DNA of 64,000 nucleotides from Candidatus Daviesbacteria bacterium (GCA_030699125.1 JAUYKM010000012.1:11159-75158), one strand, 5' to 3'; shown: positions 1-64,000, counted from the stretch's first letter. A program made the numbers and translations. Notes: a model not told the origin generated them from the letters alone.

Positions 1-924
1 GGCAATCTTGCCACCTAGACTAGCCAATTTAACCGGGTTGTAGTGCCATTCAGCGGTGTAGCGTTGTCCGCAATAACCACAGTAGGCAAATCCCCGTAAC
101 AGAAAATCGTGGACTCTATGACGAATTAGAAAACTACGGTGCTTGGCTAACACATACTGGCAGGTATCGTAGAGCTCTTGGGTAATAATTGGGCGATGAT
201 TACCCATTTTTGACTCTCCGTGCCATCTGATGAGTCCGTAATAAAATGGGTTATTGAGGATATTGCAGATGACACTATGACCTAACCCGGTGCCATTTCT
301 TGAAAGAATATTTTTGTCTGCTAACCAATCCTGAACCTCAATAATAGAGTAACTACCCGTTGCATAGAGTTGAAATAATTCCTTGATAATGGGTGCGGTG
401 TAAGGATCAGGTTCACAAGTTTTTCGTTCTCTATCACCACCTACACTCCGATATCCAACCGGAGGAGGGGTGGGTTGCCAACCTTCCCGAAATTTTTGCA
501 TTAAAGCGTCACGGGTTCGTTGGCTGTTCACTTCACTTTCCCATTGAGCCACACTGGCAAAGATATTCGGCACCAAACTCGTTCCCTCACTCAAATCACC
601 TTCACAAACAGAGAGGAGTTTGATCCCCTTTTGCTTGAACTCACTGTAAAGTTTGGCAAAGTCACTGACATTTCTGGCAAAGCGGTCAATCTTATAGATG
701 ATAATTGCGTCAACTGGATGTTCCTCAAGTTCCTTCAGTAACTCCTGAAAAGCGGGCCTGTCGGTGGTTCGGGCACTTTTCCCATCCTCTTGGAATGTTC
801 GTTTAATATGGTAGGTGTGCATTTGGGCATATTCCATACACGCCCGTTTTTGATTGTCTATGGAGAAACCTTCGTGAGCCTGTTCTTCAGTGGATACTCG
901 GATATATAAATATGCGTTTTTCAT
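1..924 (-). CDS. Large serine recombinase (resolvase/invertase family). N-terminal ~308 aa only; the gene continues past the window start.
   Basis: Reverse-strand ATG at 924..922. Translation MKNAYLYIRVSTEEQAHEGFSIDNQKRACMEYAQ... carries the catalytic Ser in the YIRVSTEEQ resolvase motif. The ORF stays open to position 1. The + strand ORFs at 393..741 are antisense artefacts. Confidence 0.8.
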   Translation of the reverse strand, partial: MKNAYLYIRVSTEEQAHEGFSIDNQKRACMEYAQMHTYHIKRTFQEDGKSARTTDRPAFQELLKELEEHPVDAIIIYKIDRFARNVSDFAKLYSEFKQKGIKLLSVCEGDLSEGTSLVPNIFASVAQWESEVNSQRTRDALMQKFREGWQPTPPPVGYRSVGGDRERKTCEPDPYTAPIIKELFQLYATGSYSIIEVQDWLADKNILSRNGTGLGHSVICNILNNPFYYGLIRWHGESKMGNHRPIITQELYDTCQYVLAKHRSFLIRHRVHDFLLRGFAYCGYCGQRYTAEWHYNPVKLASLGGKIA

Positions 925-1087
925 AGTTATTCTTTCCTTATATTGATATTAAATTAGCCTGTGTGAGTTCTACTATCTTATACATATATTTTATTAGTTT
1001 TTGATTGAAATATCAAGGTAATCCAATCCTTATGGTTACTCTATAAACACTAGTTACTATATAGTCACTATGTGTTCCTATAAGTGA

Positions 1088-1477
1088 TTATGTATTGATT
1101 GCTTTATCTATTTGGTCTAAATCCTCATCTGTGATTTCTTCAGTTGTATTCCGGTTCTTCAACTTGTTTAGTATTTCGGATGAATACACGCCCTCTCTTA
1201 CCTTTTGATCCAATTCCGACAAAAATTGATTGATTACTCGCTCCTGGAGTTTGTGCCATTTGTCTTTATCATCAACAATAAAACACCGAAACCATTTATG
1301 TCCGAAGTCACCTTGACCGGTTGATGGTGGTTGCAACCAAAGATTGCCTTCTTTTGAGAGAGAAACACGGAAATATCTAACTTGAGCATCGTCCCAGATA
1401 AGTGTTGCTTGGGCAAGATAATTGCCACTCATCTTGAGATATATTTTTATATTTGCCTGGTCTAAGATTTCACTCAT
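1088..1477 (-). CDS. Hypothetical protein, 129 aa, island-associated.
   Basis: Clean ORF with no recognisable motif. Its start context ends in ...GAATAACT-ATG-like sequence (see finding). Confidence 0.5.
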   Translation of the reverse strand: MSEILDQANIKIYLKMSGNYLAQATLIWDDAQVRYFRVSLSKEGNLWLQPPSTGQGDFGHKWFRCFIVDDKDKWHKLQERVINQFLSELDQKVREGVYSSEILNKLKNRNTTEEITDEDLDQIDKAINT

Positions 1478-1529
1478 ACTTTATATTTATAGAAATTTTA
1501 TTTGTTATAACTTCTTTAATTTAGGTATA

Positions 1530-1700
1530 CTTGTGGTCACCTTAATGTCACCTATTTGTAATAAATGTAGCCTTGAAAGTTTTTGTCCGTTTTGTGTGGT
1601 CTTATTGTGGTCTAATTGTGTATTAAATAACCTCAAATAACTCAAGTCAGCCTTTCCCGGGTTTGTGTAGTCCAATTGTCGTCTATTTGTAGGTTTATTA
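1530..1700. repeat. Iteron-like cluster of 6 or more direct repeats TTGTG(G/T)NGTC(T/A) at ~10-12 bp spacing.
   Basis: Copies seen at ~1531, 1594, 1606, 1616, 1662 and 1675. AT-rich and non-coding; the two overlapping track ORFs are low-complexity. Confidence 0.45.
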
Positions 1701-1722
1701 GCCTTGATATCGGATTTCATAA

Positions 1723-1959
1723 TCATTGTCTGTAAATAAGCTGTTTTAGGTTTCTTTGGGCTGCAAAATATGAGTTGGGCTCCACACTTCCCCTAGACGA
1801 GAAGAAGTCGTTAGTTAACCTTTCTCTATCAGGGGTATCCTCAAAAACGAAAACCGCTCGTTTCGGATTGTCTTTTTTAACCATTAACAGAAGACAGGAC
1901 TTACTCAGAAGATATGCACACAGAGGGAAATTATCACTTTCAAAAACTTTATTTTTCAT
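1723..1959 (-). CDS. Hypothetical small protein, 78 aa.
   Basis: ORF with start context AAAAAATAACT-ATG. The upstream mini-ORF's TAA stop lies 2 nt before this ATG. Confidence 0.4.
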   Translation of the reverse strand: MKNKVFESDNFPLCAYLLSKSCLLLMVKKDNPKRAVFVFEDTPDRERLTNDFFSSRGSVEPNSYFAAQRNLKQLIYRQ

Positions 1960-1961
1960 AG

Positions 1962-2105
1962 TTATTTTTTCTTGTCAGGTTTGATAAAGCCGTAACTTGG
2001 TTTCTGGTAAATTATCTGGGTGAGGACGAGATTGACCCACTGTTCCGCTGCAGCGTCTATGATCTTAGAGGGATATTTCTGGTTATTCTTCTTATTACTA
2101 TTCAT
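1962..2105 (-). CDS. Possible small ORF (47 aa, MNSNKKNNQKYPSKIIDAAAEQWVNLV...).
   Basis: Not in the ORF track (under 60 aa). Start context GGATAACT-ATG. Its stop TAA overlaps the TAACTATG context of the next gene. Confidence 0.2.
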   Translation of the reverse strand: MNSNKKNNQKYPSKIIDAAAEQWVNLVLTQIIYQKPSYGFIKPDKKK

Positions 2106-2203
2106 AGTTATCCAAAACTGATCTTGTTGGCTTCAGTTTATGGCAACTATGACTAGAGCTCCGCTTCCGAATATGGAGTGAGTTTATTTCACACTACAGG
2201 GGA

Positions 2204-3025
2204 TCAAATGTCAGAGGAGTGCTGTATATCTTTATAGAAATCACTTGCAATTTTCCTGATGTTTGAGTCGTTGAGGTTATATTTTTCTTCATCTTGGTCG
2301 TAATTCTCATCAGTAAGAAAGTCTTTCATTATTTCATCAATAATCTGCGGTGCTTCTTTTCCGAGGGAATGGTGAAGGTAAATAACTAAATCTCTCCTGA
2401 ATAACCACGCCTTTCTGTTACGCCCAGTGGGAAAAGCGGTTAGGAATTGTTGAAGGAAGGAAATTATCTGCCAATTTTTTTCAATATACTCGTGAAGTTG
2501 GTTTTTGGTAGTGTCTTTATATAATCGTATATATGCTCCCTCAGGTAAATCTTCTTTATCTTTATGTAAAGAGATACGAGCTTTGTATTTCGGTTCATCA
2601 ATTGACAGATTGTTTTCCAGAGTAACCAATTCTCCAACAGGTAGGACCTCGCCAAAGTATAAATAGTTCAAGACAAACTCTCCGTATTTATCCGGATTGA
2701 GTTGATATTTTTGGCAAACCTTGGCTATTTGCTTATCCCACGGATCCACCGGGACTTTATCACTATGACCGTTAAACCATTCTTCATATTTGGGATCATC
2801 GTCTCTTGGTGTGGTATAGAAGTCCTCTGGCAATTGATATTTCTGCCTAAGATCTAGCACTGTTTTTCTAAATGAGCTTTCAGTTACTACCCGAATTATG
2901 TTGAAAATGACTTCTTGAAGATCATAAACTGTCTTATCTGGTTGCTTACTAACCCATTCTAGTAACACTACAAGGTCTTTTTTAACCTCAACAGGATATA
3001 TTCTTCTGGTTATATTTATACTCAT
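2204..3025 (-). CDS. Hypothetical protein, 273 aa, island-associated.
   Basis: Long clean ORF. Start context GGAATAACT-ATG. No recognisable catalytic motif. Confidence 0.6.
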   Translation of the reverse strand: MSINITRRIYPVEVKKDLVVLLEWVSKQPDKTVYDLQEVIFNIIRVVTESSFRKTVLDLRQKYQLPEDFYTTPRDDDPKYEEWFNGHSDKVPVDPWDKQIAKVCQKYQLNPDKYGEFVLNYLYFGEVLPVGELVTLENNLSIDEPKYKARISLHKDKEDLPEGAYIRLYKDTTKNQLHEYIEKNWQIISFLQQFLTAFPTGRNRKAWLFRRDLVIYLHHSLGKEAPQIIDEIMKDFLTDENYDQDEEKYNLNDSNIRKIASDFYKDIQHSSDI

Positions 3026-3086
3026 AGTTATTCCAGCTGATACATATTTTACATCTTAGATGTATAATTATGTATAAGTTATCAAG

Positions 3087-3278
3087 ATGACTATGCCAAA
3101 AGGTAAGCGACTATTGAAAATTAAAGAAGCAGCGGAGATGTTGGGGGTTAATCCCGAAACATTAAGGCGCTGGGACAATGACGAAATTCTCAAAGCCGTT
3201 AGGGTTGGTAGTCGGGGTGATAGACGCTATAAGGTTGAAGAAATTGAGAAGAAAATAAAACAAAGAAAGATAGGTTAG
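3087..3278 (+). CDS. Excisionase-family helix-turn-helix DNA-binding protein (Xis/AlpA-like or R-M controller-like).
   Basis: 63 aa. LKIKEAAEMLGVNPETLRRWDNDEILKAVRVGSRGDRRYKVEEI matches the excisionase-type HTH_17 pattern. Confidence 0.6.
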   Translation: MTMPKGKRLLKIKEAAEMLGVNPETLRRWDNDEILKAVRVGSRGDRRYKVEEIEKKIKQRKIG

Positions 3279-3315
3279 GCATCTAATATCGTAGACCTAA
3301 AAAATAACTATAAAT

Positions 3316-6033
3316 ATGGAAAAAATAAGTGAGTGGACAACCAGAAAAAAGATAATTGATGAGAGGCTCAAGGCATCTGGTTGGACAACTATTGTTCCCT
3401 ACAGCGAAGGTATGGATTTAACCAAACTCCATAATGCTGCAGTTGAGGAACTACCTACCGAACACGGTCCGGCTGATTATGTGCTTTTCCTTTTTGGTCA
3501 GCCTATTGCTATTGTTGAAGCAAAAAAATTGAGTCTTGGTCCACAGAATGTGCTTATCCAAGCCCAACGATATGCCAAGGGTCTAAGTCAAGGAATTGGC
3601 GACTTCAATGGCTACAAAGTTCCATTCATTTACTCCACTAATGGTGAGGTTTTCTGGTTTCAGGATCTAAGACCCACCAACAGCCGGTCAAGGCAAGTTA
3701 AGGCTTTCCACACGCCTCAAGGACTGTCGGAAATGGCAATCACCGATATAGCTTCCAAATCTTGGTGGTTTGGGCAAAACCCGATTGATAACGGAAAACT
3801 CCGCTATTATCAGAAAGAAGCCATTTCCTCAATTGAGTCGGCAATCCAAAACAACAAACGGGCAATGCTAGTGGCGATGGCAACCGGAACCGGGAAGACC
3901 TACACTATTGCCTCTCTTATTTACCGAATGCTCAAGTCCGGAACCAGTAAGCGGATATTATTTTTAGTTGACCGAAAGGCATTAGCGGCTCAAGCTGTGA
4001 TGGAGTTTGCGGCTTATGAAGCAGAGAGCGGACTCAAGTTCAATCAAATATATCAAGTGTATAGCCAGAAGTTTCAGAAAAGCTATCTAGAGGACGATGA
4101 TAAGTTTGACTTTACCGCATTACCTAATAGCTACCTAACCAATCCTGACGGTAACCAGGTTTTTGTTTATGTATGCACTATCCAACGAATGCAGATCAAT
4201 CTTTTTGGAAAAGAAGGAATGTTTTCTGAAACCGGAGAGTATGACCCCGAGGATGATGCCGATAAATTAGATATACCCATTCACGCCTTTGACACGATTA
4301 TTGCCGATGAGTGCCATCGTGGATATACCTCGCAAGAAGTAAGCAAGTGGAGAGAAGTATTAGACCACTTTGACGCTATCAAGATCGGTTTAACTGCTAC
4401 ACCAGCGGCTCATACTACCAGTTATTTCAAAGAAATTGTGTATCGGTATCCGTATGAGAAAGCGGTCAAAGATGGCTACTTGGTGGATTATGACGCAGTA
4501 AAAATTGAGTCTGGAATACGACTACAGGGAATTACAATCAAAGCGGGTGAAGAAGTAGAGGAAGTTGATCCCTCAACGGGGGTGCAACAACTTGACCTTT
4601 TGGAAGATGAGAAGCACTACGAAACCACCGAGCTTGAACGAGAAGTGACCTCACCGGATAGCAATCGCAAGATTATTCAAGAGTATGCTAAGTATGCCCT
4701 TGAGCAGGAAAAAGAATTAGGTAGGTTTCCCAAAACGCTTATCTTTGCCGACAATGATTTGCCACACACCTCTCATTCAGACCAGATAGTTGATATGTGC
4801 CGGGACATTTTTGGTCGGGGTGATGCGTTCGTCCAGAAGATAACCGGGTCGCCAACAGTAGATAGACCTCTTAGAAGGATTAAGGAGTTTAGAAACAGAC
4901 CGGAGCCTCTAATTGTGGTGACAGTAGATATGCTATCAACCGGAGTTGATATTCCGGCACTAGAAAACATTATTTTCCTTCGTCCAGTCAGATCAAGGAT
5001 ATTGTTTGAGCAAATGATGGGTCGTGGCACCCGTCTGTGTAAGTCATTTCCCAATGGCATTGGAACCGCACCCAAAACCCACTTTACGGTTTATGACTGC
5101 TTTGCCGGGACGCTCTTGGAGTCATTCAAAAATGAAACGAGTATTACCCAGTCAGCCCCACTCTCTCCTAACCGAACGATAAGGCAAATTATCCAAGAGT
5201 TAAGCGACAGCGTTGATGTGGATTACAACACGCGCTGCTTAGTCAAAAGATTTCAACGAATAAATAAAAACATAACTCAAGAAGGTAGAGATAGATTGGC
5301 AAAGTTTATACCCGATGGTGATTTAGGTCACTTTGCTAGTTCTCTTCCAGACCAGCTAGATAAGGAACGAGTATCAACCCTGAAACTGCTTAACAATGAT
5401 GAGTTGATTGACTTGCTGGAGAATTATCCAAGACCACCTAAGCAGTTTATCCGGGCAATTGAGTCGGAAGATGTAGTGACTTCCGAGTATCTTTTCCGCA
5501 CTACCGATGGTCGTGAACTAAAACCAGATGATTACATTTCCGCTTTTGAAAAGTTTGTCAAAGATAATCCCGAACACATTGAGGCAATCTCTATTATCTT
5601 AGAGAAACCAACCGGCTGGAACACCGAAGCACTCAAGGAATTGAGGGGTTCGCTCAAGACCTCACCGGAAGGATTTACCGAGGATAAATTGCGCAAAGCC
5701 TACAAGTATCCACTTGCCGATATTATTTCTATGATCAAACACGCTGGTAAAGAGGAACCAATCCTTTCGGCTCAAGAACGGGTAGATTTGGCTCTTGAGA
5801 AAGTAACCCAAGGTAAAGTGTTATCAACGCCACAACAAGAGTGGATAGGTCTAATCCGTAAGCACCTGATTGAGAACCTAACCATTGAAACCAGCGACTT
5901 TGACACAATGCCGATCTTCGTAAATAAGGGTGGTAATTTCAACCGTATCAACCAAGACTTTGACAACCAATTGGGGGTATTTATTAGTCAGTTAAATACG
6001 GCTATGCCGCAGGTATACGCTTATGCCAACTAA
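3316..6033 (+). CDS. hsdR: Type I restriction enzyme R subunit (HsdR).
   Basis: 905 aa. N-terminal PD-(D/E)xK nuclease region (ADYVLF...VEAKK). Walker A MATGTGKTYT. DEAH-like box DECHRG. Followed by hsdM and hsdS. Confidence 0.9.
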   Translation: MEKISEWTTRKKIIDERLKASGWTTIVPYSEGMDLTKLHNAAVEELPTEHGPADYVLFLFGQPIAIVEAKKLSLGPQNVLIQAQRYAKGLSQGIGDFNGYKVPFIYSTNGEVFWFQDLRPTNSRSRQVKAFHTPQGLSEMAITDIASKSWWFGQNPIDNGKLRYYQKEAISSIESAIQNNKRAMLVAMATGTGKTYTIASLIYRMLKSGTSKRILFLVDRKALAAQAVMEFAAYEAESGLKFNQIYQVYSQKFQKSYLEDDDKFDFTALPNSYLTNPDGNQVFVYVCTIQRMQINLFGKEGMFSETGEYDPEDDADKLDIPIHAFDTIIADECHRGYTSQEVSKWREVLDHFDAIKIGLTATPAAHTTSYFKEIVYRYPYEKAVKDGYLVDYDAVKIESGIRLQGITIKAGEEVEEVDPSTGVQQLDLLEDEKHYETTELEREVTSPDSNRKIIQEYAKYALEQEKELGRFPKTLIFADNDLPHTSHSDQIVDMCRDIFGRGDAFVQKITGSPTVDRPLRRIKEFRNRPEPLIVVTVDMLSTGVDIPALENIIFLRPVRSRILFEQMMGRGTRLCKSFPNGIGTAPKTHFTVYDCFAGTLLESFKNETSITQSAPLSPNRTIRQIIQELSDSVDVDYNTRCLVKRFQRINKNITQEGRDRLAKFIPDGDLGHFASSLPDQLDKERVSTLKLLNNDELIDLLENYPRPPKQFIRAIESEDVVTSEYLFRTTDGRELKPDDYISAFEKFVKDNPEHIEAISIILEKPTGWNTEALKELRGSLKTSPEGFTEDKLRKAYKYPLADIISMIKHAGKEEPILSAQERVDLALEKVTQGKVLSTPQQEWIGLIRKHLIENLTIETSDFDTMPIFVNKGGNFNRINQDFDNQLGVFISQLNTAMPQVYAYAN

Positions 6034-7459
6034 CACAATTACTAATACGGGAGTTGTAAATAAACTCTGGGGGTTTTGTCATATCCTTCGTCAAGATGGA
6101 ATGGATTATGGCGACTATGTAGAACAACTTACCTTCCTATTATTCCTCAAGATGGCAGAGGAAAAGAAAGTAGTTATTCCCAAAGAATACTCTTGGGCTG
6201 TATTGAAAACCAAGTCCGGCACGGATCTAACTGATTTCTATTCGGATCTGTTAAGGGGTATGGCAAAACAGGAAGGGTTATTAGGAGCTATATTTACTGA
6301 AGCCCTCTCAAAGTTCACCAAGCCAGTCAACCTCAAGAAATTGATTGATCTCATAGATGAAATAGACTGGTCAAGTTTGGGAGTAGATGTCAAAGCAGAA
6401 GCCTATGAAGGACTTCTTGAAAAGTCTGCCTCTGAAGGTAAAAAAGGTGCTGGACAATACTTTACTCCAAGAGTGCTTATCCGATCTATTGTTAGTTGTA
6501 TAAAACCAGACCCCCGGAAAATACCTGATTTCTCCATCTGTGATCCTGCCGCTGGGACTGGTGGATTTTTAGTTGCTGCTTATGATTGGTTTCTCAAGAC
6601 TGTGGGCGAGGCAGTAAATCGTGACGATTTGGAACGAATTAGGAAGAAAACTTACTTTGGCACAGAATTAGTTCCCCGTCCCCGTAGATTAGCTTTAATG
6701 AACCTCTACTTGCACGGAATTGAGTCGGAGATAAGACTTGGTGACTCCTTGTATGAACCGGATCGTGGTGATCGCTATAATGTGATCCTCACCAATCCTC
6801 CGTTTGGAACCAAGGGAGCCAATCAGATACCGGAAAGACAAGACTTTACCGTTGGCACCAGTAACAAGCAGCTAAACTTCGTTCAACAAATCCTGACCAC
6901 CTTGAAACCGGGTGGTAGGGCTGGTGTGGTGCTTCCTGACAATGTTTTATTTGCTGACCAAGCGGGTGAGATTTTCAAGATCCTGATGCAGGATTGTAAT
7001 TTGCATACCATTCTAAGGCTTCCTAGAGGCACATTTACGCCTTACAGCCAAGGAGTTAAGGCTAATGTCATCTTTTTCACCAAAGGTCTTCCGACTGAAA
7101 ATGTCTGGATCTATGATGCCAGAACCAATGTTCCGGGAATAACCAAAAAGGATAGACCGCTTACTCCCAAACATTTCGCTGAGTTTGAAAAATGCTATGG
7201 AGACGATCCAAATGGACTTTCTTCAAGAAAGGAAACAGATAGCAAAGAAGGCAGATGGAAAAAGTTTTCTCTGGAACAAGTTAAGGAAGCCAACTACAAG
7301 CTAGATGGCTTCAAGTGGATCAAGGATGAGGACTTGGACGATCCAGAAAACCTGCCAGAACCGGAAGAATTATTGACTGACGCAATGTCAGAACTCAAAG
7401 AGGCAAATACTGCCCTAGAAAAGATCTATGCAGAGCTCACAAACGGAACTGACAACTAG
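6023..7459 (+). CDS. hsdM: Type I R-M N6-adenine DNA methyltransferase subunit (HsdM).
   Basis: 478 aa. Motif I DPAAGTGGFL and motif IV NPPFG. Overlaps hsdR by 11 nt. Confidence 0.9.
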   Translation: MPTNTITNTGVVNKLWGFCHILRQDGMDYGDYVEQLTFLLFLKMAEEKKVVIPKEYSWAVLKTKSGTDLTDFYSDLLRGMAKQEGLLGAIFTEALSKFTKPVNLKKLIDLIDEIDWSSLGVDVKAEAYEGLLEKSASEGKKGAGQYFTPRVLIRSIVSCIKPDPRKIPDFSICDPAAGTGGFLVAAYDWFLKTVGEAVNRDDLERIRKKTYFGTELVPRPRRLALMNLYLHGIESEIRLGDSLYEPDRGDRYNVILTNPPFGTKGANQIPERQDFTVGTSNKQLNFVQQILTTLKPGGRAGVVLPDNVLFADQAGEIFKILMQDCNLHTILRLPRGTFTPYSQGVKANVIFFTKGLPTENVWIYDARTNVPGITKKDRPLTPKHFAEFEKCYGDDPNGLSSRKETDSKEGRWKKFSLEQVKEANYKLDGFKWIKDEDLDDPENLPEPEELLTDAMSELKEANTALEKIYAELTNGTDN

Positions 7460-8762
7460 AACATTATCAGCTTTATTATCAGATATTGAAGCTGGGACTC
7501 GTCCCCGTGGTGGTGTGAGAGGTATATCCTCAGGTATTCCTAGCTTGGGTGGTGAACACCTAAACTCTCTCGGTGGGTTTGATTTTAGCTCAATAAAATA
7601 TGTGCCTGAAAACTTTGCATTGTCAATGAACAGAGGTAAGGTTAGATTAAATGATATTTTAGTAGTGAAAGATGGTGCGACAACTGGAAAAGTGTCCTTT
7701 GTAAACAGCGACTTTCCTTACAAAGAAGCTGTGATAAATGAGCACATTTTTTTATTAAGAACGAAACCAGATATTCTTCCTAAGTATCTTTTTTGGTTCT
7801 TGTGGAGTTCGTTGGGGCAAAGTGAAATTATTAGCAACTTTCAAGGTTCTGCACAGGGAGGAATAAATAGAACTTTTGTTGATGGAGTTGAAGTTCCAGT
7901 CTGTGATATTGATGAACAAAGAAAAATAGTGGTGAAGGTTGATGAATTATTTCCACAGGTTTCTCAAACATCAGTAAATATCCAAAAAGCAAAACTACTT
8001 ATTCAAAAGTTTCGCCAATCGGTTCTCTCCGCTGCCGTCACTGGGAAATTGACTGAGGGGTGGAGAGAAAAACACCTAAATGAAAACGGCAAGTTAGAGC
8101 TTGAAAAGTTATTTGGGACAATAAACACCGGTAATCTTGAAGATATTCCAGACACTTGGGGTCAAATTAGTTCATCAAGGGTATTTTCGTATGTCACGAG
8201 TGGATCAAGAGGCTGGGCAAGGTATTATTCGGACAAGGGCAATCTATTCTTCAGGGTGGGTAATTTGGAACATAATTCAATAAGCCTAAAACTAGATGAT
8301 GTTAAATATGTTAAGTTGCCAGATAAGACTGAAGGGAGACGCACAAAGTTACAACCAAATGACCTTCTCATATCAATTACAGCTGACATTGGAAGGATCG
8401 CTCTAATATCAAGTGATATTGATGAGGGATATATAAATCAACACATAGCTTTAGCAAGACCGGTAACTTCAATTTATGCACCCTTCCTTGCTTGGTATTT
8501 AGCCACATATCAAGGTGGGTGGAGCCAGTTTGTAGACAAGCAGCGTGGAGCAACAAAAGTTGGATTAGGATTAGATGATATTTCAAGTATTACCATTCCA
8601 TTTCCACCAATTGCAGAACAAAAAGAGATTGTTTCACAAATAGATAGATATTTAGGAATAGCACACCAAGTAGAACTTCAGATTGAAAACACTGAAAGAA
8701 AAGTAAATAAACTCACCCAATCAATCCTAGCTAAGGCATTCCGGGGAGAATTGGTAAACTAG
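7428..8762 (+). CDS. hsdS: Type I R-M specificity subunit (HsdS), two target-recognition domains.
   Basis: 444 aa. Overlaps the hsdM 3' end. Bipartite layout with repeated conserved helices, typical of HsdS. Confidence 0.8.
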   Translation: MQSSQTELTTRTLSALLSDIEAGTRPRGGVRGISSGIPSLGGEHLNSLGGFDFSSIKYVPENFALSMNRGKVRLNDILVVKDGATTGKVSFVNSDFPYKEAVINEHIFLLRTKPDILPKYLFWFLWSSLGQSEIISNFQGSAQGGINRTFVDGVEVPVCDIDEQRKIVVKVDELFPQVSQTSVNIQKAKLLIQKFRQSVLSAAVTGKLTEGWREKHLNENGKLELEKLFGTINTGNLEDIPDTWGQISSSRVFSYVTSGSRGWARYYSDKGNLFFRVGNLEHNSISLKLDDVKYVKLPDKTEGRRTKLQPNDLLISITADIGRIALISSDIDEGYINQHIALARPVTSIYAPFLAWYLATYQGGWSQFVDKQRGATKVGLGLDDISSITIPFPPIAEQKEIVSQIDRYLGIAHQVELQIENTERKVNKLTQSILAKAFRGELVN

Positions 8763-8763
8763 T

Positions 8764-9918
8764 ATGACTGCATTTAGGAATGGTGAATATCGCAAGGTGA
8801 CCGGATATTTGCGACAACATTTGAACACTAGAAATATACAGGGGCTATCTACATCAGGCTCTGTTGATGACGAGTTGTGGATTTTATTGGAGTATTATTC
8901 GGAAGTAGAAGATGTTGGATTGAAGTTTTTACTTGATAACGGTATTAAGAATAAAACCACGAGAAAGACTACCTATAAGCACTTTCAAGCATATGTCAGA
9001 CAAGCAAAGAATTACTATAATTCAGCTAAGGTTTTAGCACCTCGCTCAGCGGGATTGCTGTATTATTATTGTTTCCTTAATTTGGCAAAGGCAGCTTTAG
9101 TGGTAAGAGATCCGTCAATTGGAGGTAAGAAAATCACACACGGTTTGAGCTACAAGATTAATAGCGATCCGCATTTTATTAAACAAAGTGTAAACATCTT
9201 GAATGACGGAGTATTTCCAAAACTCTACGCTTTGTATTTCGGCCAGAGCGTAAAACAGATGAGTCTTACTATTCCAGCATTACTTAACTACTGCACAGAT
9301 ATAGGGTATCAATGTCAAATGGCTGGGATACATCAAACGAAGATAATTTATTCCTATTATGCCCATTGTGTTGATAAAACAAAAAAAACAGGGTGGGGTT
9401 TAGTAGCTATTCCTCAGGCTTCGTTGCTGTTGAAATACCATAAGAGCATAAAAAGTTTTATTGATACTTTTGAAAAAATAGAACTTCCACAATTAAGCTG
9501 CCGTGAATTATTTGACCTTGATGCATTTCAACAAAGCCATTATTCGTTTTTCCAAAGTAGGGAAGAAAAAAAGTGGATTAGCGACAACATACCTTCGGAA
9601 CCCGAGGTGAGAAGTGAAACATTAGCGGCACTGAGTAGAGTATTCCAAACTTACTACTTTGCAAAAGGCGCAGACTTTGCAATTTCTCTTCCTTACCTTC
9701 CCAATAAACAAGTAAGGATGGATGAAACAATTGCCATCTATCTGATAATGTTTTATTTATCAAACTTAGTAAGATATAACCCAAGGTATCTAGAGGGTCT
9801 ATTAAGTAAAAAGGAGTCTTGGCTAATTGATAGTTTCGTAAGATCCTGTTCGGTAACATTTCTTAGAGCATTTATATCTAGGATAATTGGCACAGATTAC
9901 ATAATTGAGGCTAGATAA
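8764..9918 (+). CDS. Unknown 384-aa protein translationally coupled to hsdS. Candidate R-M-linked accessory or defence gene.
   Basis: ATG lies 1 nt after the hsdS stop codon. No catalytic motif recognised, apart from an Rx5H-type motif RKTTYKH near the N-terminus. Confidence 0.6.
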   Translation: MTAFRNGEYRKVTGYLRQHLNTRNIQGLSTSGSVDDELWILLEYYSEVEDVGLKFLLDNGIKNKTTRKTTYKHFQAYVRQAKNYYNSAKVLAPRSAGLLYYYCFLNLAKAALVVRDPSIGGKKITHGLSYKINSDPHFIKQSVNILNDGVFPKLYALYFGQSVKQMSLTIPALLNYCTDIGYQCQMAGIHQTKIIYSYYAHCVDKTKKTGWGLVAIPQASLLLKYHKSIKSFIDTFEKIELPQLSCRELFDLDAFQQSHYSFFQSREEKKWISDNIPSEPEVRSETLAALSRVFQTYYFAKGADFAISLPYLPNKQVRMDETIAIYLIMFYLSNLVRYNPRYLEGLLSKKESWLIDSFVRSCSVTFLRAFISRIIGTDYIIEAR

Positions 9919-10129
9919 TTTATGTTAGTTACGGTGTTGCCAAATGTTGTCCATACTGCAATTTCTTGATTAATAACCATCTTTCTCGCAACTCTCCGAT
10001 AAAACTAGCGTTCTGAAAAACCTCTAAGATCTTGGGGAAATCCTTCAGTATGAGGTGTCTAGGCTTGGGGAGCCAATCGGCACTTAATATACCCAAAATG
10101 AGCCTCTTAATAAATCATGCATTCACTAT

Positions 10130-10149
10130 TCGTATCATTTATGATACGA
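10130..10149. promoter_or_regulatory. Perfect 9-bp inverted repeat TCGTATCAT-TT-ATGATACGA. A third half-site ATGATACGA lies at ~10163. Putative operator.
   Basis: The palindrome overlaps the start region of the HTH-Fic gene. Confidence 0.4.
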
Positions 10150-10158
10150 TTAATAAAT

Positions 10159-11205
10159 ATGAATGATACGAACCTTAATGTCCGCCAAAAACAGATCTTG
10201 TCAATCTTAAAACAGCAAAGTAGTGTTGCCCGCCAAGGATTAGCACAGCAAATATCTGCTAAAAAAGGAATTTCGAGAATAACAATTATTAGAGATTTAA
10301 ACGATTTAATCAACGATAAACTGGTCAAAGTAGAAGGAAAAGGGAAAAATACTAGATATAGTTTGCTTGAAACCAATCCTTTGTTAAACTATCTTGATCT
10401 TGACGGTTATTTTTTTGAAGAAGACAGGATAATTAAAAAAAAATTTGATATTTCCGTCTTTAATCACTTAAACAACTTATATTCTCCGGGTGAAATTAGA
10501 TTGTGGGAAAAGAGCAAGAAAGTTTTTAAAGAGGCTCAAGAAAAACTAGATCCATCAATCTATAAAAGGGAACTCGAAAGATTTGTTATTGAACTATCTT
10601 GGAAATCATCACAAATTGAGGGAAACACTTACAGCTTAATCGAAACGGAAACCTTGATTAAGCAGAATATTAAAGCGAGGGGGCATTCTAACGAAGAAGC
10701 TGTGATGATTTTAAATCACAGAGATGCATTTAATTCGATTATTAAGAATAAAGAGGATTTTAAGAAAATAGATTTTTCTGATGTTGTTCAGTTACACAAC
10801 ATTCTTACAAAAGGACTTATTACATCTGGGGTAAGATCGCAAAAAGTGAGAATTTCTGGAACACAATATGAGCCCTTATCAGACAAACATGAGCTTGAAA
10901 AGATATTAAGACAATTAATCGGACATGTGAATAAAACCGAATATCCACCGGAAAAAGCATTAATACTTGCGATAATGATTGCTTATCTTCAACCATTTGC
11001 TGATGGGAATAAGAGGACTTCGCGTATGCTTTCAAACGCTGTCCTCGTGGCTTTCGATTTCCCCCCTTTGTCTTATCGAAATATTAATGTTAATGAATAT
11101 AGAAGCGTAATGATTATTTTTTATGAAACTAACAATTTGTTTAATTTCAAACGACTTTATTTGAAACAGCTGCAGTATGTAATTGAAAATTATTTTCAAT
11201 TTTAG
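10159..11205 (+). CDS. Fic/Doc-family protein with an N-terminal winged-HTH and a degenerate Fic motif (QPFADGNKRTSR instead of HPFx[DE]GNGRxxR).
   Basis: The track starts it at 10117. An in-frame ATG at 10159 (MNDTNLNV...) lies after the operator palindrome. The motif codons caa-cca-ttt-gct-gat-ggg-aat-aag-agg were read directly. Confidence 0.7.
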   Translation: MNDTNLNVRQKQILSILKQQSSVARQGLAQQISAKKGISRITIIRDLNDLINDKLVKVEGKGKNTRYSLLETNPLLNYLDLDGYFFEEDRIIKKKFDISVFNHLNNLYSPGEIRLWEKSKKVFKEAQEKLDPSIYKRELERFVIELSWKSSQIEGNTYSLIETETLIKQNIKARGHSNEEAVMILNHRDAFNSIIKNKEDFKKIDFSDVVQLHNILTKGLITSGVRSQKVRISGTQYEPLSDKHELEKILRQLIGHVNKTEYPPEKALILAIMIAYLQPFADGNKRTSRMLSNAVLVAFDFPPLSYRNINVNEYRSVMIIFYETNNLFNFKRLYLKQLQYVIENYFQF

Positions 11206-11286
11206 ATAATTTAATCGCAAACTTTGTTTATATTAGAGTTACGATTCTCGAGCCAAGTAGATTTTAGATTGTTAGAACAAGCTAAT

Positions 11287-11673
11287 TTAAACCCATTTAT
11301 TAAGTATTCCAGGTTCTGCTTTTACTGAAAATATTTTAAATGTATGTGACCTGATTTCTCCTTTATATTTCTCACCGATTGCTTGAGTATGAGCTATTTC
11401 TTTTAATTTGACTTTATCTACTCCTAATTCTTCTTGAAGTTCTCTTTTTGCAGCCTGAAGATAGCTTTCACCTGGATCGACATGTCCGGCAGAGGAGTGA
11501 TCTAACCTACCGTCATCCCTTAGTTGAATTAATATTTGTCCTTTATCATTAGTCAAAAAAACTACAGCAGTCCTGTGAATTAGTCCTTTTTGGTGAGCCT
11601 CGGCTCTTGTTACCTCCCCTAAAACATTATCTTGATCATCAACCCAAATAACCTTATCCTCTGAAGTTTTCAT
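11287..11673 (-). CDS. NUDIX hydrolase.
   Basis: Nudix box GHVDPGESYLQAAKRELQEELG. Confidence 0.8.
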   Translation of the reverse strand: MKTSEDKVIWVDDQDNVLGEVTRAEAHQKGLIHRTAVVFLTNDKGQILIQLRDDGRLDHSSAGHVDPGESYLQAAKRELQEELGVDKVKLKEIAHTQAIGEKYKGEIRSHTFKIFSVKAEPGILNKWV

Positions 11674-11747
11674 AGTGGCATTATAATATATAAAGGAGTA
11701 AAGTTTCAGGTTCTTCGATTTATCGGAAGTTCTGATATAATCCCTTC

Positions 11748-12356
11748 ATGAAATTACTTTTGACTTCTGCTGGTTTAACCAATAAATCAATCACAAACGC
11801 TCTTAAACAATTAGCAGATAAGCCGTTTGAAGATTTAAATGCAGTATTTATTCCAACAGCAGCATACCCAGAGGTAAATTTACAGTGGCTAGAAGAAGAT
11901 ATAAAAAGAATTCAAAAAGCAGATGTTATTTTTGTAGGCGGAGGTAATACTTTTTATTTAAGCTATTGGATGCAAAAGAGTGGACTTTCTGATCTTTTAC
12001 CAGAATTATTAAAAACCAGAATATATGTTGGTATTAGTGCAGGAAGTATGATTGTAACAAATAATTTAAGAGTTTCTTCCCAAGCATTGGAAAAATTTCA
12101 TCAATTATCTGATGAAGAATATGAGGAGTTAGGACCTAAGGGTAAGTCTTTATCTAAAACAGCCAAACTTGTTGATTTTGTAATTAGGCCACATCTTAAC
12201 TCTCCCCAATTTTCAAAAATAAGATTGAATTTTTTATCAAAGATCGCGAAAAATTTATCAGAAACTATGTATGCAATTGATGATCAGAGCGCAGTTTTGG
12301 TAAATGATAAAAAAATTGAGATAATTTCAGAAGGTAAGTGGAAGAAATTTAATTAA
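11748..12356 (+). CDS. Peptidase E-like (S51 family) dipeptidase.
   Basis: 202 aa. MKLLLTSAG...VGISAGSMI pattern typical of PepE/S51. Confidence 0.65.
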   Translation: MKLLLTSAGLTNKSITNALKQLADKPFEDLNAVFIPTAAYPEVNLQWLEEDIKRIQKADVIFVGGGNTFYLSYWMQKSGLSDLLPELLKTRIYVGISAGSMIVTNNLRVSSQALEKFHQLSDEEYEELGPKGKSLSKTAKLVDFVIRPHLNSPQFSKIRLNFLSKIAKNLSETMYAIDDQSAVLVNDKKIEIISEGKWKKFN

Positions 12357-12421
12357 AAGTTCTTAAGTATGTTCAATAAGGGGAGCATACAAACTTTACT
12401 CTAACCTCTGGTATAATCCAC

Positions 12422-13726
12422 TTGATAGTTTCTATGGAAATAATAGTTATACTGCTGCTTATTCTTTTAAATGGTATACTTGCCATGGTGGAGATTGCAG
12501 TTGTCTCTGCCAGAAAATCAAGGCTACAACATCTGGCTCAGGAGGGTAATAAAAACGCCCAAGCTGTATTAGAGCTTAAAGATTCTCCTAATAGATTTTT
12601 ATCAACAGTTCAAATAGGCATAACTCTTATTGGAATACTTGCTGGTGCATTTGGAGGGGCAACAATTGCAGAGAATTTAGCTTCATATTTTGAAACCATA
12701 CCATCTATTGCTCCCTATAGTGAAGCAATTGGCATTGCCATTGTGGTTGCTGCGATCACTTATCTCTCTTTAATTATTGGAGAACTAGTACCAAAACGTT
12801 TAGGACTTAGTAATCCTGAACTTATCGCCTCTTTTGCTGCCCGTCCCATGCGCGCACTTTCAAAAATAAGTGCACCACTAGTGTATCTTTTAAGCCTCTC
12901 CACAGATTTTATTCTACAAGTGTTTCAGATAAAGCCAAAAGAAGAAGCAGTCAGTGTGGAAGAAATAAGGATGCTTATTCGGGAAGGGGCAAGGGTGGGT
13001 GTTTTTGGGACGGTAGAAAAAGATATTGTTGAACGCACCCTTCAGTTAGGGGACAAGAAAGTGAATACGCTTATGATCCCTCGGAAGGAAATTGTCTGGC
13101 TTGATATAGACTCCTCATTCAAAGCCATACGTTCAAGAGTTGCCAAACATCCCCATTCTCATTTTCCGGTATGCCGAGGTAGTCTTGATAAAGTTCTTGG
13201 GGTGGTGATGACTGAAGATATACTGGCAAATTTCTTAATAGAAGAAAAAATTGATTTGAAAAAATTTCTTCATAAGCCGCTTTTTGTACCAGAGACAACA
13301 GATGGGTTGAAAGTCTTAGAATTATTTAAAAAATCCGGTATTCACATGGCTTTAGTTGTTGATGAATATGGTAATGTTCAAGGTCTTATTTCCATGACTG
13401 ATATTCTGGAAGCAATAGTGGGAGATATACCAACAATTGATGAATTGGAAGAGCAGGAGATCGTTAAGAGGGGTGATGGTTCCTTCTTAGTGGATGGTCT
13501 TGTGCCGATTGATGAATTGAAAGAATATTTCCATATCAGCAGACTTCCCGGAGAAAAGTCTGGGAATTACCATACTGTTGGTGGTTTTGTGATGTATAAA
13601 CTTGGCCATATTCCTATTGCTGGTGATAGCTTTGAATTGGAATCATTAAAACTTGAAGTTTTAGATATGGATGGCAACAGAGTTGATAAAATTTTAATTA
13701 TTCCATCAAAGAAACATTTAGCATAA
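12422..13726 (+). CDS. HlyC/CorC (CNNM) family transporter: DUF21 TM domain, CBS pair, CorC_HlyC.
   Basis: 434 aa. N-terminal multi-TM region, central CBS region, C-terminal transporter-associated domain. Confidence 0.8.
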   Translation: MIVSMEIIVILLLILLNGILAMVEIAVVSARKSRLQHLAQEGNKNAQAVLELKDSPNRFLSTVQIGITLIGILAGAFGGATIAENLASYFETIPSIAPYSEAIGIAIVVAAITYLSLIIGELVPKRLGLSNPELIASFAARPMRALSKISAPLVYLLSLSTDFILQVFQIKPKEEAVSVEEIRMLIREGARVGVFGTVEKDIVERTLQLGDKKVNTLMIPRKEIVWLDIDSSFKAIRSRVAKHPHSHFPVCRGSLDKVLGVVMTEDILANFLIEEKIDLKKFLHKPLFVPETTDGLKVLELFKKSGIHMALVVDEYGNVQGLISMTDILEAIVGDIPTIDELEEQEIVKRGDGSFLVDGLVPIDELKEYFHISRLPGEKSGNYHTVGGFVMYKLGHIPIAGDSFELESLKLEVLDMDGNRVDKILIIPSKKHLA

Positions 13727-13801
13727 ATTTCCCTTTTGGAAGGTAATTAAAAGTCCTTAAGTGTGTCCAATAAGGCGAGTTAAAGTTGAGGATATGTACA
13801 T

Positions 13802-14449
13802 TTAAACCACCAAATAATTAGAAAAGTTCCAGATTGCGTGGGCAGTTATGGAAACAAAAATGGATTTTCTGCGGGCAAAGACAAAGGCAAACAGCATACT
13901 CATAAGCAGAGCCTGAGTAAAGTAAAAGGATAGATTACCACTAAACTGCAGGAGAAATACTGAGAGAGGCAGGTGAGCAATCGCAGAAAGCATACTACTT
14001 ATTATATTGGCGGAAGCCTCGCTTTGCCCGCTTAAGTAAATTCTTTGGAAAAAATATCCGCGGAATATAGTCTCTTCCAAAAACCCCACCACAGTAGCTG
14101 TTACTGCCGCCACAACAAATCCTGCATAAGTTAAATTCAGAGGATTTATTGTTAAGTCTCCACTGACAAAATCTTTGGCTATGATCCTTATTATAATAAG
14201 GGCTAAGCCGAGGCCAATACCTAAAAATATATTAGTCCATAAATTCTTTTGGGAAAATCCTAAAGATACCCAACCCTTTTTCTCCAGAATAAATACTGTA
14301 TATATAATGGGGGCAAATTTTAAAACAGGTTTGAATATCATCTCATCTACCCAGGTAGGAAATTGTTCAAAAAAACGATAGATAGCCCACAAAATAAAGG
14401 TGAGGAGATAGAGAAAGATCCACCTAAAGTGAGAATTTTTAAAAGACAT
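13802..14449 (-). CDS. CPBP-family intramembrane metalloprotease (CAAX protease/Abi, PF02517).
   Basis: EETIFRGYFF (EExxxR) and FxxxH motifs. Multi-TM. Confidence 0.75.
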   Translation of the reverse strand: MSFKNSHFRWIFLYLLTFILWAIYRFFEQFPTWVDEMIFKPVLKFAPIIYTVFILEKKGWVSLGFSQKNLWTNIFLGIGLGLALIIIRIIAKDFVSGDLTINPLNLTYAGFVVAAVTATVVGFLEETIFRGYFFQRIYLSGQSEASANIISSMLSAIAHLPLSVFLLQFSGNLSFYFTQALLMSMLFAFVFARRKSIFVSITAHAIWNFSNYLVV

Positions 14450-14547
14450 ACTCTAAAGTATATCAGCAGATGATTTTTAGGTTTAGAGTAATTAGGTTCT
14501 CTTGCATTAAGATAAAGAAAAATGATAGGATTAAAATTAATAACCTG

Positions 14548-14570
14548 CCTGCCTTTTGGGCAGGTTTTTT
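14548..14570 (+). terminator. Hairpin CCTGCC-TTTTG-GGCAGG plus a T6 run, about 20 nt upstream of the SD/ATG of the 14592 gene.
   Basis: A terminator-like element in a divergent promoter region. It could be an attenuator or a bidirectional terminator. Confidence 0.3.
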
Positions 14571-14591
14571 ATTGAAGGAGGTGATTAAATT

Positions 14592-15032
14592 ATGCCAGCT
14601 TTTTTATTAGCTTTAATAACTTTGGTAACTAGTTTTTTTCAAGAAGGCAAACCAACAACCCTACCTCCATATACTCCAGAGGAGGTAATAGTTAGAGGAG
14701 AGGTGATTTCTGAAGAGGCGCAGAATCTTGCTCCAGAGAGCTCACAGACTGAAGTTCAATCTGAAGATGAAATCCAAGATGCAAATACTGTGTCTATAGA
14801 TACTACTCAAGTAGCATCATATAATACTAAATCAGGTCAAGAAATGCCTACTCCGGTTCCACAAGTTGCAATTGATAATTCAGTGGCACTTGAGGCAGTA
14901 GTAAATGAGGATCTTGAGGTAGAAGAACAGACAATTGAGGAGCAAGTTGAGGTAACTACTGAACCTAATGATGGATTAGTTTTTGGTCAAACAACAGCTC
15001 AGTCTGCCCAAAATAATAGTCATAGGCCTTAA
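14592..15032 (+). CDS. Hypothetical membrane-anchored or secreted acidic protein.
   Basis: N-terminal hydrophobic segment followed by a Glu/Gln/Thr-rich low-complexity region. Confidence 0.5.
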   Translation: MPAFLLALITLVTSFFQEGKPTTLPPYTPEEVIVRGEVISEEAQNLAPESSQTEVQSEDEIQDANTVSIDTTQVASYNTKSGQEMPTPVPQVAIDNSVALEAVVNEDLEVEEQTIEEQVEVTTEPNDGLVFGQTTAQSAQNNSHRP

Positions 15033-15063
15033 TCCTAAAAGAGAATTAGGTCTAGAAATTTAA

Positions 15064-15099
15064 ACAAGAAACGGGCTCATCCCGTTTCTTGTTTTATTT
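15064..15099 (+). terminator. Rho-independent terminator.
   Basis: Perfect 12-bp stem ACAAGAAACGGG / CCCGTTTCTTGT with a CTCAT loop and a TTTTATTT tail. Confidence 0.7.
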
Positions 15100-15128
15100 A
15101 ATAAATTCTGTTAAACTACTCATTCAGT

Positions 15129-15356
15129 ATGAACAATCCTTGTATTAGGTGTGGTAAACAAAGAATAGAATCTAAATCCTGGGAGGAAAAAATGGGCGCC
15201 TCAGTCATCACCTACAGTTTGACAGTTTGCCCGGATCGGGATTGTCAAAAGATTGTTGATGAGGAGATTGCTGAAAGAAAAGAAAAAGCAGACCTTATTT
15301 TAAGAAAAAAAGAAGAAGCAAAATTGGCCCGGGAAAAACTGATTGCGACCAATTGA
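15129..15356 (+). CDS. Small Cys-containing (zinc-ribbon-like) protein, 75 aa.
   Basis: CIRCGK...CPDRDC arrangement. Lys/Glu-rich tail. Confidence 0.4.
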   Translation: MNNPCIRCGKQRIESKSWEEKMGASVITYSLTVCPDRDCQKIVDEEIAERKEKADLILRKKEEAKLAREKLIATN

Positions 15357-15395
15357 CTTATATTAAAGAAACTATATACTTATCTTAATAATAAA

Positions 15396-16688
15396 ATGAT
15401 CAGATTCTCTATTCCTTTAATCCCTTTTTCTTTTTTAGCTTTGCTAATCCTGACAGTTGTTATGGGAAGCAGAGTATTGGCAGTTTCAGAACAAACCCCT
15501 AACCTTCCCCAAGTTTTCTATATTCATTCAGATAATCCGGCCTTAAAAGTTCTCTTAGGAGTGGATCATCAATTTGAGGGAGTTTTCTCCACTGAATTGA
15601 CTGGATATGAATTGGGGATGTTAAGCTCAATGGGGGTGAGAGTGGAACAGGTTCAAATCAGAAAGATCGCTGCACCTAAACAAGATAAATGCGGAGATGG
15701 AGTTTGTCAGGGTTTTGAGAATGCAAGTAGCTGTTCTCAGGATTGTTCAGGGGTACCAACGCCCACCCCTTCATCCAGTCCTACCCCCACCCCAACTCCA
15801 GACCCATCATCCAGGTCTTGTGTGCCTGATAATCAAATCCCCTATGGAATTAATATGGTCAACGGTGGAGTGGGAGTGGGTAGCTCAAGTCCCACAGGTT
15901 CAGGAATAACAGTGGCAGTTTTGGATACCGGAGTCAAACAAGATCACCCGGATTTAGCAAATAGGATTGTCTCTTGTACAACTGAGGTCACACATCACAA
16001 TGCTGATAGTCAAAATTGTGAGGATGCTCACGGTCACGGTACTCATACTTCCGGTACTGTTTTGGCTGATGGAGGATTAGACGGATTGGGTATTTATGGA
16101 GTAGCCCCGGGGGCCTCTCTTATGGCAGTAAAGGTATGTGATAGAAGAGGTTGGTGTTTTGGGGATGATGTGGCAGCAGGCATCAGGTATGCCGCTGATA
16201 ATGGCGCCAATATTATTAGCATGAGTATAGGAGGAGATAGTGCTGATGCTCAGGAGCTTTCCGCCATAGATTATGCTACCTCCAGAGGGGTATTGGTGGT
16301 GGCAGCTGCCGGCAACGATGGCCCCGCTAACGGATCGATTGATTATCCCGGAGCTTATGTAAAGGTGGCGGCAGCAGGAGCCATTAATTCATCTAAAAAC
16401 GTACCGTCTTGGTCATCCCGGGGGATTAATGATGGGGATGGTGTAGTGGAGGAGAGGGAAGTAGAGTTTGCAACTCCCGGAGTATCTGTGGAATCAACTA
16501 ATAAAAATGGCTGTTATGAATATATGTCAGGTACATCTATGTCTACACCTCATGTGTCAGGTTTGGCAGCCAAGCTCTGGCAGGGTTCTGCCAGTGCCAC
16601 CAGAACATATTTGCAAAATCACTCGGCGGATATCTGGACTGTGGGAGATGACAGCGCCACCGGTTTTGGTCTGCCCGTAGCTCCATAA
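15396..16688 (+). CDS. Secreted subtilisin-like serine protease (S8).
   Basis: Signal peptide. Pro/Thr/Ser linker. Catalytic triad motifs VAVLDTGV, HGTHTSGT and GTSMSTPHVSG. Confidence 0.85.
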   Translation: MIRFSIPLIPFSFLALLILTVVMGSRVLAVSEQTPNLPQVFYIHSDNPALKVLLGVDHQFEGVFSTELTGYELGMLSSMGVRVEQVQIRKIAAPKQDKCGDGVCQGFENASSCSQDCSGVPTPTPSSSPTPTPTPDPSSRSCVPDNQIPYGINMVNGGVGVGSSSPTGSGITVAVLDTGVKQDHPDLANRIVSCTTEVTHHNADSQNCEDAHGHGTHTSGTVLADGGLDGLGIYGVAPGASLMAVKVCDRRGWCFGDDVAAGIRYAADNGANIISMSIGGDSADAQELSAIDYATSRGVLVVAAAGNDGPANGSIDYPGAYVKVAAAGAINSSKNVPSWSSRGINDGDGVVEEREVEFATPGVSVESTNKNGCYEYMSGTSMSTPHVSGLAAKLWQGSASATRTYLQNHSADIWTVGDDSATGFGLPVAP

Positions 16689-16706
16689 ACTGGTATTTGT
16701 TTTCCT

Positions 16707-17144
16707 TTGTTTGTTTTTGATAAAATTCCCTTTATGAAAAGTTTTACCCAAACCTACACCATTAATGCTCCTTTAGAAAAAGTCTGGAAAGCCTTAATAG
16801 ATCCAGAAGAGATTGATCTTTGGGGAGCAGGGCCGGCAGTAATGGATGATCAGGAGGGAACCGAATTTAAGTTATGGGATGGGGATATTTATGGCAAAAA
16901 TATTGAGGTTGTCAAAAATGCTCGCCTCGCTGAGTCGGCGAAGCGGGCTCGCTTGGTCCAGGAATGGTCTGAGGATGGTTGGGATGCGCCTTCCAAAGTT
17001 ACTTTTGAATTGTCCCAAAAGGATGGTAAAACTATTGTCAATTTAACTCATGAAAATGTCCCTGATTCAGAGGCTAAAGAGATAGAGGATGGCTGGAAAA
17101 GGCATTATCTGGGTCCTCTCAAAAAATATGTAGAGTTGACATAA
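16707..17144 (+). CDS. SRPBCC/AHSA1-like domain protein.
   Basis: ~140 aa with a START/Bet v1-like pattern. The real start is possibly the internal Met at ~16734. Confidence 0.55.
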   Translation: MFVFDKIPFMKSFTQTYTINAPLEKVWKALIDPEEIDLWGAGPAVMDDQEGTEFKLWDGDIYGKNIEVVKNARLAESAKRARLVQEWSEDGWDAPSKVTFELSQKDGKTIVNLTHENVPDSEAKEIEDGWKRHYLGPLKKYVELT

Positions 17145-17159
17145 GACTCTTTTTTTGTT

Positions 17160-17732
17160 ATGTTGATATTGATGTCTTCAATTGTTGATAATTTAAAAAA
17201 TGCCCTATCCCAGGTTGTTTCGGGTGCCGGTGATGTGGTAGGAACCACCCGTGATGTAGCCAAAAAAACCGTAGTGGAGACCCTGCAGGCAGGTGGTGAT
17301 GTAGCCTCTCAAGCTGTCTCTACAGCAGGATCTATAGTTTCGGAGGGAGTATCTGCCGCCTCTCAAGCCGGAGTGTCCACCACACAAGCTGTCACCGGTT
17401 TGGTCACCGGAGTAATTGAAGGAGTTAAAGAGGTGGGAGGAGATGTTAGCTCAACAGCCACTGAGGCAGCCAGCGGTGCTGTTAAAGCTACTTCCCAAAT
17501 AGGTGGAGATGTGGGTGAGGCAGCAGTTTCAGCTGTCAGTGGAGCTATTAATGCAGCAGGCGATATTGGAGCAGATTCAACTGAACTGGCCAAAAATGCA
17601 GTGGTAGGTACCCTTAAAGCTGCTGATGAGATCGGTTCTGAAGCAAGTGGATTAGTAAGAAAAGCCCTACTTAATGCTGCAGCTTTGCCGCATGATGTAA
17701 TTGATGCGCTCCTTAGCGGTAAAACTGAATAA
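17160..17732 (+). CDS. Repetitive Ala/Gly/Val/Ser-rich protein with ~22-aa tandem repeats.
   Basis: Repeats of the type GGDV...A.S.A.....G are visible by eye. Antisense track ORFs are artefacts. Confidence 0.55.
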   Translation: MLILMSSIVDNLKNALSQVVSGAGDVVGTTRDVAKKTVVETLQAGGDVASQAVSTAGSIVSEGVSAASQAGVSTTQAVTGLVTGVIEGVKEVGGDVSSTATEAASGAVKATSQIGGDVGEAAVSAVSGAINAAGDIGADSTELAKNAVVGTLKAADEIGSEASGLVRKALLNAAALPHDVIDALLSGKTE

Positions 17733-18983
17733 ATTAACTAATTTCATCCTTCTTCTGACAACTTTTGTAATACCTCTAATTGGTCCGGTTAAAAATTTAG
17801 GTTTTGAACAAGCCAAAGTTTTCTTTTTTTTGATTTTTTTAACTTTAGCAGGTTTATTATGGCTTGTATATTCAATTAATCATCCAGTCAAAATAGAATG
17901 GGCTCCTATTAAAAAAGCAGCCGCTTTATTGATGGCTGTATTATTTCTAACTTCCCATCTGGGAATTGATCGGTGGAATTCTTTTTTGGGAACACAGCCA
18001 TACTTCCAGGGACTCATCTTATATGCCTATCTTTTCTTATTTTTCTTACTTATTTCTCAGTCAAAAATTAAATTTGAGTATTGGGCTTATGTTTTAGCAG
18101 GTTCATCTGCGATGGTGGGAATATTAGCCATAAAGGATTGGATTTTATTGAACATATTTCATGTTCAAATTCCCACTTATGCCGGCAGAGTAGTGTCTAC
18201 TTTTGGCCAGCCCAATTTTTATGCGGCATTCATATTGTTTAGCCTACCTTTTAGTTACTATTTGTTGGTTATAAACAAAGGTAGGAGATCTTGGGCTTTG
18301 CTGGCTATTTTGATGATTTCAATTTTGGCCATTATAATAAGCGGATCAAAAAGCGTATTTTTACTCCTAATTTTACTGGGATTAATCTGGTTAGGTCTTT
18401 ATTTTAAAAAAAAATATTTTTTTTGGGATTCCTCAGCTTTCATTTTACTCATCATTGCCATATTAATTTCAATTCAATTTGCATATTTTTATTTAGGAAA
18501 AGAATTATGGGGATTTAATTTATCTGATAATCCTATCGTAACGCATCAATCTGTGGAAAAAGACCCCTTATTTGGTTAGTTGTTGGAAAAATAATTGTTA
18601 ATCAGCCTATTACAGGTTATGGTCTAGAAAACATAAGTCTATCATATACAAATTATTTCCAGGATAATCAAGATTTAGTTTTTAAGGAAGGCTCAAAAAG
18701 TTATCCGGCTCTGTTGTCCTTAAGAGACCTTAGTATTAGTAGAACTCATAACTATTCTTTAGATTTGTTGCTTTTTTCAGGAATATTGGGACTAATTGGT
18801 TGGTTTTTGTTAACTTTCTTTATAATAAGGAAATTAATAACCTCTAAAATAAATTTGGAAAAAAGTATCTTAATGACAGGTTTGATAACATATCTTGTCT
18901 GGATCCAATTCCAAAACCAATCAATGGTACATCTACTCTATTTTTGGCTAATGGTAGGTTTGATTGATCAGAATTTAAAATAA
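17701..18983 (+). pseudogene. O-antigen ligase (Wzy_C/RfaL)-like membrane protein, frameshifted at an A5 run (18557-18561).
   Basis: The upstream frame ends at 18579. The alternative frame (open from 18519) reads KRPLIWLVVGKIIVNQPITGYGLENI...RTHNYSLDLLLFSGILGLIGW, which matches O-antigen ligase motifs. Inserting one A restores a single ~427-aa ORF. Confidence 0.55.
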
Positions 18984-19053
18984 ATTTCTTGAGGAAGGGG
19001 ATACAATTAATACAGGATTTATTTGCTCATAAAGTACCTGGTCTTTTTAATGC

Positions 19054-20115
19054 CTAAATCTTGCGATAACGACTACTTCTACCCATTCCCACACTCTCGA
19101 TTTTCTTTAACTGAAGTAGTTTAGCAAGTGATTGTCTGACTGTGGCATAAGCAATCTTAGTGGCCGCAGCTATTTGGAGATTGGTAGCTTCATCAACCGC
19201 CTGTATATATTGCCATACTGCAATCTGTTTATTGGATAAAATATCCTCAATTCTCTCTTGGGACATCAAGCTGATAGCTTCTTTAGATTGCGCTAGGATA
19301 ATTTCCAAAAAGAATTCAAGCCAGGGAGTAATATTTCCAGTTCCTTTTTTGAAGGTTTTTTGGCTTTTTCTTAAAGCCAGGTAATATTGCGGCTTCTGAT
19401 CCTCAATCAGTTTCTCATGAGAGACATAAGGCATGTATAGATAACCTGCCTGAAGAAGGAGCAAATTAGTGAGAATTCTAGATAAACGGCCGTTGCCATC
19501 TTTAAAAGGATGGATATTTAAAAACTCCACTAAAAAATTACCGATAATAATTAACGGATGAGATAACTTAGCATCGAGAGCATATTTGGTCCATTCCACC
19601 AATTCCTGCATTTGTTTAGGGGTTAAATAGGCTGGGGTGGTGTCAAAGATCACTCCAATTCTTCTACCTTGCTCATCCACCATTTCAATTTTATTATTAG
19701 TACTTTTATACTTGCCTCTGTGATCCTGATCTTTCTTAACGTACTTTAAAAGCTCCTGATGCAAATGTTTAACGGTATTCTCACTGAATCTAATGTGTTC
19801 CCAAGCATCAAAGATTATTTGGAGGAGTTCAAAATAACCCTGAACCTCTTGTTTTTCTCTATCTGCAAATTTCTGCATGGCAATACCCTGCATTAAATCT
19901 TCTACATCCTCATCCGATAGCCTTGCTCCCTCAATCCTGGTAGAAGCACCGGTAGAGGTAATTAATACTGATCTTTTAAGTCTCCCTAATAGTTGGGGGT
20001 TTAAATTAGTCCCTTGCGTCCAGCGACCTTTTAACTCGTCAATCTGAGCAATTTTAAGAAATACTGCTGGAGGCAGTTGAGCTAACCTACTTTCAAATTT
20101 GCGATTTTTAACCAT
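19054..20115 (-). CDS. Fic-family protein (canonical HPFKDGNGRLSR) with a C-terminal winged-helix.
   Basis: 353 aa. Canonical Fic motif and a C-terminal wHTH-like region. Confidence 0.85.
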   Translation of the reverse strand: MVKNRKFESRLAQLPPAVFLKIAQIDELKGRWTQGTNLNPQLLGRLKRSVLITSTGASTRIEGARLSDEDVEDLMQGIAMQKFADREKQEVQGYFELLQIIFDAWEHIRFSENTVKHLHQELLKYVKKDQDHRGKYKSTNNKIEMVDEQGRRIGVIFDTTPAYLTPKQMQELVEWTKYALDAKLSHPLIIIGNFLVEFLNIHPFKDGNGRLSRILTNLLLLQAGYLYMPYVSHEKLIEDQKPQYYLALRKSQKTFKKGTGNITPWLEFFLEIILAQSKEAISLMSQERIEDILSNKQIAVWQYIQAVDEATNLQIAAATKIAYATVRQSLAKLLQLKKIESVGMGRSSRYRKI

Positions 20116-20139
20116 ATATTAAGGTGATAATTTAACTAT

Positions 20140-20169
20140 AGCAGATTATAGCAGATTATAGCAGATTAA
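20140..20169. repeat. 10-bp tandem repeat TATAGCAGAT x3 between the fic start and the msrA stop.
   Basis: ctatagcagattatagcagattatagcagatt read directly. Confidence 0.5.
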
Positions 20170-20690
20170 GCAAGTCTTGGGTATTTGAGCATTAATTTTT
20201 GGATTTTAGGATCAATAACAATTTTACAATATGGTTGATCTGCGTGGTTTTCATAATAATTTTGATGATAATCTTCTGCCGGATAAAAATTTTGGAAAGG
20301 CTCAATTTTAGTGACAATGGGATCTTGGTAATATTTTGATTGCTCAAGTTTTTTCTTAGATTCTTCTGCAATCCTTTTTTGTTCATCATCATGATAAAAA
20401 ATCACTGATCTATATTGTTCTCCTGTATCTGCCCCCTGTTTATTTAAAGTGGTGGGATCAATCAGATGCCAGTAAACATCCAGCAGTTTTTTGTAAGTTA
20501 TTATTTTGGGGTCAAAAGTAATCTGGATGGCCTCCGCATGGCCGGTAGAACCGCTGGAAACCTGTTCATAACTGGGCTTTTCCATATTGCCACCGGTATA
20601 ACCAGACACCACCTTTTCCACCCCTTTTAATCTTTTAAAAATAGCCTCTGTACACCAAAAACAGCCTCCAGCCAATGTGACAGTTTCCAT
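20166..20690 (-). CDS. msrA: Peptide methionine sulfoxide reductase MsrA.
   Basis: GGCFWCTEAIF and GHAEAIQITFDP motifs. Confidence 0.9.
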   Translation of the reverse strand: METVTLAGGCFWCTEAIFKRLKGVEKVVSGYTGGNMEKPSYEQVSSGSTGHAEAIQITFDPKIITYKKLLDVYWHLIDPTTLNKQGADTGEQYRSVIFYHDDEQKRIAEESKKKLEQSKYYQDPIVTKIEPFQNFYPAEDYHQNYYENHADQPYCKIVIDPKIQKLMLKYPRLA

Positions 20691-20718
20691 AACAGATATA
20701 ATTATATATGATTAGAGT

Positions 20719-22068
20719 ATGGTCCAATATGATGTTTTGGTGGTGGGATCAGGAAGTGGTTTGGATATTGCCTCAGAAGCTCAAGAATTGGGCAAAAAAG
20801 TGGCTCTGGTGGAGGAAGGGCCAATGGGCGGAACCTGCCTTAATCGTGGCTGTATCCCTTCCAAAATGCTCATTCATGCATCAGATGTGGCTGAGGTGAT
20901 CAAAAATTCCCCAAAGTTTGGCATCATAGCCGAAATTAAAAGCATTGATTTTGCCGCAATTGTTAAAAGAGTTACTGATGAGGTGGACTCTGATTCTCAA
21001 AGTATAGAAAAGGCCATTGGTCAGAGTGAGAATCTAACTCTATATAAATTGAGAGGAGAATTTGTAGGTCCTAAACTGATGAGAGTGGGCAAAGAGGAGA
21101 TTACTGCAGAAAAAATCTTTATTGTGGGAGGCACCAGAGCCTCAATCCCTCCCATCCCAGGTTTGGATAAGACTCCATATATCACTTCAAGGCAGGCCTT
21201 ACGGTTGATGATTCAGCCTAGGCACTTGATCATAATAGGTGGAGGTTATATTGGCTGTGAGCTGGCTCATTTTTTTAGTGCTTTGGGAACGAAAGTCACC
21301 ATGATCAGTCATGGGGATAAGCTTTTGGAAAATGAAGATTGGGAGATTTCGGATTGGTTTACCAGAGAATTTAGCAAAAAAGTGCAAGTAATCTTTAAAG
21401 GCGATACTGAACAAGTTTCTTATGCAAATGGTCAATTCCAACTGAAGCTAAAAGATCAAGCTGATTTACTGATTGGTGATCAGCTTTTGGTGGCAACAGG
21501 CAGAAAACCTAATAGCGATCTTTTAAAAGTATCTTCCCTGGGGCTCGCTTTGGATGAAAAAGACTATATTAAGGTTAATGAATATCTGGAAACAAATGTA
21601 GAAGGAGTATGGGCCCTGGGAGATATTGTGGGAGTGTCTCCTTTTAAGCACTCTGCCAATTATCAGGCAGAATTAGTTATCCAAAATGTTTTCTATAATA
21701 AAAAACTGGCTGCTGATTATTCAGCTATCGGTCATGCGGTTTTTTCCTCACCTCAAATTGGGGGAGTGGGTAAAACTGAACAGCAGTTGAAAAAAGAGAA
21801 TGTTCCCTATAAAGTGGGCAGAGCTGAGTTGAAAAATACCGGCATGGGAGCGGCCTTACAGGAGAATGGTTTGGTTAAAGTTTTAGCTGACGGGAGTGGA
21901 GAAAACATTTTAGGCTGTCATATTGTGGGTCCGGATGCCTCTACCCTGATTCATGAGGCCGCAATTGCCATGAAAGCATCCGGTAAAGTCTCAGCCATTA
22001 CCGAAACTGTTTTTGTTCATCCGGCTTTATCAGAAGTTTTACAAAGAGCTTTTTTGGCCATTGGTTGA
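20719..22068 (+). CDS. Class I FAD-dependent pyridine nucleotide-disulfide oxidoreductase (dihydrolipoyl dehydrogenase-like).
   Basis: GSGSG FAD fold. Redox-active GGTCLNRGCIPSK. C-terminal dimerisation domain. Confidence 0.75.
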   Translation: MVQYDVLVVGSGSGLDIASEAQELGKKVALVEEGPMGGTCLNRGCIPSKMLIHASDVAEVIKNSPKFGIIAEIKSIDFAAIVKRVTDEVDSDSQSIEKAIGQSENLTLYKLRGEFVGPKLMRVGKEEITAEKIFIVGGTRASIPPIPGLDKTPYITSRQALRLMIQPRHLIIIGGGYIGCELAHFFSALGTKVTMISHGDKLLENEDWEISDWFTREFSKKVQVIFKGDTEQVSYANGQFQLKLKDQADLLIGDQLLVATGRKPNSDLLKVSSLGLALDEKDYIKVNEYLETNVEGVWALGDIVGVSPFKHSANYQAELVIQNVFYNKKLAADYSAIGHAVFSSPQIGGVGKTEQQLKKENVPYKVGRAELKNTGMGAALQENGLVKVLADGSGENILGCHIVGPDASTLIHEAAIAMKASGKVSAITETVFVHPALSEVLQRAFLAIG

Positions 22069-22083
22069 TGATATAATTCCCAT

Positions 22084-22548
22084 ATGATTTTGTCTCCTGA
22101 GCAGATTTCCAACCTAATTAAGACATTAAAAGGAAAAAAAATTGTCTTGGTAGGTGGATGTTTTGATGTTATTCATCCCGGACATATTATTTTTTTGGAA
22201 AAAGCCAAAGAGCAAGGAGATGTACTAGTAGTACTTTTAGAATCAGATGAGGCTGTCAGAAAAATCAAGGGTATAAAAAGACCTTATCATAATCAAAATG
22301 ACAGAGCTCAGGTTTTATCTTCTCTTAAATCTGTAGATTATGTGGTGATGCTACCTCTTTTTAAGAGTGATTCATCCTATGAAGAGCTTATAAAGAAAAT
22401 TAAACCAGATATGATCTGTGCAACCAGTGGATATGGTGATACCGCACACCATGAGAGGATCGCCAAGAAAATAGATGCCAAAATAAAATTTGTCACCAGA
22501 AAAATTGGCAATCATTCAACAAGCAGAATTCTTACTTACAGAGGTTAA
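22084..22548 (+). CDS. Cytidylyl/adenylyltransferase-like nucleotidyltransferase (HxGH class).
   Basis: GGCFDVIHPGHIIFL motif. 154 aa. Confidence 0.6.
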   Translation: MILSPEQISNLIKTLKGKKIVLVGGCFDVIHPGHIIFLEKAKEQGDVLVVLLESDEAVRKIKGIKRPYHNQNDRAQVLSSLKSVDYVVMLPLFKSDSSYEELIKKIKPDMICATSGYGDTAHHERIAKKIDAKIKFVTRKIGNHSTSRILTYRG

Positions 22549-23792
22549 AGCAAATCCAAAACCAGGGTGGACCAGCCAAAGTTTTCTCTTCTGTAACCTT
22601 TACCTGTTTCCGGATTATAGTATTCCCTAAAGCCTTCTTTTTCCACCATCTGAGTCGTTTTATCGACAATTTGATCGGCGATGTCAAAAAAGCCATGTTT
22701 TCTTAGACCCTTGACAATAAACCAGTTGGTATTGATCCAGGTGGGACCCCGCCACAAAAGCTTTATTTTATAAAAAGGAGTATCACCCGGCTCATAATAT
22801 TTTTCATCTTTGGCAACAGAAGGGATAGGATAAGGAGTCCAAAACTCGTCAGGACTAAGAAGATGCTTATTGATTAGGGATGTCAGTTTTTCTTTGCCAA
22901 TGCCCTGTAAAAAAATCGGCATTAAAGAGGCTATAGTTTTAACTTTAGCCATCTTTTCTGATTTGGAATAGAGCGAATAAAAAATCTGATCTTTACTATC
23001 CCAACATTTTTTAAGCAGCGACCTTTCGCACTTATCTGCCGCTTCTTTCCAGAACTCAGCCTCCTCATTTTGGCCGATCTGAGTGAGTAATCTGGATAAA
23101 GATCTGGAAGATTCAGCAAAAACGCAGTTAAAGGTTAGATCCTCCACATTAAAGTAATCCTTGTCTAAAATTTTTTTACTATTAAAGCCATACCTATGAT
23201 TTAAGAAATCACTTTTGCGGTAATAATAGTGCAGTCTGGTTGGATCCTCACCCAAAAAACCAAAAACACTCTGGAAAGACGGCAACTCATCCATACCTGA
23301 CTCATTGGGCGAGATAATGGAGATTAAAAAATCCTGATCCGGATCCCGGTTTTCCAAAAGCCAGCGGTGGTATTTAACTAATTTAGGCAACACTTCAAGT
23401 AGAAAAGATTGATCAGGATCGCGCTCATAGATGGCCTCAACTGCCAAAGCCAAAGCAGGCGGCTGAGTCAGGGCAGTGGTTTTGGGCCGGATAGATAATT
23501 TACTTTCAATATAGGCCCAATGAGGCAGATTAAAGCCATCCTCCCAAAATATAATGTGAGGTAAAAAGCCATCCTCCCATTGGCCCAATAGAAAATTTTT
23601 GATCTCTTTTTTGGCCCAGTCAGTATCAAAATGAGATAGGACAATGGCATGAAAAGCAGTATCCCACAGCCACTGGTAAACGTATTCTTTATTAGATGGG
23701 GAAATAAACTGATAATCGGTCTTTTTCCATTTGGAATAACCTGTCTTAAGATTAGATTTAAATAATTTCTTTATTTGATCAGTTATCGGCAT
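22545..23792 (-). CDS. (alpha/alpha)6-barrel glycoside hydrolase (GH63/GH37/amylo-alpha-1,6-glucosidase-like).
   Basis: WDTAF, YNPETG and FGWS motifs typical of six-hairpin glucosidases/trehalases. Confidence 0.6.
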   Translation of the reverse strand: MPITDQIKKLFKSNLKTGYSKWKKTDYQFISPSNKEYVYQWLWDTAFHAIVLSHFDTDWAKKEIKNFLLGQWEDGFLPHIIFWEDGFNLPHWAYIESKLSIRPKTTALTQPPALALAVEAIYERDPDQSFLLEVLPKLVKYHRWLLENRDPDQDFLISIISPNESGMDELPSFQSVFGFLGEDPTRLHYYYRKSDFLNHRYGFNSKKILDKDYFNVEDLTFNCVFAESSRSLSRLLTQIGQNEEAEFWKEAADKCERSLLKKCWDSKDQIFYSLYSKSEKMAKVKTIASLMPIFLQGIGKEKLTSLINKHLLSPDEFWTPYPIPSVAKDEKYYEPGDTPFYKIKLLWRGPTWINTNWFIVKGLRKHGFFDIADQIVDKTTQMVEKEGFREYYNPETGKGYRRENFGWSTLVLDLL

Positions 23793-23839
23793 AAGTTATA
23801 TTATATGAACATATTAATTTTGGATTACAATAGGATATT

Positions 23840-24514
23840 GTGAAGAAATCATTGCTTTTACTCTCTATTATCACCATTTCCATCTTTACTCTTTTTTCCT
23901 ATACAGTGGCCAAGGAAAGATGGCAAAATACGGACTTTGACTTTATGGTTAAACTGCAGGATCATATTCCCCCCAGATTTGATGATAGGTTTTCCATTTT
24001 AAGTTTATTGGGAAGCGTGGAGGTGACTTTCGGGATAGCCTTGATGATGATTATTTTAGCTTTATTAAGACTTAAGTGGATGGGGATTTTAGGCTGGCTG
24101 ATGATTATTCCTGCCACATCAGCCGAAGTATTTGGTAAGTTAGTGCTTTATCACCCTGGGCCGCCAATATTTTTTCACCGAACTAATGTTTTTACTCATC
24201 TGCCTTCTTTTTATGTTCATACTGAATTTTCTTATCCTTCCGGGCATATGACCAGGTCTGTTTTTATAGTGACAGTTTTTTTAGCTCTAATAGTTTATTC
24301 CAGATTAAATTTTCCAGCAAAATTTTTTAGTAGCGTTATTTTAGTAGGATTGATTTTCTTAATGGGATTATCCAGGATCTCTTTGGGAGAACACTGGTTA
24401 TCTGATGTGATTGGAGGTACTATCTTAGGGATGGGATTTGGTTTTTTTGCTGCTGTCTTGATCCTCTTAAGGGTCAATACTGAGCGAAGTCGAAGTATTG
24501 CTTTTAGCAAATAA
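23840..24514 (+). CDS. PAP2-family phosphatase.
   Basis: KxxxxxxxP, PSGH and SRxxxxxHxxxD motifs (KLVLYHPGPP, PSGH, SRISLGEHWLSD). Confidence 0.75.
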   Translation: MKKSLLLLSIITISIFTLFSYTVAKERWQNTDFDFMVKLQDHIPPRFDDRFSILSLLGSVEVTFGIALMMIILALLRLKWMGILGWLMIIPATSAEVFGKLVLYHPGPPIFFHRTNVFTHLPSFYVHTEFSYPSGHMTRSVFIVTVFLALIVYSRLNFPAKFFSSVILVGLIFLMGLSRISLGEHWLSDVIGGTILGMGFGFFAAVLILLRVNTERSRSIAFSK

Positions 24515-24562
24515 AAAAGGATAAAATGGCCCCAGATGCCCGCTGGGAGGTGAGCTTAATTT

Positions 24563-24808
24563 TTGAATAGAAATATCACTATAGTGATCATTATTTTAAT
24601 ATTGGTGGTGATTGCCGGGTATCTGGTTTGGCTAAGAAGCAGATATATGCAGCCTGTTTCCCCTGAACCGGTGGAAGTAAAGCAGGAGGTTGTTTCAACA
24701 CCTGTGGCCAGCCCGACAGATGAATCTTCACCTTCAGCAGAGGAAGAGGAAGCAACAGAAGAGGCAGAAGAAACTGCCACTCCCACCTCATCATCAGTTG
24801 AGGAATAG
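24563..24808 (+). CDS. Small membrane-anchored protein with an acidic Ser/Glu-rich tail.
   Basis: TM segment then low complexity. The antisense ORFs are equally open; strand choice is tentative. Confidence 0.35.
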   Translation: MNRNITIVIIILILVVIAGYLVWLRSRYMQPVSPEPVEVKQEVVSTPVASPTDESSPSAEEEEATEEAEETATPTSSSVEE

Positions 24809-24885
24809 GTATTGATGGTAAGCAAATTAGAATGTAAAAAAACTGCCTTGTTCAGCTACTATATTAGCTGATATACTTTTATGAT

Positions 24886-25818
24886 ATGGATAATTCCCCT
24901 GTTGAGAAATTGATTATTGTGGGTTCTGGGCCGGCTGGCTTAACAGCGGCCATTTATGCTGCCAGAGGAAACTTAAAACCTGTGGTTGTCTCCGGCAGGG
25001 AGATGGGCGGGCAATTGATGTTAACCACAGATGTGGATGATTTTCCCGGCTTTGATAGTGGCATACAGGGACCGGAGCTGATGGAAAGAATGAGGAAACA
25101 GGCCGAGAGGTTTGAAGTGAGATTTATTGATGAAAATGTTCAATCCGTTGATTTTTCCAAGAAGCCATTTGTGATTCAGTCTGAGAGCCGACGGCTGACG
25201 ACTGAAAGCTTAATTATCGCCACCGGTGCCTCAGCTATATGGTTGGGGCTAGAATCTGAGAAAAAGTTCATGGGTAGAGGAGTGTCATCTTGTGCTGTTT
25301 GTGACGGGTTTTTCTTCAAAGATAAAAATATCATTGTGGTAGGAGGAGGGGATACTGCCATGAGAGAAGCTCAGTATCTATCGAAGCTTTGCAAGAGCGT
25401 CACGGTAGTTCATAGGAGAGATACTTTCAGGGCCCAGTCGGCCCTGGTGGAATTAGTTAAATCAAAACCCAACGTCAAATTTATGTGGAATGCCACAATA
25501 GAAGAATTTATGGGACAAGACAAACTGGAAAAAGTGAGGTTAAAAAATACTCAGGATGGAAAGGTCACAGAAATGTCTATAGATGGAGTTTTTGTGGCAA
25601 TAGGACATAAACCTAACACAGATTTTTTAAAAGATCAGCTGGAACTGGACCAAAAAGGATATATAGCACTACACGATGAAACCAAGACTTCAGTAGAAGG
25701 GGTATTTGTGGCAGGTGATGTGGCAGATTATCATTACAGACAAGCTGTCACCGCAGCTGGGATGGGCTGCAAAGCCACCTTTGATGCAGAAGAATATTTG
25801 GAAAATTTGATCCCTTGA
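24886..25818 (+). CDS. trxB: Thioredoxin reductase.
   Basis: GSGPAG, redox-active CAVCDG, GGGDTA. Confidence 0.9.
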   Translation: MDNSPVEKLIIVGSGPAGLTAAIYAARGNLKPVVVSGREMGGQLMLTTDVDDFPGFDSGIQGPELMERMRKQAERFEVRFIDENVQSVDFSKKPFVIQSESRRLTTESLIIATGASAIWLGLESEKKFMGRGVSSCAVCDGFFFKDKNIIVVGGGDTAMREAQYLSKLCKSVTVVHRRDTFRAQSALVELVKSKPNVKFMWNATIEEFMGQDKLEKVRLKNTQDGKVTEMSIDGVFVAIGHKPNTDFLKDQLELDQKGYIALHDETKTSVEGVFVAGDVADYHYRQAVTAAGMGCKATFDAEEYLENLIP

Positions 25819-25845
25819 CTTAGGTATATATAAAGTATATACTTT

Positions 25846-26163
25846 GTGTATATGCAGACAGCAGTAGTTAACATTAAAGTTGAGCCTATAATTAAAAAGA
25901 AAGCCCAGAAAGTGGTTGAAGAATTAGGTTTATCTCTTAGCGGAGTAATTAACGGTTACCTTCACCATCTGGTTAGAACTAAAGCTGTCCATTTTAGTCT
26001 TTCTGAAGAGCCTTCCGAGTACATGATGCAGTCTTTAAAAGAAGCAGAAGATGATATTAAAGCCGGTAGAGTTTCTCCCCCCTTTGATAATGCCAAGGAT
26101 GCTATAGCTTGGCTGCGTAATCCTAAAGCCAAGTATGCAAACAAAATTCGCCAAAAAGTTTAA
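25846..26163 (+). CDS. RelB/DinJ-family antitoxin.
   Basis: VNIKVEPIIKKKAQKVVEELGLSLSGVINGYLHHLV pattern. The real start is possibly Met 25852. Confidence 0.7.
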   Translation: MYMQTAVVNIKVEPIIKKKAQKVVEELGLSLSGVINGYLHHLVRTKAVHFSLSEEPSEYMMQSLKEAEDDIKAGRVSPPFDNAKDAIAWLRNPKAKYANKIRQKV

Positions 26164-26404
26164 AAAGCAATACGAAAAAGCTGATGCTAAAATAAAGTCA
26201 GCATTCGATAAGAAACTTGAATTATTTCTACAAGATCCATTCCATCCGTTATTAAATAATCATTCATTAACTGGTAAATATTTAGAGAAACGTAGTATCA
26301 ATATAACAGGTGATTGGCGCGCAATTTTTAGTGAAGCTGAGACTGAAGAAGAAAAAGTAATAAACTTTGAACTTTTAGATATTCACAGCAATCTGTATAA
26401 ATAA
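26135..26404 (+). CDS. YafQ/RelE-family toxin (mRNA interferase).
   Basis: Overlaps the antitoxin 3' end. KKFKKQYEK...HSLTGKYLEKRSINITGDWRAIF matches the RelE/YafQ pattern. Confidence 0.7.
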   Translation: MQTKFAKKFKKQYEKADAKIKSAFDKKLELFLQDPFHPLLNNHSLTGKYLEKRSINITGDWRAIFSEAETEEEKVINFELLDIHSNLYK

Positions 26405-26534
26405 ATTATTGGCTAAGGAAGAAAATGAGGAGAATATATTTTCCTCTATACAAATAGGGATTACTTCTTAGATACCAAAGGCGGACGAGGCGAGCAGAAG
26501 AATATTTGGAAATTTTAAAATAAGTGGTATTATA

Positions 26535-26987
26535 TTGTGTATGAGGTTGATAAACTTCTTAATTAAACTTTTTCCTACTAAACCAATTTATGCTCATTGT
26601 GATATTCCTTGCGGGATTTATGATCCACACACAGCTCAGCTTGCTGCTAAAACTGTTTTAACCATGGTTCAAAAGTTAAAAGATATTAAAGCTGAACCAG
26701 GATCACCAGAGGAACTGCAAGCAAGAAATAACTTTGTCAGGATGGTGAAAGTGAAAGAAGAACATGCGGAAATTTGTAAAAGAGAAGTTTTAATTCTTTG
26801 GACAGATTATTTTAAGAGCGAGCATCTGGAAAAATTTCCTGATCTTCATGATCTGATTTGGAAGGCAGCCAAATTATGTTCTGAGAACAAAAGGGCAGTA
26901 GATGAGGTAAAAGCACAGGAACTAGTAGCAGCAGTTGATAAGATTGCGGAGATATTTACTCAGACAAAAGTAACAAGTAACAAGTAA
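26535..26987 (+). CDS. sodN: Nickel superoxide dismutase precursor (SodN).
   Basis: Leader followed by the Ni-hook AHCDIPCGIYDP. Alignable to Streptomyces NiSOD over the whole length. Confidence 0.85.
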   Translation: MCMRLINFLIKLFPTKPIYAHCDIPCGIYDPHTAQLAAKTVLTMVQKLKDIKAEPGSPEELQARNNFVRMVKVKEEHAEICKREVLILWTDYFKSEHLEKFPDLHDLIWKAAKLCSENKRAVDEVKAQELVAAVDKIAEIFTQTKVTSNK

Positions 26988-27032
26988 CAAGTTATATTTC
27001 TTGTGCCTTGTTATCTTTACTGTACTTGTTAC
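26961..27032. repeat. GTAACAAGT x3 direct-repeat array plus a conserved 33-nt leader CTTGTGCCTTGTTATCTTTACTGTACTTGTTAC, immediately 5' of the sodX ATG.
   Basis: An almost identical element lies at 40567-40641. The leader contains ACTTGTTAC, the reverse complement of the repeat unit. Confidence 0.5.
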
Positions 27033-27033
27033 T

Positions 27034-27333
27034 ATGAAGATCTTTCCATTTTCCAGATTTACAGTGTATGGGAATTCCATGCTGCCTACTCTAAAAGAAG
27101 GCCAGGATGTTTTAGTTTGGTGTTGGTTTTATACTCCAAGAGTGGGGGATATTGTAATAGTGCAAAGTGCAAAGGGAAAAGTGCAAAGGGAAATAATAAA
27201 AAGAATTGTAAAAATAGATAGACAAAGATTTTACATAGAAGGGGATAACAAAGATGAGAGTACTGATTCCAGAGAATTTGGTCCAATTAAAAAAGAGCAA
27301 ATAATAGGAAAAGTAATTTATATAGTGAGGTAA
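27034..27333 (+). CDS. sodX: S26/signal-peptidase-like NiSOD maturation protease (SodX).
   Basis: GNSMLPTL (Ser nucleophile) and KRIV (Lys). The track starts it at 27001; the ATG at 27034 follows the conserved leader. Confidence 0.7.
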   Translation: MKIFPFSRFTVYGNSMLPTLKEGQDVLVWCWFYTPRVGDIVIVQSAKGKVQREIIKRIVKIDRQRFYIEGDNKDESTDSREFGPIKKEQIIGKVIYIVR

Positions 27334-27355
27334 GATGTGAGATAATATAGCAGTT

Positions 27356-27667
27356 ATGGACGATACTGCCCAGGATAAAATAATCCAATTTAGCGACCAG
27401 CATGATGCTGATCTTCACAAAAGGGTCCATCAAAATCTTCAGCAAGCTGGACATCCTGTTTCTAAGGCGGATATTAAGCCAGATGAGCATTCTGCCTTAG
27501 AAAATCTTAGAGAAGGCTTGGAAGATCAGGCAGATGTAGTGGGAGCAGCAGTAGAGGAAGTAGGAGACAAACTGGGTGGAGAAAATGTCACCTATATTGA
27601 ACAAAGGCCGTCCAAAGATTGGAAAACACGTTTAAAGGAGAGAATAAAAGGAAAGAAGGCAGCATAA
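27356..27667 (+). CDS. Hypothetical protein, 103 aa.
   Basis: ORF only. Confidence 0.45.
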   Translation: MDDTAQDKIIQFSDQHDADLHKRVHQNLQQAGHPVSKADIKPDEHSALENLREGLEDQADVVGAAVEEVGDKLGGENVTYIEQRPSKDWKTRLKERIKGKKAA

Positions 27668-27670
27668 GAG

Positions 27671-30016
27671 ATGGAAGTTACTCAAACACAAACTGGATTG
27701 GATTTTGTTTCGCTACTGATGATAATGGTGGCAGCCACAGCCTTAATTCTTCTCTCTATTGGCTTAATACTTTTTTTCCGTAAATTCTTAATAGGTTTTT
27801 TCAAATACAGACAAAGAGAAAAATCTTCTTTGCAGTTTGTACTGTTACAAATTAAAGTCCCCAGAGGCAATGAAATCAAAATTGATGCGGCAGAGCAGCT
27901 TTTTGCCACCTTTGCTTCTCTTAGAAAATCCGGCGGCATGCTCTCGTTTTTGGAGCCTCAACCTCATCTATCTTTTGAAATTGTAGCTGTTCATGAATCC
28001 ATCAGATTTTTTGTTTCCTGTCACATAAGCCATCAGGATCTTTTGGAAAAGCAGATTAACGGAGCCTATCCTGATGCGGAGGTCAAAGAGGTGCCGGAAT
28101 ATAATATTTTTTCGGAAACAGGTGAGACTGCCTATGCGCTTTTAAAACTTAAAAACGCAGATTATTTTCCCATAAAAACTTTCCGGGATCTGCCAACAGA
28201 TCCTTTATCTGCCATTACCTCAGCTTTGGCCAAGATGCAGCCGGGTGAGGGAGCGGCAGTGCAGCTGATGATCTCTCCCTCCGATGATAAGTGGAGAGAT
28301 CTGGGAAAGAAATGGTTAAAAAATGAAAAAGATCCTGGTAAGAGCGATAACCCTAAGCCTCCGCCTGATGCCAAACAACTGGAGGCAGTGGAGGGGAAAA
28401 CTTCCCGCGCTGGATTTAATGCAGCTGTCAGAATTGTAGTTTCTTCCACCACATCTTTGAGTGCCAAAGCTCACCTAACCAACATCAAAGCTACTTTTGA
28501 GCAATTTTCTGGGCCATACAATGGATTTTCCGGTGCCAAGATTTATTCTGAGAAAGGCTTTATGACTGATTTTATCTACCGTTATATGCCCAAATTTAGC
28601 AAGCCTGCGGTCTTAACTGCTGATGAGCTTTCTTCTATTTTTCATTTTCCCAACAAATCAGTGGAAACTCCATACGTGGACTGGCTCTCTTCCAAAAGAG
28701 CCCCGGCTCCGGAAAAAATCCCCACTTCAGGACTTTACCTGGGTAAATCTGTTTTTCGAGGAGTAGAAAGGCCGGTCTATCTTTCCGAAGATGACAGAAG
28801 AAGACATATGTATGTGATTGGCAGAACCGGCACCGGCAAAACCGAGTTTTTAAAAACCTTAATGCTGCAGGATATTTTGGCTGGCAAAGGCTTATGTTTT
28901 ATTGATCCGCACGGAGATGCAGCAGAGGAGATCCTGCAGCTGATTCCCCCTGAAAGAGCAGAAGATGTGATCTATTTTGATCCTTCGGATACTGCCCGCC
29001 CTTTTGGTTTAAACATGCTGGAAGCCTATACTGAAGAGCAGAAACACTTTGTGGTCTCATCCATCATTGGGCTGATGTATAAGCTGTTTGATCCCAACAA
29101 AACCGGTATTATCGGTCCCAGATTTGAACACGGGGTGAGAAATGCCATGCTCACTGCTATGTCCGCTGAGGGTGCTACTTTTGTGGAAGTAATGCGTATT
29201 ATGACTGATGCTGCTTTTGTGCAGGAGCTGTTGCCTAAAGTCAGCGATCCGGTGGTTCGCCGCTACTGGACAGACCAGATTGCCCAAACTACTGACTTTC
29301 ACAAATCCGAGGTGCTGGATTACACTGTCTCCAAATTCGGCAGATTTGTGACCAATAGAATGATGAGAAATATTATTGGTCAGTCAAAGTCAGCTTTTGA
29401 TTTAAGGAAAGTAATGGATGAAGGGAAAATCCTGATTATGAATTTGTCCAAAGGTAGATTGGGCGAGGAAAACTCCAACTTTTTAGGCTTAATTCTGGTT
29501 CCTAAAATTCTGGCAGCTGCCATGAGCCGTTCCAACGTGCCGGAGGCCCAAAGAAAAGATTTTTATCTCTACGTTGATGAGTTTCAAAATTTTGCCACTG
29601 ATACTTTTGCCGATATTTTATCTGAGGCTCGTAAATATAGACTTAATTTAATTGTGGCCAATCAGTTTATTGGCCAGATTGGCGAGGATTTAAAAAATGC
29701 GGTATTTGGCAATGTGGGTACTTTGGTAGCATTCAGGGTAGGGGTGACAGATGCCAATTACCTGCAACATGAGTTTTCTCCGGTATTCTCAGAGGCGGAT
29801 CTGGTCAATGTGGAATCACCCCATGCCTACATTAAGACCATAGTTAAAGGAGAACCGGTGGTGCCGTTTTCTTTAGATACTACCAAGGATATGAATAAGT
29901 GGAGAGCTTTGCTTAAGCCTCAGGTAGGTCAAGCTATTAAAGAATTATCCAGATTAAAATATGGTAAGGATGCTCAGGTAGTGGAAGCAGATATTGTCCA
30001 GAGAGCAAGATTGTAG
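27671..30016 (+). CDS. TraD/TrwB/VirD4-like P-loop ATPase (T4SS coupling-protein-like) with an N-terminal TM segment and a ~350-aa unknown N-domain.
   Basis: Walker A IGRTGTGKTEF. Walker B LYVDEFQNFAT. C-terminal TraG-D_C-like ILSEARKYRLNLIVANQFIGQI. Confidence 0.65.
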   Translation: MEVTQTQTGLDFVSLLMIMVAATALILLSIGLILFFRKFLIGFFKYRQREKSSLQFVLLQIKVPRGNEIKIDAAEQLFATFASLRKSGGMLSFLEPQPHLSFEIVAVHESIRFFVSCHISHQDLLEKQINGAYPDAEVKEVPEYNIFSETGETAYALLKLKNADYFPIKTFRDLPTDPLSAITSALAKMQPGEGAAVQLMISPSDDKWRDLGKKWLKNEKDPGKSDNPKPPPDAKQLEAVEGKTSRAGFNAAVRIVVSSTTSLSAKAHLTNIKATFEQFSGPYNGFSGAKIYSEKGFMTDFIYRYMPKFSKPAVLTADELSSIFHFPNKSVETPYVDWLSSKRAPAPEKIPTSGLYLGKSVFRGVERPVYLSEDDRRRHMYVIGRTGTGKTEFLKTLMLQDILAGKGLCFIDPHGDAAEEILQLIPPERAEDVIYFDPSDTARPFGLNMLEAYTEEQKHFVVSSIIGLMYKLFDPNKTGIIGPRFEHGVRNAMLTAMSAEGATFVEVMRIMTDAAFVQELLPKVSDPVVRRYWTDQIAQTTDFHKSEVLDYTVSKFGRFVTNRMMRNIIGQSKSAFDLRKVMDEGKILIMNLSKGRLGEENSNFLGLILVPKILAAAMSRSNVPEAQRKDFYLYVDEFQNFATDTFADILSEARKYRLNLIVANQFIGQIGEDLKNAVFGNVGTLVAFRVGVTDANYLQHEFSPVFSEADLVNVESPHAYIKTIVKGEPVVPFSLDTTKDMNKWRALLKPQVGQAIKELSRLKYGKDAQVVEADIVQRARL

Positions 30017-30021
30017 AGAGT

Positions 30022-30091
30022 AGGCCCGGAAGGAATCGAACCCTCGTAAAGTGTGTATAAGACACTCGCTCTACCATTGAGCTACGGGCCT
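30022..30091 (-). tRNA. tRNA with anticodon UAU (Ile, AUA-decoding).
   Basis: Reverse complement folds as AGGCCCG-TA-GCTC-AATGGTA-GAGC-G-AGTGT-CTTATAC-ACACT-TTAC-GAGGG-TTCGATT-CCTTC-CGGGCCT-A. The 7-bp acceptor stem and 5-bp anticodon stem are all Watson-Crick; the 5-bp T-stem has one G-U. Confidence 0.75.
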
Positions 30092-30132
30092 GTAGGTGGA
30101 ATTATACCAAAACTTGACCCGCGGTTCTTCCT

Positions 30133-30996
30133 TTAAAGCTCTTCCAGCTTTACCTTAGATTCTCCGTTTTGGTTTTGGACAAATTGGAGGTAGCGTTCAG
30201 TGGTGGATAGTCTTTTGTGCCCGGCCAGCTTGGACACCATGGTTAAGGGAACTCCTGCTTGCAGCTGGTGAGCCACCCAGGTGTGTCTTAAATCATTAAC
30301 TTTAGCTTCCTTGATGCCGGCAATTCTAAAATATCTATCAATTGCTGTCCTGATATTTCTGATCAGTAGGGGTCTGCCGGTTTTGGTGATAAAAAGAGCA
30401 TGTGAGGGGGTTTTGGGACGCACTTCCAGATATTTAGTTATGGCATCAGCTGCAGCTCTATTTAAAGGAATAGTTCTTTCATTTGAGCCTTCAAATTTAG
30501 GCACAGATAAGTTGCCACCATCCAAATTGATGTCTTCAACTCGCAGTTGGGCTAGTTCCCCAATCCTAATGCCGCTTTGCAGTAAAAGCTCAATTACAGC
30601 CAGCATTCTGGTATCAGATCTGGCAGCATCTCTTAAAGCTCTATATTCGAGCTTGGTGAGAATCCTGGGGGGTTTGTTTTCAAATTTCGGATGCTCCAAA
30701 GAATTGGCCGGATCCTCTGTTATATAGCCTTGAGCTTTTAAGAACTTGAAAAAAGTTTTAGTGGAATTGGTTTTTCGAGAGATAGATTTGGCAGTATAGG
30801 TCTCTTTGGATAGTTTTTCCATAAAGGATTGGAGATCTTCCAGACTGACTTGAGCCACATCATTTTTACCGGCAGCTTTGAGATACTCATTCAGTTGCTC
30901 AATATCCTTGCCATAAGCTAAGATAGTAGCTGAGGATCTTGATTTTTCCTTAAGATGGGCAAGAAATTGTTTATGGGCATCCTCTAAATTAGCCAT
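30133..30996 (-). CDS. Tyrosine recombinase (XerC/XerD-like integrase).
   Basis: C-terminal RHTWVAHQL...LAGHKRLSTTERYLQ (R..H..Y catalytic pattern). N-terminal core-binding domain. Confidence 0.85.
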   Translation of the reverse strand: MANLEDAHKQFLAHLKEKSRSSATILAYGKDIEQLNEYLKAAGKNDVAQVSLEDLQSFMEKLSKETYTAKSISRKTNSTKTFFKFLKAQGYITEDPANSLEHPKFENKPPRILTKLEYRALRDAARSDTRMLAVIELLLQSGIRIGELAQLRVEDINLDGGNLSVPKFEGSNERTIPLNRAAADAITKYLEVRPKTPSHALFITKTGRPLLIRNIRTAIDRYFRIAGIKEAKVNDLRHTWVAHQLQAGVPLTMVSKLAGHKRLSTTERYLQFVQNQNGESKVKLEEL

Positions 30997-31044
30997 ATGG
31001 CTGATATTTTAAGTTTATAGGATAGAATTGTCAAGAGTTAAGTT

Positions 31045-31398
31045 ATGAGAAGAAAAACTGTTATTGTATTAATAATTATAATTCTAAGCGCAATTTTCTA
31101 TTATTTGATCAGTCAGATTGTAGGCGCTTTAAAATCTTCAGATAGATTGAGCCAGGCAGCAGATCAAGTTTATCAGCTGGAGGCAAAAAACAGACAATTG
31201 AAAGAGGAGTTAAAAAAGATTCAATCTCCTGAATATATTGAAGAACAGTTAAGAGATAAACTGGGGCTATCCAAAAAAGGCGAGACAGTGGTGGTTATTC
31301 CGGAGAAAAAAATCAAAGAGGTTTTGGGGGCCTCAGAATCCTCTCAAGAAGTCAGATTACCCAATTGGTTGGGGTGGCTGAGAGTATTCTTTAGATAA
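31045..31398 (+). CDS. FtsB/DivIC-like septum formation initiator.
   Basis: TM segment, coiled-coil and LGLSKKGE motif. Confidence 0.55.
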   Translation: MRRKTVIVLIIIILSAIFYYLISQIVGALKSSDRLSQAADQVYQLEAKNRQLKEELKKIQSPEYIEEQLRDKLGLSKKGETVVVIPEKKIKEVLGASESSQEVRLPNWLGWLRVFFR

Positions 31399-31467
31399 TT
31401 TGTGTCTGCACTGAGCGAGTCCCGATTTATCGGGACGAGTCGAAGTGTTACGGGAAACTGTTAGAAA

Positions 31468-31743
31468 CTATTTCTTTCTATAGACCTCATCATGGGTACC
31501 TATTTTGAAGAAATAGATAGTCTCATTTTCTTTATATAACATTCGATAGCTCTTATCAATAGAAATACTCCATATGCTTAAGTTATCACGTCTTTTGATT
31601 TTATGAAGACGGAGTGATTTACTGCGGGAATTGTTTATGAATAAATATAATTGTTTCTGAATTCTGTTGTATAAACTCACATTCTGACGTTGAATTTCCT
31701 TTAGTTTTTTATCTACATCAGGACTAAATTTAAGAGGTTTCAC
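31468..31743 (-). CDS. RelE/ParE-family toxin.
   Basis: ...LHKIKRRDNLSIWSISIDKSYRMLY...IYFFKIGTHDEVY pattern. ATGA overlap with the upstream antitoxin. Confidence 0.65.
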   Translation of the reverse strand: MKPLKFSPDVDKKLKEIQRQNVSLYNRIQKQLYLFINNSRSKSLRLHKIKRRDNLSIWSISIDKSYRMLYKENETIYFFKIGTHDEVYRKK

Positions 31744-32003
31744 AGATTCTTAAAGAATTTATCCAATTCTTCTTTACTAGTGATTGTGATAGCTTTATCT
31801 TTTTCCTTTAAGGCTTTTTTTAAGGCTCGTTCAGATTTATCAGAGAGCTCGAAAGTAGGGTAATCCATATCTTCTACGTCTTTTAACATTAGATGTTTAA
31901 TATAGCCTGCCAAAGGCATGCCGAATTTGTCGGCTTTGCTTTCCAGATAATCTTTGAGAGCTAGAGGTAAATTTAATTTAATTTGTGCCTGTTGAGTAAT
32001 CAT
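31740..32003 (-). CDS. Cognate antitoxin (family uncertain).
   Basis: 87 aa. 4-nt overlap with the toxin gene. Confidence 0.5.
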   Translation of the reverse strand: MITQQAQIKLNLPLALKDYLESKADKFGMPLAGYIKHLMLKDVEDMDYPTFELSDKSERALKKALKEKDKAITITSKEELDKFFKNL

Positions 32004-32080
32004 AAAGCTAGTATATCACCAATTTCAGGACTTTTCAAGGACTAAAATATAATGTTGCGGGGATGGAATGATGTTAGAAT

Positions 32081-32458
32081 TTATTTTGCTTCTTCCCGTG
32101 CATAAATTACATCTGTCTGCGGAACAATGTGTGAAAGCTCAACTCCTTCTTGAAGTTCTTGTATGTTTATTAATCTAAAATCAAAATCCACATCCGCTGA
32201 TGTTTCTATACTTTGCAACACTTCCATCTCGGCTTGGTACACAGGATTCCTGTACATCATATCAAACGGTGGTGCGGATATAACAGTTAACAGACGGCGA
32301 CCTTCGCCTTCAAGAGATTTAGTATCGTAGACTGCCTGAACTTGTGGTAAATCTTTAACACGACTTATAAATGCACTTCTAACAGCTTCTGGAATTTGTG
32401 GATTTGGAAATTCAACCATAGACAGCAAGATTGTAGTTTCTTGTACGCTATATGTCAA
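32081..32458 (-). CDS. Hypothetical protein, 125 aa.
   Basis: ORF. Flanked on both sides by a ~33-nt repeat. Confidence 0.45.
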   Translation of the reverse strand: MTYSVQETTILLSMVEFPNPQIPEAVRSAFISRVKDLPQVQAVYDTKSLEGEGRRLLTVISAPPFDMMYRNPVYQAEMEVLQSIETSADVDFDFRLINIQELQEGVELSHIVPQTDVIYAREEAK

Positions 32459-32582
32459 TTAGCTTGTCCTAACAATCTAAACTACCACTGTGTCCCATAC
32501 CATACGGTATAGGACCATGAACTGTATGGTTCGTGGTTGCGGAGTGGGATGATGTTAGAAACTATTATTTTAACCGTTAACC

Positions 32583-33428
32583 TTATTGGTGGATTATCGT
32601 ACCGCCATTAAAGATTTGAATATCATCTAGTGAGACTACTATAGATCGCCACCCTGTTCCTGGATCATTAATAAAGTAAGTACCAGGTTTTACTCTAAAA
32701 TTATATGCTCCAGCTAAATCGGTTTTCGTAGTTTGAACAATAGTTTTTTTATCCTCCGAATACAAAGTTACAGGAAAATTAGTCAGCGTACCTGAATTAG
32801 AAAAAGTATTATTTTTCTCTACTTGAGAAAACATTTGACCAGTGATATCGCCAGTTGTAATAGGAGAGTTGGTAATAGAAGAGGCAATAAGTTGAAAGTT
32901 TGGATCATCCTCTGTCGTAGCTTGGGAAGCGTAGATTATGTAAGCAGCTTTCTCTGAATCCTCAAGATATAATATTTGAGTAGGTGATCCAGCACCGCCT
33001 CCACGAGATTTCACAAGAATTGCGTGTGTATTAATAATTTTAAACTCTGGTTGATCGTTAGCTGTTTGGTTTAATCGTTTTACATAGTTAGAAAATGATT
33101 CCTCCCGCTGCCTTTCAAAAGGATTTTGATCAAGCCAGTATTTAGCAAGGGTCACTGTATATCCAGTTCCTGCAGGACGACAATCATCCTTGAGACATTC
33201 TACATTGATAAATCCGTTACGATCATCATCGATATACCAACCCTCAGGAAGATTAAGGATAAAACCTAATGTTGTATTTATGTGTTGATTTTTCGGCTGG
33301 GATGGAGAAGTTGTAGAAGGGACTGTTTGGGATTCATTTAAATTAATTTTCCCAGAATAGACTAAATATCCACCAATTGCTGCAGCTACTAGCAGAACTA
33401 TTAAAAATGCATGTCCTTTTTGATTCAC
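32583..33428 (-). CDS. Hypothetical secreted/membrane-anchored protein with a C-terminal beta-sandwich-like region.
   Basis: N-terminal TM. Ser/Thr-rich stretches. Confidence 0.5.
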   Translation of the reverse strand: MNQKGHAFLIVLLVAAAIGGYLVYSGKINLNESQTVPSTTSPSQPKNQHINTTLGFILNLPEGWYIDDDRNGFINVECLKDDCRPAGTGYTVTLAKYWLDQNPFERQREESFSNYVKRLNQTANDQPEFKIINTHAILVKSRGGGAGSPTQILYLEDSEKAAYIIYASQATTEDDPNFQLIASSITNSPITTGDITGQMFSQVEKNNTFSNSGTLTNFPVTLYSEDKKTIVQTTKTDLAGAYNFRVKPGTYFINDPGTGWRSIVVSLDDIQIFNGGTIIHQ

Positions 33429-33513
33429 AAATTCAGTTTAACACTTTTGGATTAAAGGTTCTAACCATATCATCTAGTTGCTTAAATTTGAGGCTAGATG
33501 TATAATTTGCGGA

Positions 33514-34194
33514 TTAGATAGCTCTGCTTAATCCACTTATCCAGCCCCTAGTTTTATTGAGTAATTCACTACTCCTCCTCACCCTTACCCTTAAAATTCC
33601 ATAATAATCACCTCTATTAGAATAATCTCTAAGCCAAGTAGAACGATGATAGAAAGGTTTTTCAAATTGACCCAAAGGAATACCTGTTAATTTAACCCAG
33701 AATGATTTAATCTTCTCCGTTCGATCCTTATGTGTTTCATTAAACTCAGTACGTAGAATAAAATCTTCTCTTTTAACTTTCAATGCTTTTTCAAACCACT
33801 TAATAATAAATTTGATCATTTTAGGATCAGAATTACAAAATCCTAACCTACCTTCTTTAACACTTTTAAATCCTTCAGCCCAATAAAGCGCCAGACCTGT
33901 AAGAAAAAGTTCTTGTTCAGATAGAGATTTAATTTCAGCAATAGCTTCTTTTAAAATTTTTTTAACCCTTAATACTTTTTCCAGATGGCTTCTTCTTGCC
34001 AAACGTCTTAAATGTCTAACTCTTACTTTTCTTCTCTTTAGATTCTCTTTTTGCTTTTCTGTTAATTTAACTTCTTTACTCCATACAGCTACAATACTAA
34101 CACTTACTCCTAAAAGTTTTGCTATCTTTTTAATACTTTTACCAGTTTTTCTTAAAGCTATAGCCTTTTCGTATTCAATCTGTTTACGTTTCAT
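33514..34194 (-). CDS. HTH + LAGLIDADG-like (single-motif) homing-endonuclease-like protein.
   Basis: N-terminal resolvase-type HTH (IKKIAKLLGVSVSIV). LFLTGLALYWAEGFK resembles the LAGLIDADG motif. Confidence 0.45.
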   Translation of the reverse strand: MKRKQIEYEKAIALRKTGKSIKKIAKLLGVSVSIVAVWSKEVKLTEKQKENLKRRKVRVRHLRRLARRSHLEKVLRVKKILKEAIAEIKSLSEQELFLTGLALYWAEGFKSVKEGRLGFCNSDPKMIKFIIKWFEKALKVKREDFILRTEFNETHKDRTEKIKSFWVKLTGIPLGQFEKPFYHRSTWLRDYSNRGDYYGILRVRVRRSSELLNKTRGWISGLSRAI

Positions 34195-34262
34195 TGTACT
34201 TATTGATTATTGGGATGTATATCTATACTACAATCATTGTATTAATCTGTCAAGTATTTTAA

Positions 34263-34291
34263 TTGACATGCTGTCTCAAGAAAGCTACAAT
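34263..34291 (+). promoter_or_regulatory. Sigma70-type promoter TTGACA-N17-TACAAT about 7 nt upstream of the tRNA 5' end.
   Basis: Read directly: ttgaca tgctgtctcaagaaagc tacaat. Confidence 0.6.
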
Positions 34292-34297
34292 ATCGAA

Positions 34298-34617
34298 CGC
34301 GGGGAAGTGTAACGGCTGCACACGAGGCTCAATTTGGGCCCTCTAGTAGGTAACTATTAGAGAGAATCCAGCTCATAACGGTGAAAGGTCGGAATTTCGA
34401 CTCAATACCGTGGGAAGTCCTGAGTTTATCGAAGGACCCTGTAACGACTTAATAGCGAAGCTATCAAGCTTTGCTTATATTTCAGGTACCAGATAATCTG
34501 GATTTAAACTGAAATTATACGCTGGAGTCCGTAGTACTACGGACATGGTATAGTCTAATCTTTTGTTAACAAAAGAGCATAATCTTGAGGCAGCGGGTTC
34601 GACTCCCGCCCCCGCAA
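34298..34617 (+). tRNA. tRNA(CAU) (Met/fMet-type, C1:A72 end like initiator tRNA) interrupted between positions 33 and 34 by a ~248-nt intron.
   Basis: The 5' exon CGCGGGGAAGTGTAACGGCTGCACACGAGGCT (34298-34329) and 3' exon CATAATCTTGAGGCAGCGGGTTCGACTCCCGCCCCCGCAA (34578-34617) form a 72-nt cloverleaf with anticodon loop CUCAUAA. Confidence 0.75.
34330..34577 (+). ncRNA. Group I-like self-splicing intron in the tRNA anticodon loop.
   Basis: Follows U33 and ends in G. Candidate P1 (exon GAGGCU : intron GGGCCCUC, with U-G at the splice site). P4/P5-like GGGAAGUCC..GGACCC. P7-like GACUUAAU / UAUAGUC. 8-bp hairpin GUCCGUAG-UA-CUACGGAC in the P8 position. Confidence 0.6.
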
Positions 34618-34642
34618 CATGATTCTCTGTTAAAATAGCTTC

Positions 34643-34894
34643 ATGTGGTTTGTTTATGTGCTTTTGTGTAAAGATGGAACTTTTTATACCGGATCCACTA
34701 ATAATTTAGAAAAAAGATTTTCCGAACACAAAAATGGGAAAGGCGGTCATTATACCAGGTCTCACAAACCAATTAAAATAATGTATTCGGAACAACTACC
34801 GACTAAGTCAGCAGCCTTAAAGAGGGAAATAGAAATAAAAAAATGGAGGAGGAGTAAAAAGATACAAGCTCTAAATCTGATCAAATCCCCTTAA
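34643..34894 (+). CDS. GIY-YIG nuclease-family protein (YhbQ/UPF0213-like).
   Basis: VYVLLCKDGTFYTGSTNNLEKRFSEHKNGKG...YTR is a classic GIY-YIG core. Confidence 0.75.
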   Translation: MWFVYVLLCKDGTFYTGSTNNLEKRFSEHKNGKGGHYTRSHKPIKIMYSEQLPTKSAALKREIEIKKWRRSKKIQALNLIKSP

Positions 34895-34949
34895 TCCATT
34901 TGACAAATTGCCTGACTCTCAGACATGATAAGAATAAGGAATATTTCGG

Positions 34950-35345
34950 ATGAATAATCTTTTTCATAGAATTGCCATGAGAGTATCCAATATAGCAGGC
35001 TCGCCGCTCACTTTTATCTCCGCTTTTTTAATTATAGTTCTTTGGGCCTCCACCGGGTCATTATTTAACTTCTCAGATACCTGGCAGCTTGTTATTAATA
35101 CTTCCACCACCATTGTGACATTTTTAATGGTATTTTTGATTCAAAATACTCAAAATAGAGATTCCAAAGCCATCCATTTAAAGCTGGATGAACTATTAAG
35201 AGGGGTGAAAGGAGCGAGAACCGGCATGGTGGATGTGGAAGAATTGTCAGATGAGGATTTGGAAAAACTACACGAGGAATTTAGGGGCATGCATGAAAAA
35301 TATGCCAAGGAACTTCAAAGAAGAGGCAAAAAAATTGGCAGCTAA
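34950..35345 (+). CDS. Small 2-TM protein, low-affinity iron permease-like family (tentative).
   Basis: TM hairpin then NRDSKAIHLKLDELLRGV. Confidence 0.4.
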   Translation: MNNLFHRIAMRVSNIAGSPLTFISAFLIIVLWASTGSLFNFSDTWQLVINTSTTIVTFLMVFLIQNTQNRDSKAIHLKLDELLRGVKGARTGMVDVEELSDEDLEKLHEEFRGMHEKYAKELQRRGKKIGS

Positions 35346-35367
35346 AATTAAGATTTCTTGACATAGG

Positions 35368-35976
35368 ATGCCTTTTATACATATGATTAAGTTAATGTCC
35401 AGAAAAAATAATCAGGCAGGAGTTATCAATCCCCTTACAGTTTTCATAGTAGTGATCTTGGCAGGAATTTTAGTCTCTGCTAATATCCCCATTTCCAGAG
35501 AGTATATGGATGGCAAAAGTGGAGTGATGGGAGAGCATACTTCCAAAGGATTTCCCAGAGTGATTATGGATGGGGGGCAGAAAGGCTTTATCGTCAGCAC
35601 TGATGGAGCCGTAACAGATTTCCCCCTCACAGTTGATGAGGAAACAGGTACTTTGACTGTCACAACGCCGGCAGGTGAAAAAGTGGTAGCTGTTTTACCG
35701 GATGCAGCCATCAAAAATATGCTCTCCGCCAAAGTGATGAGTTATGTGACATCAGTTCCGGTAGAGGGGGAATTGGCCAGCACGGAAAAATTGATTAAAT
35801 TAGTGGAACAGGATGGGACACTTATCTATGAGATAGATGGAATAAAAGAACATAAACTCCTTGGATTGATTCCCCTCAAATCTAAAGTGAAAGCTTTTGT
35901 TTCAGCTGAAAATGGGCAAGTAGTAAGAAGCGAGACATCTCTTCTGGGTAGAATCCTCAATAGAATTGCTCCCTAA
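35368..35976 (+). CDS. Hypothetical secreted protein.
   Basis: The C-terminal ~50 aa is alignable to the C-terminus of the 60816 protein (AFVSAENGQVV vs GYVSAETGILL). Confidence 0.5.
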   Translation: MPFIHMIKLMSRKNNQAGVINPLTVFIVVILAGILVSANIPISREYMDGKSGVMGEHTSKGFPRVIMDGGQKGFIVSTDGAVTDFPLTVDEETGTLTVTTPAGEKVVAVLPDAAIKNMLSAKVMSYVTSVPVEGELASTEKLIKLVEQDGTLIYEIDGIKEHKLLGLIPLKSKVKAFVSAENGQVVRSETSLLGRILNRIAP

Positions 35977-36003
35977 GGTTTTTTCTAGTACAATTGAGCG
36001 TAC

Positions 36004-36074
36004 GGCAGTGTAGCTTAACGGCAAAGCGGTGCCCTCATAAAGCACGGATAGAGGTCCGACTCCTCTCATTGCCA
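36004..36074 (+). tRNA. tRNA(CAU) (elongator Met or Ile2-type, G1-C72).
   Basis: GGCAGTG-TA-GCTT-AACGGCA-AAGC-G-GTGCC-CTCATAA-AGCAC-GGAT-AGAGG-TCCGACT-CCTCT-CATTGCC-A. One C31:A39 mismatch. -10 TACAAT at ~35989. Confidence 0.75.
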
Positions 36075-36114
36075 CAAAGTAAGTGAAAAGTGTAAAGTTA
36101 AAAGTGCAAAGTCT

Positions 36115-37422
36115 ATGAAAATAATTGTTTTAGCAGCTGGAGAAGGGAAAAGAATGTGGCCAATTACTATAGATAAGTGCCTGATTCCTTTTCTGGGAAA
36201 GTCACTGCTTTATCATAATCTCAAAAAAATTAAAGAAAATGTGGACCCCGATTTAATCGGGGTGGATGGGGAATTTGTGATTATTTCCACTCCACAAAGC
36301 AAGGATGAAGTGACTAAAATTGCCCAAGCTTTAAATCTTAAGTTCCAACTTGTTGTACAACAACAACCCAAAGGTATGGCAGATGCGCTACTTTCCGCCA
36401 AAGAATATTTAGAGGGTGAAGTTTTGGTAGTTAATGCAGAAGATATTTTAGATGGGGAAGTGTATGGAGAAGTGGCAAAAGGTGGGGCAGATGTAGTGGT
36501 GGCTGGTTTGAAAGTAGACAAGTACTTCCCGGGTGGTTACCTGAAAGTAGATGGTGACAAGGTGGTTGGAATAGTGGAGAAACCTGGAGAGGGGAATGAG
36601 CCATCAGGTATGGTTAAGTTAGTGGTGGATTATTTTAAAGACGGGAAAAAATTGGTTGAATATTTAGAAAAAGCATCAAGCGAGCAAGATGATGTTTATG
36701 AAAAAGCTCTTGATCAGATGATTACTGATGGGATGGAGGTAAAGTTTACAAAGTATGATGGAGTTTGGATTCCATTAAAATATCCATGGCAGATTTTAGA
36801 TATCCTGGAACACTTATTACAAGATATTGAACAACAAATTTCCCCGGGTGCGAATGTGTCTGAAAAGGCCACTATTACGGGAAAAGTGATCATTGAGGAA
36901 GGGGTAAGAGTATTCGAAGGAGCTGTTATTAAGGGGCCTTGTTACATTGGCAAAAATGTCATTGTGGGAAACAATACCATGATCAGAGAGTCTGATTTGG
37001 AAGAAGGTTGTGTGACCGGATTTTCATCAGATATCACCAGATCTTATATTGGAGCCAATTCCTGGTTTCATACTAATTATATTGGAGATTCAGTAATCGA
37101 GGGGGATTTTGGCATGGGTTCAGGGGCTGTTTTGGCTAATTTACGCTTAGATGATCATACAATTCGGGTGGGAGAAGAGGAAATAGACTCAGGGCGTCAT
37201 AAGTTGGGACTTATGGCTGGTAAAGGTTCAAGAATCGCAGTAAACGCCTCTGCTATGCCTGGAGCAAGAGTGGGATCTAATTCTTTAATAGGACCAGGAG
37301 TGGTTTTATATGGGGATGTAAAAGAAAATAAAAAAGTCTTGGTAAAACAGGAGCTTGAAATAACCGAACACACCCCAGCTTTAACCAGTTATGATCAGTT
37401 TAGGGAAAAATTAAAAAAATAA
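36115..37422 (+). CDS. Sugar-phosphate nucleotidyltransferase with a C-terminal left-handed beta-helix (GlmU-like architecture).
   Basis: LAAGEGKRMWP N-terminal motif. Hexapeptide repeats in the C-terminal half. Confidence 0.7.
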   Translation: MKIIVLAAGEGKRMWPITIDKCLIPFLGKSLLYHNLKKIKENVDPDLIGVDGEFVIISTPQSKDEVTKIAQALNLKFQLVVQQQPKGMADALLSAKEYLEGEVLVVNAEDILDGEVYGEVAKGGADVVVAGLKVDKYFPGGYLKVDGDKVVGIVEKPGEGNEPSGMVKLVVDYFKDGKKLVEYLEKASSEQDDVYEKALDQMITDGMEVKFTKYDGVWIPLKYPWQILDILEHLLQDIEQQISPGANVSEKATITGKVIIEEGVRVFEGAVIKGPCYIGKNVIVGNNTMIRESDLEEGCVTGFSSDITRSYIGANSWFHTNYIGDSVIEGDFGMGSGAVLANLRLDDHTIRVGEEEIDSGRHKLGLMAGKGSRIAVNASAMPGARVGSNSLIGPGVVLYGDVKENKKVLVKQELEITEHTPALTSYDQFREKLKK

Positions 37423-37429
37423 TAGATAT

Positions 37430-38578
37430 ATGCTTCTTTATGAATTTGAAGGGAAAGAACTTTTTAAAAAAAGTGGAATAAATATTCCAGAAAGTCAGTT
37501 AATTAGTGGATCAGGTAATCAGTTAATTAGTATTAAAGCACCATTAATATTAAAAGCTCAGGTTTTATCTGGGAAAAGAGCAGATAGTGGTGGAATAGTA
37601 AAAGTCACAGAGATTAAAGATTTAAGATTTAAGATTAAAGAATTATTTGAGAAAACAGTAAACGGTGAGAGGGTAGAGAAAATTCTTATAGAAGAGATGG
37701 TGGAGGTAGATAAGGAATATTATCTTTCCTTTTCTTATTCAACAGAAACCAGGGGACCTGTGATGACATTTGGTGAAGGGGGTACAGGGGCTGAGGGGAA
37801 AGGGGCTAAAACAATTTCAGTTGATCCAATAAAAGGTTTTAATGGGGAGGGTTTACCTTCTGAGTTAGTCGAAGAAGGCAAAAAGTTGTGGCAACTTTTT
37901 ATAAAATATGACTGTGAATTGGCAGAAATTAACCCATTAGTTATAGACAAAAACGGCAAAATTTGGGCTTTGGATAGTAAAATAATTTTGGATGATGATG
38001 CAGATTTCAGAAGAGAAGAAAAGTTTCCGGAAAGAAATTTGTTTGGTAGAGCTTCGACTGAAAGGGAAATTGAGGCCAGAAAAATAGATGAAGGGGATCA
38101 CAAGGGTACAGCAGGTTCTGTTTATTGGGATCTTGGGGGAGATATAGCAGTAATTGCAGCAGGTGGGGGTGGTTCCATAGTCAATATGGATGCACTGATA
38201 GCTTATGGAGGTAAACCTGCCAATTATACAGAACATTCAGGAAATCCTCCTCGTGAGAAACTGAAAAAACTGACTAAGATTGTCCTCTCCAAACCTGGTT
38301 TAAAAGGATGCTGGTTTGTAGGGGGAACTGCCAATTTTACAGATATTTATGAAACCTTAATGGGATTTGTGGAAGGATTAAGGGAAATCAGCCCGAAACC
38401 TACATACCCAATTGTGATCAGGCGTGGGGGACCAAATGATAAAAAAGCTTTTGGAGAGCTAAAGGTAATTGGCAAAAAAGAAGGTTTTGATTTTCATATA
38501 TATGGCAGGGAAACACCTATGACCTCAACTGCAAAGATAATGGTTGATTTAGCCTATGGGAAACAATTGTCATCCTGA
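37430..38578 (+). CDS. Succinyl-CoA synthetase beta-subunit-like ATP-grasp protein (SucC or CcsA-like).
   Basis: 382 aa. ATP-grasp N-domain and CoA-ligase C-domain. Its stop codon lies inside a palindromic repeat element. Confidence 0.8.
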   Translation: MLLYEFEGKELFKKSGINIPESQLISGSGNQLISIKAPLILKAQVLSGKRADSGGIVKVTEIKDLRFKIKELFEKTVNGERVEKILIEEMVEVDKEYYLSFSYSTETRGPVMTFGEGGTGAEGKGAKTISVDPIKGFNGEGLPSELVEEGKKLWQLFIKYDCELAEINPLVIDKNGKIWALDSKIILDDDADFRREEKFPERNLFGRASTEREIEARKIDEGDHKGTAGSVYWDLGGDIAVIAAGGGGSIVNMDALIAYGGKPANYTEHSGNPPREKLKKLTKIVLSKPGLKGCWFVGGTANFTDIYETLMGFVEGLREISPKPTYPIVIRRGGPNDKKAFGELKVIGKKEGFDFHIYGRETPMTSTAKIMVDLAYGKQLSS

Positions 38579-38654
38579 GTGGAACGAAGGATCTCTAGAC
38601 TTGTTCTAGGTTCCTAGGATAAACCTAGAGATTCTTCACTACGTTCAGAATGAC
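38569..38654. repeat. Palindromic miniature element (termini GTCATCCTGA...TCAGAATGAC) with an internal 13-bp stem GAAGGATCTCTAG/CTAGAGATTCTTC.
   Basis: Variant of the GTCATyCC...GGrATGAC family seen 5 more times downstream. Supplies the last codons and the TGA stop of the sucC-like gene. Confidence 0.5.
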
Positions 38655-38668
38655 AGAAAAGAAAAAAA

Positions 38669-39559
38669 ATGGCTATTTTAGTAAACGAAAAAACTAAAGT
38701 TTTAATACAAGGAATTACTGGCAAAGAAGGCTCAAAAGTGGCTTTGCAGATGCAAAATTATCAAACCAAAGTTTTAGCAGGAGTTACACCCGGCAAAGGT
38801 GGGCAGGAAGTGCATGGCATTCCTATATATAATACTGTGTCTGAGGCGCTAGAAAATCATCCAGGGATTAATACCTCATTTGTAGCTGTGCCTAACTTTG
38901 CGGCATATGAGGCAATTAAAGAGGCTGTAGAGGTCCGAATTCCCCTGATTAATATCTTAACTGAACATATACCAATACAAGATAGCGCCAAAGCTATTAC
39001 CCTAGCCAGGGAGGCTGGAGTAAGGATTGTCGGCCCATCATCTATTGGGATTATTTCCCCGGGAATAGGAAAAGTAGGATCGATAGGTGGAGATGACCCA
39101 AGAGGAGTTTTTAGAAAAGGAAATGTGGGGGTAATTTCCAAATCTGGGGGAATGGCCTCAGAAGTGTCATGGATACTGACTAAGAATGGAATAGGGCAAT
39201 CAACTGTGGTGGGTATAGGAGGTGATGTGTTAGTAGGTAGTAGTTTTGCAGATTTAATGGAGGATTTTGAAAAAGATCCTCAAACTGAGGCTGTAGTATT
39301 GTTTGGAGAGATTGGGGGGACATATGAGGAAGAAGCTGCAGAGCTTATTAAATCTGGTGGTTTCACAAAGAAAGCGGTGGCATTTGTATCAGGTTTATTT
39401 GCAGAAACTTTGCCTTCTGGCACAAAGTTAGGTCATGCAGGAGCAATTGTTTATGGGGAAAAGGGAAGTTATAAATCAAAAGTAAATGCCCTGGAATCTG
39501 CCGGCATCAAAATTGCCAAAACCCCAGATGAAATTCCGGAGTTTTTAAAAAATACTTGA
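38669..39559 (+). CDS. Succinyl-CoA synthetase alpha-subunit-like (SucD or CcsB-like).
   Basis: 296 aa. CoA-binding Rossmann domain and phosphohistidine-loop region. Confidence 0.85.
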   Translation: MAILVNEKTKVLIQGITGKEGSKVALQMQNYQTKVLAGVTPGKGGQEVHGIPIYNTVSEALENHPGINTSFVAVPNFAAYEAIKEAVEVRIPLINILTEHIPIQDSAKAITLAREAGVRIVGPSSIGIISPGIGKVGSIGGDDPRGVFRKGNVGVISKSGGMASEVSWILTKNGIGQSTVVGIGGDVLVGSSFADLMEDFEKDPQTEAVVLFGEIGGTYEEEAAELIKSGGFTKKAVAFVSGLFAETLPSGTKLGHAGAIVYGEKGSYKSKVNALESAGIKIAKTPDEIPEFLKNT

Positions 39560-39563
39560 CTTT

Positions 39564-39585
39564 TGTAATACAAATGTAATACAAT
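39564..39585. promoter_or_regulatory. Paired TGTAATACA boxes (putative BrnTA operator/promoter) immediately 5' of the brnT ATG.
   Basis: ttttgtaatacaaatgtaatacaatATG. Related boxes precede the other two cassettes at 42096-42116 and 43663-43688. Confidence 0.4.
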
Positions 39586-39876
39586 ATGACTAGGATTAAG
39601 ATAAAGAAATTGGTCTGGGATGAGTGGAATATTGAGCATATAAAGAAGCACAATGTGATACAGAGTGAGGTTGAAGAAATATCTAAAAATATTATAATCC
39701 ATAAAAAGGTTAAATTAGGGAGATATTCAATATTTGGTAGAGTTAGTTCAAGAATTCTAACTGTAATTATTAATAGAAAAGCAAGCGGTATTTATTATCC
39801 GGTAACTGCAAGAGATGCAGCTAAAAAAGAAAGGAGAAAGCTATATGAAAAAGAAAAAAGGATTAAAATTTCCTAA
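39586..39876 (+). CDS. BrnT-family toxin (DUF497 ribonuclease toxin).
   Basis: LVWDEWNIEHIKKHNV...EEI pattern. Paralogue of the 42117 ORF. Confidence 0.7.
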   Translation: MTRIKIKKLVWDEWNIEHIKKHNVIQSEVEEISKNIIIHKKVKLGRYSIFGRVSSRILTVIINRKASGIYYPVTARDAAKKERRKLYEKEKRIKIS

Positions 39877-40126
39877 TTTTAATAAAATGACCTATGAAGA
39901 AGAAACAAATTGGTGGGATACCCATGATTTGGGAGATTATTGGGATGAGATGGAAGATGTGGAGATCATTTTTGATTTAGAAAAACTTAAGGAGGAAACA
40001 TTAATCTTGCGTCTTCAAAAAGAAACAAAAGAGGAACTTGAGAAAGAAGCCAGGAAAAAAGGAATAAATGTTTCCTCGCTGGCAAGACTCTGGCTTACCC
40101 AAAGGCTTCATACAGGAGTTAAATGA
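39845..40126 (+). CDS. BrnA-family antitoxin.
   Basis: YEEETNWWDTHDL...INVSSLARLWL. The track starts it at 39815. Overlaps brnT. Confidence 0.65.
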   Translation: MKKKKGLKFPNFNKMTYEEETNWWDTHDLGDYWDEMEDVEIIFDLEKLKEETLILRLQKETKEELEKEARKKGINVSSLARLWLTQRLHTGVK

Positions 40127-40181
40127 AAATTGCCAAAACCCCAGATGAGATTCCAGAATTACTTAGGTAACAAGTACAGAA

Positions 40182-40568
40182 GTGACGAGTAACAAGTTAG
40201 AAAACAATTCATTGTTTGGGTACAAAAAGCTAATAGCATGGCAAAAAGCGAATGAATTGGCACATAAAGTGTATGATTTAACACTGGCTTTTCCGAGAAG
40301 TGAATTATTTGGTATTACTTCTCAACTACAAAGAGCAGTTTTATCAGTTCCATTAAACATAGTGGAGGGGCATGCAAGAAACAACAAGAAAGAGTTCCAT
40401 AGATTTCTGGCTATTTCTTTAGGATCATTAGCTGAAACAGAATATTTATTGGAGTTTGCTTATGAGAGAAAATATATAAAAGAGGAGACATTTAAGGAAA
40501 TCTGCTTGCTAAGATCTGAAGTAGGACATATAATTTGGAGGTTATATATTTCGCAGAAAGGAGGGTAA
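40182..40568 (+). CDS. Four-helix-bundle protein (23S rRNA intervening-sequence protein family).
   Basis: LIAWQKANELAHKVYDLTLAFPRSELFGITSQLQRAVLSVPLNIVEG signature. GTG start. Flanked by GTAACAAGT repeats. Confidence 0.75.
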   Translation: MTSNKLENNSLFGYKKLIAWQKANELAHKVYDLTLAFPRSELFGITSQLQRAVLSVPLNIVEGHARNNKKEFHRFLAISLGSLAETEYLLEFAYERKYIKEETFKEICLLRSEVGHIIWRLYISQKGG

Positions 40569-40641
40569 CTAGTAACAAGTGACAACTAACAAGTTAAAAT
40601 ACAAATAGCTTGTGCCTTGTTACCGTTACTGTACTTGTTAC
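40567..40641. repeat. GTAAC(A/T)AGT repeat array plus the conserved 33-nt leader CTTGTGCCTTGTTACCGTTACTGTACTTGTTAC directly 5' of the 40647 ATG.
   Basis: Near-identical to 26961-27032. A further array lies at 40166-40200, upstream of the four-helix-bundle gene. Confidence 0.5.
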
Positions 40642-40646
40642 AAGTC

Positions 40647-41399
40647 ATGAATGATAAGAAATGGAAGACAAGTATTGCTGGGATAGTTGATGGAGAGGTT
40701 ATTATACATGGGTATAAAGTAACAGATTTAATAGATAAAGTTAATTTTACAGAAGCAATCTGGCTTGAACTTAAAGGGGAATTGCCAACAGAAAAAGAGC
40801 GAGCCATGCTGGATGCAATATTGATTTCCACAATTGACAATGGGTTAGGTCCTCCATCTATGACTAATGCCAGAAATAGCGCCTCAGCTGGTAATCCCAT
40901 GCAGGCAGCTGTAGCTGCAGGAATTTTAGGTGTGGGAGATTTTCATGGAGGAGCAATTGAGGGCTGTGCCAAGCTCTTACAGATGGGCTTAACAGCTGAC
41001 AAACTGGTGGAAAAAGTTATTTCCTCAGGAGACAGAATAGCCGGTTTTGGCCACAAAGTTTATGAAGTAGATCCCAGAGCAACTCAAATATTTGCCAAAA
41101 GTAGAGAATTAGGCTTTTTTGGTGAACACTGCAATCTGGCCACAGAGGTGGAAAGAGTTTTGGAAGAGAAAAAGGGTAAAAAGATCCCCATTAATGTGGA
41201 CGGAGCAATAGCAGCAGTAATATCTGATATGGGATTTGACTATCGTTTAGGTAAAGGTTTTTTTCTAATAGGTAGGGTAGTGGGTCTGGTGGCCCATATC
41301 TTTGAAGAAATGGTGCGCGAGAAGCCTTACAGAAGAATTTCCTCTGAAGAAATTGAATATGACGGTGAACCTGTCAGAAAACTTGACAAAGCTAAATAA
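40647..41399 (+). CDS. Short citrate-synthase-family protein (citryl-CoA lyase-like, ~250 aa).
   Basis: GFGHKVY...DPRA citrate-synthase catalytic motifs, but only C-terminal-domain length. The track starts it at 40617. Confidence 0.7.
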   Translation: MNDKKWKTSIAGIVDGEVIIHGYKVTDLIDKVNFTEAIWLELKGELPTEKERAMLDAILISTIDNGLGPPSMTNARNSASAGNPMQAAVAAGILGVGDFHGGAIEGCAKLLQMGLTADKLVEKVISSGDRIAGFGHKVYEVDPRATQIFAKSRELGFFGEHCNLATEVERVLEEKKGKKIPINVDGAIAAVISDMGFDYRLGKGFFLIGRVVGLVAHIFEEMVREKPYRRISSEEIEYDGEPVRKLDKAK

Positions 41400-41462
41400 C
41401 TTATAGTAAAATTTATATATTGACAAGCATTCTTACAATATGCTTACAATTGAAGTATCAAT

Positions 41463-41488
41463 ATCCCATTTGGGATTTTTGTTTTTTT
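41463..41488 (+). terminator. Rho-independent terminator (ATCCCA-TT-TGGGAT plus a T-run).
   Basis: Read directly downstream of the 40647 gene. Confidence 0.65.
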
Positions 41489-41552
41489 AAAAACATATGC
41501 AAAGCTTAAGATTTTTTAATTTTTGGAAAATGTACGCTCTCTATATTGGAGG

Positions 41553-41625
41553 GAGCGGCTCAGTGGGCTTAAGTCCCAAGGATAAGGACTAAAAGACCCC
41601 AGCCGCCCCGCAAAACGGGCGGTTT
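41553..41625 (+). ncRNA. Candidate cis-regulatory leader (riboswitch/attenuator-like): structured 5' region ending in a terminator hairpin abutting the SD.
   Basis: GGGAGCGGCU can pair with AGCCGCCCC as an antiterminator. This competes with the terminator CCGCCC-CGCAAAAC-GGGCGG-U6, followed by GGAGG-N7-ATG. Confidence 0.35.
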
Positions 41626-41640
41626 TTTAATGGAGGAAAT

Positions 41641-42015
41641 ATGGAAAGAGTAGAAAGAGAAAGAACTTTATCTCATAAAGAACATATTGTAGTGATAGAT
41701 AACGAGACAGACCAGACCATCTTGGCTAATGTTGAAGGTATTAAAGGACATATTCAAGAAGAGGAGTCGGGGGATATAGTCTTTGTGAAAAGTCTGGATG
41801 GTAGATCCTTTGAATTCAGTACTTTGATAAAACTCGGTCGCGGTAAGTTTACCAGTAGAGATAACAGGTATGTATTTTACAGAGCTTGTTTATTAGATCC
41901 AAAAGATCCGCAAGATCAGGAAATTATTTTAAGAGCTATAAAAACTTTCCCGCAATCCCTTAATGGTAATGGAAGCCATACCAATTCAGATCAGAATGGT
42001 CACCTTATGTCCTAG
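41641..42015 (+). CDS. Hypothetical protein, 124 aa.
   Basis: ORF with a strong SD GGAGG. Confidence 0.5.
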   Translation: MERVERERTLSHKEHIVVIDNETDQTILANVEGIKGHIQEEESGDIVFVKSLDGRSFEFSTLIKLGRGKFTSRDNRYVFYRACLLDPKDPQDQEIILRAIKTFPQSLNGNGSHTNSDQNGHLMS

Positions 42016-42116
42016 TCTAACCTCTTAATTCAAATTGTGGTATATTTTAACCATGCAAAAGAGAATTTTAACCGGGGATAGGCCAACTTGATTTTTGTAT
42101 AACAGTGTAATACAAT

Positions 42117-42401
42117 ATGACCAGAATAGTTGTTAAAGAATTGGTTTGGGATAAAGTAAATTTGGAGCATATTAAAAAACACAATGTTACAAAAGAAGAA
42201 GCTGAAGAGGCAAAAAACTTTATCTTGCATTGGAAGACTCATACAAAAAGATATCTGGTTGTCAGTAGGGTCGGTTCCAGATTAATATCGATGGTATTAA
42301 ATAGAAAAAGTACTGGAATATATTATTTAGTTACAGCTAGAGATAGCGGTAAAAATGAAAGAAGGAGGGTACATGATAAAGAAAAAAAGCAGAATTCCTA
42401 A
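42117..42401 (+). CDS. BrnT-family toxin (second copy).
   Basis: MTRIVVKELVWDKVNLEHIKKHNV is paralogous to the 39586 ORF. Confidence 0.7.
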   Translation: MTRIVVKELVWDKVNLEHIKKHNVTKEEAEEAKNFILHWKTHTKRYLVVSRVGSRLISMVLNRKSTGIYYLVTARDSGKNERRRVHDKEKKQNS

Positions 42402-42657
42402 ATTTAAGACTTACGAAGAAGAAGCCAACTTTTGGGATACGCATGAATTCACAGAATTTGAAGATGAGCTAGAGGATGTTGAGATAGTTTTTGAGTTGAA
42501 CAAACCCAGAGATGAAACTGTGGTTCTCCGAGTACAAAGAGAAATTAAGGAGCAACTGGATAAATTAGCCAGAAGCCGCGGCCTAAATTTATCTACTCTG
42601 GTGAGAATGTGGATGATGGAAAAGCTACAGGAAAATTTAAAGAGACCAAAATTATGA
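42373..42657 (+). CDS. BrnA-family antitoxin (second copy).
   Basis: YEEEANFWDTHEF...LNLSTLVRMWMM. Its stop TGA overlaps the trpS ATG (ATGA). Confidence 0.65.
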   Translation: MIKKKSRIPKFKTYEEEANFWDTHEFTEFEDELEDVEIVFELNKPRDETVVLRVQREIKEQLDKLARSRGLNLSTLVRMWMMEKLQENLKRPKL

Positions 42658-43658
42658 AACGAATTTTGACAGGAGATAGGCCGACGGGAAAGCTACATTT
42701 AGGGCACTATATAGGTAGCCTTCGCAACCGCGTGCGTTTGCAGGAGAAGTACGAGTGTTTTTTTATTATTGCTGATTTGCATACTTTAACTACCAAGCCT
42801 GAAAAAACAGCAGATCTTAAAGAAAATATTTACCAGATGGTGTTGGATTATTTATCAGTGGGAATTGATCCGCAAAAAGCCACTATTTATATTCAATCCC
42901 AAATTCCGGAAGTAGCAGAGTTGGCTATTATTTTTGGAAATCTGGTTTCCACTCCCAGACTAGAACGGGTACCAACTCTTAAAGATGTCATGAAAGATGC
43001 TCACATCACCATTCCTTCCTATGGATTACTAGGTTATCCTGTGCTTCAGGCTGCTGATATTTTGATGGTAAGAGCTAATTTGGTGCCTGTAGGGAAAGAT
43101 CAGGTATCCCATATTGAAGTAACCAGAGAAATCGCTAGGGATTTTAATAGATTATATGGTGAAAGATTACCTGTGCCAGAGGTTCTAGTGCCGCAAGATT
43201 TAGGTACTTTGCCCGGAACAGATGGATCAGGAAAGATGAGTAAGTCTGCTGGAAACGTTATTAACTTGACTGATTCCCCGGAGGAAGTGGAGAAAAAGGT
43301 GATGAGTATGTATACAGATCCTAATAGGATTCACGCAACAGATCCTGGAAAAGTAGAGGGGAATCCGGTTTTTATATATTTAAATGCTTTTTGTACAGAA
43401 GGTGACAAGGTACAAGTAACAAGTTATGAAAATCAATATAGACAGGGCCAAGTTGGTGATATTGAGGTAAAAAAGTTTCTGGCCAAAATACTCAATAATT
43501 TTTTAGATCCCATTAGAAAAAGAAGAGCTGAATTTGAAAAACAACCAGAATTAATAGAAAAAATCTTAAAAGAGGGAACTGAGAAAGCTAGAAAAGAAGC
43601 ACAAGAAACTTTAAAAGCAGTGAAAAAGGCAATGGAATTAGATTATTTTAGTGATTGA
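42654..43658 (+). CDS. trpS: Tryptophanyl-tRNA synthetase.
   Basis: HIGH-class motif TGDRPTGKLHLGHY and KMSKS (GKMSKSAGN). The track ORF begins at an upstream GTG at 42609; the ATG at 42654 is more likely. Confidence 0.9.
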   Translation: MKRILTGDRPTGKLHLGHYIGSLRNRVRLQEKYECFFIIADLHTLTTKPEKTADLKENIYQMVLDYLSVGIDPQKATIYIQSQIPEVAELAIIFGNLVSTPRLERVPTLKDVMKDAHITIPSYGLLGYPVLQAADILMVRANLVPVGKDQVSHIEVTREIARDFNRLYGERLPVPEVLVPQDLGTLPGTDGSGKMSKSAGNVINLTDSPEEVEKKVMSMYTDPNRIHATDPGKVEGNPVFIYLNAFCTEGDKVQVTSYENQYRQGQVGDIEVKKFLAKILNNFLDPIRKRRAEFEKQPELIEKILKEGTEKARKEAQETLKAVKKAMELDYFSD

Positions 43659-43688
43659 AATTTGTTTAACAATGTTATACAATGATTT

Positions 43689-44033
43689 ATGAATACCACT
43701 AAAAGAAAGAAAAGCAGAATTCCCAGATTTAAAAGTTATGAAGAAGAGGCAACCTGGTGGGATACTCATGATACCACAGAGTTTGAGGATGAATTTAAGC
43801 CAGTCAAGCTTGAATTTGCAAAACCCCTGGAGCATATTTTAGGAGTGAGAATGGATGGTAAAACTCTGACTCAGCTTACTGAACTAGGTAGCGAAATGGG
43901 CATAGGTCCATCAACTTTAGTCAGAATGTGGATTATGGAAAAGTTAAAATCAATACCCAAGAGATCTAAGCAATCTGAAATTTCATCTCAGGCAACACTA
44001 CATCAAATTAAAAAGCCCCAAAAACATTACTAG
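43689..44033 (+). CDS. BrnA-family antitoxin homologue with no adjacent BrnT (orphan).
   Basis: YEEEATWWDTHDT...GPSTLVRMWIM. Preceded by TGTTTAACA / TGTTATACA boxes. Confidence 0.6.
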   Translation: MNTTKRKKSRIPRFKSYEEEATWWDTHDTTEFEDEFKPVKLEFAKPLEHILGVRMDGKTLTQLTELGSEMGIGPSTLVRMWIMEKLKSIPKRSKQSEISSQATLHQIKKPQKHY

Positions 44034-44042
44034 AAGTTAAAT

Positions 44043-44168
44043 ATGAAATCACAGAGAGTCACTATTTATTTACCCTATGAGCTGGCCCAGGAATTTAAAC
44101 GAATAATTCCCAAAGGGAAACGTAGCCAGTTTATAGCTGAAGCCCTTAGAGAAAAACTCTACAAATGA
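44043..44168 (+). CDS. Small ribbon-helix-helix (CopG/ParD-like) protein, 41 aa. Missed by the ORF track.
   Basis: MKSQRVTIYLPYELAQEFKRIIPKGKRSQFIAEALREKLYK translated by hand. RHH pattern V.IYLP.EL...RS.FI.EAL. Confidence 0.4.
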   Translation: MKSQRVTIYLPYELAQEFKRIIPKGKRSQFIAEALREKLYK

Positions 44169-44227
44169 TTTCCTTTGATAATTTTGTTAAAGTTATTCCT
44201 GGAACAAAAATCCATTAAGCATAGTTT

Positions 44228-46099
44228 TTGAAATACTACTGTGTTAAAATTCCCAGTATGGCCAATGGTAGGAAAAAAATAAATTTAAATAAAAAAGCTT
44301 GGGCTGTTTTTAAAGGTTTGGCTGTTTATGTATTAATTGCCCTATCAGCTTTGATTTTCTTCTATCAGATTTCCGGCCCCACTCCTTCCGGCACTGAAGT
44401 ACCGATCTCTCAGATTGTCAAAGATATCAAAGAGGAAAAAGTGGTCAAAGTGACTGTTGAGGGAGATAAGATCACAGCTGAAATCAAAGATTCAGAGGAA
44501 AAACTTGCCTCCCATAAAGAAGAAGGAGAATCCATCTATAAAATCCTGGAATCATCCGGTGTTGATCCGAGTTTAGTCACAATTGAGATTAAAGACTTAT
44601 CTCTTCAAGAGGCTTGGATAGGCGTACTATCAGCAGTATTGCCGATTCTGATCTTGGTTGGTTTGATGTTTTTCTTTTTCAGGCAAGCCAGGGATGCCGG
44701 ACAGGGTATTTTTTCCTTTGCCCAATCCAGAGCCAGGTTGTTTACCAAAGATCAACCCCAAATTAAATTTGAAAATGTGGCCGGAGCAGAGGAGGCTAAA
44801 AGAGAATTAGCCGAGGTAGTGGAATTTTTAAAAACCCCGGATAAGTTTAAAGCTTTGGGGGCCAGGATCCCCAAAGGAGTTTTAATGGTGGGACCAGCCG
44901 GTACAGGTAAAACCTTACTGGCCAGAGCTGTGGCAGGGGAGGCAGGGGTGCCATTTTTCTCAATTGCCGGATCAGAATTTATGGAAATGCTGGTGGGAGT
45001 GGGGGCAGCCAGAGTCAGAGATATGTTTGCTCAGGCCAAGAAAAATGCTCCTGCCATTATTTTTATAGATGAAGTGGAATCAATTGGTAGACAAAGAGGG
45101 ACGGGTTTTTCAGGCGGGCATGATGAGCGGGAGCAAACGCTAAACCAAATATTGGTGGAGATGGATGGATTTACTCAAACTGATCATGTGATTGTGATTG
45201 CTGCAACCAATCGGCCAGATCTTTTGGATGCAGCACTGATTAGACCAGGCAGGTTTGATAGAAGAGTGGTTTTATCCTTGCCTGATCTGGTGGAGAGAAA
45301 AGCCATCATTGAACTTCATATGAAAGGTAAACCTTTTACTAAAGAGGTATCTTTCGAGAGTTTGGCCAGGCGTACTGTGGGATTTTCCGGAGCAGATCTG
45401 GCCAATATGCTAAATGAGGCAGCAATTTTGGCAGCCAGGGAGGGAAAAACAGCCATTGATTCTAAAGATTTAGAGGAAGCAGCCACCAAGGAAAAATTAG
45501 GACCTCAAAGGAAGAGAATGCAATCAGACAGAGATCGTAAGCTGGCTGCTTACCATGAGGCAGGGCATGCCATTGTGGGGCATAATTTAGCAAATGTTGA
45601 CCCAGTTCATCGGATTTCTATTGTCTCAAGAGGAATATCAGGTGGACATACTCTTTTTCCTCCAACAGAAGATAGGTCAAATGAAACAAAATCCAGATTA
45701 CTTGAGCAAATTAGTGCAGCTTTAGGCGGTCAGGCTGCAGAAGAACTGGTATTCAAAGATATCTCAACCGGAGCAGCTTCAGATATCTCTATTGCTACAC
45801 AAATTGCCAGACAAATGGTGATGGAATATGGCATGTCAGCTTTAGGTCCAATCACCATGCAGTCAAAATCTATGTTTGGAGTATGGAGAGGTATGGATGA
45901 GGGGGGAGAAATGTCCACTCAGCTTCATAATGAGGTGGATCGCGAGGTTAAAAAGATCATGGATGCTTCATTTAAAATGGCCCAGAAAATCTTAAAAGAA
46001 CAGAAAATAAAACTTGATAAAGTAGCCAAGGAGCTTTTAGAAAAAGAAACTCTGGAATCAGAGGAATTTGAAAAAATTGTGGGGAAAAAGAAAAGCTAG
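44228..46099 (+). CDS. ftsH: ATP-dependent zinc metalloprotease FtsH.
   Basis: TM, AAA+ Walker [18 protein letters not shown] zinc motif. The real start is probably ATG 44258. Confidence 0.9.
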
Positions 46100-46153
46100 C
46101 ACTGAGTTTGTCGAAGTGTTGACTTTGAAGGAACCTAAGTTTAAGATCTTTTT

Positions 46154-46819
46154 ATGCGTATCATAATTCTTCCTCTGATCTTTTTCCTCTCGGCCACAAT
46201 CTTTTTAGGCAGTTGCAGCAATGTTTATGCCCAAAGCGCTACTGATATTGGTCAATCACAAATTCATCCGGCACATTCTTTATATTTTTTAAAAACAGTC
46301 AGGGAGATTTTAGAGCTTAAGTTTGCTGGAAGTGACAGAATAGCCTCTTTGAGAAGAATGGAATTTGCCACCAGAAGAATTAGAGAGGTAAAGGCTTTGG
46401 TTAATGTACAAAAAGAAGAACTGATTGCACCTACCTTAGAAAAATATGGGGCACTACTCAAGGATATTATTGGCACCACCAATATTACTGAGAAAGAGTT
46501 GTCCACCCAGTTGGGGGAGAGTATAGATAATCATTTAAATGCACTATACCTGGTTTATGGGATCATCTCTAATGCTGATGCTAAAAGATCCATCAGATTG
46601 ACAGTGCATAGGCTGGCAGATTTAAATTCTGAATTTATTGAGAGAGCTTTGGAACATGAGCAAATGATTAATGTGGTTAATTTAAGGAGAGCAAGACAAA
46701 CAATGGTTTGTGAATTCCTGCAAAGGGAGGCAAGTTCTTCTACCCTAAATCAAGTGGAGCAAGGAGTATATTTGAAAAGAGCAAGTAGTTGTTATAAAGT
46801 TTTGGAGGCTTTCAAGTAG
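46154..46819 (+). CDS. Hypothetical secreted protein.
   Basis: Signal-peptide-like N-terminus. Confidence 0.45.
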   Translation: MRIIILPLIFFLSATIFLGSCSNVYAQSATDIGQSQIHPAHSLYFLKTVREILELKFAGSDRIASLRRMEFATRRIREVKALVNVQKEELIAPTLEKYGALLKDIIGTTNITEKELSTQLGESIDNHLNALYLVYGIISNADAKRSIRLTVHRLADLNSEFIERALEHEQMINVVNLRRARQTMVCEFLQREASSSTLNQVEQGVYLKRASSCYKVLEAFK

Positions 46820-47250
46820 TGACTGGCAACATTTTAAGAGGCTTTCTTATCTTTGGAGGATGCTACTTTATATTCGATGCTTTGCTACATTTTTCCAATC
46901 TTAAATTAACATCTGTTGAAAATGTTTGGTCTGTTTCTGCCTTAAACTATGGCAGATTAATAAACTTTCTTTACGCCTCATTTGTTCTGTTGGCAGCCTC
47001 AATCGCCTTCGCTATACAAACAGATTTAAAAAAATATCAGACGATTATTTTAATTTCCGCTATTTGGGCTCTGCTTCATGGGCTAATTTTATTAGGCTTG
47101 GTTTGGACTCAAGATTATCAGCAAATCTTTACTCAATCCCCTTCACTTTTAGTTTGGCTGCCATTTTATAGAGAATACCTTAGTTTTAGTAGTTTTTTAC
47201 TTTTTCTATATAGTGGTATGGTTTATCTATATTTTAAAAAATATAAGTGA
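46819..47250 (+). CDS. Hypothetical membrane protein.
   Basis: Four predicted TM segments. Confidence 0.4.
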   Translation: MTGNILRGFLIFGGCYFIFDALLHFSNLKLTSVENVWSVSALNYGRLINFLYASFVLLAASIAFAIQTDLKKYQTIILISAIWALLHGLILLGLVWTQDYQQIFTQSPSLLVWLPFYREYLSFSSFLLFLYSGMVYLYFKKYK

Positions 47251-47255
47251 AATAC

Positions 47256-48428
47256 CTATTTTTTGACAATTATATCCCGGTAATAATTAATAAGTTGAGT
47301 GGTAGTTTTATCAATAGAATAATCTTTAATCTTTTTTAAAGATCTTTGTCCCATTTCCTTTTTTAGTTTCGGATCTGAGAGTATTTTTTCCATACTTTCA
47401 GCCAACTGTTTTGTATTATTTGGTTCAACTAGAAAGCCATTTTCTAAAACAAGTTCAATAAGCCCTGCCTGTTTTACTCCCACAATGGGCAAGCCGTACA
47501 TCATTGCTTCCAAAACCACCATTGGGTTAACTTCCATCTGACTGGTGGTGGCAAATATATCTGCAATACTTAATAAGCTTGATGATAAAAGTTTTTGGTG
47601 GGCAATAAAGCCGGTAAATACTACGTTTTTTCCAATGCCCAAATGATGGGTTAATTTCATCAGACTTTTTTTTGCTGGTCCATCACCAATAATCAAAAGA
47701 GATGTATGGGGATATTTTTCTACCAGGATTTGAAAAGATTTAATCAAATCTTCAATACTTTTTTCATAAGATAATCTGCCAAAATGCAATACCACCTGAT
47801 CTTCTAAACGATATTTCTTTTTAAGTCTGGATTTTTCCGCTTCTGTTAAAAATTTAACATCATTTAGATATAACCCATTAGGTAAATAATGTACTTCCTT
47901 TTTAAACTTTCTTTGCTGCAATTCTCCAATTAACAGCTGTGACGGTGTCAGCAAAAGATCACATTTCTTATATAAAAAGTTTATATAACGCAGGGCAATT
48001 TTATTAAGCAGCTTGATGGCCAACTTATATTTAAAGAATCTTAGAAAATCTGAATTGGTAAAATAAATATGGATTGAACCTACCAGAGGTTTTTTTAAAA
48101 GTTTAGCAGCCATGACAGCATCAATTCCGATAGTCATAGTAGATTGTAAATGGATAATATCAGGATCAAATTTTCTTAAATATGTCAATGCTTTAGGTAA
48201 TCCAAATATGACTAAATTTAGCTCAGTATAAAAAGAAGGGACTGAGGGTAAAGATACAACCCTAACATTTTTGGCCTGAAATTTTTTTCTCTTAATGTGA
48301 TCTAATTTTGGAGTAAAGATTAAAACTTCATGCCCTCTCTCACCCAATTCCCGGGCAAAATTACCCAAAGAGGTGGCCACTCCATTGGCCTGAGGCAGGA
48401 ACATGTCAGTAAAGTAAACAATACGCAT
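47256..48428 (-). CDS. GT4-family glycosyltransferase.
   Basis: GT-B fold. EX7E region EAMMYGLPIVGVKQAGLIELV. Confidence 0.8.
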   Translation of the reverse strand: MRIVYFTDMFLPQANGVATSLGNFARELGERGHEVLIFTPKLDHIKRKKFQAKNVRVVSLPSVPSFYTELNLVIFGLPKALTYLRKFDPDIIHLQSTMTIGIDAVMAAKLLKKPLVGSIHIYFTNSDFLRFFKYKLAIKLLNKIALRYINFLYKKCDLLLTPSQLLIGELQQRKFKKEVHYLPNGLYLNDVKFLTEAEKSRLKKKYRLEDQVVLHFGRLSYEKSIEDLIKSFQILVEKYPHTSLLIIGDGPAKKSLMKLTHHLGIGKNVVFTGFIAHQKLLSSSLLSIADIFATTSQMEVNPMVVLEAMMYGLPIVGVKQAGLIELVLENGFLVEPNNTKQLAESMEKILSDPKLKKEMGQRSLKKIKDYSIDKTTTQLINYYRDIIVKK

Positions 48429-48485
48429 TCTATTATAGGATATTATTATACACTATTTCCCCTTGATTTGTGATAAATTAGATAT

Positions 48486-49496
48486 ATGGCCATTTGGCAA
48501 ATTATAAAAATCATTCTAATTGTGATTATTATTATTTTGCTCTCGGTTTTTGTGGGCCAGGTTGTTTTTAATAAAACTTATCAATTCCCCCCAAAAATTG
48601 AATATGGAGTGACTTTTTCTTCCTCTTATGCTCAGTATCTTAATTTAGATTGGCAAGAGACTTTTATTAAGGTTTTATCTGAGCTTAAAGTAAAGAATTT
48701 AAGAATTCCCACCTACTGGGATGCTCTGGAGAAAAATAAGGGAGAATTCAGCTTTGCAGATACGGATTTTATGTTATCTGAGGCAGAAAAAAGGAATGCC
48801 AGGGTTGTTTTAGTGGTGGGTTTCAGACAACCTCGCTGGCCAGAATGTTATTTGCCCAAATGGGCTGCCAAACTAAGTCTGGAGGAGAAGCGAGCTGAAA
48901 TTTTGCAATTTGTGCAAAAAACAGTGGAAAGATATGAAAATAACCCTTCAATCTGGGCTTATCAGGTGGAAAATGAGCCATTCCTGCCTTTTTTTGGTGA
49001 AAATTGTGACAGAAGGGATCCGGATTTTCTAAAAAAAGAAGTTGATTTAGTCAGGAGTTTATCTGATAAGCCAATTATTATTACAGCCTCAGGAGAACTG
49101 GAAATCTGGATTACTCAGATGCAGCTATCAGATATTTTCGGTACTACTTTATACAGAGAAGTTTATAATCCTTTGATAGGCTATGTTTCTTATCCTATTC
49201 TGCCATATTTCTATAACTTAAAATCACAAATTATTAGAAAAGTTTTTGCGCCTCAAAATCAAAAAACCATCATATCAGAACTGCAGGCAGAACCCTGGCT
49301 GATTGGTGAGACTATAACTCAGGATCCAAAACGTCAAACTGAATTGTTTCCGGTGAATAAACTAATAGCTAATATAGATTATGCCCGGAAAGTGGGATTT
49401 GATAGAGCTTACCTTTGGGGGGTGGAGTGGTGGTACTGGATGGAAAAAATGGGCTATCCTGAGTATTTAGAGTATGCAAAAATCCTATTTAAGTGA
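48486..49496 (+). CDS. Membrane-anchored TIM-barrel glycoside-hydrolase-like protein (clan GH-A-like, tentative).
   Basis: N-terminal TM. VENEP-type acid/base motif. Confidence 0.4.
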   Translation: MAIWQIIKIILIVIIIILLSVFVGQVVFNKTYQFPPKIEYGVTFSSSYAQYLNLDWQETFIKVLSELKVKNLRIPTYWDALEKNKGEFSFADTDFMLSEAEKRNARVVLVVGFRQPRWPECYLPKWAAKLSLEEKRAEILQFVQKTVERYENNPSIWAYQVENEPFLPFFGENCDRRDPDFLKKEVDLVRSLSDKPIIITASGELEIWITQMQLSDIFGTTLYREVYNPLIGYVSYPILPYFYNLKSQIIRKVFAPQNQKTIISELQAEPWLIGETITQDPKRQTELFPVNKLIANIDYARKVGFDRAYLWGVEWWYWMEKMGYPEYLEYAKILFK

Positions 49497-49517
49497 AGCC
49501 ATGATATAATTTAGGAT

Positions 49518-50546
49518 ATGAGTGAGGCTGGAGTAGAAATACCAATCCAACAAGAATCAAAACCTGTTTTAGGAAAAAGAGAATATGAATATCAAGGTAA
49601 TAGAATAAAGGTAGGTTTTGCCAAATTCAGTAATCCGGAAAATTCCAACTTTGATCCTAAAAAAGCTGCATTTCTTCTAACTGGTTGGCCTATGAGACAT
49701 GATACTCAAATTGATTGGGGGCAGTCTCAAGCATTAGCAAAAGAATTTGGTCTCACCACCTATGATATTGATGGTAGACCCAAAGGAGTTTTCAAAGGTA
49801 GCTCGATAGCTTTAGAAGTGGAGGGAATCAGACAATTTACTCAAGAATTACAATCTACTGGAGTAGAGGAGATAACTTTATTCGGTCATTCAATTGGAGC
49901 TTCAAAAATAATAGATTTGGCTGTTTCGCTGGAGCAGAAAAATTCCGGGCTGAAAATTAATCTGGTTTTAATTAATCCCATGGGATTAACTGATAAGGAT
50001 ATTAAAGAAATTGCCAAGAATTATTTATTGGATGCATCGGCAGTTGAAGATCGTACAAAAAACCCCAATAGAATTTACCAAAAAAATAAATTTAAGGTAC
50101 TTATGGGATTAGGAAAAAGCCTGTTAAAAGATGTCAGAGATTTGAAGCTACGTTACCCCAGACTGCTTACTGATCAAATTAGATATTTATCCCAGATGAA
50201 TTCTAACTTAGCAAAGATAAAATCTCCGGTTCTTGTTCTACTTGCTTCTGAGGATCCGGTATCTGAGTTGGAAAGGATTTTGCCAAAACAGGAAGTGGAA
50301 AAATTAATGCCTGCACCAAAGCCAGAAGAAAATTCCAGGGAAAGTATGGCAAGGGTCAGTAAGGCCAGAACAGACTATCTTAGAAAAGAGGTTTTTCCCC
50401 AAGCAGAACATGTGGGTATAATCGTGGTAGAGAAATTTGCTAATCATATAGCTTTTGGGATAGAAAGACCAGGTGCAACAAACCATATCATAGCTAGATA
50501 TTTTGCGAGAGTTGAGAGAGAAGCCAAAAAACAGCAACCTGTTTAA
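49518..50546 (+). CDS. Alpha/beta hydrolase.
   Basis: Nucleophile elbow GHSIGAS. Confidence 0.6.
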   Translation: MSEAGVEIPIQQESKPVLGKREYEYQGNRIKVGFAKFSNPENSNFDPKKAAFLLTGWPMRHDTQIDWGQSQALAKEFGLTTYDIDGRPKGVFKGSSIALEVEGIRQFTQELQSTGVEEITLFGHSIGASKIIDLAVSLEQKNSGLKINLVLINPMGLTDKDIKEIAKNYLLDASAVEDRTKNPNRIYQKNKFKVLMGLGKSLLKDVRDLKLRYPRLLTDQIRYLSQMNSNLAKIKSPVLVLLASEDPVSELERILPKQEVEKLMPAPKPEENSRESMARVSKARTDYLRKEVFPQAEHVGIIVVEKFANHIAFGIERPGATNHIIARYFARVEREAKKQQPV

Positions 50547-50599
50547 TTATAGTCTATCTCCTGTTAGAAATTCATAAGTATTGATGTTACAATCGATCC

Positions 50600-52753
50600 A
50601 TGAAATTACTGGTCCTGGTTGACGGTAATGCTTTGCTTCACCGGGCCTATCATGCTACACCTCCTTTTACCACATCAGAGGGGGAGCTGGTCAATGCTGT
50701 TTATGGGTTTTCCTCCATGGTTTTAAAGGTGGTTTCGGAGTTAAAACCGGACTTTTTGGCCATAGCCTGGGATGAGAAAGGACCCACCTTTAGACATCAA
50801 GCGTACACTCAATATAAAGCCACCAGGGTGGAGGTTGATCAGGCTCTTTCCAATCAATATAAAAGAGTACATGAGGTGGCAAAAGCTTTTAATATCCCGG
50901 AATTCTCCATTGCCGGATATGAGGCAGATGATTTAATCGGCACTTTGGCTATCCAAGCTCAGAAACAGCCTGATTTAGGAGTAGTTGTGGTGACAGGGGA
51001 TCGGGACATTATGCAGCTTATCAACGGCGGCGTGAAGGTTTTTATGCCCAAAAAGACTCTACAGGATGTAGGACTTTATGGCGAAGAGGAGTTTGTGGCC
51101 CGCTACGGCTTTGAACCTAAGCTTTTGGTGGATTATAAAGCCTTAGCAGGAGATGCCTCGGATAATATCCCGGGGGTTTCCGGCATCGGGGATGTGACTG
51201 CCACCAAACTGATTCATCAATTTGGCACAATTGAGGAAATCTACAAAGGTGAAAATTTAAAAACTTTGCCTCAGAGAATGCAAACTCTTTTATCTGAGGG
51301 TGCAGAATCTGCTGTGATGAGCAAAAAATTAGCCACTCTGGATCTTAAAGCCCCGATAAAGCTGGATTTAAAAAAATGTGAGGTAGAAGATTTTAATCCG
51401 GAAGATGTTAAAAAGCTTTTTGAGGAGCTGGAGTTTAAAAGTTTAGTCAAAAGGATCCCCGGTGTAGAACCCGAGCAAATCAGTATGATCCCTGTGGAGA
51501 AACCTATAGATCAAGATAAAGAGACTATTAGTTTAGACCGAGAAGTAGACAAAGTTTTAAAGAAAATGTCGGAAGTAGGAATACTAATAGATTTAAGATT
51601 TTTAGATAGGTTTGGTAAAGACCTAAAGGTAAGAGTTGTAAAGATTGAAAAAGAGATTTACTCAAAAGTGGGACATCAGTTTAATCTAAACAGCCCAAAA
51701 CAGCTACAAGTTATACTTTTTGATGAGCTAAATTTGCCAGTTTTTAGAAAGACCAAAACCGGTAGATCAACAGATGAAGATACCTTACATGAGCTATCAG
51801 TTGCCCACCCTGTAGTACCTTTACTTTTAGAGTATCGACAACTGTTTAAATTAGTTTCCACTTATGTAGATGCCCTGCCAAAATCTGTCGGGGAAGACGG
51901 TAGGATTCACTCCACCTTCAATGTAGAAGGAGCTGCCACAGGCAGAATTTCATCTCAAAATCCCAATCTGCAGAATATCCCCATCAAAGATGAGGCAGGA
52001 GGAGAAATGAGAAAGGCTTTTGTGGCTTCTAAAGGTAAAGTTTTACTGGGTGCTGATTATTCTCAAATTGAGCTTCGGATTATGGCCCATCTGGCAGATG
52101 ATCCGGGATTAAAACGGGCTTTTGAAAATGAGGAAGATATTCATGCTGCCACTGCCAGTAAAGTTTTCCAAGTACCGATTGATAAAGTTACCAAACAACA
52201 AAGAATGGTAGGTAAAACCATGAATTTTGCTACTTTGTATGGCCAAGGCCCCCATGCTCTGTCCCGTCAGCTGGGTGTGGAATATGAGGTGGCCAGAACA
52301 TACATTGCAGAATATTTTGAACAATTCCCCAAAGTCCGTGAATGGATGCAGAAAACATTAGAGTTTGGGTATGAACACGGCTATGTGGAGACAATTTTGG
52401 GCAGGCGCCGCTATATTCCGGAGTTAAAAGCTGTTAACCATGCTATTAAGGCAGCAGGGGAAAGAGCTGCTATTAATCATCCGGTCCAAGGGACGGCTGC
52501 AGATATGATTAAAAAGGCCATGGTGGAAATTTCCTCTGTCATTGCGAAGAGCGAAGCGACGTGGCAATCTTGTCAAATGATTTTGCAAGTTCATGATGAA
52601 TTATTGTTTGAGTGTAACGAGAACTCTGTTAAAGAGATAGCCAAAATGGTTAAAGATAAAATGGAAAATGCCTTAAAATTATCTGTACCAGTGTTGGTGG
52701 ATTTAAAAGTAGGCCCAAATTGGGGAGAGATGGAAAAGCTAAAATTATCTTAA
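50600..52753 (+). CDS. polA: DNA polymerase I (5' nuclease + polymerase; no recognisable 3'-5' exonuclease domain).
   Basis: 717 aa. Pol motif A DYSQIELR, motif B RMVGKTMNFATLYG, motif C QVHDELLFE. Confidence 0.9.
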   Translation: MKLLVLVDGNALLHRAYHATPPFTTSEGELVNAVYGFSSMVLKVVSELKPDFLAIAWDEKGPTFRHQAYTQYKATRVEVDQALSNQYKRVHEVAKAFNIPEFSIAGYEADDLIGTLAIQAQKQPDLGVVVVTGDRDIMQLINGGVKVFMPKKTLQDVGLYGEEEFVARYGFEPKLLVDYKALAGDASDNIPGVSGIGDVTATKLIHQFGTIEEIYKGENLKTLPQRMQTLLSEGAESAVMSKKLATLDLKAPIKLDLKKCEVEDFNPEDVKKLFEELEFKSLVKRIPGVEPEQISMIPVEKPIDQDKETISLDREVDKVLKKMSEVGILIDLRFLDRFGKDLKVRVVKIEKEIYSKVGHQFNLNSPKQLQVILFDELNLPVFRKTKTGRSTDEDTLHELSVAHPVVPLLLEYRQLFKLVSTYVDALPKSVGEDGRIHSTFNVEGAATGRISSQNPNLQNIPIKDEAGGEMRKAFVASKGKVLLGADYSQIELRIMAHLADDPGLKRAFENEEDIHAATASKVFQVPIDKVTKQQRMVGKTMNFATLYGQGPHALSRQLGVEYEVARTYIAEYFEQFPKVREWMQKTLEFGYEHGYVETILGRRRYIPELKAVNHAIKAAGERAAINHPVQGTAADMIKKAMVEISSVIAKSEATWQSCQMILQVHDELLFECNENSVKEIAKMVKDKMENALKLSVPVLVDLKVGPNWGEMEKLKLS

Positions 52754-54250
52754 TCCGGATACTAAAAATTCAACAACATTCTTAGCTGTATATGATTTTC
52801 TTCCATTTAAAATTCTAGGTAGAAAGCTCACTTCAGTCCCGCTACTGTATAAAGGGGGTACTTCATAACCGTCTTTATGAGTTTGACCTAAGTCTACAGC
52901 AGAAAGCAGGTTTTCACAAAGACACCCTGCGCCCACAGTATCTTCGATTTTCCCTCCCTTCCGGAGATAATCTTCAACAGGTTCAGCTTTACATATCCAG
53001 GTTAATCTTCCCTTGTGAGTAGTACGTTCTCTAAGCCGTCCAATTGTGCAGGATCTATGATTTGCACTCCAGTCTTCGTATATATCAACGTCACCTATAC
53101 TAGGCACCCCTTCAATATTTCTATCAACTCTAAAAGCATAATAGGTGGGAGAAATTTTTGGATCAATAAAAACATCCATATTTCCCTTTAAAATCTGATT
53201 AATTATTGCTCGTTTTACATTTTGCGGAAGACCGGATTCTTCACAGTATTGAAATGGGGTTGCAACAGTTGCGCTTTGAGCACCCAATTCGATAGCTTCT
53301 TTGACTGCTTCCGGGGTAGAAAATCCTCCGGCCAATGTGAAAGGTATACCCATTTTTCCTGTTAATCCTCTGACCAGTTCTAAATCTATTTCATCCTTGG
53401 GTCCATATTTATATTCTCCTCTTTCGTTATAATCAATCTTACGTGGTTTTGTACTATGGCCTCCGGTTTTTTGAGGGAGCTCTATTTTAAGTTGATCTAT
53501 AGCATTTGGATGTCTGTTTTGATCTGTCAAGACTCTCGCAGCAATATTAGAAGATGCAACTCCGGTTATTCTGGGTTCTTTAAGCTCATGGTCAAGACGG
53601 CCAATATGTTTTCTGGGATTAAAACGGACCACGTGTCTTTTGAATTGTTCACTCTTTTCATCAGTCCCGTGATGAACATCAAGATTATAGTTAACAGATT
53701 CTAGAGCGCACAACTTTCTGATATTCTCCCGCATTTGAAAAGGCAATCCGGCACTAATTTCTATTTCATCTACATCAGCCAGCATCTCTCCAAAGGTTAC
53801 AGCCATAACCGTGGTTTGTACTTCTTCAAGCTTATTAGCAGCAATTTTTACTTCAGGTCCTTTTAAGTATCTACCCATTTTTGCAGCCCTGACAATCCAG
53901 TATCCTGCAAAAACATTTAGGCCTTCTATCCGTTTGTCTGGATTAGTTCCAAACATAGGCAGTTGCCGGAAAGGTTGGCCTTTTGGAATTCCTCCGGGTA
54001 CATAAAGACTTCTGACATAGTCTGACAGTTCATGAGCGTCAAATCTATCCTCAAATTCATCGACTGTTCTCAATATGCTATTTGTTGGATCTCCCCTTTG
54101 TAGTAGCCTAGCTACAATATGATCAATTCCTTCAACAGAGGTCATTCCCATTCCTCCGGCCAAGGATATTGCCCTCGGCAATAAATCATTAGTTATGAAA
54201 AGCCCCATAGCCCCGCCTCTAATTCTTTCAGCTCCAGCGACCAGAGTCAT
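52745..54250 (-). CDS. FMN-dependent TIM-barrel oxidoreductase (nitronate monooxygenase/NMO-like), tentative.
   Basis: LAGGMGMTS and AGGFSTPEAVKEAIELGAQ patterns. 501 aa. Confidence 0.45.
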   Translation of the reverse strand: MTLVAGAERIRGGAMGLFITNDLLPRAISLAGGMGMTSVEGIDHIVARLLQRGDPTNSILRTVDEFEDRFDAHELSDYVRSLYVPGGIPKGQPFRQLPMFGTNPDKRIEGLNVFAGYWIVRAAKMGRYLKGPEVKIAANKLEEVQTTVMAVTFGEMLADVDEIEISAGLPFQMRENIRKLCALESVNYNLDVHHGTDEKSEQFKRHVVRFNPRKHIGRLDHELKEPRITGVASSNIAARVLTDQNRHPNAIDQLKIELPQKTGGHSTKPRKIDYNERGEYKYGPKDEIDLELVRGLTGKMGIPFTLAGGFSTPEAVKEAIELGAQSATVATPFQYCEESGLPQNVKRAIINQILKGNMDVFIDPKISPTYYAFRVDRNIEGVPSIGDVDIYEDWSANHRSCTIGRLRERTTHKGRLTWICKAEPVEDYLRKGGKIEDTVGAGCLCENLLSAVDLGQTHKDGYEVPPLYSSGTEVSFLPRILNGRKSYTAKNVVEFLVSGLR

Positions 54251-54293
54251 ATTAGGATATTTTATACCACATTCTTGACTTCTATACCCTATA

Positions 54294-55289
54294 TTGTGTA
54301 AAACTGCATCTTATAATATGGCTACAATGATTGAAGCTCCAAGAAAAATACTTATTACCGGAGGAGCAGGTGAAACAGGAAGAGTGTTTACTCAAAAAAT
54401 TGCACAAAGAAGTTATTTCCCGATAGTGACTGTAAGTGAAAAACCAAATAATAAATTGTCGGCAGAAAAAAGGGCTATTGAATTTCAAAAAAGTATTAGG
54501 AAAGCAACAAGTGTCTGTCCAAAAGTAGTAAGAGTTGATTTATCGAAAATTACAGTAGAAGAACAGGCAGCAGAATTTGTTGATTCGCTGGAACTTGAGC
54601 CAGAAGAGCCGATACATTATGCTGCACTTGCGGCAGGAGGATTACCTTTTACTACCATAGGAAAAGAGTATGTTAGAACAAGAGGAGCATATGACAGCAA
54701 AAATTTAACAGAAGCTGATTTAAGGCGTTCAACAGATGTAATAAGAAGCAAGATTGAACAAGATGAAGGTATTAGAAATTCCGCTTTAGAATTAAATTTT
54801 ACTTCACCCAAACTTATAAAGGAAGAATTGATAAGGCGCGGACATATAGGCAGTTTGTCTGTTGTCATTACTTTATCAAGCATTTTTTCTGATGATTTTA
54901 GGCTTGACAGACCTCAGTTATTTCAGGGTCCGGCCTTTTATTTTTATATGGCTAATACTAAAAAGTCTATTGCAGAAACATTGAGAGAGCAGGTTTATGT
55001 ACAGGAGTTTAAGTATTTGGATTTTGTTGCACCAGAGATTAGAGATACCAGTGTGGGAAAGTATTTTGAGGACTTTGCAAAATTTATTAATTTTGTCCAT
55101 CCTGATCAGCCTCCGGCAGGAATGCCGTCTGTAACAAAAGAAGTAGTTGCGGAGATGTTAGTTTCTCAACTTGAAGAAGTAAGTTTAAGAAATCAGCGTT
55201 TTGCTAGAGTATACCTAAATTCTGATGGTAGTGTTTCTAATGTTAGGCCGGTTGGGTGGCCAACCCAGCCTTTGAGAGGTTATTTTTAA
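54294..55289 (+). CDS. Rossmann-fold NAD(P)-binding protein (short-chain dehydrogenase/epimerase-like), tentative.
   Basis: ILITGGAGETG glycine-rich loop. Confidence 0.4.
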   Translation: MCKTASYNMATMIEAPRKILITGGAGETGRVFTQKIAQRSYFPIVTVSEKPNNKLSAEKRAIEFQKSIRKATSVCPKVVRVDLSKITVEEQAAEFVDSLELEPEEPIHYAALAAGGLPFTTIGKEYVRTRGAYDSKNLTEADLRRSTDVIRSKIEQDEGIRNSALELNFTSPKLIKEELIRRGHIGSLSVVITLSSIFSDDFRLDRPQLFQGPAFYFYMANTKKSIAETLREQVYVQEFKYLDFVAPEIRDTSVGKYFEDFAKFINFVHPDQPPAGMPSVTKEVVAEMLVSQLEEVSLRNQRFARVYLNSDGSVSNVRPVGWPTQPLRGYF

Positions 55290-56221
55290 ACAACCAATTT
55301 TTTAACTGGGCGCATTTCTTCTGTAAATTTAACAAAGCCGCTGCTTTCTAAAATTTTAAATAATACCCAAAGTAGGGGATAGATTAGGATGGTTAAAAAG
55401 GAAGTAATGGAAATGAGGATTAAAAACAGCAATAATGCCAAAGCTGCCGGGATAAAATTTATATAAGGATTAACAATGGTTTCCAACTGATCCTTGACTG
55501 TTTGTTTGATAGTTTCATTTAAAACTGATTGTGGCTGGATATTTTCCTGGTTTTGGGGGATAGAGATGCTATCCAAAACAGAGGGATCAAGGCCATATTG
55601 TTCCAAAAGTTGGGGATTTTTCTTAAGAAGTTCTATTTGCTCCGGGGTAATGGAAGGTTGAGATGGGGAAGTTTTAGGAGAGACAGCTGGTAGCTGCTTC
55701 TGAGGTATTAATTTTAAACTTTCATCTATTAATTGATTCGGGATCTGAAAACCTTCTGTTTGTATTTTCTGGCTGATTGTTAAGAAATAAGTAAAGCTAA
55801 TAACTATGATGAATAAAGTAGTTAAATGTCTGATGGAGGGACCAAAAATAGAGGTTGGCTCAAAATTAACATAAGTTTTTAGGGTATTTTCCAGCGTCAC
55901 ATAGATGATGAGCAATGAAGCCAAAATGCTGGCCGCCATGATTAGTCCCATGGCCTGATCCAGCAAAAACATAGGAATAATGGCGGATAAAATTGCTATT
56001 GGAATAATAAATTTCCAATCATTGGCAAAGGAGGCAAATAGCACAAATAAAAGGGAGGTGAGTAGAATTAAAGAAGATAGTATGATCAGCTGTAAAATGG
56101 TACTTAGGGAAAATGATAAGACCAGATCATAGGAGTGAAGAAGGGCAGGAAGCTGCCAGAGAAGGATAGTAAAGACAATGATAAAAATAGGAGCGAAGAT
56201 GAGTTTTTTAACAATGGGCAT
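55286..56221 (-). CDS. Hypothetical polytopic membrane protein.
   Basis: Multiple TM segments. Confidence 0.45.
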   Translation of the reverse strand: MPIVKKLIFAPIFIIVFTILLWQLPALLHSYDLVLSFSLSTILQLIILSSLILLTSLLFVLFASFANDWKFIIPIAILSAIIPMFLLDQAMGLIMAASILASLLIIYVTLENTLKTYVNFEPTSIFGPSIRHLTTLFIIVISFTYFLTISQKIQTEGFQIPNQLIDESLKLIPQKQLPAVSPKTSPSQPSITPEQIELLKKNPQLLEQYGLDPSVLDSISIPQNQENIQPQSVLNETIKQTVKDQLETIVNPYINFIPAALALLLFLILISITSFLTILIYPLLWVLFKILESSGFVKFTEEMRPVKKLVV

Positions 56222-56238
56222 GGTAGAATTATCATAAC

Positions 56239-57066
56239 ATGAAGATCTTAGTCACGCATATTAATCCTCATTTAGATGATATTTTTGCCATCTGGCTGCT
56301 TAAAAAATATGATCCTAAATATAGTGATTTTGAAATAGATTTTATCTCTGCATCTCATGATAAAGCCTCTGAAGAAACTGAGGATAAAGTATTTGTTGGC
56401 ACAGGAGGAGGAAAGTTTGATGAGCATAAAGAGGGACTCAAAACTTGTGCCGGCTCCTTAGTTTTTGATCATTTAAAACAAGCAGGGTTGTTGCCCAAAG
56501 ATGAGCTGGAAGTAAAAGCCTTAGAGGAGGCAGTGGAGTGGAATAAAAAAATTGATATGGGTACTATTCCAATTGAGGCTTATGATGAATTTTCCGTACC
56601 TGCTTTTATCAGAAGCAAAGATAATAAAAAGGAAAGCTCTTTAAAGGATGTAGAGTTGGGATCTAAAATTTTAGAGCGGATTATGGAAGGCTTAAAAAGA
56701 AAACAGCAATCTTTAAAGGATTGGGAGGGGAGAGTGGAGTTTGAATCTAAATTCGGCAAATCTATTGCGGTAAAATCAGATACCATTGACCGGCCGTTTT
56801 GTAAAAGAATGGCTCGCTTCGCGAAGCAAGGAGGAGATTTGTTTTTACTATTGGCCCCCAGATATCATGGAGTACAATATTTTACTCCTTCCCAGAATTT
56901 GGATCTGAGTCCCATTTATGAAAAGGTGAAGAGTATGGATTCGGAAGCTGACTGGTTCCTGCATCAGTCCCATCATATGGTTTTATGCGGTTCATCAGCT
57001 GCCCCGGATGCAAAACCCACAAAACTTACCTTTGAGCAGTTAATTGAAGTAGCAAAGTCTATTTAA
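56239..57066 (+). CDS. MYG1/UPF0160-like metal-dependent hydrolase (tentative).
   Basis: N-terminal VTHINPHLDDIFAIWLL resembles the MYG1 signature. Confidence 0.4.
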   Translation: MKILVTHINPHLDDIFAIWLLKKYDPKYSDFEIDFISASHDKASEETEDKVFVGTGGGKFDEHKEGLKTCAGSLVFDHLKQAGLLPKDELEVKALEEAVEWNKKIDMGTIPIEAYDEFSVPAFIRSKDNKKESSLKDVELGSKILERIMEGLKRKQQSLKDWEGRVEFESKFGKSIAVKSDTIDRPFCKRMARFAKQGGDLFLLLAPRYHGVQYFTPSQNLDLSPIYEKVKSMDSEADWFLHQSHHMVLCGSSAAPDAKPTKLTFEQLIEVAKSI

Positions 57067-57082
57067 GTGCTATACTGATGAT

Positions 57083-57664
57083 ATGAGTTTAGGCTTAATC
57101 CTCAATATCCTTATTAGACTTTCTATTCTTTATTTTTTAGGAGAAGTTTTACTTTTTCCGGATGATCCCAGATTTGCCGGGAAAGCTATTCCTATAAGGA
57201 ACTTTATAATTGTTATTTCTTTAAGTCTTTTATTTCCTGCTTTTTATTTTCTCAAAAATCATTTAAAAACAACTTATTTATGGATCCCCGCTTTCGCGGG
57301 GATGACATGGAAGAGGTATCCTTTTTGGCTGGATAATTTATACCTGTCCATTTTCTGGCTAGATATGGCTGGGAATTCCTTTAACTTATATGACAGTTAT
57401 TTTTATTTTGACTTAATTCCGCACTTTCATTCCACAGCTGCCTTGGCAGTAGTACTTCTAGGAGCCTTTGGCTTTTCTTTCTGGGGAGGAGTGGGCCTTG
57501 CCAACATCATCCATATGCTTTTGGAGGCTCAGGAATATTATACGGATATATTTTTGGGTACCCACAATGTCCGGGGGCTTTTTGATACTGTTAATGATTT
57601 AATGGTGGGGCTTTTGGGAACTGTGATTTATGGTCTAATCTTAATTAAATGGCGTAAGAGATGA
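57083..57664 (+). CDS. Hypothetical membrane protein containing an in-frame palindromic repeat unit.
   Basis: The ORF runs through repeat 57282-57306, which encodes WIPAFAGMTW. Confidence 0.45.
   Translation: MSLGLILNILIRLSILYFLGEVLLFPDDPRFAGKAIPIRNFIIVISLSLLFPAFYFLKNHLKTTYLWIPAFAGMTWKRYPFWLDNLYLSIFWLDMAGNSFNLYDSYFYFDLIPHFHSTAALAVVLLGAFGFSFWGGVGLANIIHMLLEAQEYYTDIFLGTHNVRGLFDTVNDLMVGLLGTVIYGLILIKWRKR
57282..57306. repeat. Solo hairpin unit GGATCCCCGC-TTTC-GCGGGGATGAC of the palindromic element family, inside a coding sequence.
   Basis: Read directly. Confidence 0.5.
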
Positions 57665-57677
57665 TATGGTTCCAATT

Positions 57678-57748
57678 GTCATCCCTGCGGAGGCAGGGAT
57701 CCATTTAATAAAGATGGTTAATTAGATTCCCGCATATGCGGGAATGAC
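57678..57748. repeat. Palindromic miniature element (intergenic): GTCATCCCTGC-GGAG-GCAGGGATCC ... GATTCCCGC-ATAT-GCGGGAATGAC.
   Basis: Two opposed hairpin units forming a ~70-bp imperfect palindrome. Confidence 0.6.
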
Positions 57749-57759
57749 AGGAAAAAGCG

Positions 57760-58806
57760 ATGTGGAGAAGTAAATATCTAGTTTTATTTCTATTACTGAT
57801 TATTCTCGCTGGTGTGATCTTCCAAAAACAGCTCTCTACTCATCTTAAAATCATCCTTTTTATTACAGAAGAGTTTCCTCAGATTCCTGTTAAACCATTA
57901 GGGCTTATCACTCAATCTCCGCAACATGAGTGGGTGGAATTTGATCCGCCAGCTGGCGGAGGTAAGGTGGTGGCAGATCTTTATATCCCCCATGCCGCAT
58001 ATGTAAAGGATAGATCAGCTGTTATTTTGGCTATGGGGGTGAAGACCGATGAAAAAAACAAGACATTAATCCGGCATTTTGCAGATACTATGGCCAGATT
58101 AGGGTATGTAGTACTTTGGCCCAGGCTGGAAGTTTTGGATAAAGGACAATCTTTACCTGAGGAGCCAGCCACTTTTGTAGAAGGCTTTAAATACTTGCAA
58201 AACTTATGTTATTTTGACCTGTCATCCCTGCGAATGCAGGGATCCAATAAACAAGACTCTAGTTCGAAATTGGATTCCCGCCTACGCGGGAATGACAATT
58301 GTGAAGTTGACACAATAAGAATATCCTTTGTGGGTTTCTCTGCTGGTTCATCAATTGCTTTTGTGGCCTCATCAAATCCTGAAATCTCTGATAAAGTGCA
58401 TGCTTTGGTCTTTTTTGGCGGATATTTTAATATTTTTGATTATCTCGCGGCTTTAGATGGAGAAACTCCCTGGATCCCACACCCGGATGCTGTAAGTCAT
58501 GCCAAAACTTTACTGGTAGCCAAGGGAGTATCTTCTTCCTCAGCCCAACTAAACCAATATTCTCCCCAAGAATTTGTGTCTAATTTTAAGGCCAGATTAT
58601 TTATCCTGCATGATAAATCCGATACTTTTGTGCCGTATTTAGAATCTGAAAAATTATCTCAGGCTTTACCAAAAGAGAGCATTGGAGCATATGCGATTAC
58701 TGATCTTTTTGAACATGTCCAGCCAAATAGAGCATTAACAAGGGAAAATATCCAGGAACTTTTTAAATTATATAATTTTCTTTACAAAACCTTGATCTTT
58801 ATCTAA
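57760..58806 (+). CDS. Alpha/beta-hydrolase-like protein (GFSAGS elbow) with an in-frame palindromic element.
   Basis: The ORF reads through 58221-58296, which encodes ...SSLRMQGSNKQDSSSKLDSRLRGNDN... Confidence 0.5.
   Translation: MWRSKYLVLFLLLIILAGVIFQKQLSTHLKIILFITEEFPQIPVKPLGLITQSPQHEWVEFDPPAGGGKVVADLYIPHAAYVKDRSAVILAMGVKTDEKNKTLIRHFADTMARLGYVVLWPRLEVLDKGQSLPEEPATFVEGFKYLQNLCYFDLSSLRMQGSNKQDSSSKLDSRLRGNDNCEVDTIRISFVGFSAGSSIAFVASSNPEISDKVHALVFFGGYFNIFDYLAALDGETPWIPHPDAVSHAKTLLVAKGVSSSSAQLNQYSPQEFVSNFKARLFILHDKSDTFVPYLESEKLSQALPKESIGAYAITDLFEHVQPNRALTRENIQELFKLYNFLYKTLIFI
58221..58296. repeat. Palindromic miniature element inside a coding sequence.
   Basis: GTCATCCCTGC-GAAT-GCAGGGATCCAAT...ATTGGATTCCCGC-CTAC-GCGGGAATGAC. 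Confidence 0.6.
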
Positions 58807-58817
58807 TATAGAAACCG

Positions 58818-59420
58818 GTGAATAAGTTTATCGCTAATATAATTTTCTTTTCTTTATTTTTGGCTTTTTGGCATACTCCTGGATATGCCATAGAGAATCA
58901 GTCCGATCGGGTAATTGTGAAATTTAGATCTCATATTGCGCAATCAGAAAGGGCGACTCTTTTAAAAAGTTTTGGGTTGTCAAAATCTGAGCAGTTAAAA
59001 CTGGCTGATACTTTAGTCTTGCAGGTTCCAAAAAATAAAGCAGATGATTTGGCAGCCAAATTCTCAAAAAATCCTCTAATAGAATATGCGGAAAAAGATA
59101 ACCTGGCTTATGCTTTGGATTTTCCCAATGATCCCCTATATCCCAGTCAATGGGGCTTGAGTAAAATTGAAGCAGAGGGAGGGTGGAGCACTACTCATGG
59201 ATCAAACAGTGTGAGAATTGCCATTACCGATACTGGAATTGACGGTACTCATCCTGATTTGGCAGGGAAAATTGTGGCCTCTGTTGATTGTACCAACTCT
59301 TGTGTGTCAGTTAATCCCACTGATGGTGATGGTCATGGTACTCATGTGGCCGGCATTGCCTCTGCCACAACCAATAATGACCTGGGGGTGGCAGGAGTAG
59401 GCTATGACCACACTTCTTAA
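58818..59420 (+). pseudogene. S8 subtilisin fragment (propeptide + Asp/His regions only), truncated.
   Basis: ITDTGIDGTHPDL (Asp) and GHGTHVAGIA (His) are present. No Ser-motif region exists. The reading frame is overtaken by the 59404 gene. Confidence 0.55.
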
Positions 59421-60309
59421 CAAACTACAAACGCATTTAAAGTTGCAAACTAATTTAAAAACTGATACAAAATACCTGATGGTAAAGCCAACTAAAATTA
59501 CAATTTTTGAAGGAAGAAAAATACGTAGACATTGGGATGGAAAAAAAGAAAAGTGGTATTTTTCAGTTGTAGATATCGTTCAGATATTATCTAATCAAGT
59601 TGATTTCACTAAAGCTCGTAAGTATTGGAATAAGTTAGCAGAAAGACTTAGAACGGAAGGGAGTGAAGCGGTGACAAAATGTCACCAGTTGAGAATGCTG
59701 GCAGCAGACGGCAAAATGCGCTTAACTGATGTTGCAGATACAGAAACTATGTTTCGGATTATCCAAGCCATCCCTTCCCCTAATGCTGAACCATTAAAAC
59801 TCTGGCTTGCCAGAGTGGGTTTCGAACGGGTTGAAGAATTAGAAGATCCGGAGAAAGCTATTCAACGGGCATTGAGATTTTACCTTAAACGAGGTTATTC
59901 TCAAAATTGGGTAAATCAAAGATTAAAAAGTATTGAGATTAGAAAAGAGTTAACTGATGAATGGGAAGAAAGGGGAGTTGAAGAAAGCAACCAATTTGCA
60001 ACCCTCACTGATGAAATTACTTTTGCCTGGGCGGGAATGAGAACCAAAGATTATAAAAAATATAAAAACCTTAAAAAAGAAAACCTGCGGGATAATATGA
60101 CTAATCTAGAACTTGTTTTAAATATGCTTGCAGAAGTTTCAACAACAGAAATCTCTAAAAAAGTAGAGCCAAAGGATTTCGAAGAGAATAAAAAAGTAGC
60201 GAAAGAGGGAGGATCAATTGCAGGCTTGGCAAAAAGAAGATTAGAATCTAAACTTAAGAAAAAAGTGGTAACAAAATTAAACGCCAAAAACTTGGGACTT
60301 TTGGAATGA
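59404..60309 (+). CDS. Bro-N/DinD-like domain protein (phage antirepressor-like).
   Basis: KITIFEGRKIRRHWDGKKEKWYFSVVDIVQIL resembles a Bro-N domain. Lys-rich C-terminus. Confidence 0.5.
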   Translation: MTTLLNKLQTHLKLQTNLKTDTKYLMVKPTKITIFEGRKIRRHWDGKKEKWYFSVVDIVQILSNQVDFTKARKYWNKLAERLRTEGSEAVTKCHQLRMLAADGKMRLTDVADTETMFRIIQAIPSPNAEPLKLWLARVGFERVEELEDPEKAIQRALRFYLKRGYSQNWVNQRLKSIEIRKELTDEWEERGVEESNQFATLTDEITFAWAGMRTKDYKKYKNLKKENLRDNMTNLELVLNMLAEVSTTEISKKVEPKDFEENKKVAKEGGSIAGLAKRRLESKLKKKVVTKLNAKNLGLLE

Positions 60310-60420
60310 AAAAAACAAATGAGCATTTAAAAGATCCAAGAAAACGTTTTTCCTCTGGAATGAGCCATAAGTAGCTAATTTCTTTCAAAATGCAACTACT
60401 TCCTGTGATATAATACAAAT

Positions 60421-60666
60421 ATGAAAAAGTATATTACTTCCAAACCTGATGTGATGGGTGGTGCACCTTGTATTCTTGGAACCAGAATACCTGTTGATGT
60501 TATTTTATATCGCCTCAAAGAAGGGTATACTCTAAAAGACCTTCATAAAATGTATCCTTGGGTTGAGCTAAAAAAATTTGAGGGAGCACTTGAGGAGCTA
60601 GCAAGTAAAGTTAACACTCTTAAAGATGACCAAGAGGTTTTACAAACACAAACTACTGCTGGATGA
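60421..60666 (+). CDS. DUF433-family small protein (antitoxin-like).
   Basis: GGAPCILGTRIPVDVILYRLKEGYTLKDL...YP pattern. Promoter -10 TATAAT at ~60407. Confidence 0.6.
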   Translation: MKKYITSKPDVMGGAPCILGTRIPVDVILYRLKEGYTLKDLHKMYPWVELKKFEGALEELASKVNTLKDDQEVLQTQTTAG

Positions 60667-60815
60667 GAATTTTCCAGTCCGTTCATACTTCCCTAACCTA
60701 AATAAAAGGCATGATGTCAAACATCTGACTAAAGATTCTCAAAATCTAGCTAATAAAGCCTTCTGGGATAATCCATAGATCTTCTCATTGACAAGGCTCT
60801 ATTTTTTCCTCTAAC

Positions 60816-61736
60816 ATGATATTAATGCCCACTTCAACTACGTTCAGTGCAGGTCAAAGAGGAATTATTCATATCCCCATTATCATAGTATTTTTACTGG
60901 CTCTCGGTTTGATGGTGGTAGGTAATGTCCAGACTACCACTGAGTATGATCCAGGTGATGTTCAAGGATTAATTGCCAAAGGCGGAGAAAACAGCGGCAA
61001 AGGATCTGAAAATAGAGGAGGTCCTCCTGAGGAAGTTAGAATTAAGCAAGAAATTAGAACAGCTGATCAGGAGATTAAGAGGGAAATTAGAGAGGATAGA
61101 GTAAGAGTAGATGTTTCTCAAAGCAATGCCAAAAGTAAAATTCACAGACAAAATAATGAAATTATCATTCAAACTGAAGTAGAGAGTGAAATTGAAGATG
61201 AGGCAACTGAATCAGCTGATGATGATGATGATGAAGATGAAGATGAAGATGAAGAGACTGAGGTAGTAGCAGAGCTTCGGGCCATTTCCAAGTTTCCTTT
61301 AAGGATTGATACCTCCACCAATCAACTAATCATGACCAAAAATGGAGTAGAGAGAGTATTAACTATCTTGCCTGCTCATGCTGTGCAAAATATGTTGAGA
61401 GCCCACCTTAAAAAGGGTTTAGGTCCCAAGTTTTTTGAAGGTGCCACGCCTTCTGCCACGCCAGAGGGTAGCCCTTCAGCTTCACCCTCCGCCTCACCAA
61501 CTGAGGAGCCTGAGGCAACTGAGTCAGCAGAGTTGACTATTCTGGAAAGTGATATCAGTTTGGAAGAGCTAGATAGCCAGATAGTCTATAAAATCCCAGC
61601 TAAAAAACACTTAAAAGTATTAGGATTTATTCCAATTAATACAGATTTAACAGGCTATGTCTCAGCAGAAACCGGAATACTTTTGGAGGAGAGACAGTCA
61701 TTTTGGGCCAGACTATTAGATTTATTATCCCCCTAA
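60816..61736 (+). CDS. Hypothetical secreted protein with a poly-acidic (DDDDDEDEDEDEE) region.
   Basis: TM/signal at the N-terminus. The C-terminus is paralogous to the 35368 protein. Confidence 0.5.
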   Translation: MILMPTSTTFSAGQRGIIHIPIIIVFLLALGLMVVGNVQTTTEYDPGDVQGLIAKGGENSGKGSENRGGPPEEVRIKQEIRTADQEIKREIREDRVRVDVSQSNAKSKIHRQNNEIIIQTEVESEIEDEATESADDDDDEDEDEDEETEVVAELRAISKFPLRIDTSTNQLIMTKNGVERVLTILPAHAVQNMLRAHLKKGLGPKFFEGATPSATPEGSPSASPSASPTEEPEATESAELTILESDISLEELDSQIVYKIPAKKHLKVLGFIPINTDLTGYVSAETGILLEERQSFWARLLDLLSP

Positions 61737-61745
61737 ATTAGTGTT

Positions 61746-61850
61746 GTCATTCCCGCCCGCTTCGCCGAAGCTCCAGCGAGGCGAGCGTATGCGGGAATCC
61801 AATTCCGACCAAGAGGTTATTAATTGGATCCCTGCATTCGCAGGGATGAC
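61746..61850. repeat. Palindromic miniature element (intergenic, long-loop variant).
   Basis: GTCATTCCCGC-(40-nt loop)-GCGGGAATCCAAT...ATTGGATCCCTGC-ATTC-GCAGGGATGAC. Confidence 0.6.
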
Positions 61851-61859
61851 GAAGAAGTT

Positions 61860-62240
61860 TTAAACATTAATAGATTTTCCACCTTCTGAAGTGGCCAACC
61901 CAAGAGCAAAGTAATCTACATCTTCCTGACCTAAGTTTTCAAAAGTGTGTACCTGGCCTTCTTTGGCAATCACCATATCCCCTTTTTCCAAAATAGCTTC
62001 CTCATTATCTATTTTGGCCTTAACACGGCCATTCATCATGATAAATACCTCAATCATAGACTCATGATAGTGCGGTTCAAATTTTTTACCCACGGGGATG
62101 CGGGCCCAATTAATCATCTGAATCTTTCCATAAGGTAAATCACCTGTTTTAAGAAGAACTTTTTTTAAAGCTCCCGGATTTTTAGGATCCTCATGTGAGG
62201 CTGGAATAAAATCCAACTCCTTGAAGCGGACTATTTTCAT
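61860..62240 (-). CDS. Cupin-domain protein.
   Basis: Cupin_2-like G(x)5HxH..E / G..P...H pattern (HYHESMIEV...GQVHTFEN). Confidence 0.6.
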   Translation of the reverse strand: MKIVRFKELDFIPASHEDPKNPGALKKVLLKTGDLPYGKIQMINWARIPVGKKFEPHYHESMIEVFIMMNGRVKAKIDNEEAILEKGDMVIAKEGQVHTFENLGQEDVDYFALGLATSEGGKSINV

Positions 62241-62258
62241 GAGTTATAATTATAACCT

Positions 62259-62453
62259 ATGTGTTACAACTGTGGATGCGGGATGCCGGATGATGATATG
62301 GGGCAAGGCAATGCCGGAGTAGATCCGCATGGTAAATCTATTACCAATAAAACCTTTAAAGCTGCGGCCGAGTCCCAGGGCATGGCTGAGGAAGATGCCA
62401 AAAAATTCACTTTGGAGATGCTACAAAAAGAACTGGGGCAAAAAAAGGAATAA
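62259..62453 (+). CDS. Small Cys-rich protein (CYNCGCGMPDD), 64 aa.
   Basis: ORF only. Confidence 0.3.
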   Translation: MCYNCGCGMPDDDMGQGNAGVDPHGKSITNKTFKAAAESQGMAEEDAKKFTLEMLQKELGQKKE

Positions 62454-62471
62454 TTCTGCTAGAATTAGGGC

Positions 62472-63650
62472 ATGAGAGTAGCTTTGGTCCATGATTTTTT
62501 GGTGGAATACGGAGGCGGGGAAAGGGTGTTGGAGGCTTTAGCCGAGATTTTCCCTGATGCTTCTATCTATACTGCCTATTTTAACCCTGATGGATTTGGT
62601 CCGCACAAAGATAGGATCAAATCATGGAATATTAAAACCTCATGGTTGCAGTTTTTTCCCAGGAAATTAATCTCTCCATTTAGGATTTTTGCCGCCCAAA
62701 TCTTTGAAAATTTTGATCTGTCAGCATATGATTTGGTAATTTCCTCTTGTAATACTTATTTTGCTAAAGCTGTTAAGGTGAGGAATGGGGCTTTGCATAT
62801 CAGCTATATCCATACACCACCCCGCTATTTATATGGATATACCACTTCTTTTAATTATAAAAAAAATCCGCTCACCAGAGTGTTGGGGGAGCTGGCTAAC
62901 CATTTTTTACGAATTAAAGATTTTGAGGTTTCTCAGAGGCCGGATATTTTAGTGGCCAACTCTAAAGAAGTTCAGGCAAGAATTAAGAAGTTTTACAGAA
63001 GAGATAGTGTGGTCATTTATCCACCGGTTGATCTTATGTCATTCCCGCGAACCAAGGCAGACTTGGGAATGCGGGAATCCAATAAAAAGAATATTTATGG
63101 ATCCCGGATCAAGTCCGGGATGACAGAAGGTAAATATTTTCTTTCTGTGGGGAGGTTGGTAAGAGGAAAAGGGATAGATATTATAATTGAGGCTTGTGTA
63201 AGATTAGGATTACCACTTAAAGTGGTAGGGAGTGGACCGGAAAGGGAGAATTTAGAATCTAGAATTAAGAATCAAGGTTATAAAAACATAGAGTTTTTGG
63301 GGCAGGTTTCCGATCGTGAGTTGCCTAAATTATATGCGGGAGCTAAAGCTACTATTGTAGCATCAGAAGATGAGGATTTTGGTATAACCTCAATTGAGGC
63401 CCAAGCCGCAGGGACACCGGTGATAGCTCCGGCATCTGGTGGATTTTTGGAAACTGTGATAGATGGTAAAACCGGACTTTTGTATGGAGGCCCTGGGATG
63501 GTTAATGCAGATTCTCTAATCGGGGTATTAAGGGAGTTCAGGGAGGACCAATTTAAATCAGAAGATTTGCGCAAAAATGCTGAAAAATTCTCTAAAGAGA
63601 GATTTAAAAAGGAAATATTGGAGTTAGTAGAGAAGAATTTGAGGGCTTGA
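62472..63650 (+). CDS. GT4-family glycosyltransferase carrying an in-frame palindromic element.
   Basis: EDFGITSIEAQAAGTPVIA (EX7E). The ORF reads through 63038-63124, which encodes ...SFPRTKADLGMRESNKKNIYGSRIKSGMTE... Confidence 0.75.
   Translation: MRVALVHDFLVEYGGGERVLEALAEIFPDASIYTAYFNPDGFGPHKDRIKSWNIKTSWLQFFPRKLISPFRIFAAQIFENFDLSAYDLVISSCNTYFAKAVKVRNGALHISYIHTPPRYLYGYTTSFNYKKNPLTRVLGELANHFLRIKDFEVSQRPDILVANSKEVQARIKKFYRRDSVVIYPPVDLMSFPRTKADLGMRESNKKNIYGSRIKSGMTEGKYFLSVGRLVRGKGIDIIIEACVRLGLPLKVVGSGPERENLESRIKNQGYKNIEFLGQVSDRELPKLYAGAKATIVASEDEDFGITSIEAQAAGTPVIAPASGGFLETVIDGKTGLLYGGPGMVNADSLIGVLREFREDQFKSEDLRKNAEKFSKERFKKEILELVEKNLRA
63038..63124. repeat. Palindromic miniature element inside a coding sequence.
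   Basis: GTCATTCCCGC-(22-nt loop)-GCGGGAATCCAAT...GGATCCCGGA-TCAAGT-TCCGGGATGAC. The length seen is about 87 bp. Confidence 0.6.
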
Positions 63651-63677
63651 TAAATATATCAAATTTGATATAATTAA

Positions 63678-64000
63678 AATGGAATTTGAAATAATCTTTT
63701 ATAAGCAAGCTTCTCAGCGAAGCTTACAGTTTGCTGATAGAGATAATTCTTATAAGAGTCCAATAGAAGAGTTTTTAGTTGAATTGGAAAAAAGTAATCT
63801 GAGGTTGGTGTTTAAGACAAGGGAAGCAATTGAGAGGTTAAGAAACAGAGCTTATCATAAAGAGCCTTTTTCAAAACATATAGAGGTTGGATTATGGGAA
63901 TTAAGAGTTAAATCGGGTACAGATATTTTAAGGATTTTTTATACATTTGAAAAAGGGAGAATAATAATTTTGTTGCATATTTTTATAAAGAAAAAACAAA
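63678..64000 (+). CDS. Gp49/HigB-like (RelE/ParE superfamily) toxin, partial at the window end.
   Basis: MEFEIIFYKQASQRSLQFADRDNSYKSPIEEFLVELEK...GLWELRVKSGTDILRIFYTFEKGRIIILLHIFIKKKQ matches the Phage_gp49_66 pattern. Hand translated. Confidence 0.5.

Follow-up and report, generated by a model that had tools for sequence, protein, structure and literature searches.

Probable CGTC-1-type REP palindromes, three of them in frame within genes, in a Candidatus Daviesbacteria genome

Five short palindromes (E2-E6) lie between 57.3 and 63.1 kb of the 64,000-nt stretch of Candidatus Daviesbacteria (CPR/Patescibacteria) DNA that we analyzed (the window). We consider it probable, at roughly 0.8, that they are CGTC-1-type REPs together with one CGTC-2-like unit, that is, members of the RPE-6/dRS3 family, and that they have spread as mobile palindromes. 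The original prediction was of a six-copy family of palindromic miniature elements, in frame within some genes; the family is supported, but it is not peculiar to this organism and had already been described in 2013. All six copies were found again where they had been placed, although the ends had been drawn one base short per side (T/C ahead of GTCAT, A/G following ATGAC). The elements and their host genes are as follows.

E1, 38568..38655, no strand: 88-bp imperfect palindrome, unit GTCATCCTGAG..CGAAGGATCTC, between sucC-like and sucD-like genes
E2, 57281..57307, minus strand: single CGTC-1 unit with tag TGTC, stem ATCCCCGC, loop GAAA and tail CCA; z = -4.9
E3, 57677..57749, no strand: head-to-head dimer of unit a (ATCCCTGC, loop GGAG) and unit b (ATTCCCGC, loop ATAT); z = -5.0
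E4, 58220..58297, no strand: head-to-head dimer (a + b); z = -5.4
E5, 61745..61851, no strand: head-to-head dimer of b, with a 34-nt extended loop, and a; z = -5.5
E6, 63037..63125, no strand: head-to-head dimer of b, with a 22-nt nested hairpin in its loop, and c (ATCCCGGA, 5-nt loop CTTGA); z = -6.7
sucC-like / ATP-citrate-lyase-like beta subunit gene, 37430..38578, plus strand: stop codon within E1
ORF A, 57083..57664, plus strand: 193 aa, no Pfam match; hosts E2
ORF B, 57760..58806, plus strand: 348 aa, BD-FAE/DLH alpha/beta hydrolase; hosts E4
ORF C, 62472..63650, plus strand: 392 aa, family 4 glycosyltransferase (GT4); hosts E6

E2-E6, four head-to-head dimers and one singleton, are built on a single plan: a 27-nt hairpin consisting of a (T/C)GTC tag, an 8-bp stem starting with AT, a 4-5 nt loop and a CCA tail. 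Nine units were recovered in the window with a finder that required stem pairing but not the tail. The tag is TGTC in eight of these and CGTC in one, the tail is CCA in eight and CTA in one, and all nine stems are 8 bp long, start with AT and pair ATCCCCGC, ATCCCTGC, ATTCCCGC or ATCCCGGA with a perfect partner. Six loops are 4 nt and one is 5 nt; the other two, of 34 nt (E5-left) and 22 nt (E6-left), fold themselves and are variants outside the strict CGTC definition, the 34-nt version having been found again in another Daviesbacteria genome. This plan agrees with the published definition of CGTC-1/-2 REPs, in which an unpaired CGTC tag (TGTC or CCTC being allowed) precedes an 8-bp stem with A-T and T-A at the first two positions; loops are 4 nt in CGTC-1 and 5 nt in CGTC-2 to -4, and the short 3' tail fits CCA (PMC3733652).

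In the dimers (71-105 bp) the units are arranged around a short, fast-evolving A/T-rich core of 22-26 nt, and the whole can fold either as two small hairpins closed by a GTCAT/ATGAC stem or as one long hairpin. A CCAAT...ATTGG core, which had been proposed for every copy, is literally present in E4 and E5 only, where the E5 core is recognisably akin to that of E4; what had been read as a core is the CCA tail of the family together with a variable A/T-rich core. E2-E6 have no protein-coding capacity of their own, and on direct translation a unit has stops in only one of its six reading frames.

The sequences are far from what chance would give. GTCATYCCNG occurs 10 times in the window against 0.63 expected, a count reached by none of 100 shuffles, and the full hairpin pattern, GGATYCCNG-N(3-33)-CNGGRATGAC, occurs seven times against 0.00 expected. 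Folded as single-stranded DNA, every copy is well beyond its shuffles (z from -3.4 to -6.7). A match at 16412 was rejected as a chance match without a hairpin.

E1 is related to E2-E6 yet of a different palindrome family, and in this respect the grouping of all six copies as one family did not hold. Its 43-nt arms are 74% complementary (DNA fold z = -3.35), and its 5-bp unit stem and CTC tail fail the CGTC-1 to -4 stem/loop definitions. E1 does, as predicted, end the sucC-like ORF, supplying the last three codons (TCA TCC TGA; ORF end 38578). Its unit type also occurs in the GT4 linker of a relative (L246) and in over 120 stretches of viral contigs.

As had been predicted, E2, E4 and E6 leave their host ORFs unbroken, and judging from the intact frames they would be translated into short Arg/Gly/Ser/Pro-rich peptides. 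E2 contributes WIPAFAGMT to ORF A, whose hydrophobic composition suggests a putative membrane protein. E4 contributes SSLRMQGS...LDSRLRGND to ORF B, lengthening the protein by ~27-31 residues immediately ahead of the GFSxGSS nucleophile motif. E6 contributes SFPR..RES...GSRIKSGMT to ORF C, where it makes up the linker joining the two Rossmann domains; the Pfam domains end at residue 188 and resume at 218. The AlphaFold model of ORF C has a mean pLDDT of 87, but residues ~190-220 are low (block means 70, 50 and 47, falling below 50 at 207-217), and the E6-encoded segment is thus predicted to be disordered. The remaining CGTC copies lie between genes, E3 between ORFs A and B and E5 between the convergent genes 60816-61736 (+) and 61860-62240 (-).

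Comparison with relatives bears directly on whether these segments are insertions, and the orthologues proved to be without them. The nearest relative, at ~90% nucleotide identity, is without E2-E5, carries another linker where E6 would lie and has no CGTC units in the 20 kb compared. Specifically: (i) E2 is missing from the orthologue in this relative (L244), where the protein has 181 aa and not 193 as in the window; (ii) E3 is missing in L244, where genes A and B overlap, whereas the original ATG of B leads into a stop in the window and a new start for B lies past the element; (iii) E4 is missing from L244 at the DNA level, and among the best 70 of 120 aligned homologues only the window hydrolase has the insert; (iv) E5 is missing in L001 and L246 (in L246 by gene coordinates), where the flanking genes overlap by 4 nt; and (v) at the E6 site the linker of the closest GT4 orthologue (P0002 / L001) is shorter and unlike that of the window. 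On this sequence comparison at least E4 and E5 are gains in this lineage; the absence of E2 and E3 from L244, for which there is no outgroup, could reflect either gain here or loss there. Junctions could not be placed to the nucleotide because the 5-20 nt beside each insertion have also diverged. Short duplications of 5-7 nt, TTAAA (E5), TTGAC (E4) and AATATTT (right unit of E6), lie several bases off the element ends in diverged flanks and are suggestive only as insertion marks.

The element also recurs far beyond this genome, and with the orthologues lacking the inserts both conditions that would have refuted the original reading went in its favor. A search of genome contigs with the dimer pattern gave at least 120 matches, and those listed come from Alpha-, Beta- and Gammaproteobacteria, Gemmatimonadota, Anaerolineae, Nitrospirae, Planctomycetota, Bacteroidota, Acidobacteria, Cloacimonadota, Bipolaricaulota, Parcubacteria and Falkowbacteria. 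Across genomes the hairpins are near identical and the cores unrelated. We extracted 93 further head-to-head dimers from other genomes, but as these loci were chosen by the head-to-head pattern they give no measure of how far that arrangement predominates.

The most likely route of movement, by analogy with GTAG REPs/REPINs, would be mobilisation in trans. An enzyme of the HUH/Y1 type, or another recombinase, would recognise the folded single-stranded hairpin and its unpaired tag, and insertions would be kept at harmless sites, namely gene junctions (E1, E3, E5) and flexible protein loops or linkers where the frame is kept (E2, E4, E6). The position of E6, exactly between the GT4 domains in a low-confidence loop, supports the idea of tolerated sites. 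No transposase domain was found in ~50 window ORFs and no transposase beside any copy examined (240 loci), nor did any protein family recur beside dimers at those loci; no Y1_Tnp match was found in the 64-kb window, and in the test for MITEs no parent IS was found. Among 20 head-to-head unit pairs 1-2.3 kb apart, 18 enclose, as judged by eye, an ordinary-looking housekeeping or phage gene as longest ORF, and the other two (L095 and L138) hold only low-complexity, spurious-looking ORFs in high-GC DNA. The window and its ~90% identical relative differ by four to five elements within 6 kb. The GT4 inter-domain linker has taken insertions on no fewer than four separate occasions, all inside ~5 codons and from three repeat families, and copies recur in DNA ligase and Pol I. 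That CGTC REPs are currently active in this Daviesbacteria lineage, with real site preference, may be so but strikes us as unlikely. If it were true, the near-identical genome pair would be a natural system in which to find the missing enzyme that moves CGTC REPs/RPEs and the rules of its target choice.

It could be argued that the elements are recombination sites, as for Neisseria NIMEs, the hairpins spreading and shuffling neighbouring DNA through recombination with incoming DNA and not by self-transposition. We think this quite unlikely. The flanking genes are ~90-95% identical to the relative up to ~20 nt from the inserts, which points to small insertions and not to exchanged segments, although the DNA beside each insertion has diverged too and gene content differs from that of the nearest relative at 58.8-60.8 kb, between elements. 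dRS3, which is the same hairpin, is the Nf prophage integration site and a proposed recombinase target (PMC1797815), but neither the window nor the surroundings of 240 other copies yielded an IS110/Piv-like gene. Unrelated cores between conserved hairpins are as expected if only the hairpins are constrained; however, the window has isolated dimers and one singleton and no NIME-like arrays.

A further alternative is that the host has selected the hairpins as terminators, mRNA stabilisers or regulators, or as useful peptide linkers, such that their distribution would reflect function and not selfish spread. The GT4 inter-domain linker is repeat-derived in ~29% of the 120 closest GT4 orthologues, as might be expected of a useful linker, but no specific peptide is conserved because the inserts differ in frame, orientation and even repeat family, and the AlphaFold model points to disorder in the inserted segment. 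The nearest relative manages without E2-E5, and the E4 peptide is missing from the best 70 of 120 hydrolase homologues. A role in RNA would suit the position of E1, E3 and E5 at gene ends, and REPs lie mostly downstream of genes with many thought to be RNA elements (PMC3733652), but no T-run follows the hairpins. We therefore regard selected function as very unlikely. Chance palindromes, convergent hairpins or assembly artefacts are effectively refuted: the window does come from a MAG, and assemblers can be confused by short repeats, but pattern shuffles gave 0 of 100, 25-nt hairpins of identical sequence are found in isolates such as Dyella, Massilia, Ottowia and Povalibacter and in N. gonorrhoeae, and six independent assemblies have in-frame copies at the same GT4 site.

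We favor, then, the reading of E2-E6 as mobile CGTC REPs, and the closest precedent is the survey of Di Nocera, De Gregorio and Rocco (2013, BMC Genomics 14:522; PMC3733652), who equated CGTC-1 with Rickettsia RPE-6 and Neisseria dRS3, and CGTC-4 with RPE-4. CGTC REPs were described there as mostly head-to-head dimers, often heterodimers, with no dedicated transposase. The tag, stem, loop, CCA tail, head-to-head dimers and intragenic in-frame peptides are all common to CGTC-1/-2 REPs and the window units. There are three differences: the host phylum is new relative to the published list (Proteobacteria, Chlorobi, Bacteroidetes, Spirochaetes and Thermotogae); two window units have loops of 22 and 34 nt, against 4-5 nt; and the usual tag in this AT-rich genome is TGTC, not CGTC.

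The likeness to Rickettsia palindromic elements that had been proposed goes beyond analogy, the units fitting the CGTC-1/-2 definition and the peptides being as in R. conorii. WIPAFAGMT, LDSRLRGND and SFPR..RES resemble the R. conorii CGTC-1 inserts WIPAFTGMT, DSRLRGND, SFPRKRES and SFLRKQES..LDSRFRGND (PMC3733652, Additional file 3), and the peptides listed for RPE-6/RPE-4 (SFPRKRES, VIPAKAGI, WIPAFTGMT and DSRLRGND) are the same as the window's. The RPE-6 identity consists in this peptide-level match and the published RPE-6 = CGTC-1 equation. Like the window inserts, RPE-6/RPE-4 lie in frame in unrelated housekeeping genes (Ogata et al.; PMC3733652). Both hosts have small genomes, although the present one is a free-living or epibiotic CPR bacterium and not an obligate intracellular alphaproteobacterium. 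The longer RPE-1 type (~150 bp; 2024 review) is not what the window shows. Six element peptides and three host proteins matched no NCBIfam family, RPE or other, at E <= 10, but these models may cover other RPE types.

In Neisseria, dRS3 is defined as a 20-bp ATTCCC-N8-GGGAAT inverted repeat (Bentley et al. 2007, PMC1797815). Unit b (ATTCCCGC-N4-GCGGGAAT, present in E3, E4, E5 and E6) fits this consensus, whereas units a and c (ATCCCTGC and ATCCCGGA; ATCCCT.. and ATCCCG..) fall outside it. NIMEs likewise place two inverted units around a variable segment, an arrangement seen directly upstream of N. gonorrhoeae pilE, but they run as long arrays between genes, take in over 100 RS families and act as prophage integration sites (PMC1797815), whereas the window has isolated dimers, half of them intragenic, with cores of 22-26 nt.

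With GTAG REPs/REPINs (Nunvar 2010; Bertels & Rainey 2011, as cited in PMC3733652) the window elements share short tagged and tailed hairpins in inverted pairs, non-coding and multi-copy. The tag is YGTC (TGTC or CGTC) rather than GTAG, and neither RAYT nor any other Y1 gene with CGTC units on its flanks turned up in the window, the 240 loci or the 2013 survey. GTAG REPs are also species-specific, whereas the CGTC hairpin keeps its sequence from phylum to phylum. What we add to the 2013 description is modest. The family now has a CPR bacterium among its hosts, at least three types of repeat have settled repeatedly in the GT4 linker, and the genes for DNA ligase and Pol I contain copies in relatives.

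The hairpin units of this stretch agree in structure and sequence with CGTC-1 and CGTC-2, two families of CGTC-tagged REPs, and given this agreement we regard their membership as established. By definition, such elements carry the tag CGTC, often TGTC, on stems of 8-9 bp that start with AT, with loops of 4-5 nt and the tail CCA; head-to-head dimers predominate, intragenic copies exist and there is no associated transposase (Di Nocera et al. 2013, PMC3733652). A unit finder that required only GTCAT and a paired 8-bp stem, leaving the tail free, returned nine units in the window.

Anatomy of the nine window units
Tag: TGTC in 8/9, CGTC in 1/9
Stem: ATCCCCGC, ATCCCTGC (type a), ATTCCCGC (type b) or ATCCCGGA (type c)
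Loop: 4 nt in 6; 5 nt (CTTGA) in 1; 22 and 34 nt in 2
Tail (outside the finder criteria): CCA in 8/9, CTA in 1/9

All six copies of the original prediction (E1-E6) were found where it had placed them, each one base longer at either end.

38568..38655: E1, at the end of a sucC-like ORF
57281..57307: E2, inside gene A (57083-57664)
57677..57749: E3
58220..58297: E4, inside gene B, a hydrolase (57760-58806)
61745..61851: E5
63037..63125: E6, inside gene C, a GT4 (62472-63650)

In a window of 38% G+C, the decamer GTCATYCCNG was counted 10 times (0.63 expected; 0/100 shuffles as high) and the full hairpin pattern 7 times (0.00 expected). Folded as single-stranded DNA, every copy does far better than its own shuffles (z -3.4 to -6.7), the usual predicted fold being a closing GTCAT/ATGAC stem with two small hairpins. 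E3, E4 and E5 are heterodimers of types a and b, and E6 of b and c; once turned the same way, all four begin with an ATCCC-type unit and finish with ATTCCCGC or the reverse, and the cores of E4 and E5 are recognisably related. The idea that all copies form a single family does not hold for E1, which has the same GTCAT/ATGAC ends but a unit stem of only 5 bp and the tail CTC, and so represents a second family. That family also occurs in at least 120 stretches of viral contigs.

The extended loops recur as well, since the 34-nt loop in E5-left has a near-identical counterpart in a DNA polymerase I insert of L249 (a GT4-orthologue locus); this long-loop variant had no match in viral contigs. Extra modules of 18-47 nt lie inside some unit loops and recur between genomes, at the following sites.

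Window: 61756-61789, 63049-63070
L249: 3071-3184, 8527-8574
L247: 880-930, 10618-10683
L250: 10603-10668

The module CCGCTTCGCC..AGCT.CAGCGAGGCGAGCG is common to the window and L249, CTTGCCCGCCCTGAGCGAGGCCGAAGGGA is present twice in L249, and CTTGA..ACCGAAGGT.GCAAGGTT..TTCTTA is common to L247 and L250. The module in E6-left has a repeated GAA on both flanks. These modules look like nested insertions into hairpin loops.

The claim that three copies lie in frame within genes was borne out: E2, E4 and E6 leave the reading frames of 57083-57664, 57760-58806 and 62472-63650 intact and encode WIPAFAGMT, SSLRMQGS...LDSRLRGND and SFPR..RES...GSRIKSGMT, respectively, and E1 does supply the final codons and TGA stop of the sucC-like ORF. 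The same peptides, in the window and in Daviesbacteria orthologues, are those of intragenic CGTC-1 copies in R. conorii: SFPRKRES, SFLRKQES...LDSRFRGND, VIPAKAGI, WIPAFTGMT and DSRLRGND (Additional file 3, PMC3733652). That study treats CGTC-1 as the same family as Neisseria dRS3 and R. conorii RPE-6, and CGTC-4 as the same as RPE-4 (PMC3733652). The likeness to Rickettsia palindromic elements (RPEs), originally drawn as an analogy, is therefore one of homology. When the element peptides were scanned against NCBIfam for RPE domain models, nothing matched, a literature search on these peptides found nothing, and Rfam at gathering threshold reported two tRNAs only across the whole window. Integron attC sites (core sites wrong) and GTAG REPs (tag wrong) were considered and rejected.

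Evidence for recent gain comes from two nearest-relative contigs, L001 and L244, which derive from one ENA sample, ERZ27256875, and whose flanking genes are about 90-95% identical to those of the window. L244 is without E2, E3 and E4, and genes A and B overlap there. L001 is without E5 and its convergent genes overlap by TTAA; since those genes overlap likewise in the more distant L246, the overlap is the ancestral state and E5 has been gained. In place of E6, L001 has a different linker of 17 residues. Over its 20 kb, the relative lacks any bona fide unit, where the corresponding part of the window has nine. The E4 insert, immediately ahead of the hydrolase GFSxGSS motif, is confined to the window protein among the best 70 of 120 aligned homologues. 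The 5-20 nt adjoining the insertions have also diverged between filled and empty sites, so that the junctions are approximate and any target-site duplications would be tentative, and for E3 two alignments are equally good. Downstream, at 58818-60309, a 200-aa ORF has a pro-domain and only the first ~70 residues of a subtilase S8 domain and overlaps a 301-aa BRO-N ORF; in L244 the hydrolase gene is followed instead by a 476-aa ORF. This arrangement points to truncation or rearrangement in the window.

In the GT4 protein, E6 encodes residues 189-218, between Pfam domains at 13-188 and 218-372. An AlphaFold model (46 sequences; mean pLDDT 87) is of low confidence at residues ~190-220 (block means 70, 50 and 47; 207-217 below 50), and this, with the inter-domain position, indicates a flexible linker between two Rossmann domains, in which extra residues should be tolerated. 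In-frame survival is likely, as 5/6 frames of the consensus unit are open, the closed one being only GGA TTC ... GAA TGA. By matching of peptide signatures in the 120 closest orthologues, the linker carries CGTC-1-type peptides in 12, E1-type in 11, a third repeat (SRQSSVVRQSESRKLKADS) in 12 and none of these in 85. The third repeat, known from its peptide, is present in P0011, P0015, P0023, P0030, P0061, P0068, P0069, P0095 and P0099, among others. The linker of L001 (4400-4440) has four 7-nt repeats, TGTCAGC TTTCAGC CATCAGC TATCAGA.

Linker DNA was compared in six orthologues (L245-L250). Insert site, frame and unit order are common to the window, L245, L247 and L250, with cores diverged and some loops enlarged, which probably reflects one old insertion. 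In L248 the dimer points the other way and is read in another frame, in L249 the third frame is used, and L246 carries the E1-type family. The linker has thus been colonised repeatedly, in at least four events within ~5 codons. Other Daviesbacteria have units or dimers in frame in ATP-dependent DNA ligase (L247 19530-19598, L250 18613-18636) and in DNA polymerase I (L249 3071-3184), which echoes a remark on replication and repair genes in PMC3733652 (2013). The L249 polymerase gene encodes 1227 aa with a faint LAGLIDADG match, which suggests an intein.

Beyond this lineage, the single-hairpin pattern had at least 120 matches in viral contigs and the dimer pattern at least 120 in one-genome-per-species contigs. 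Among the matches listed, dimer hosts (35-71% G+C) include Alpha-, Beta- and Gammaproteobacteria, Gemmatimonadota, Anaerolineae, Nitrospirae, Planctomycetota, Bacteroidota, Acidobacteria, Cloacimonadota, Bipolaricaulota, Parcubacteria and Falkowbacteria; N. gonorrhoeae carries this dimer too, upstream of pilE. Across 93 extracted dimers, near-identical hairpins (GTCATTCCCGCGAAAGCGGGAATCC ... GGATTCCCGC..GCGGGAATGAC) enclose cores (16-40 nt) that are unrelated to one another, and the flanks read pyrimidine, GTCAT ... ATGAC, purine. A gammaproteobacterial MAG (L138 1314-1819) has a dimer plus flanks in three tandem copies of period ~209 bp, and in Candidatus Hatepunaea (L153 15-95, L191 4832-4912) two near-identical dimers lie within a longer palindrome (CCCATTTT...AAAATGGG); in some genomes, what moves or is duplicated would therefore be larger than the dimer. 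In ten loci below 47% G+C (L153, L166, L183, L191, L194, L195, L201, L216, L223 and L233), two of them from Falkowbacteria (CPR), dimers fall outside long ORFs. Copies within genes may therefore be frequent in Daviesbacteria specifically and not throughout CPR, in a comparison biased by the choice of Daviesbacteria loci through their GT4 inserts.

The elements are non-coding, multi-copy, structured and recently gained in this lineage. Judged from GTAG REPs/REPINs and RAYTs, their most likely route of mobilisation would be in trans via a folded single strand. All-against-all clustering of 8,501 ORFs from 240 hairpin-bearing loci revealed no recurring partner transposase; the families that recurred were phage structural proteins, ABC ATPases and response regulators only. 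Inverted unit pairs 1-2.3 kb apart, judged by eye, enclosed an ordinary-looking gene in 18/20 cases and spurious-looking ORFs in 2/20, and Pfam found no Y1, IS110, rve or TnpB domain in ~50 window ORFs. The main rival, the recombination-site model of the NIMEs (which, like dRS3, were thought Neisseria-specific; Bentley et al. 2007), fits less well with isolated small insertions whose flanks are nearly unchanged. Function alone is unlikely to explain the elements, which the closest relative lacks and which vary in frame, orientation and family at one site.

Several other window genes deserve mention.

30020-30091 (-): tRNA-Ile gene, rare anticodon TAT
30133-30996 (-): adjoining XerC/D-type tyrosine recombinase gene
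37430-41399: ATP-citrate-lyase-like or citryl-CoA-synthetase-like cluster
3316-11205: includes a type I restriction-modification module (HsdM 6023-7459, HsdS 7428-8762, 905-aa ORF upstream) and a YaaC-like gene
10117-11205 and 19054-20115: two Fic-domain genes

The pair at 30020-30996 could be an integration site or merely a chromosomal Xer gene. The citrate cluster, an unexpected metabolism for a CPR bacterium, comprises an ATP-grasp + Citrate_bind subunit, a CoA-binding/ligase subunit and an ORF (40617-41399) that carries the C-terminal domain of citrate synthase, and encloses a '23S rRNA intervening sequence protein' gene (40182-40568).

The element is real and of a kind already well described; what is new is the host, a CPR bacterium, of a phylum missing from the 2013 list (PMC3733652). 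Two window proteins, GT4 and the hydrolase, match proteins from a 76,970-bp contig of a Candidatus Daviesbacteria MAG (CPR/Microgenomates; protein tag Q8P92_) at 100% identity. Our literature search linking palindromic elements to CPR found no paper. For annotation, WIPAFAGMT, LDSRLRGND, SFPRKRES and VIPAKAGI should be treated, where they occur in CPR proteins, as inserts derived from REPs rather than as conserved motifs. The puzzle stated in 2013, a hairpin with no known transposase (PMC3733652), persists for these 25 nt conserved across phyla, and this locus alone does not solve it. It does supply filled and empty sites in close relatives that could help to find the mobilising enzyme, and these pairs and the putative GT4 hot spot matter somewhat more than the element itself. 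Selfish DNA in Rickettsia protein-coding genes can now be seen as a local case of a hairpin family that spans much of the bacterial domain and includes small CPR genomes, where in-frame copies lengthen enzymes too.
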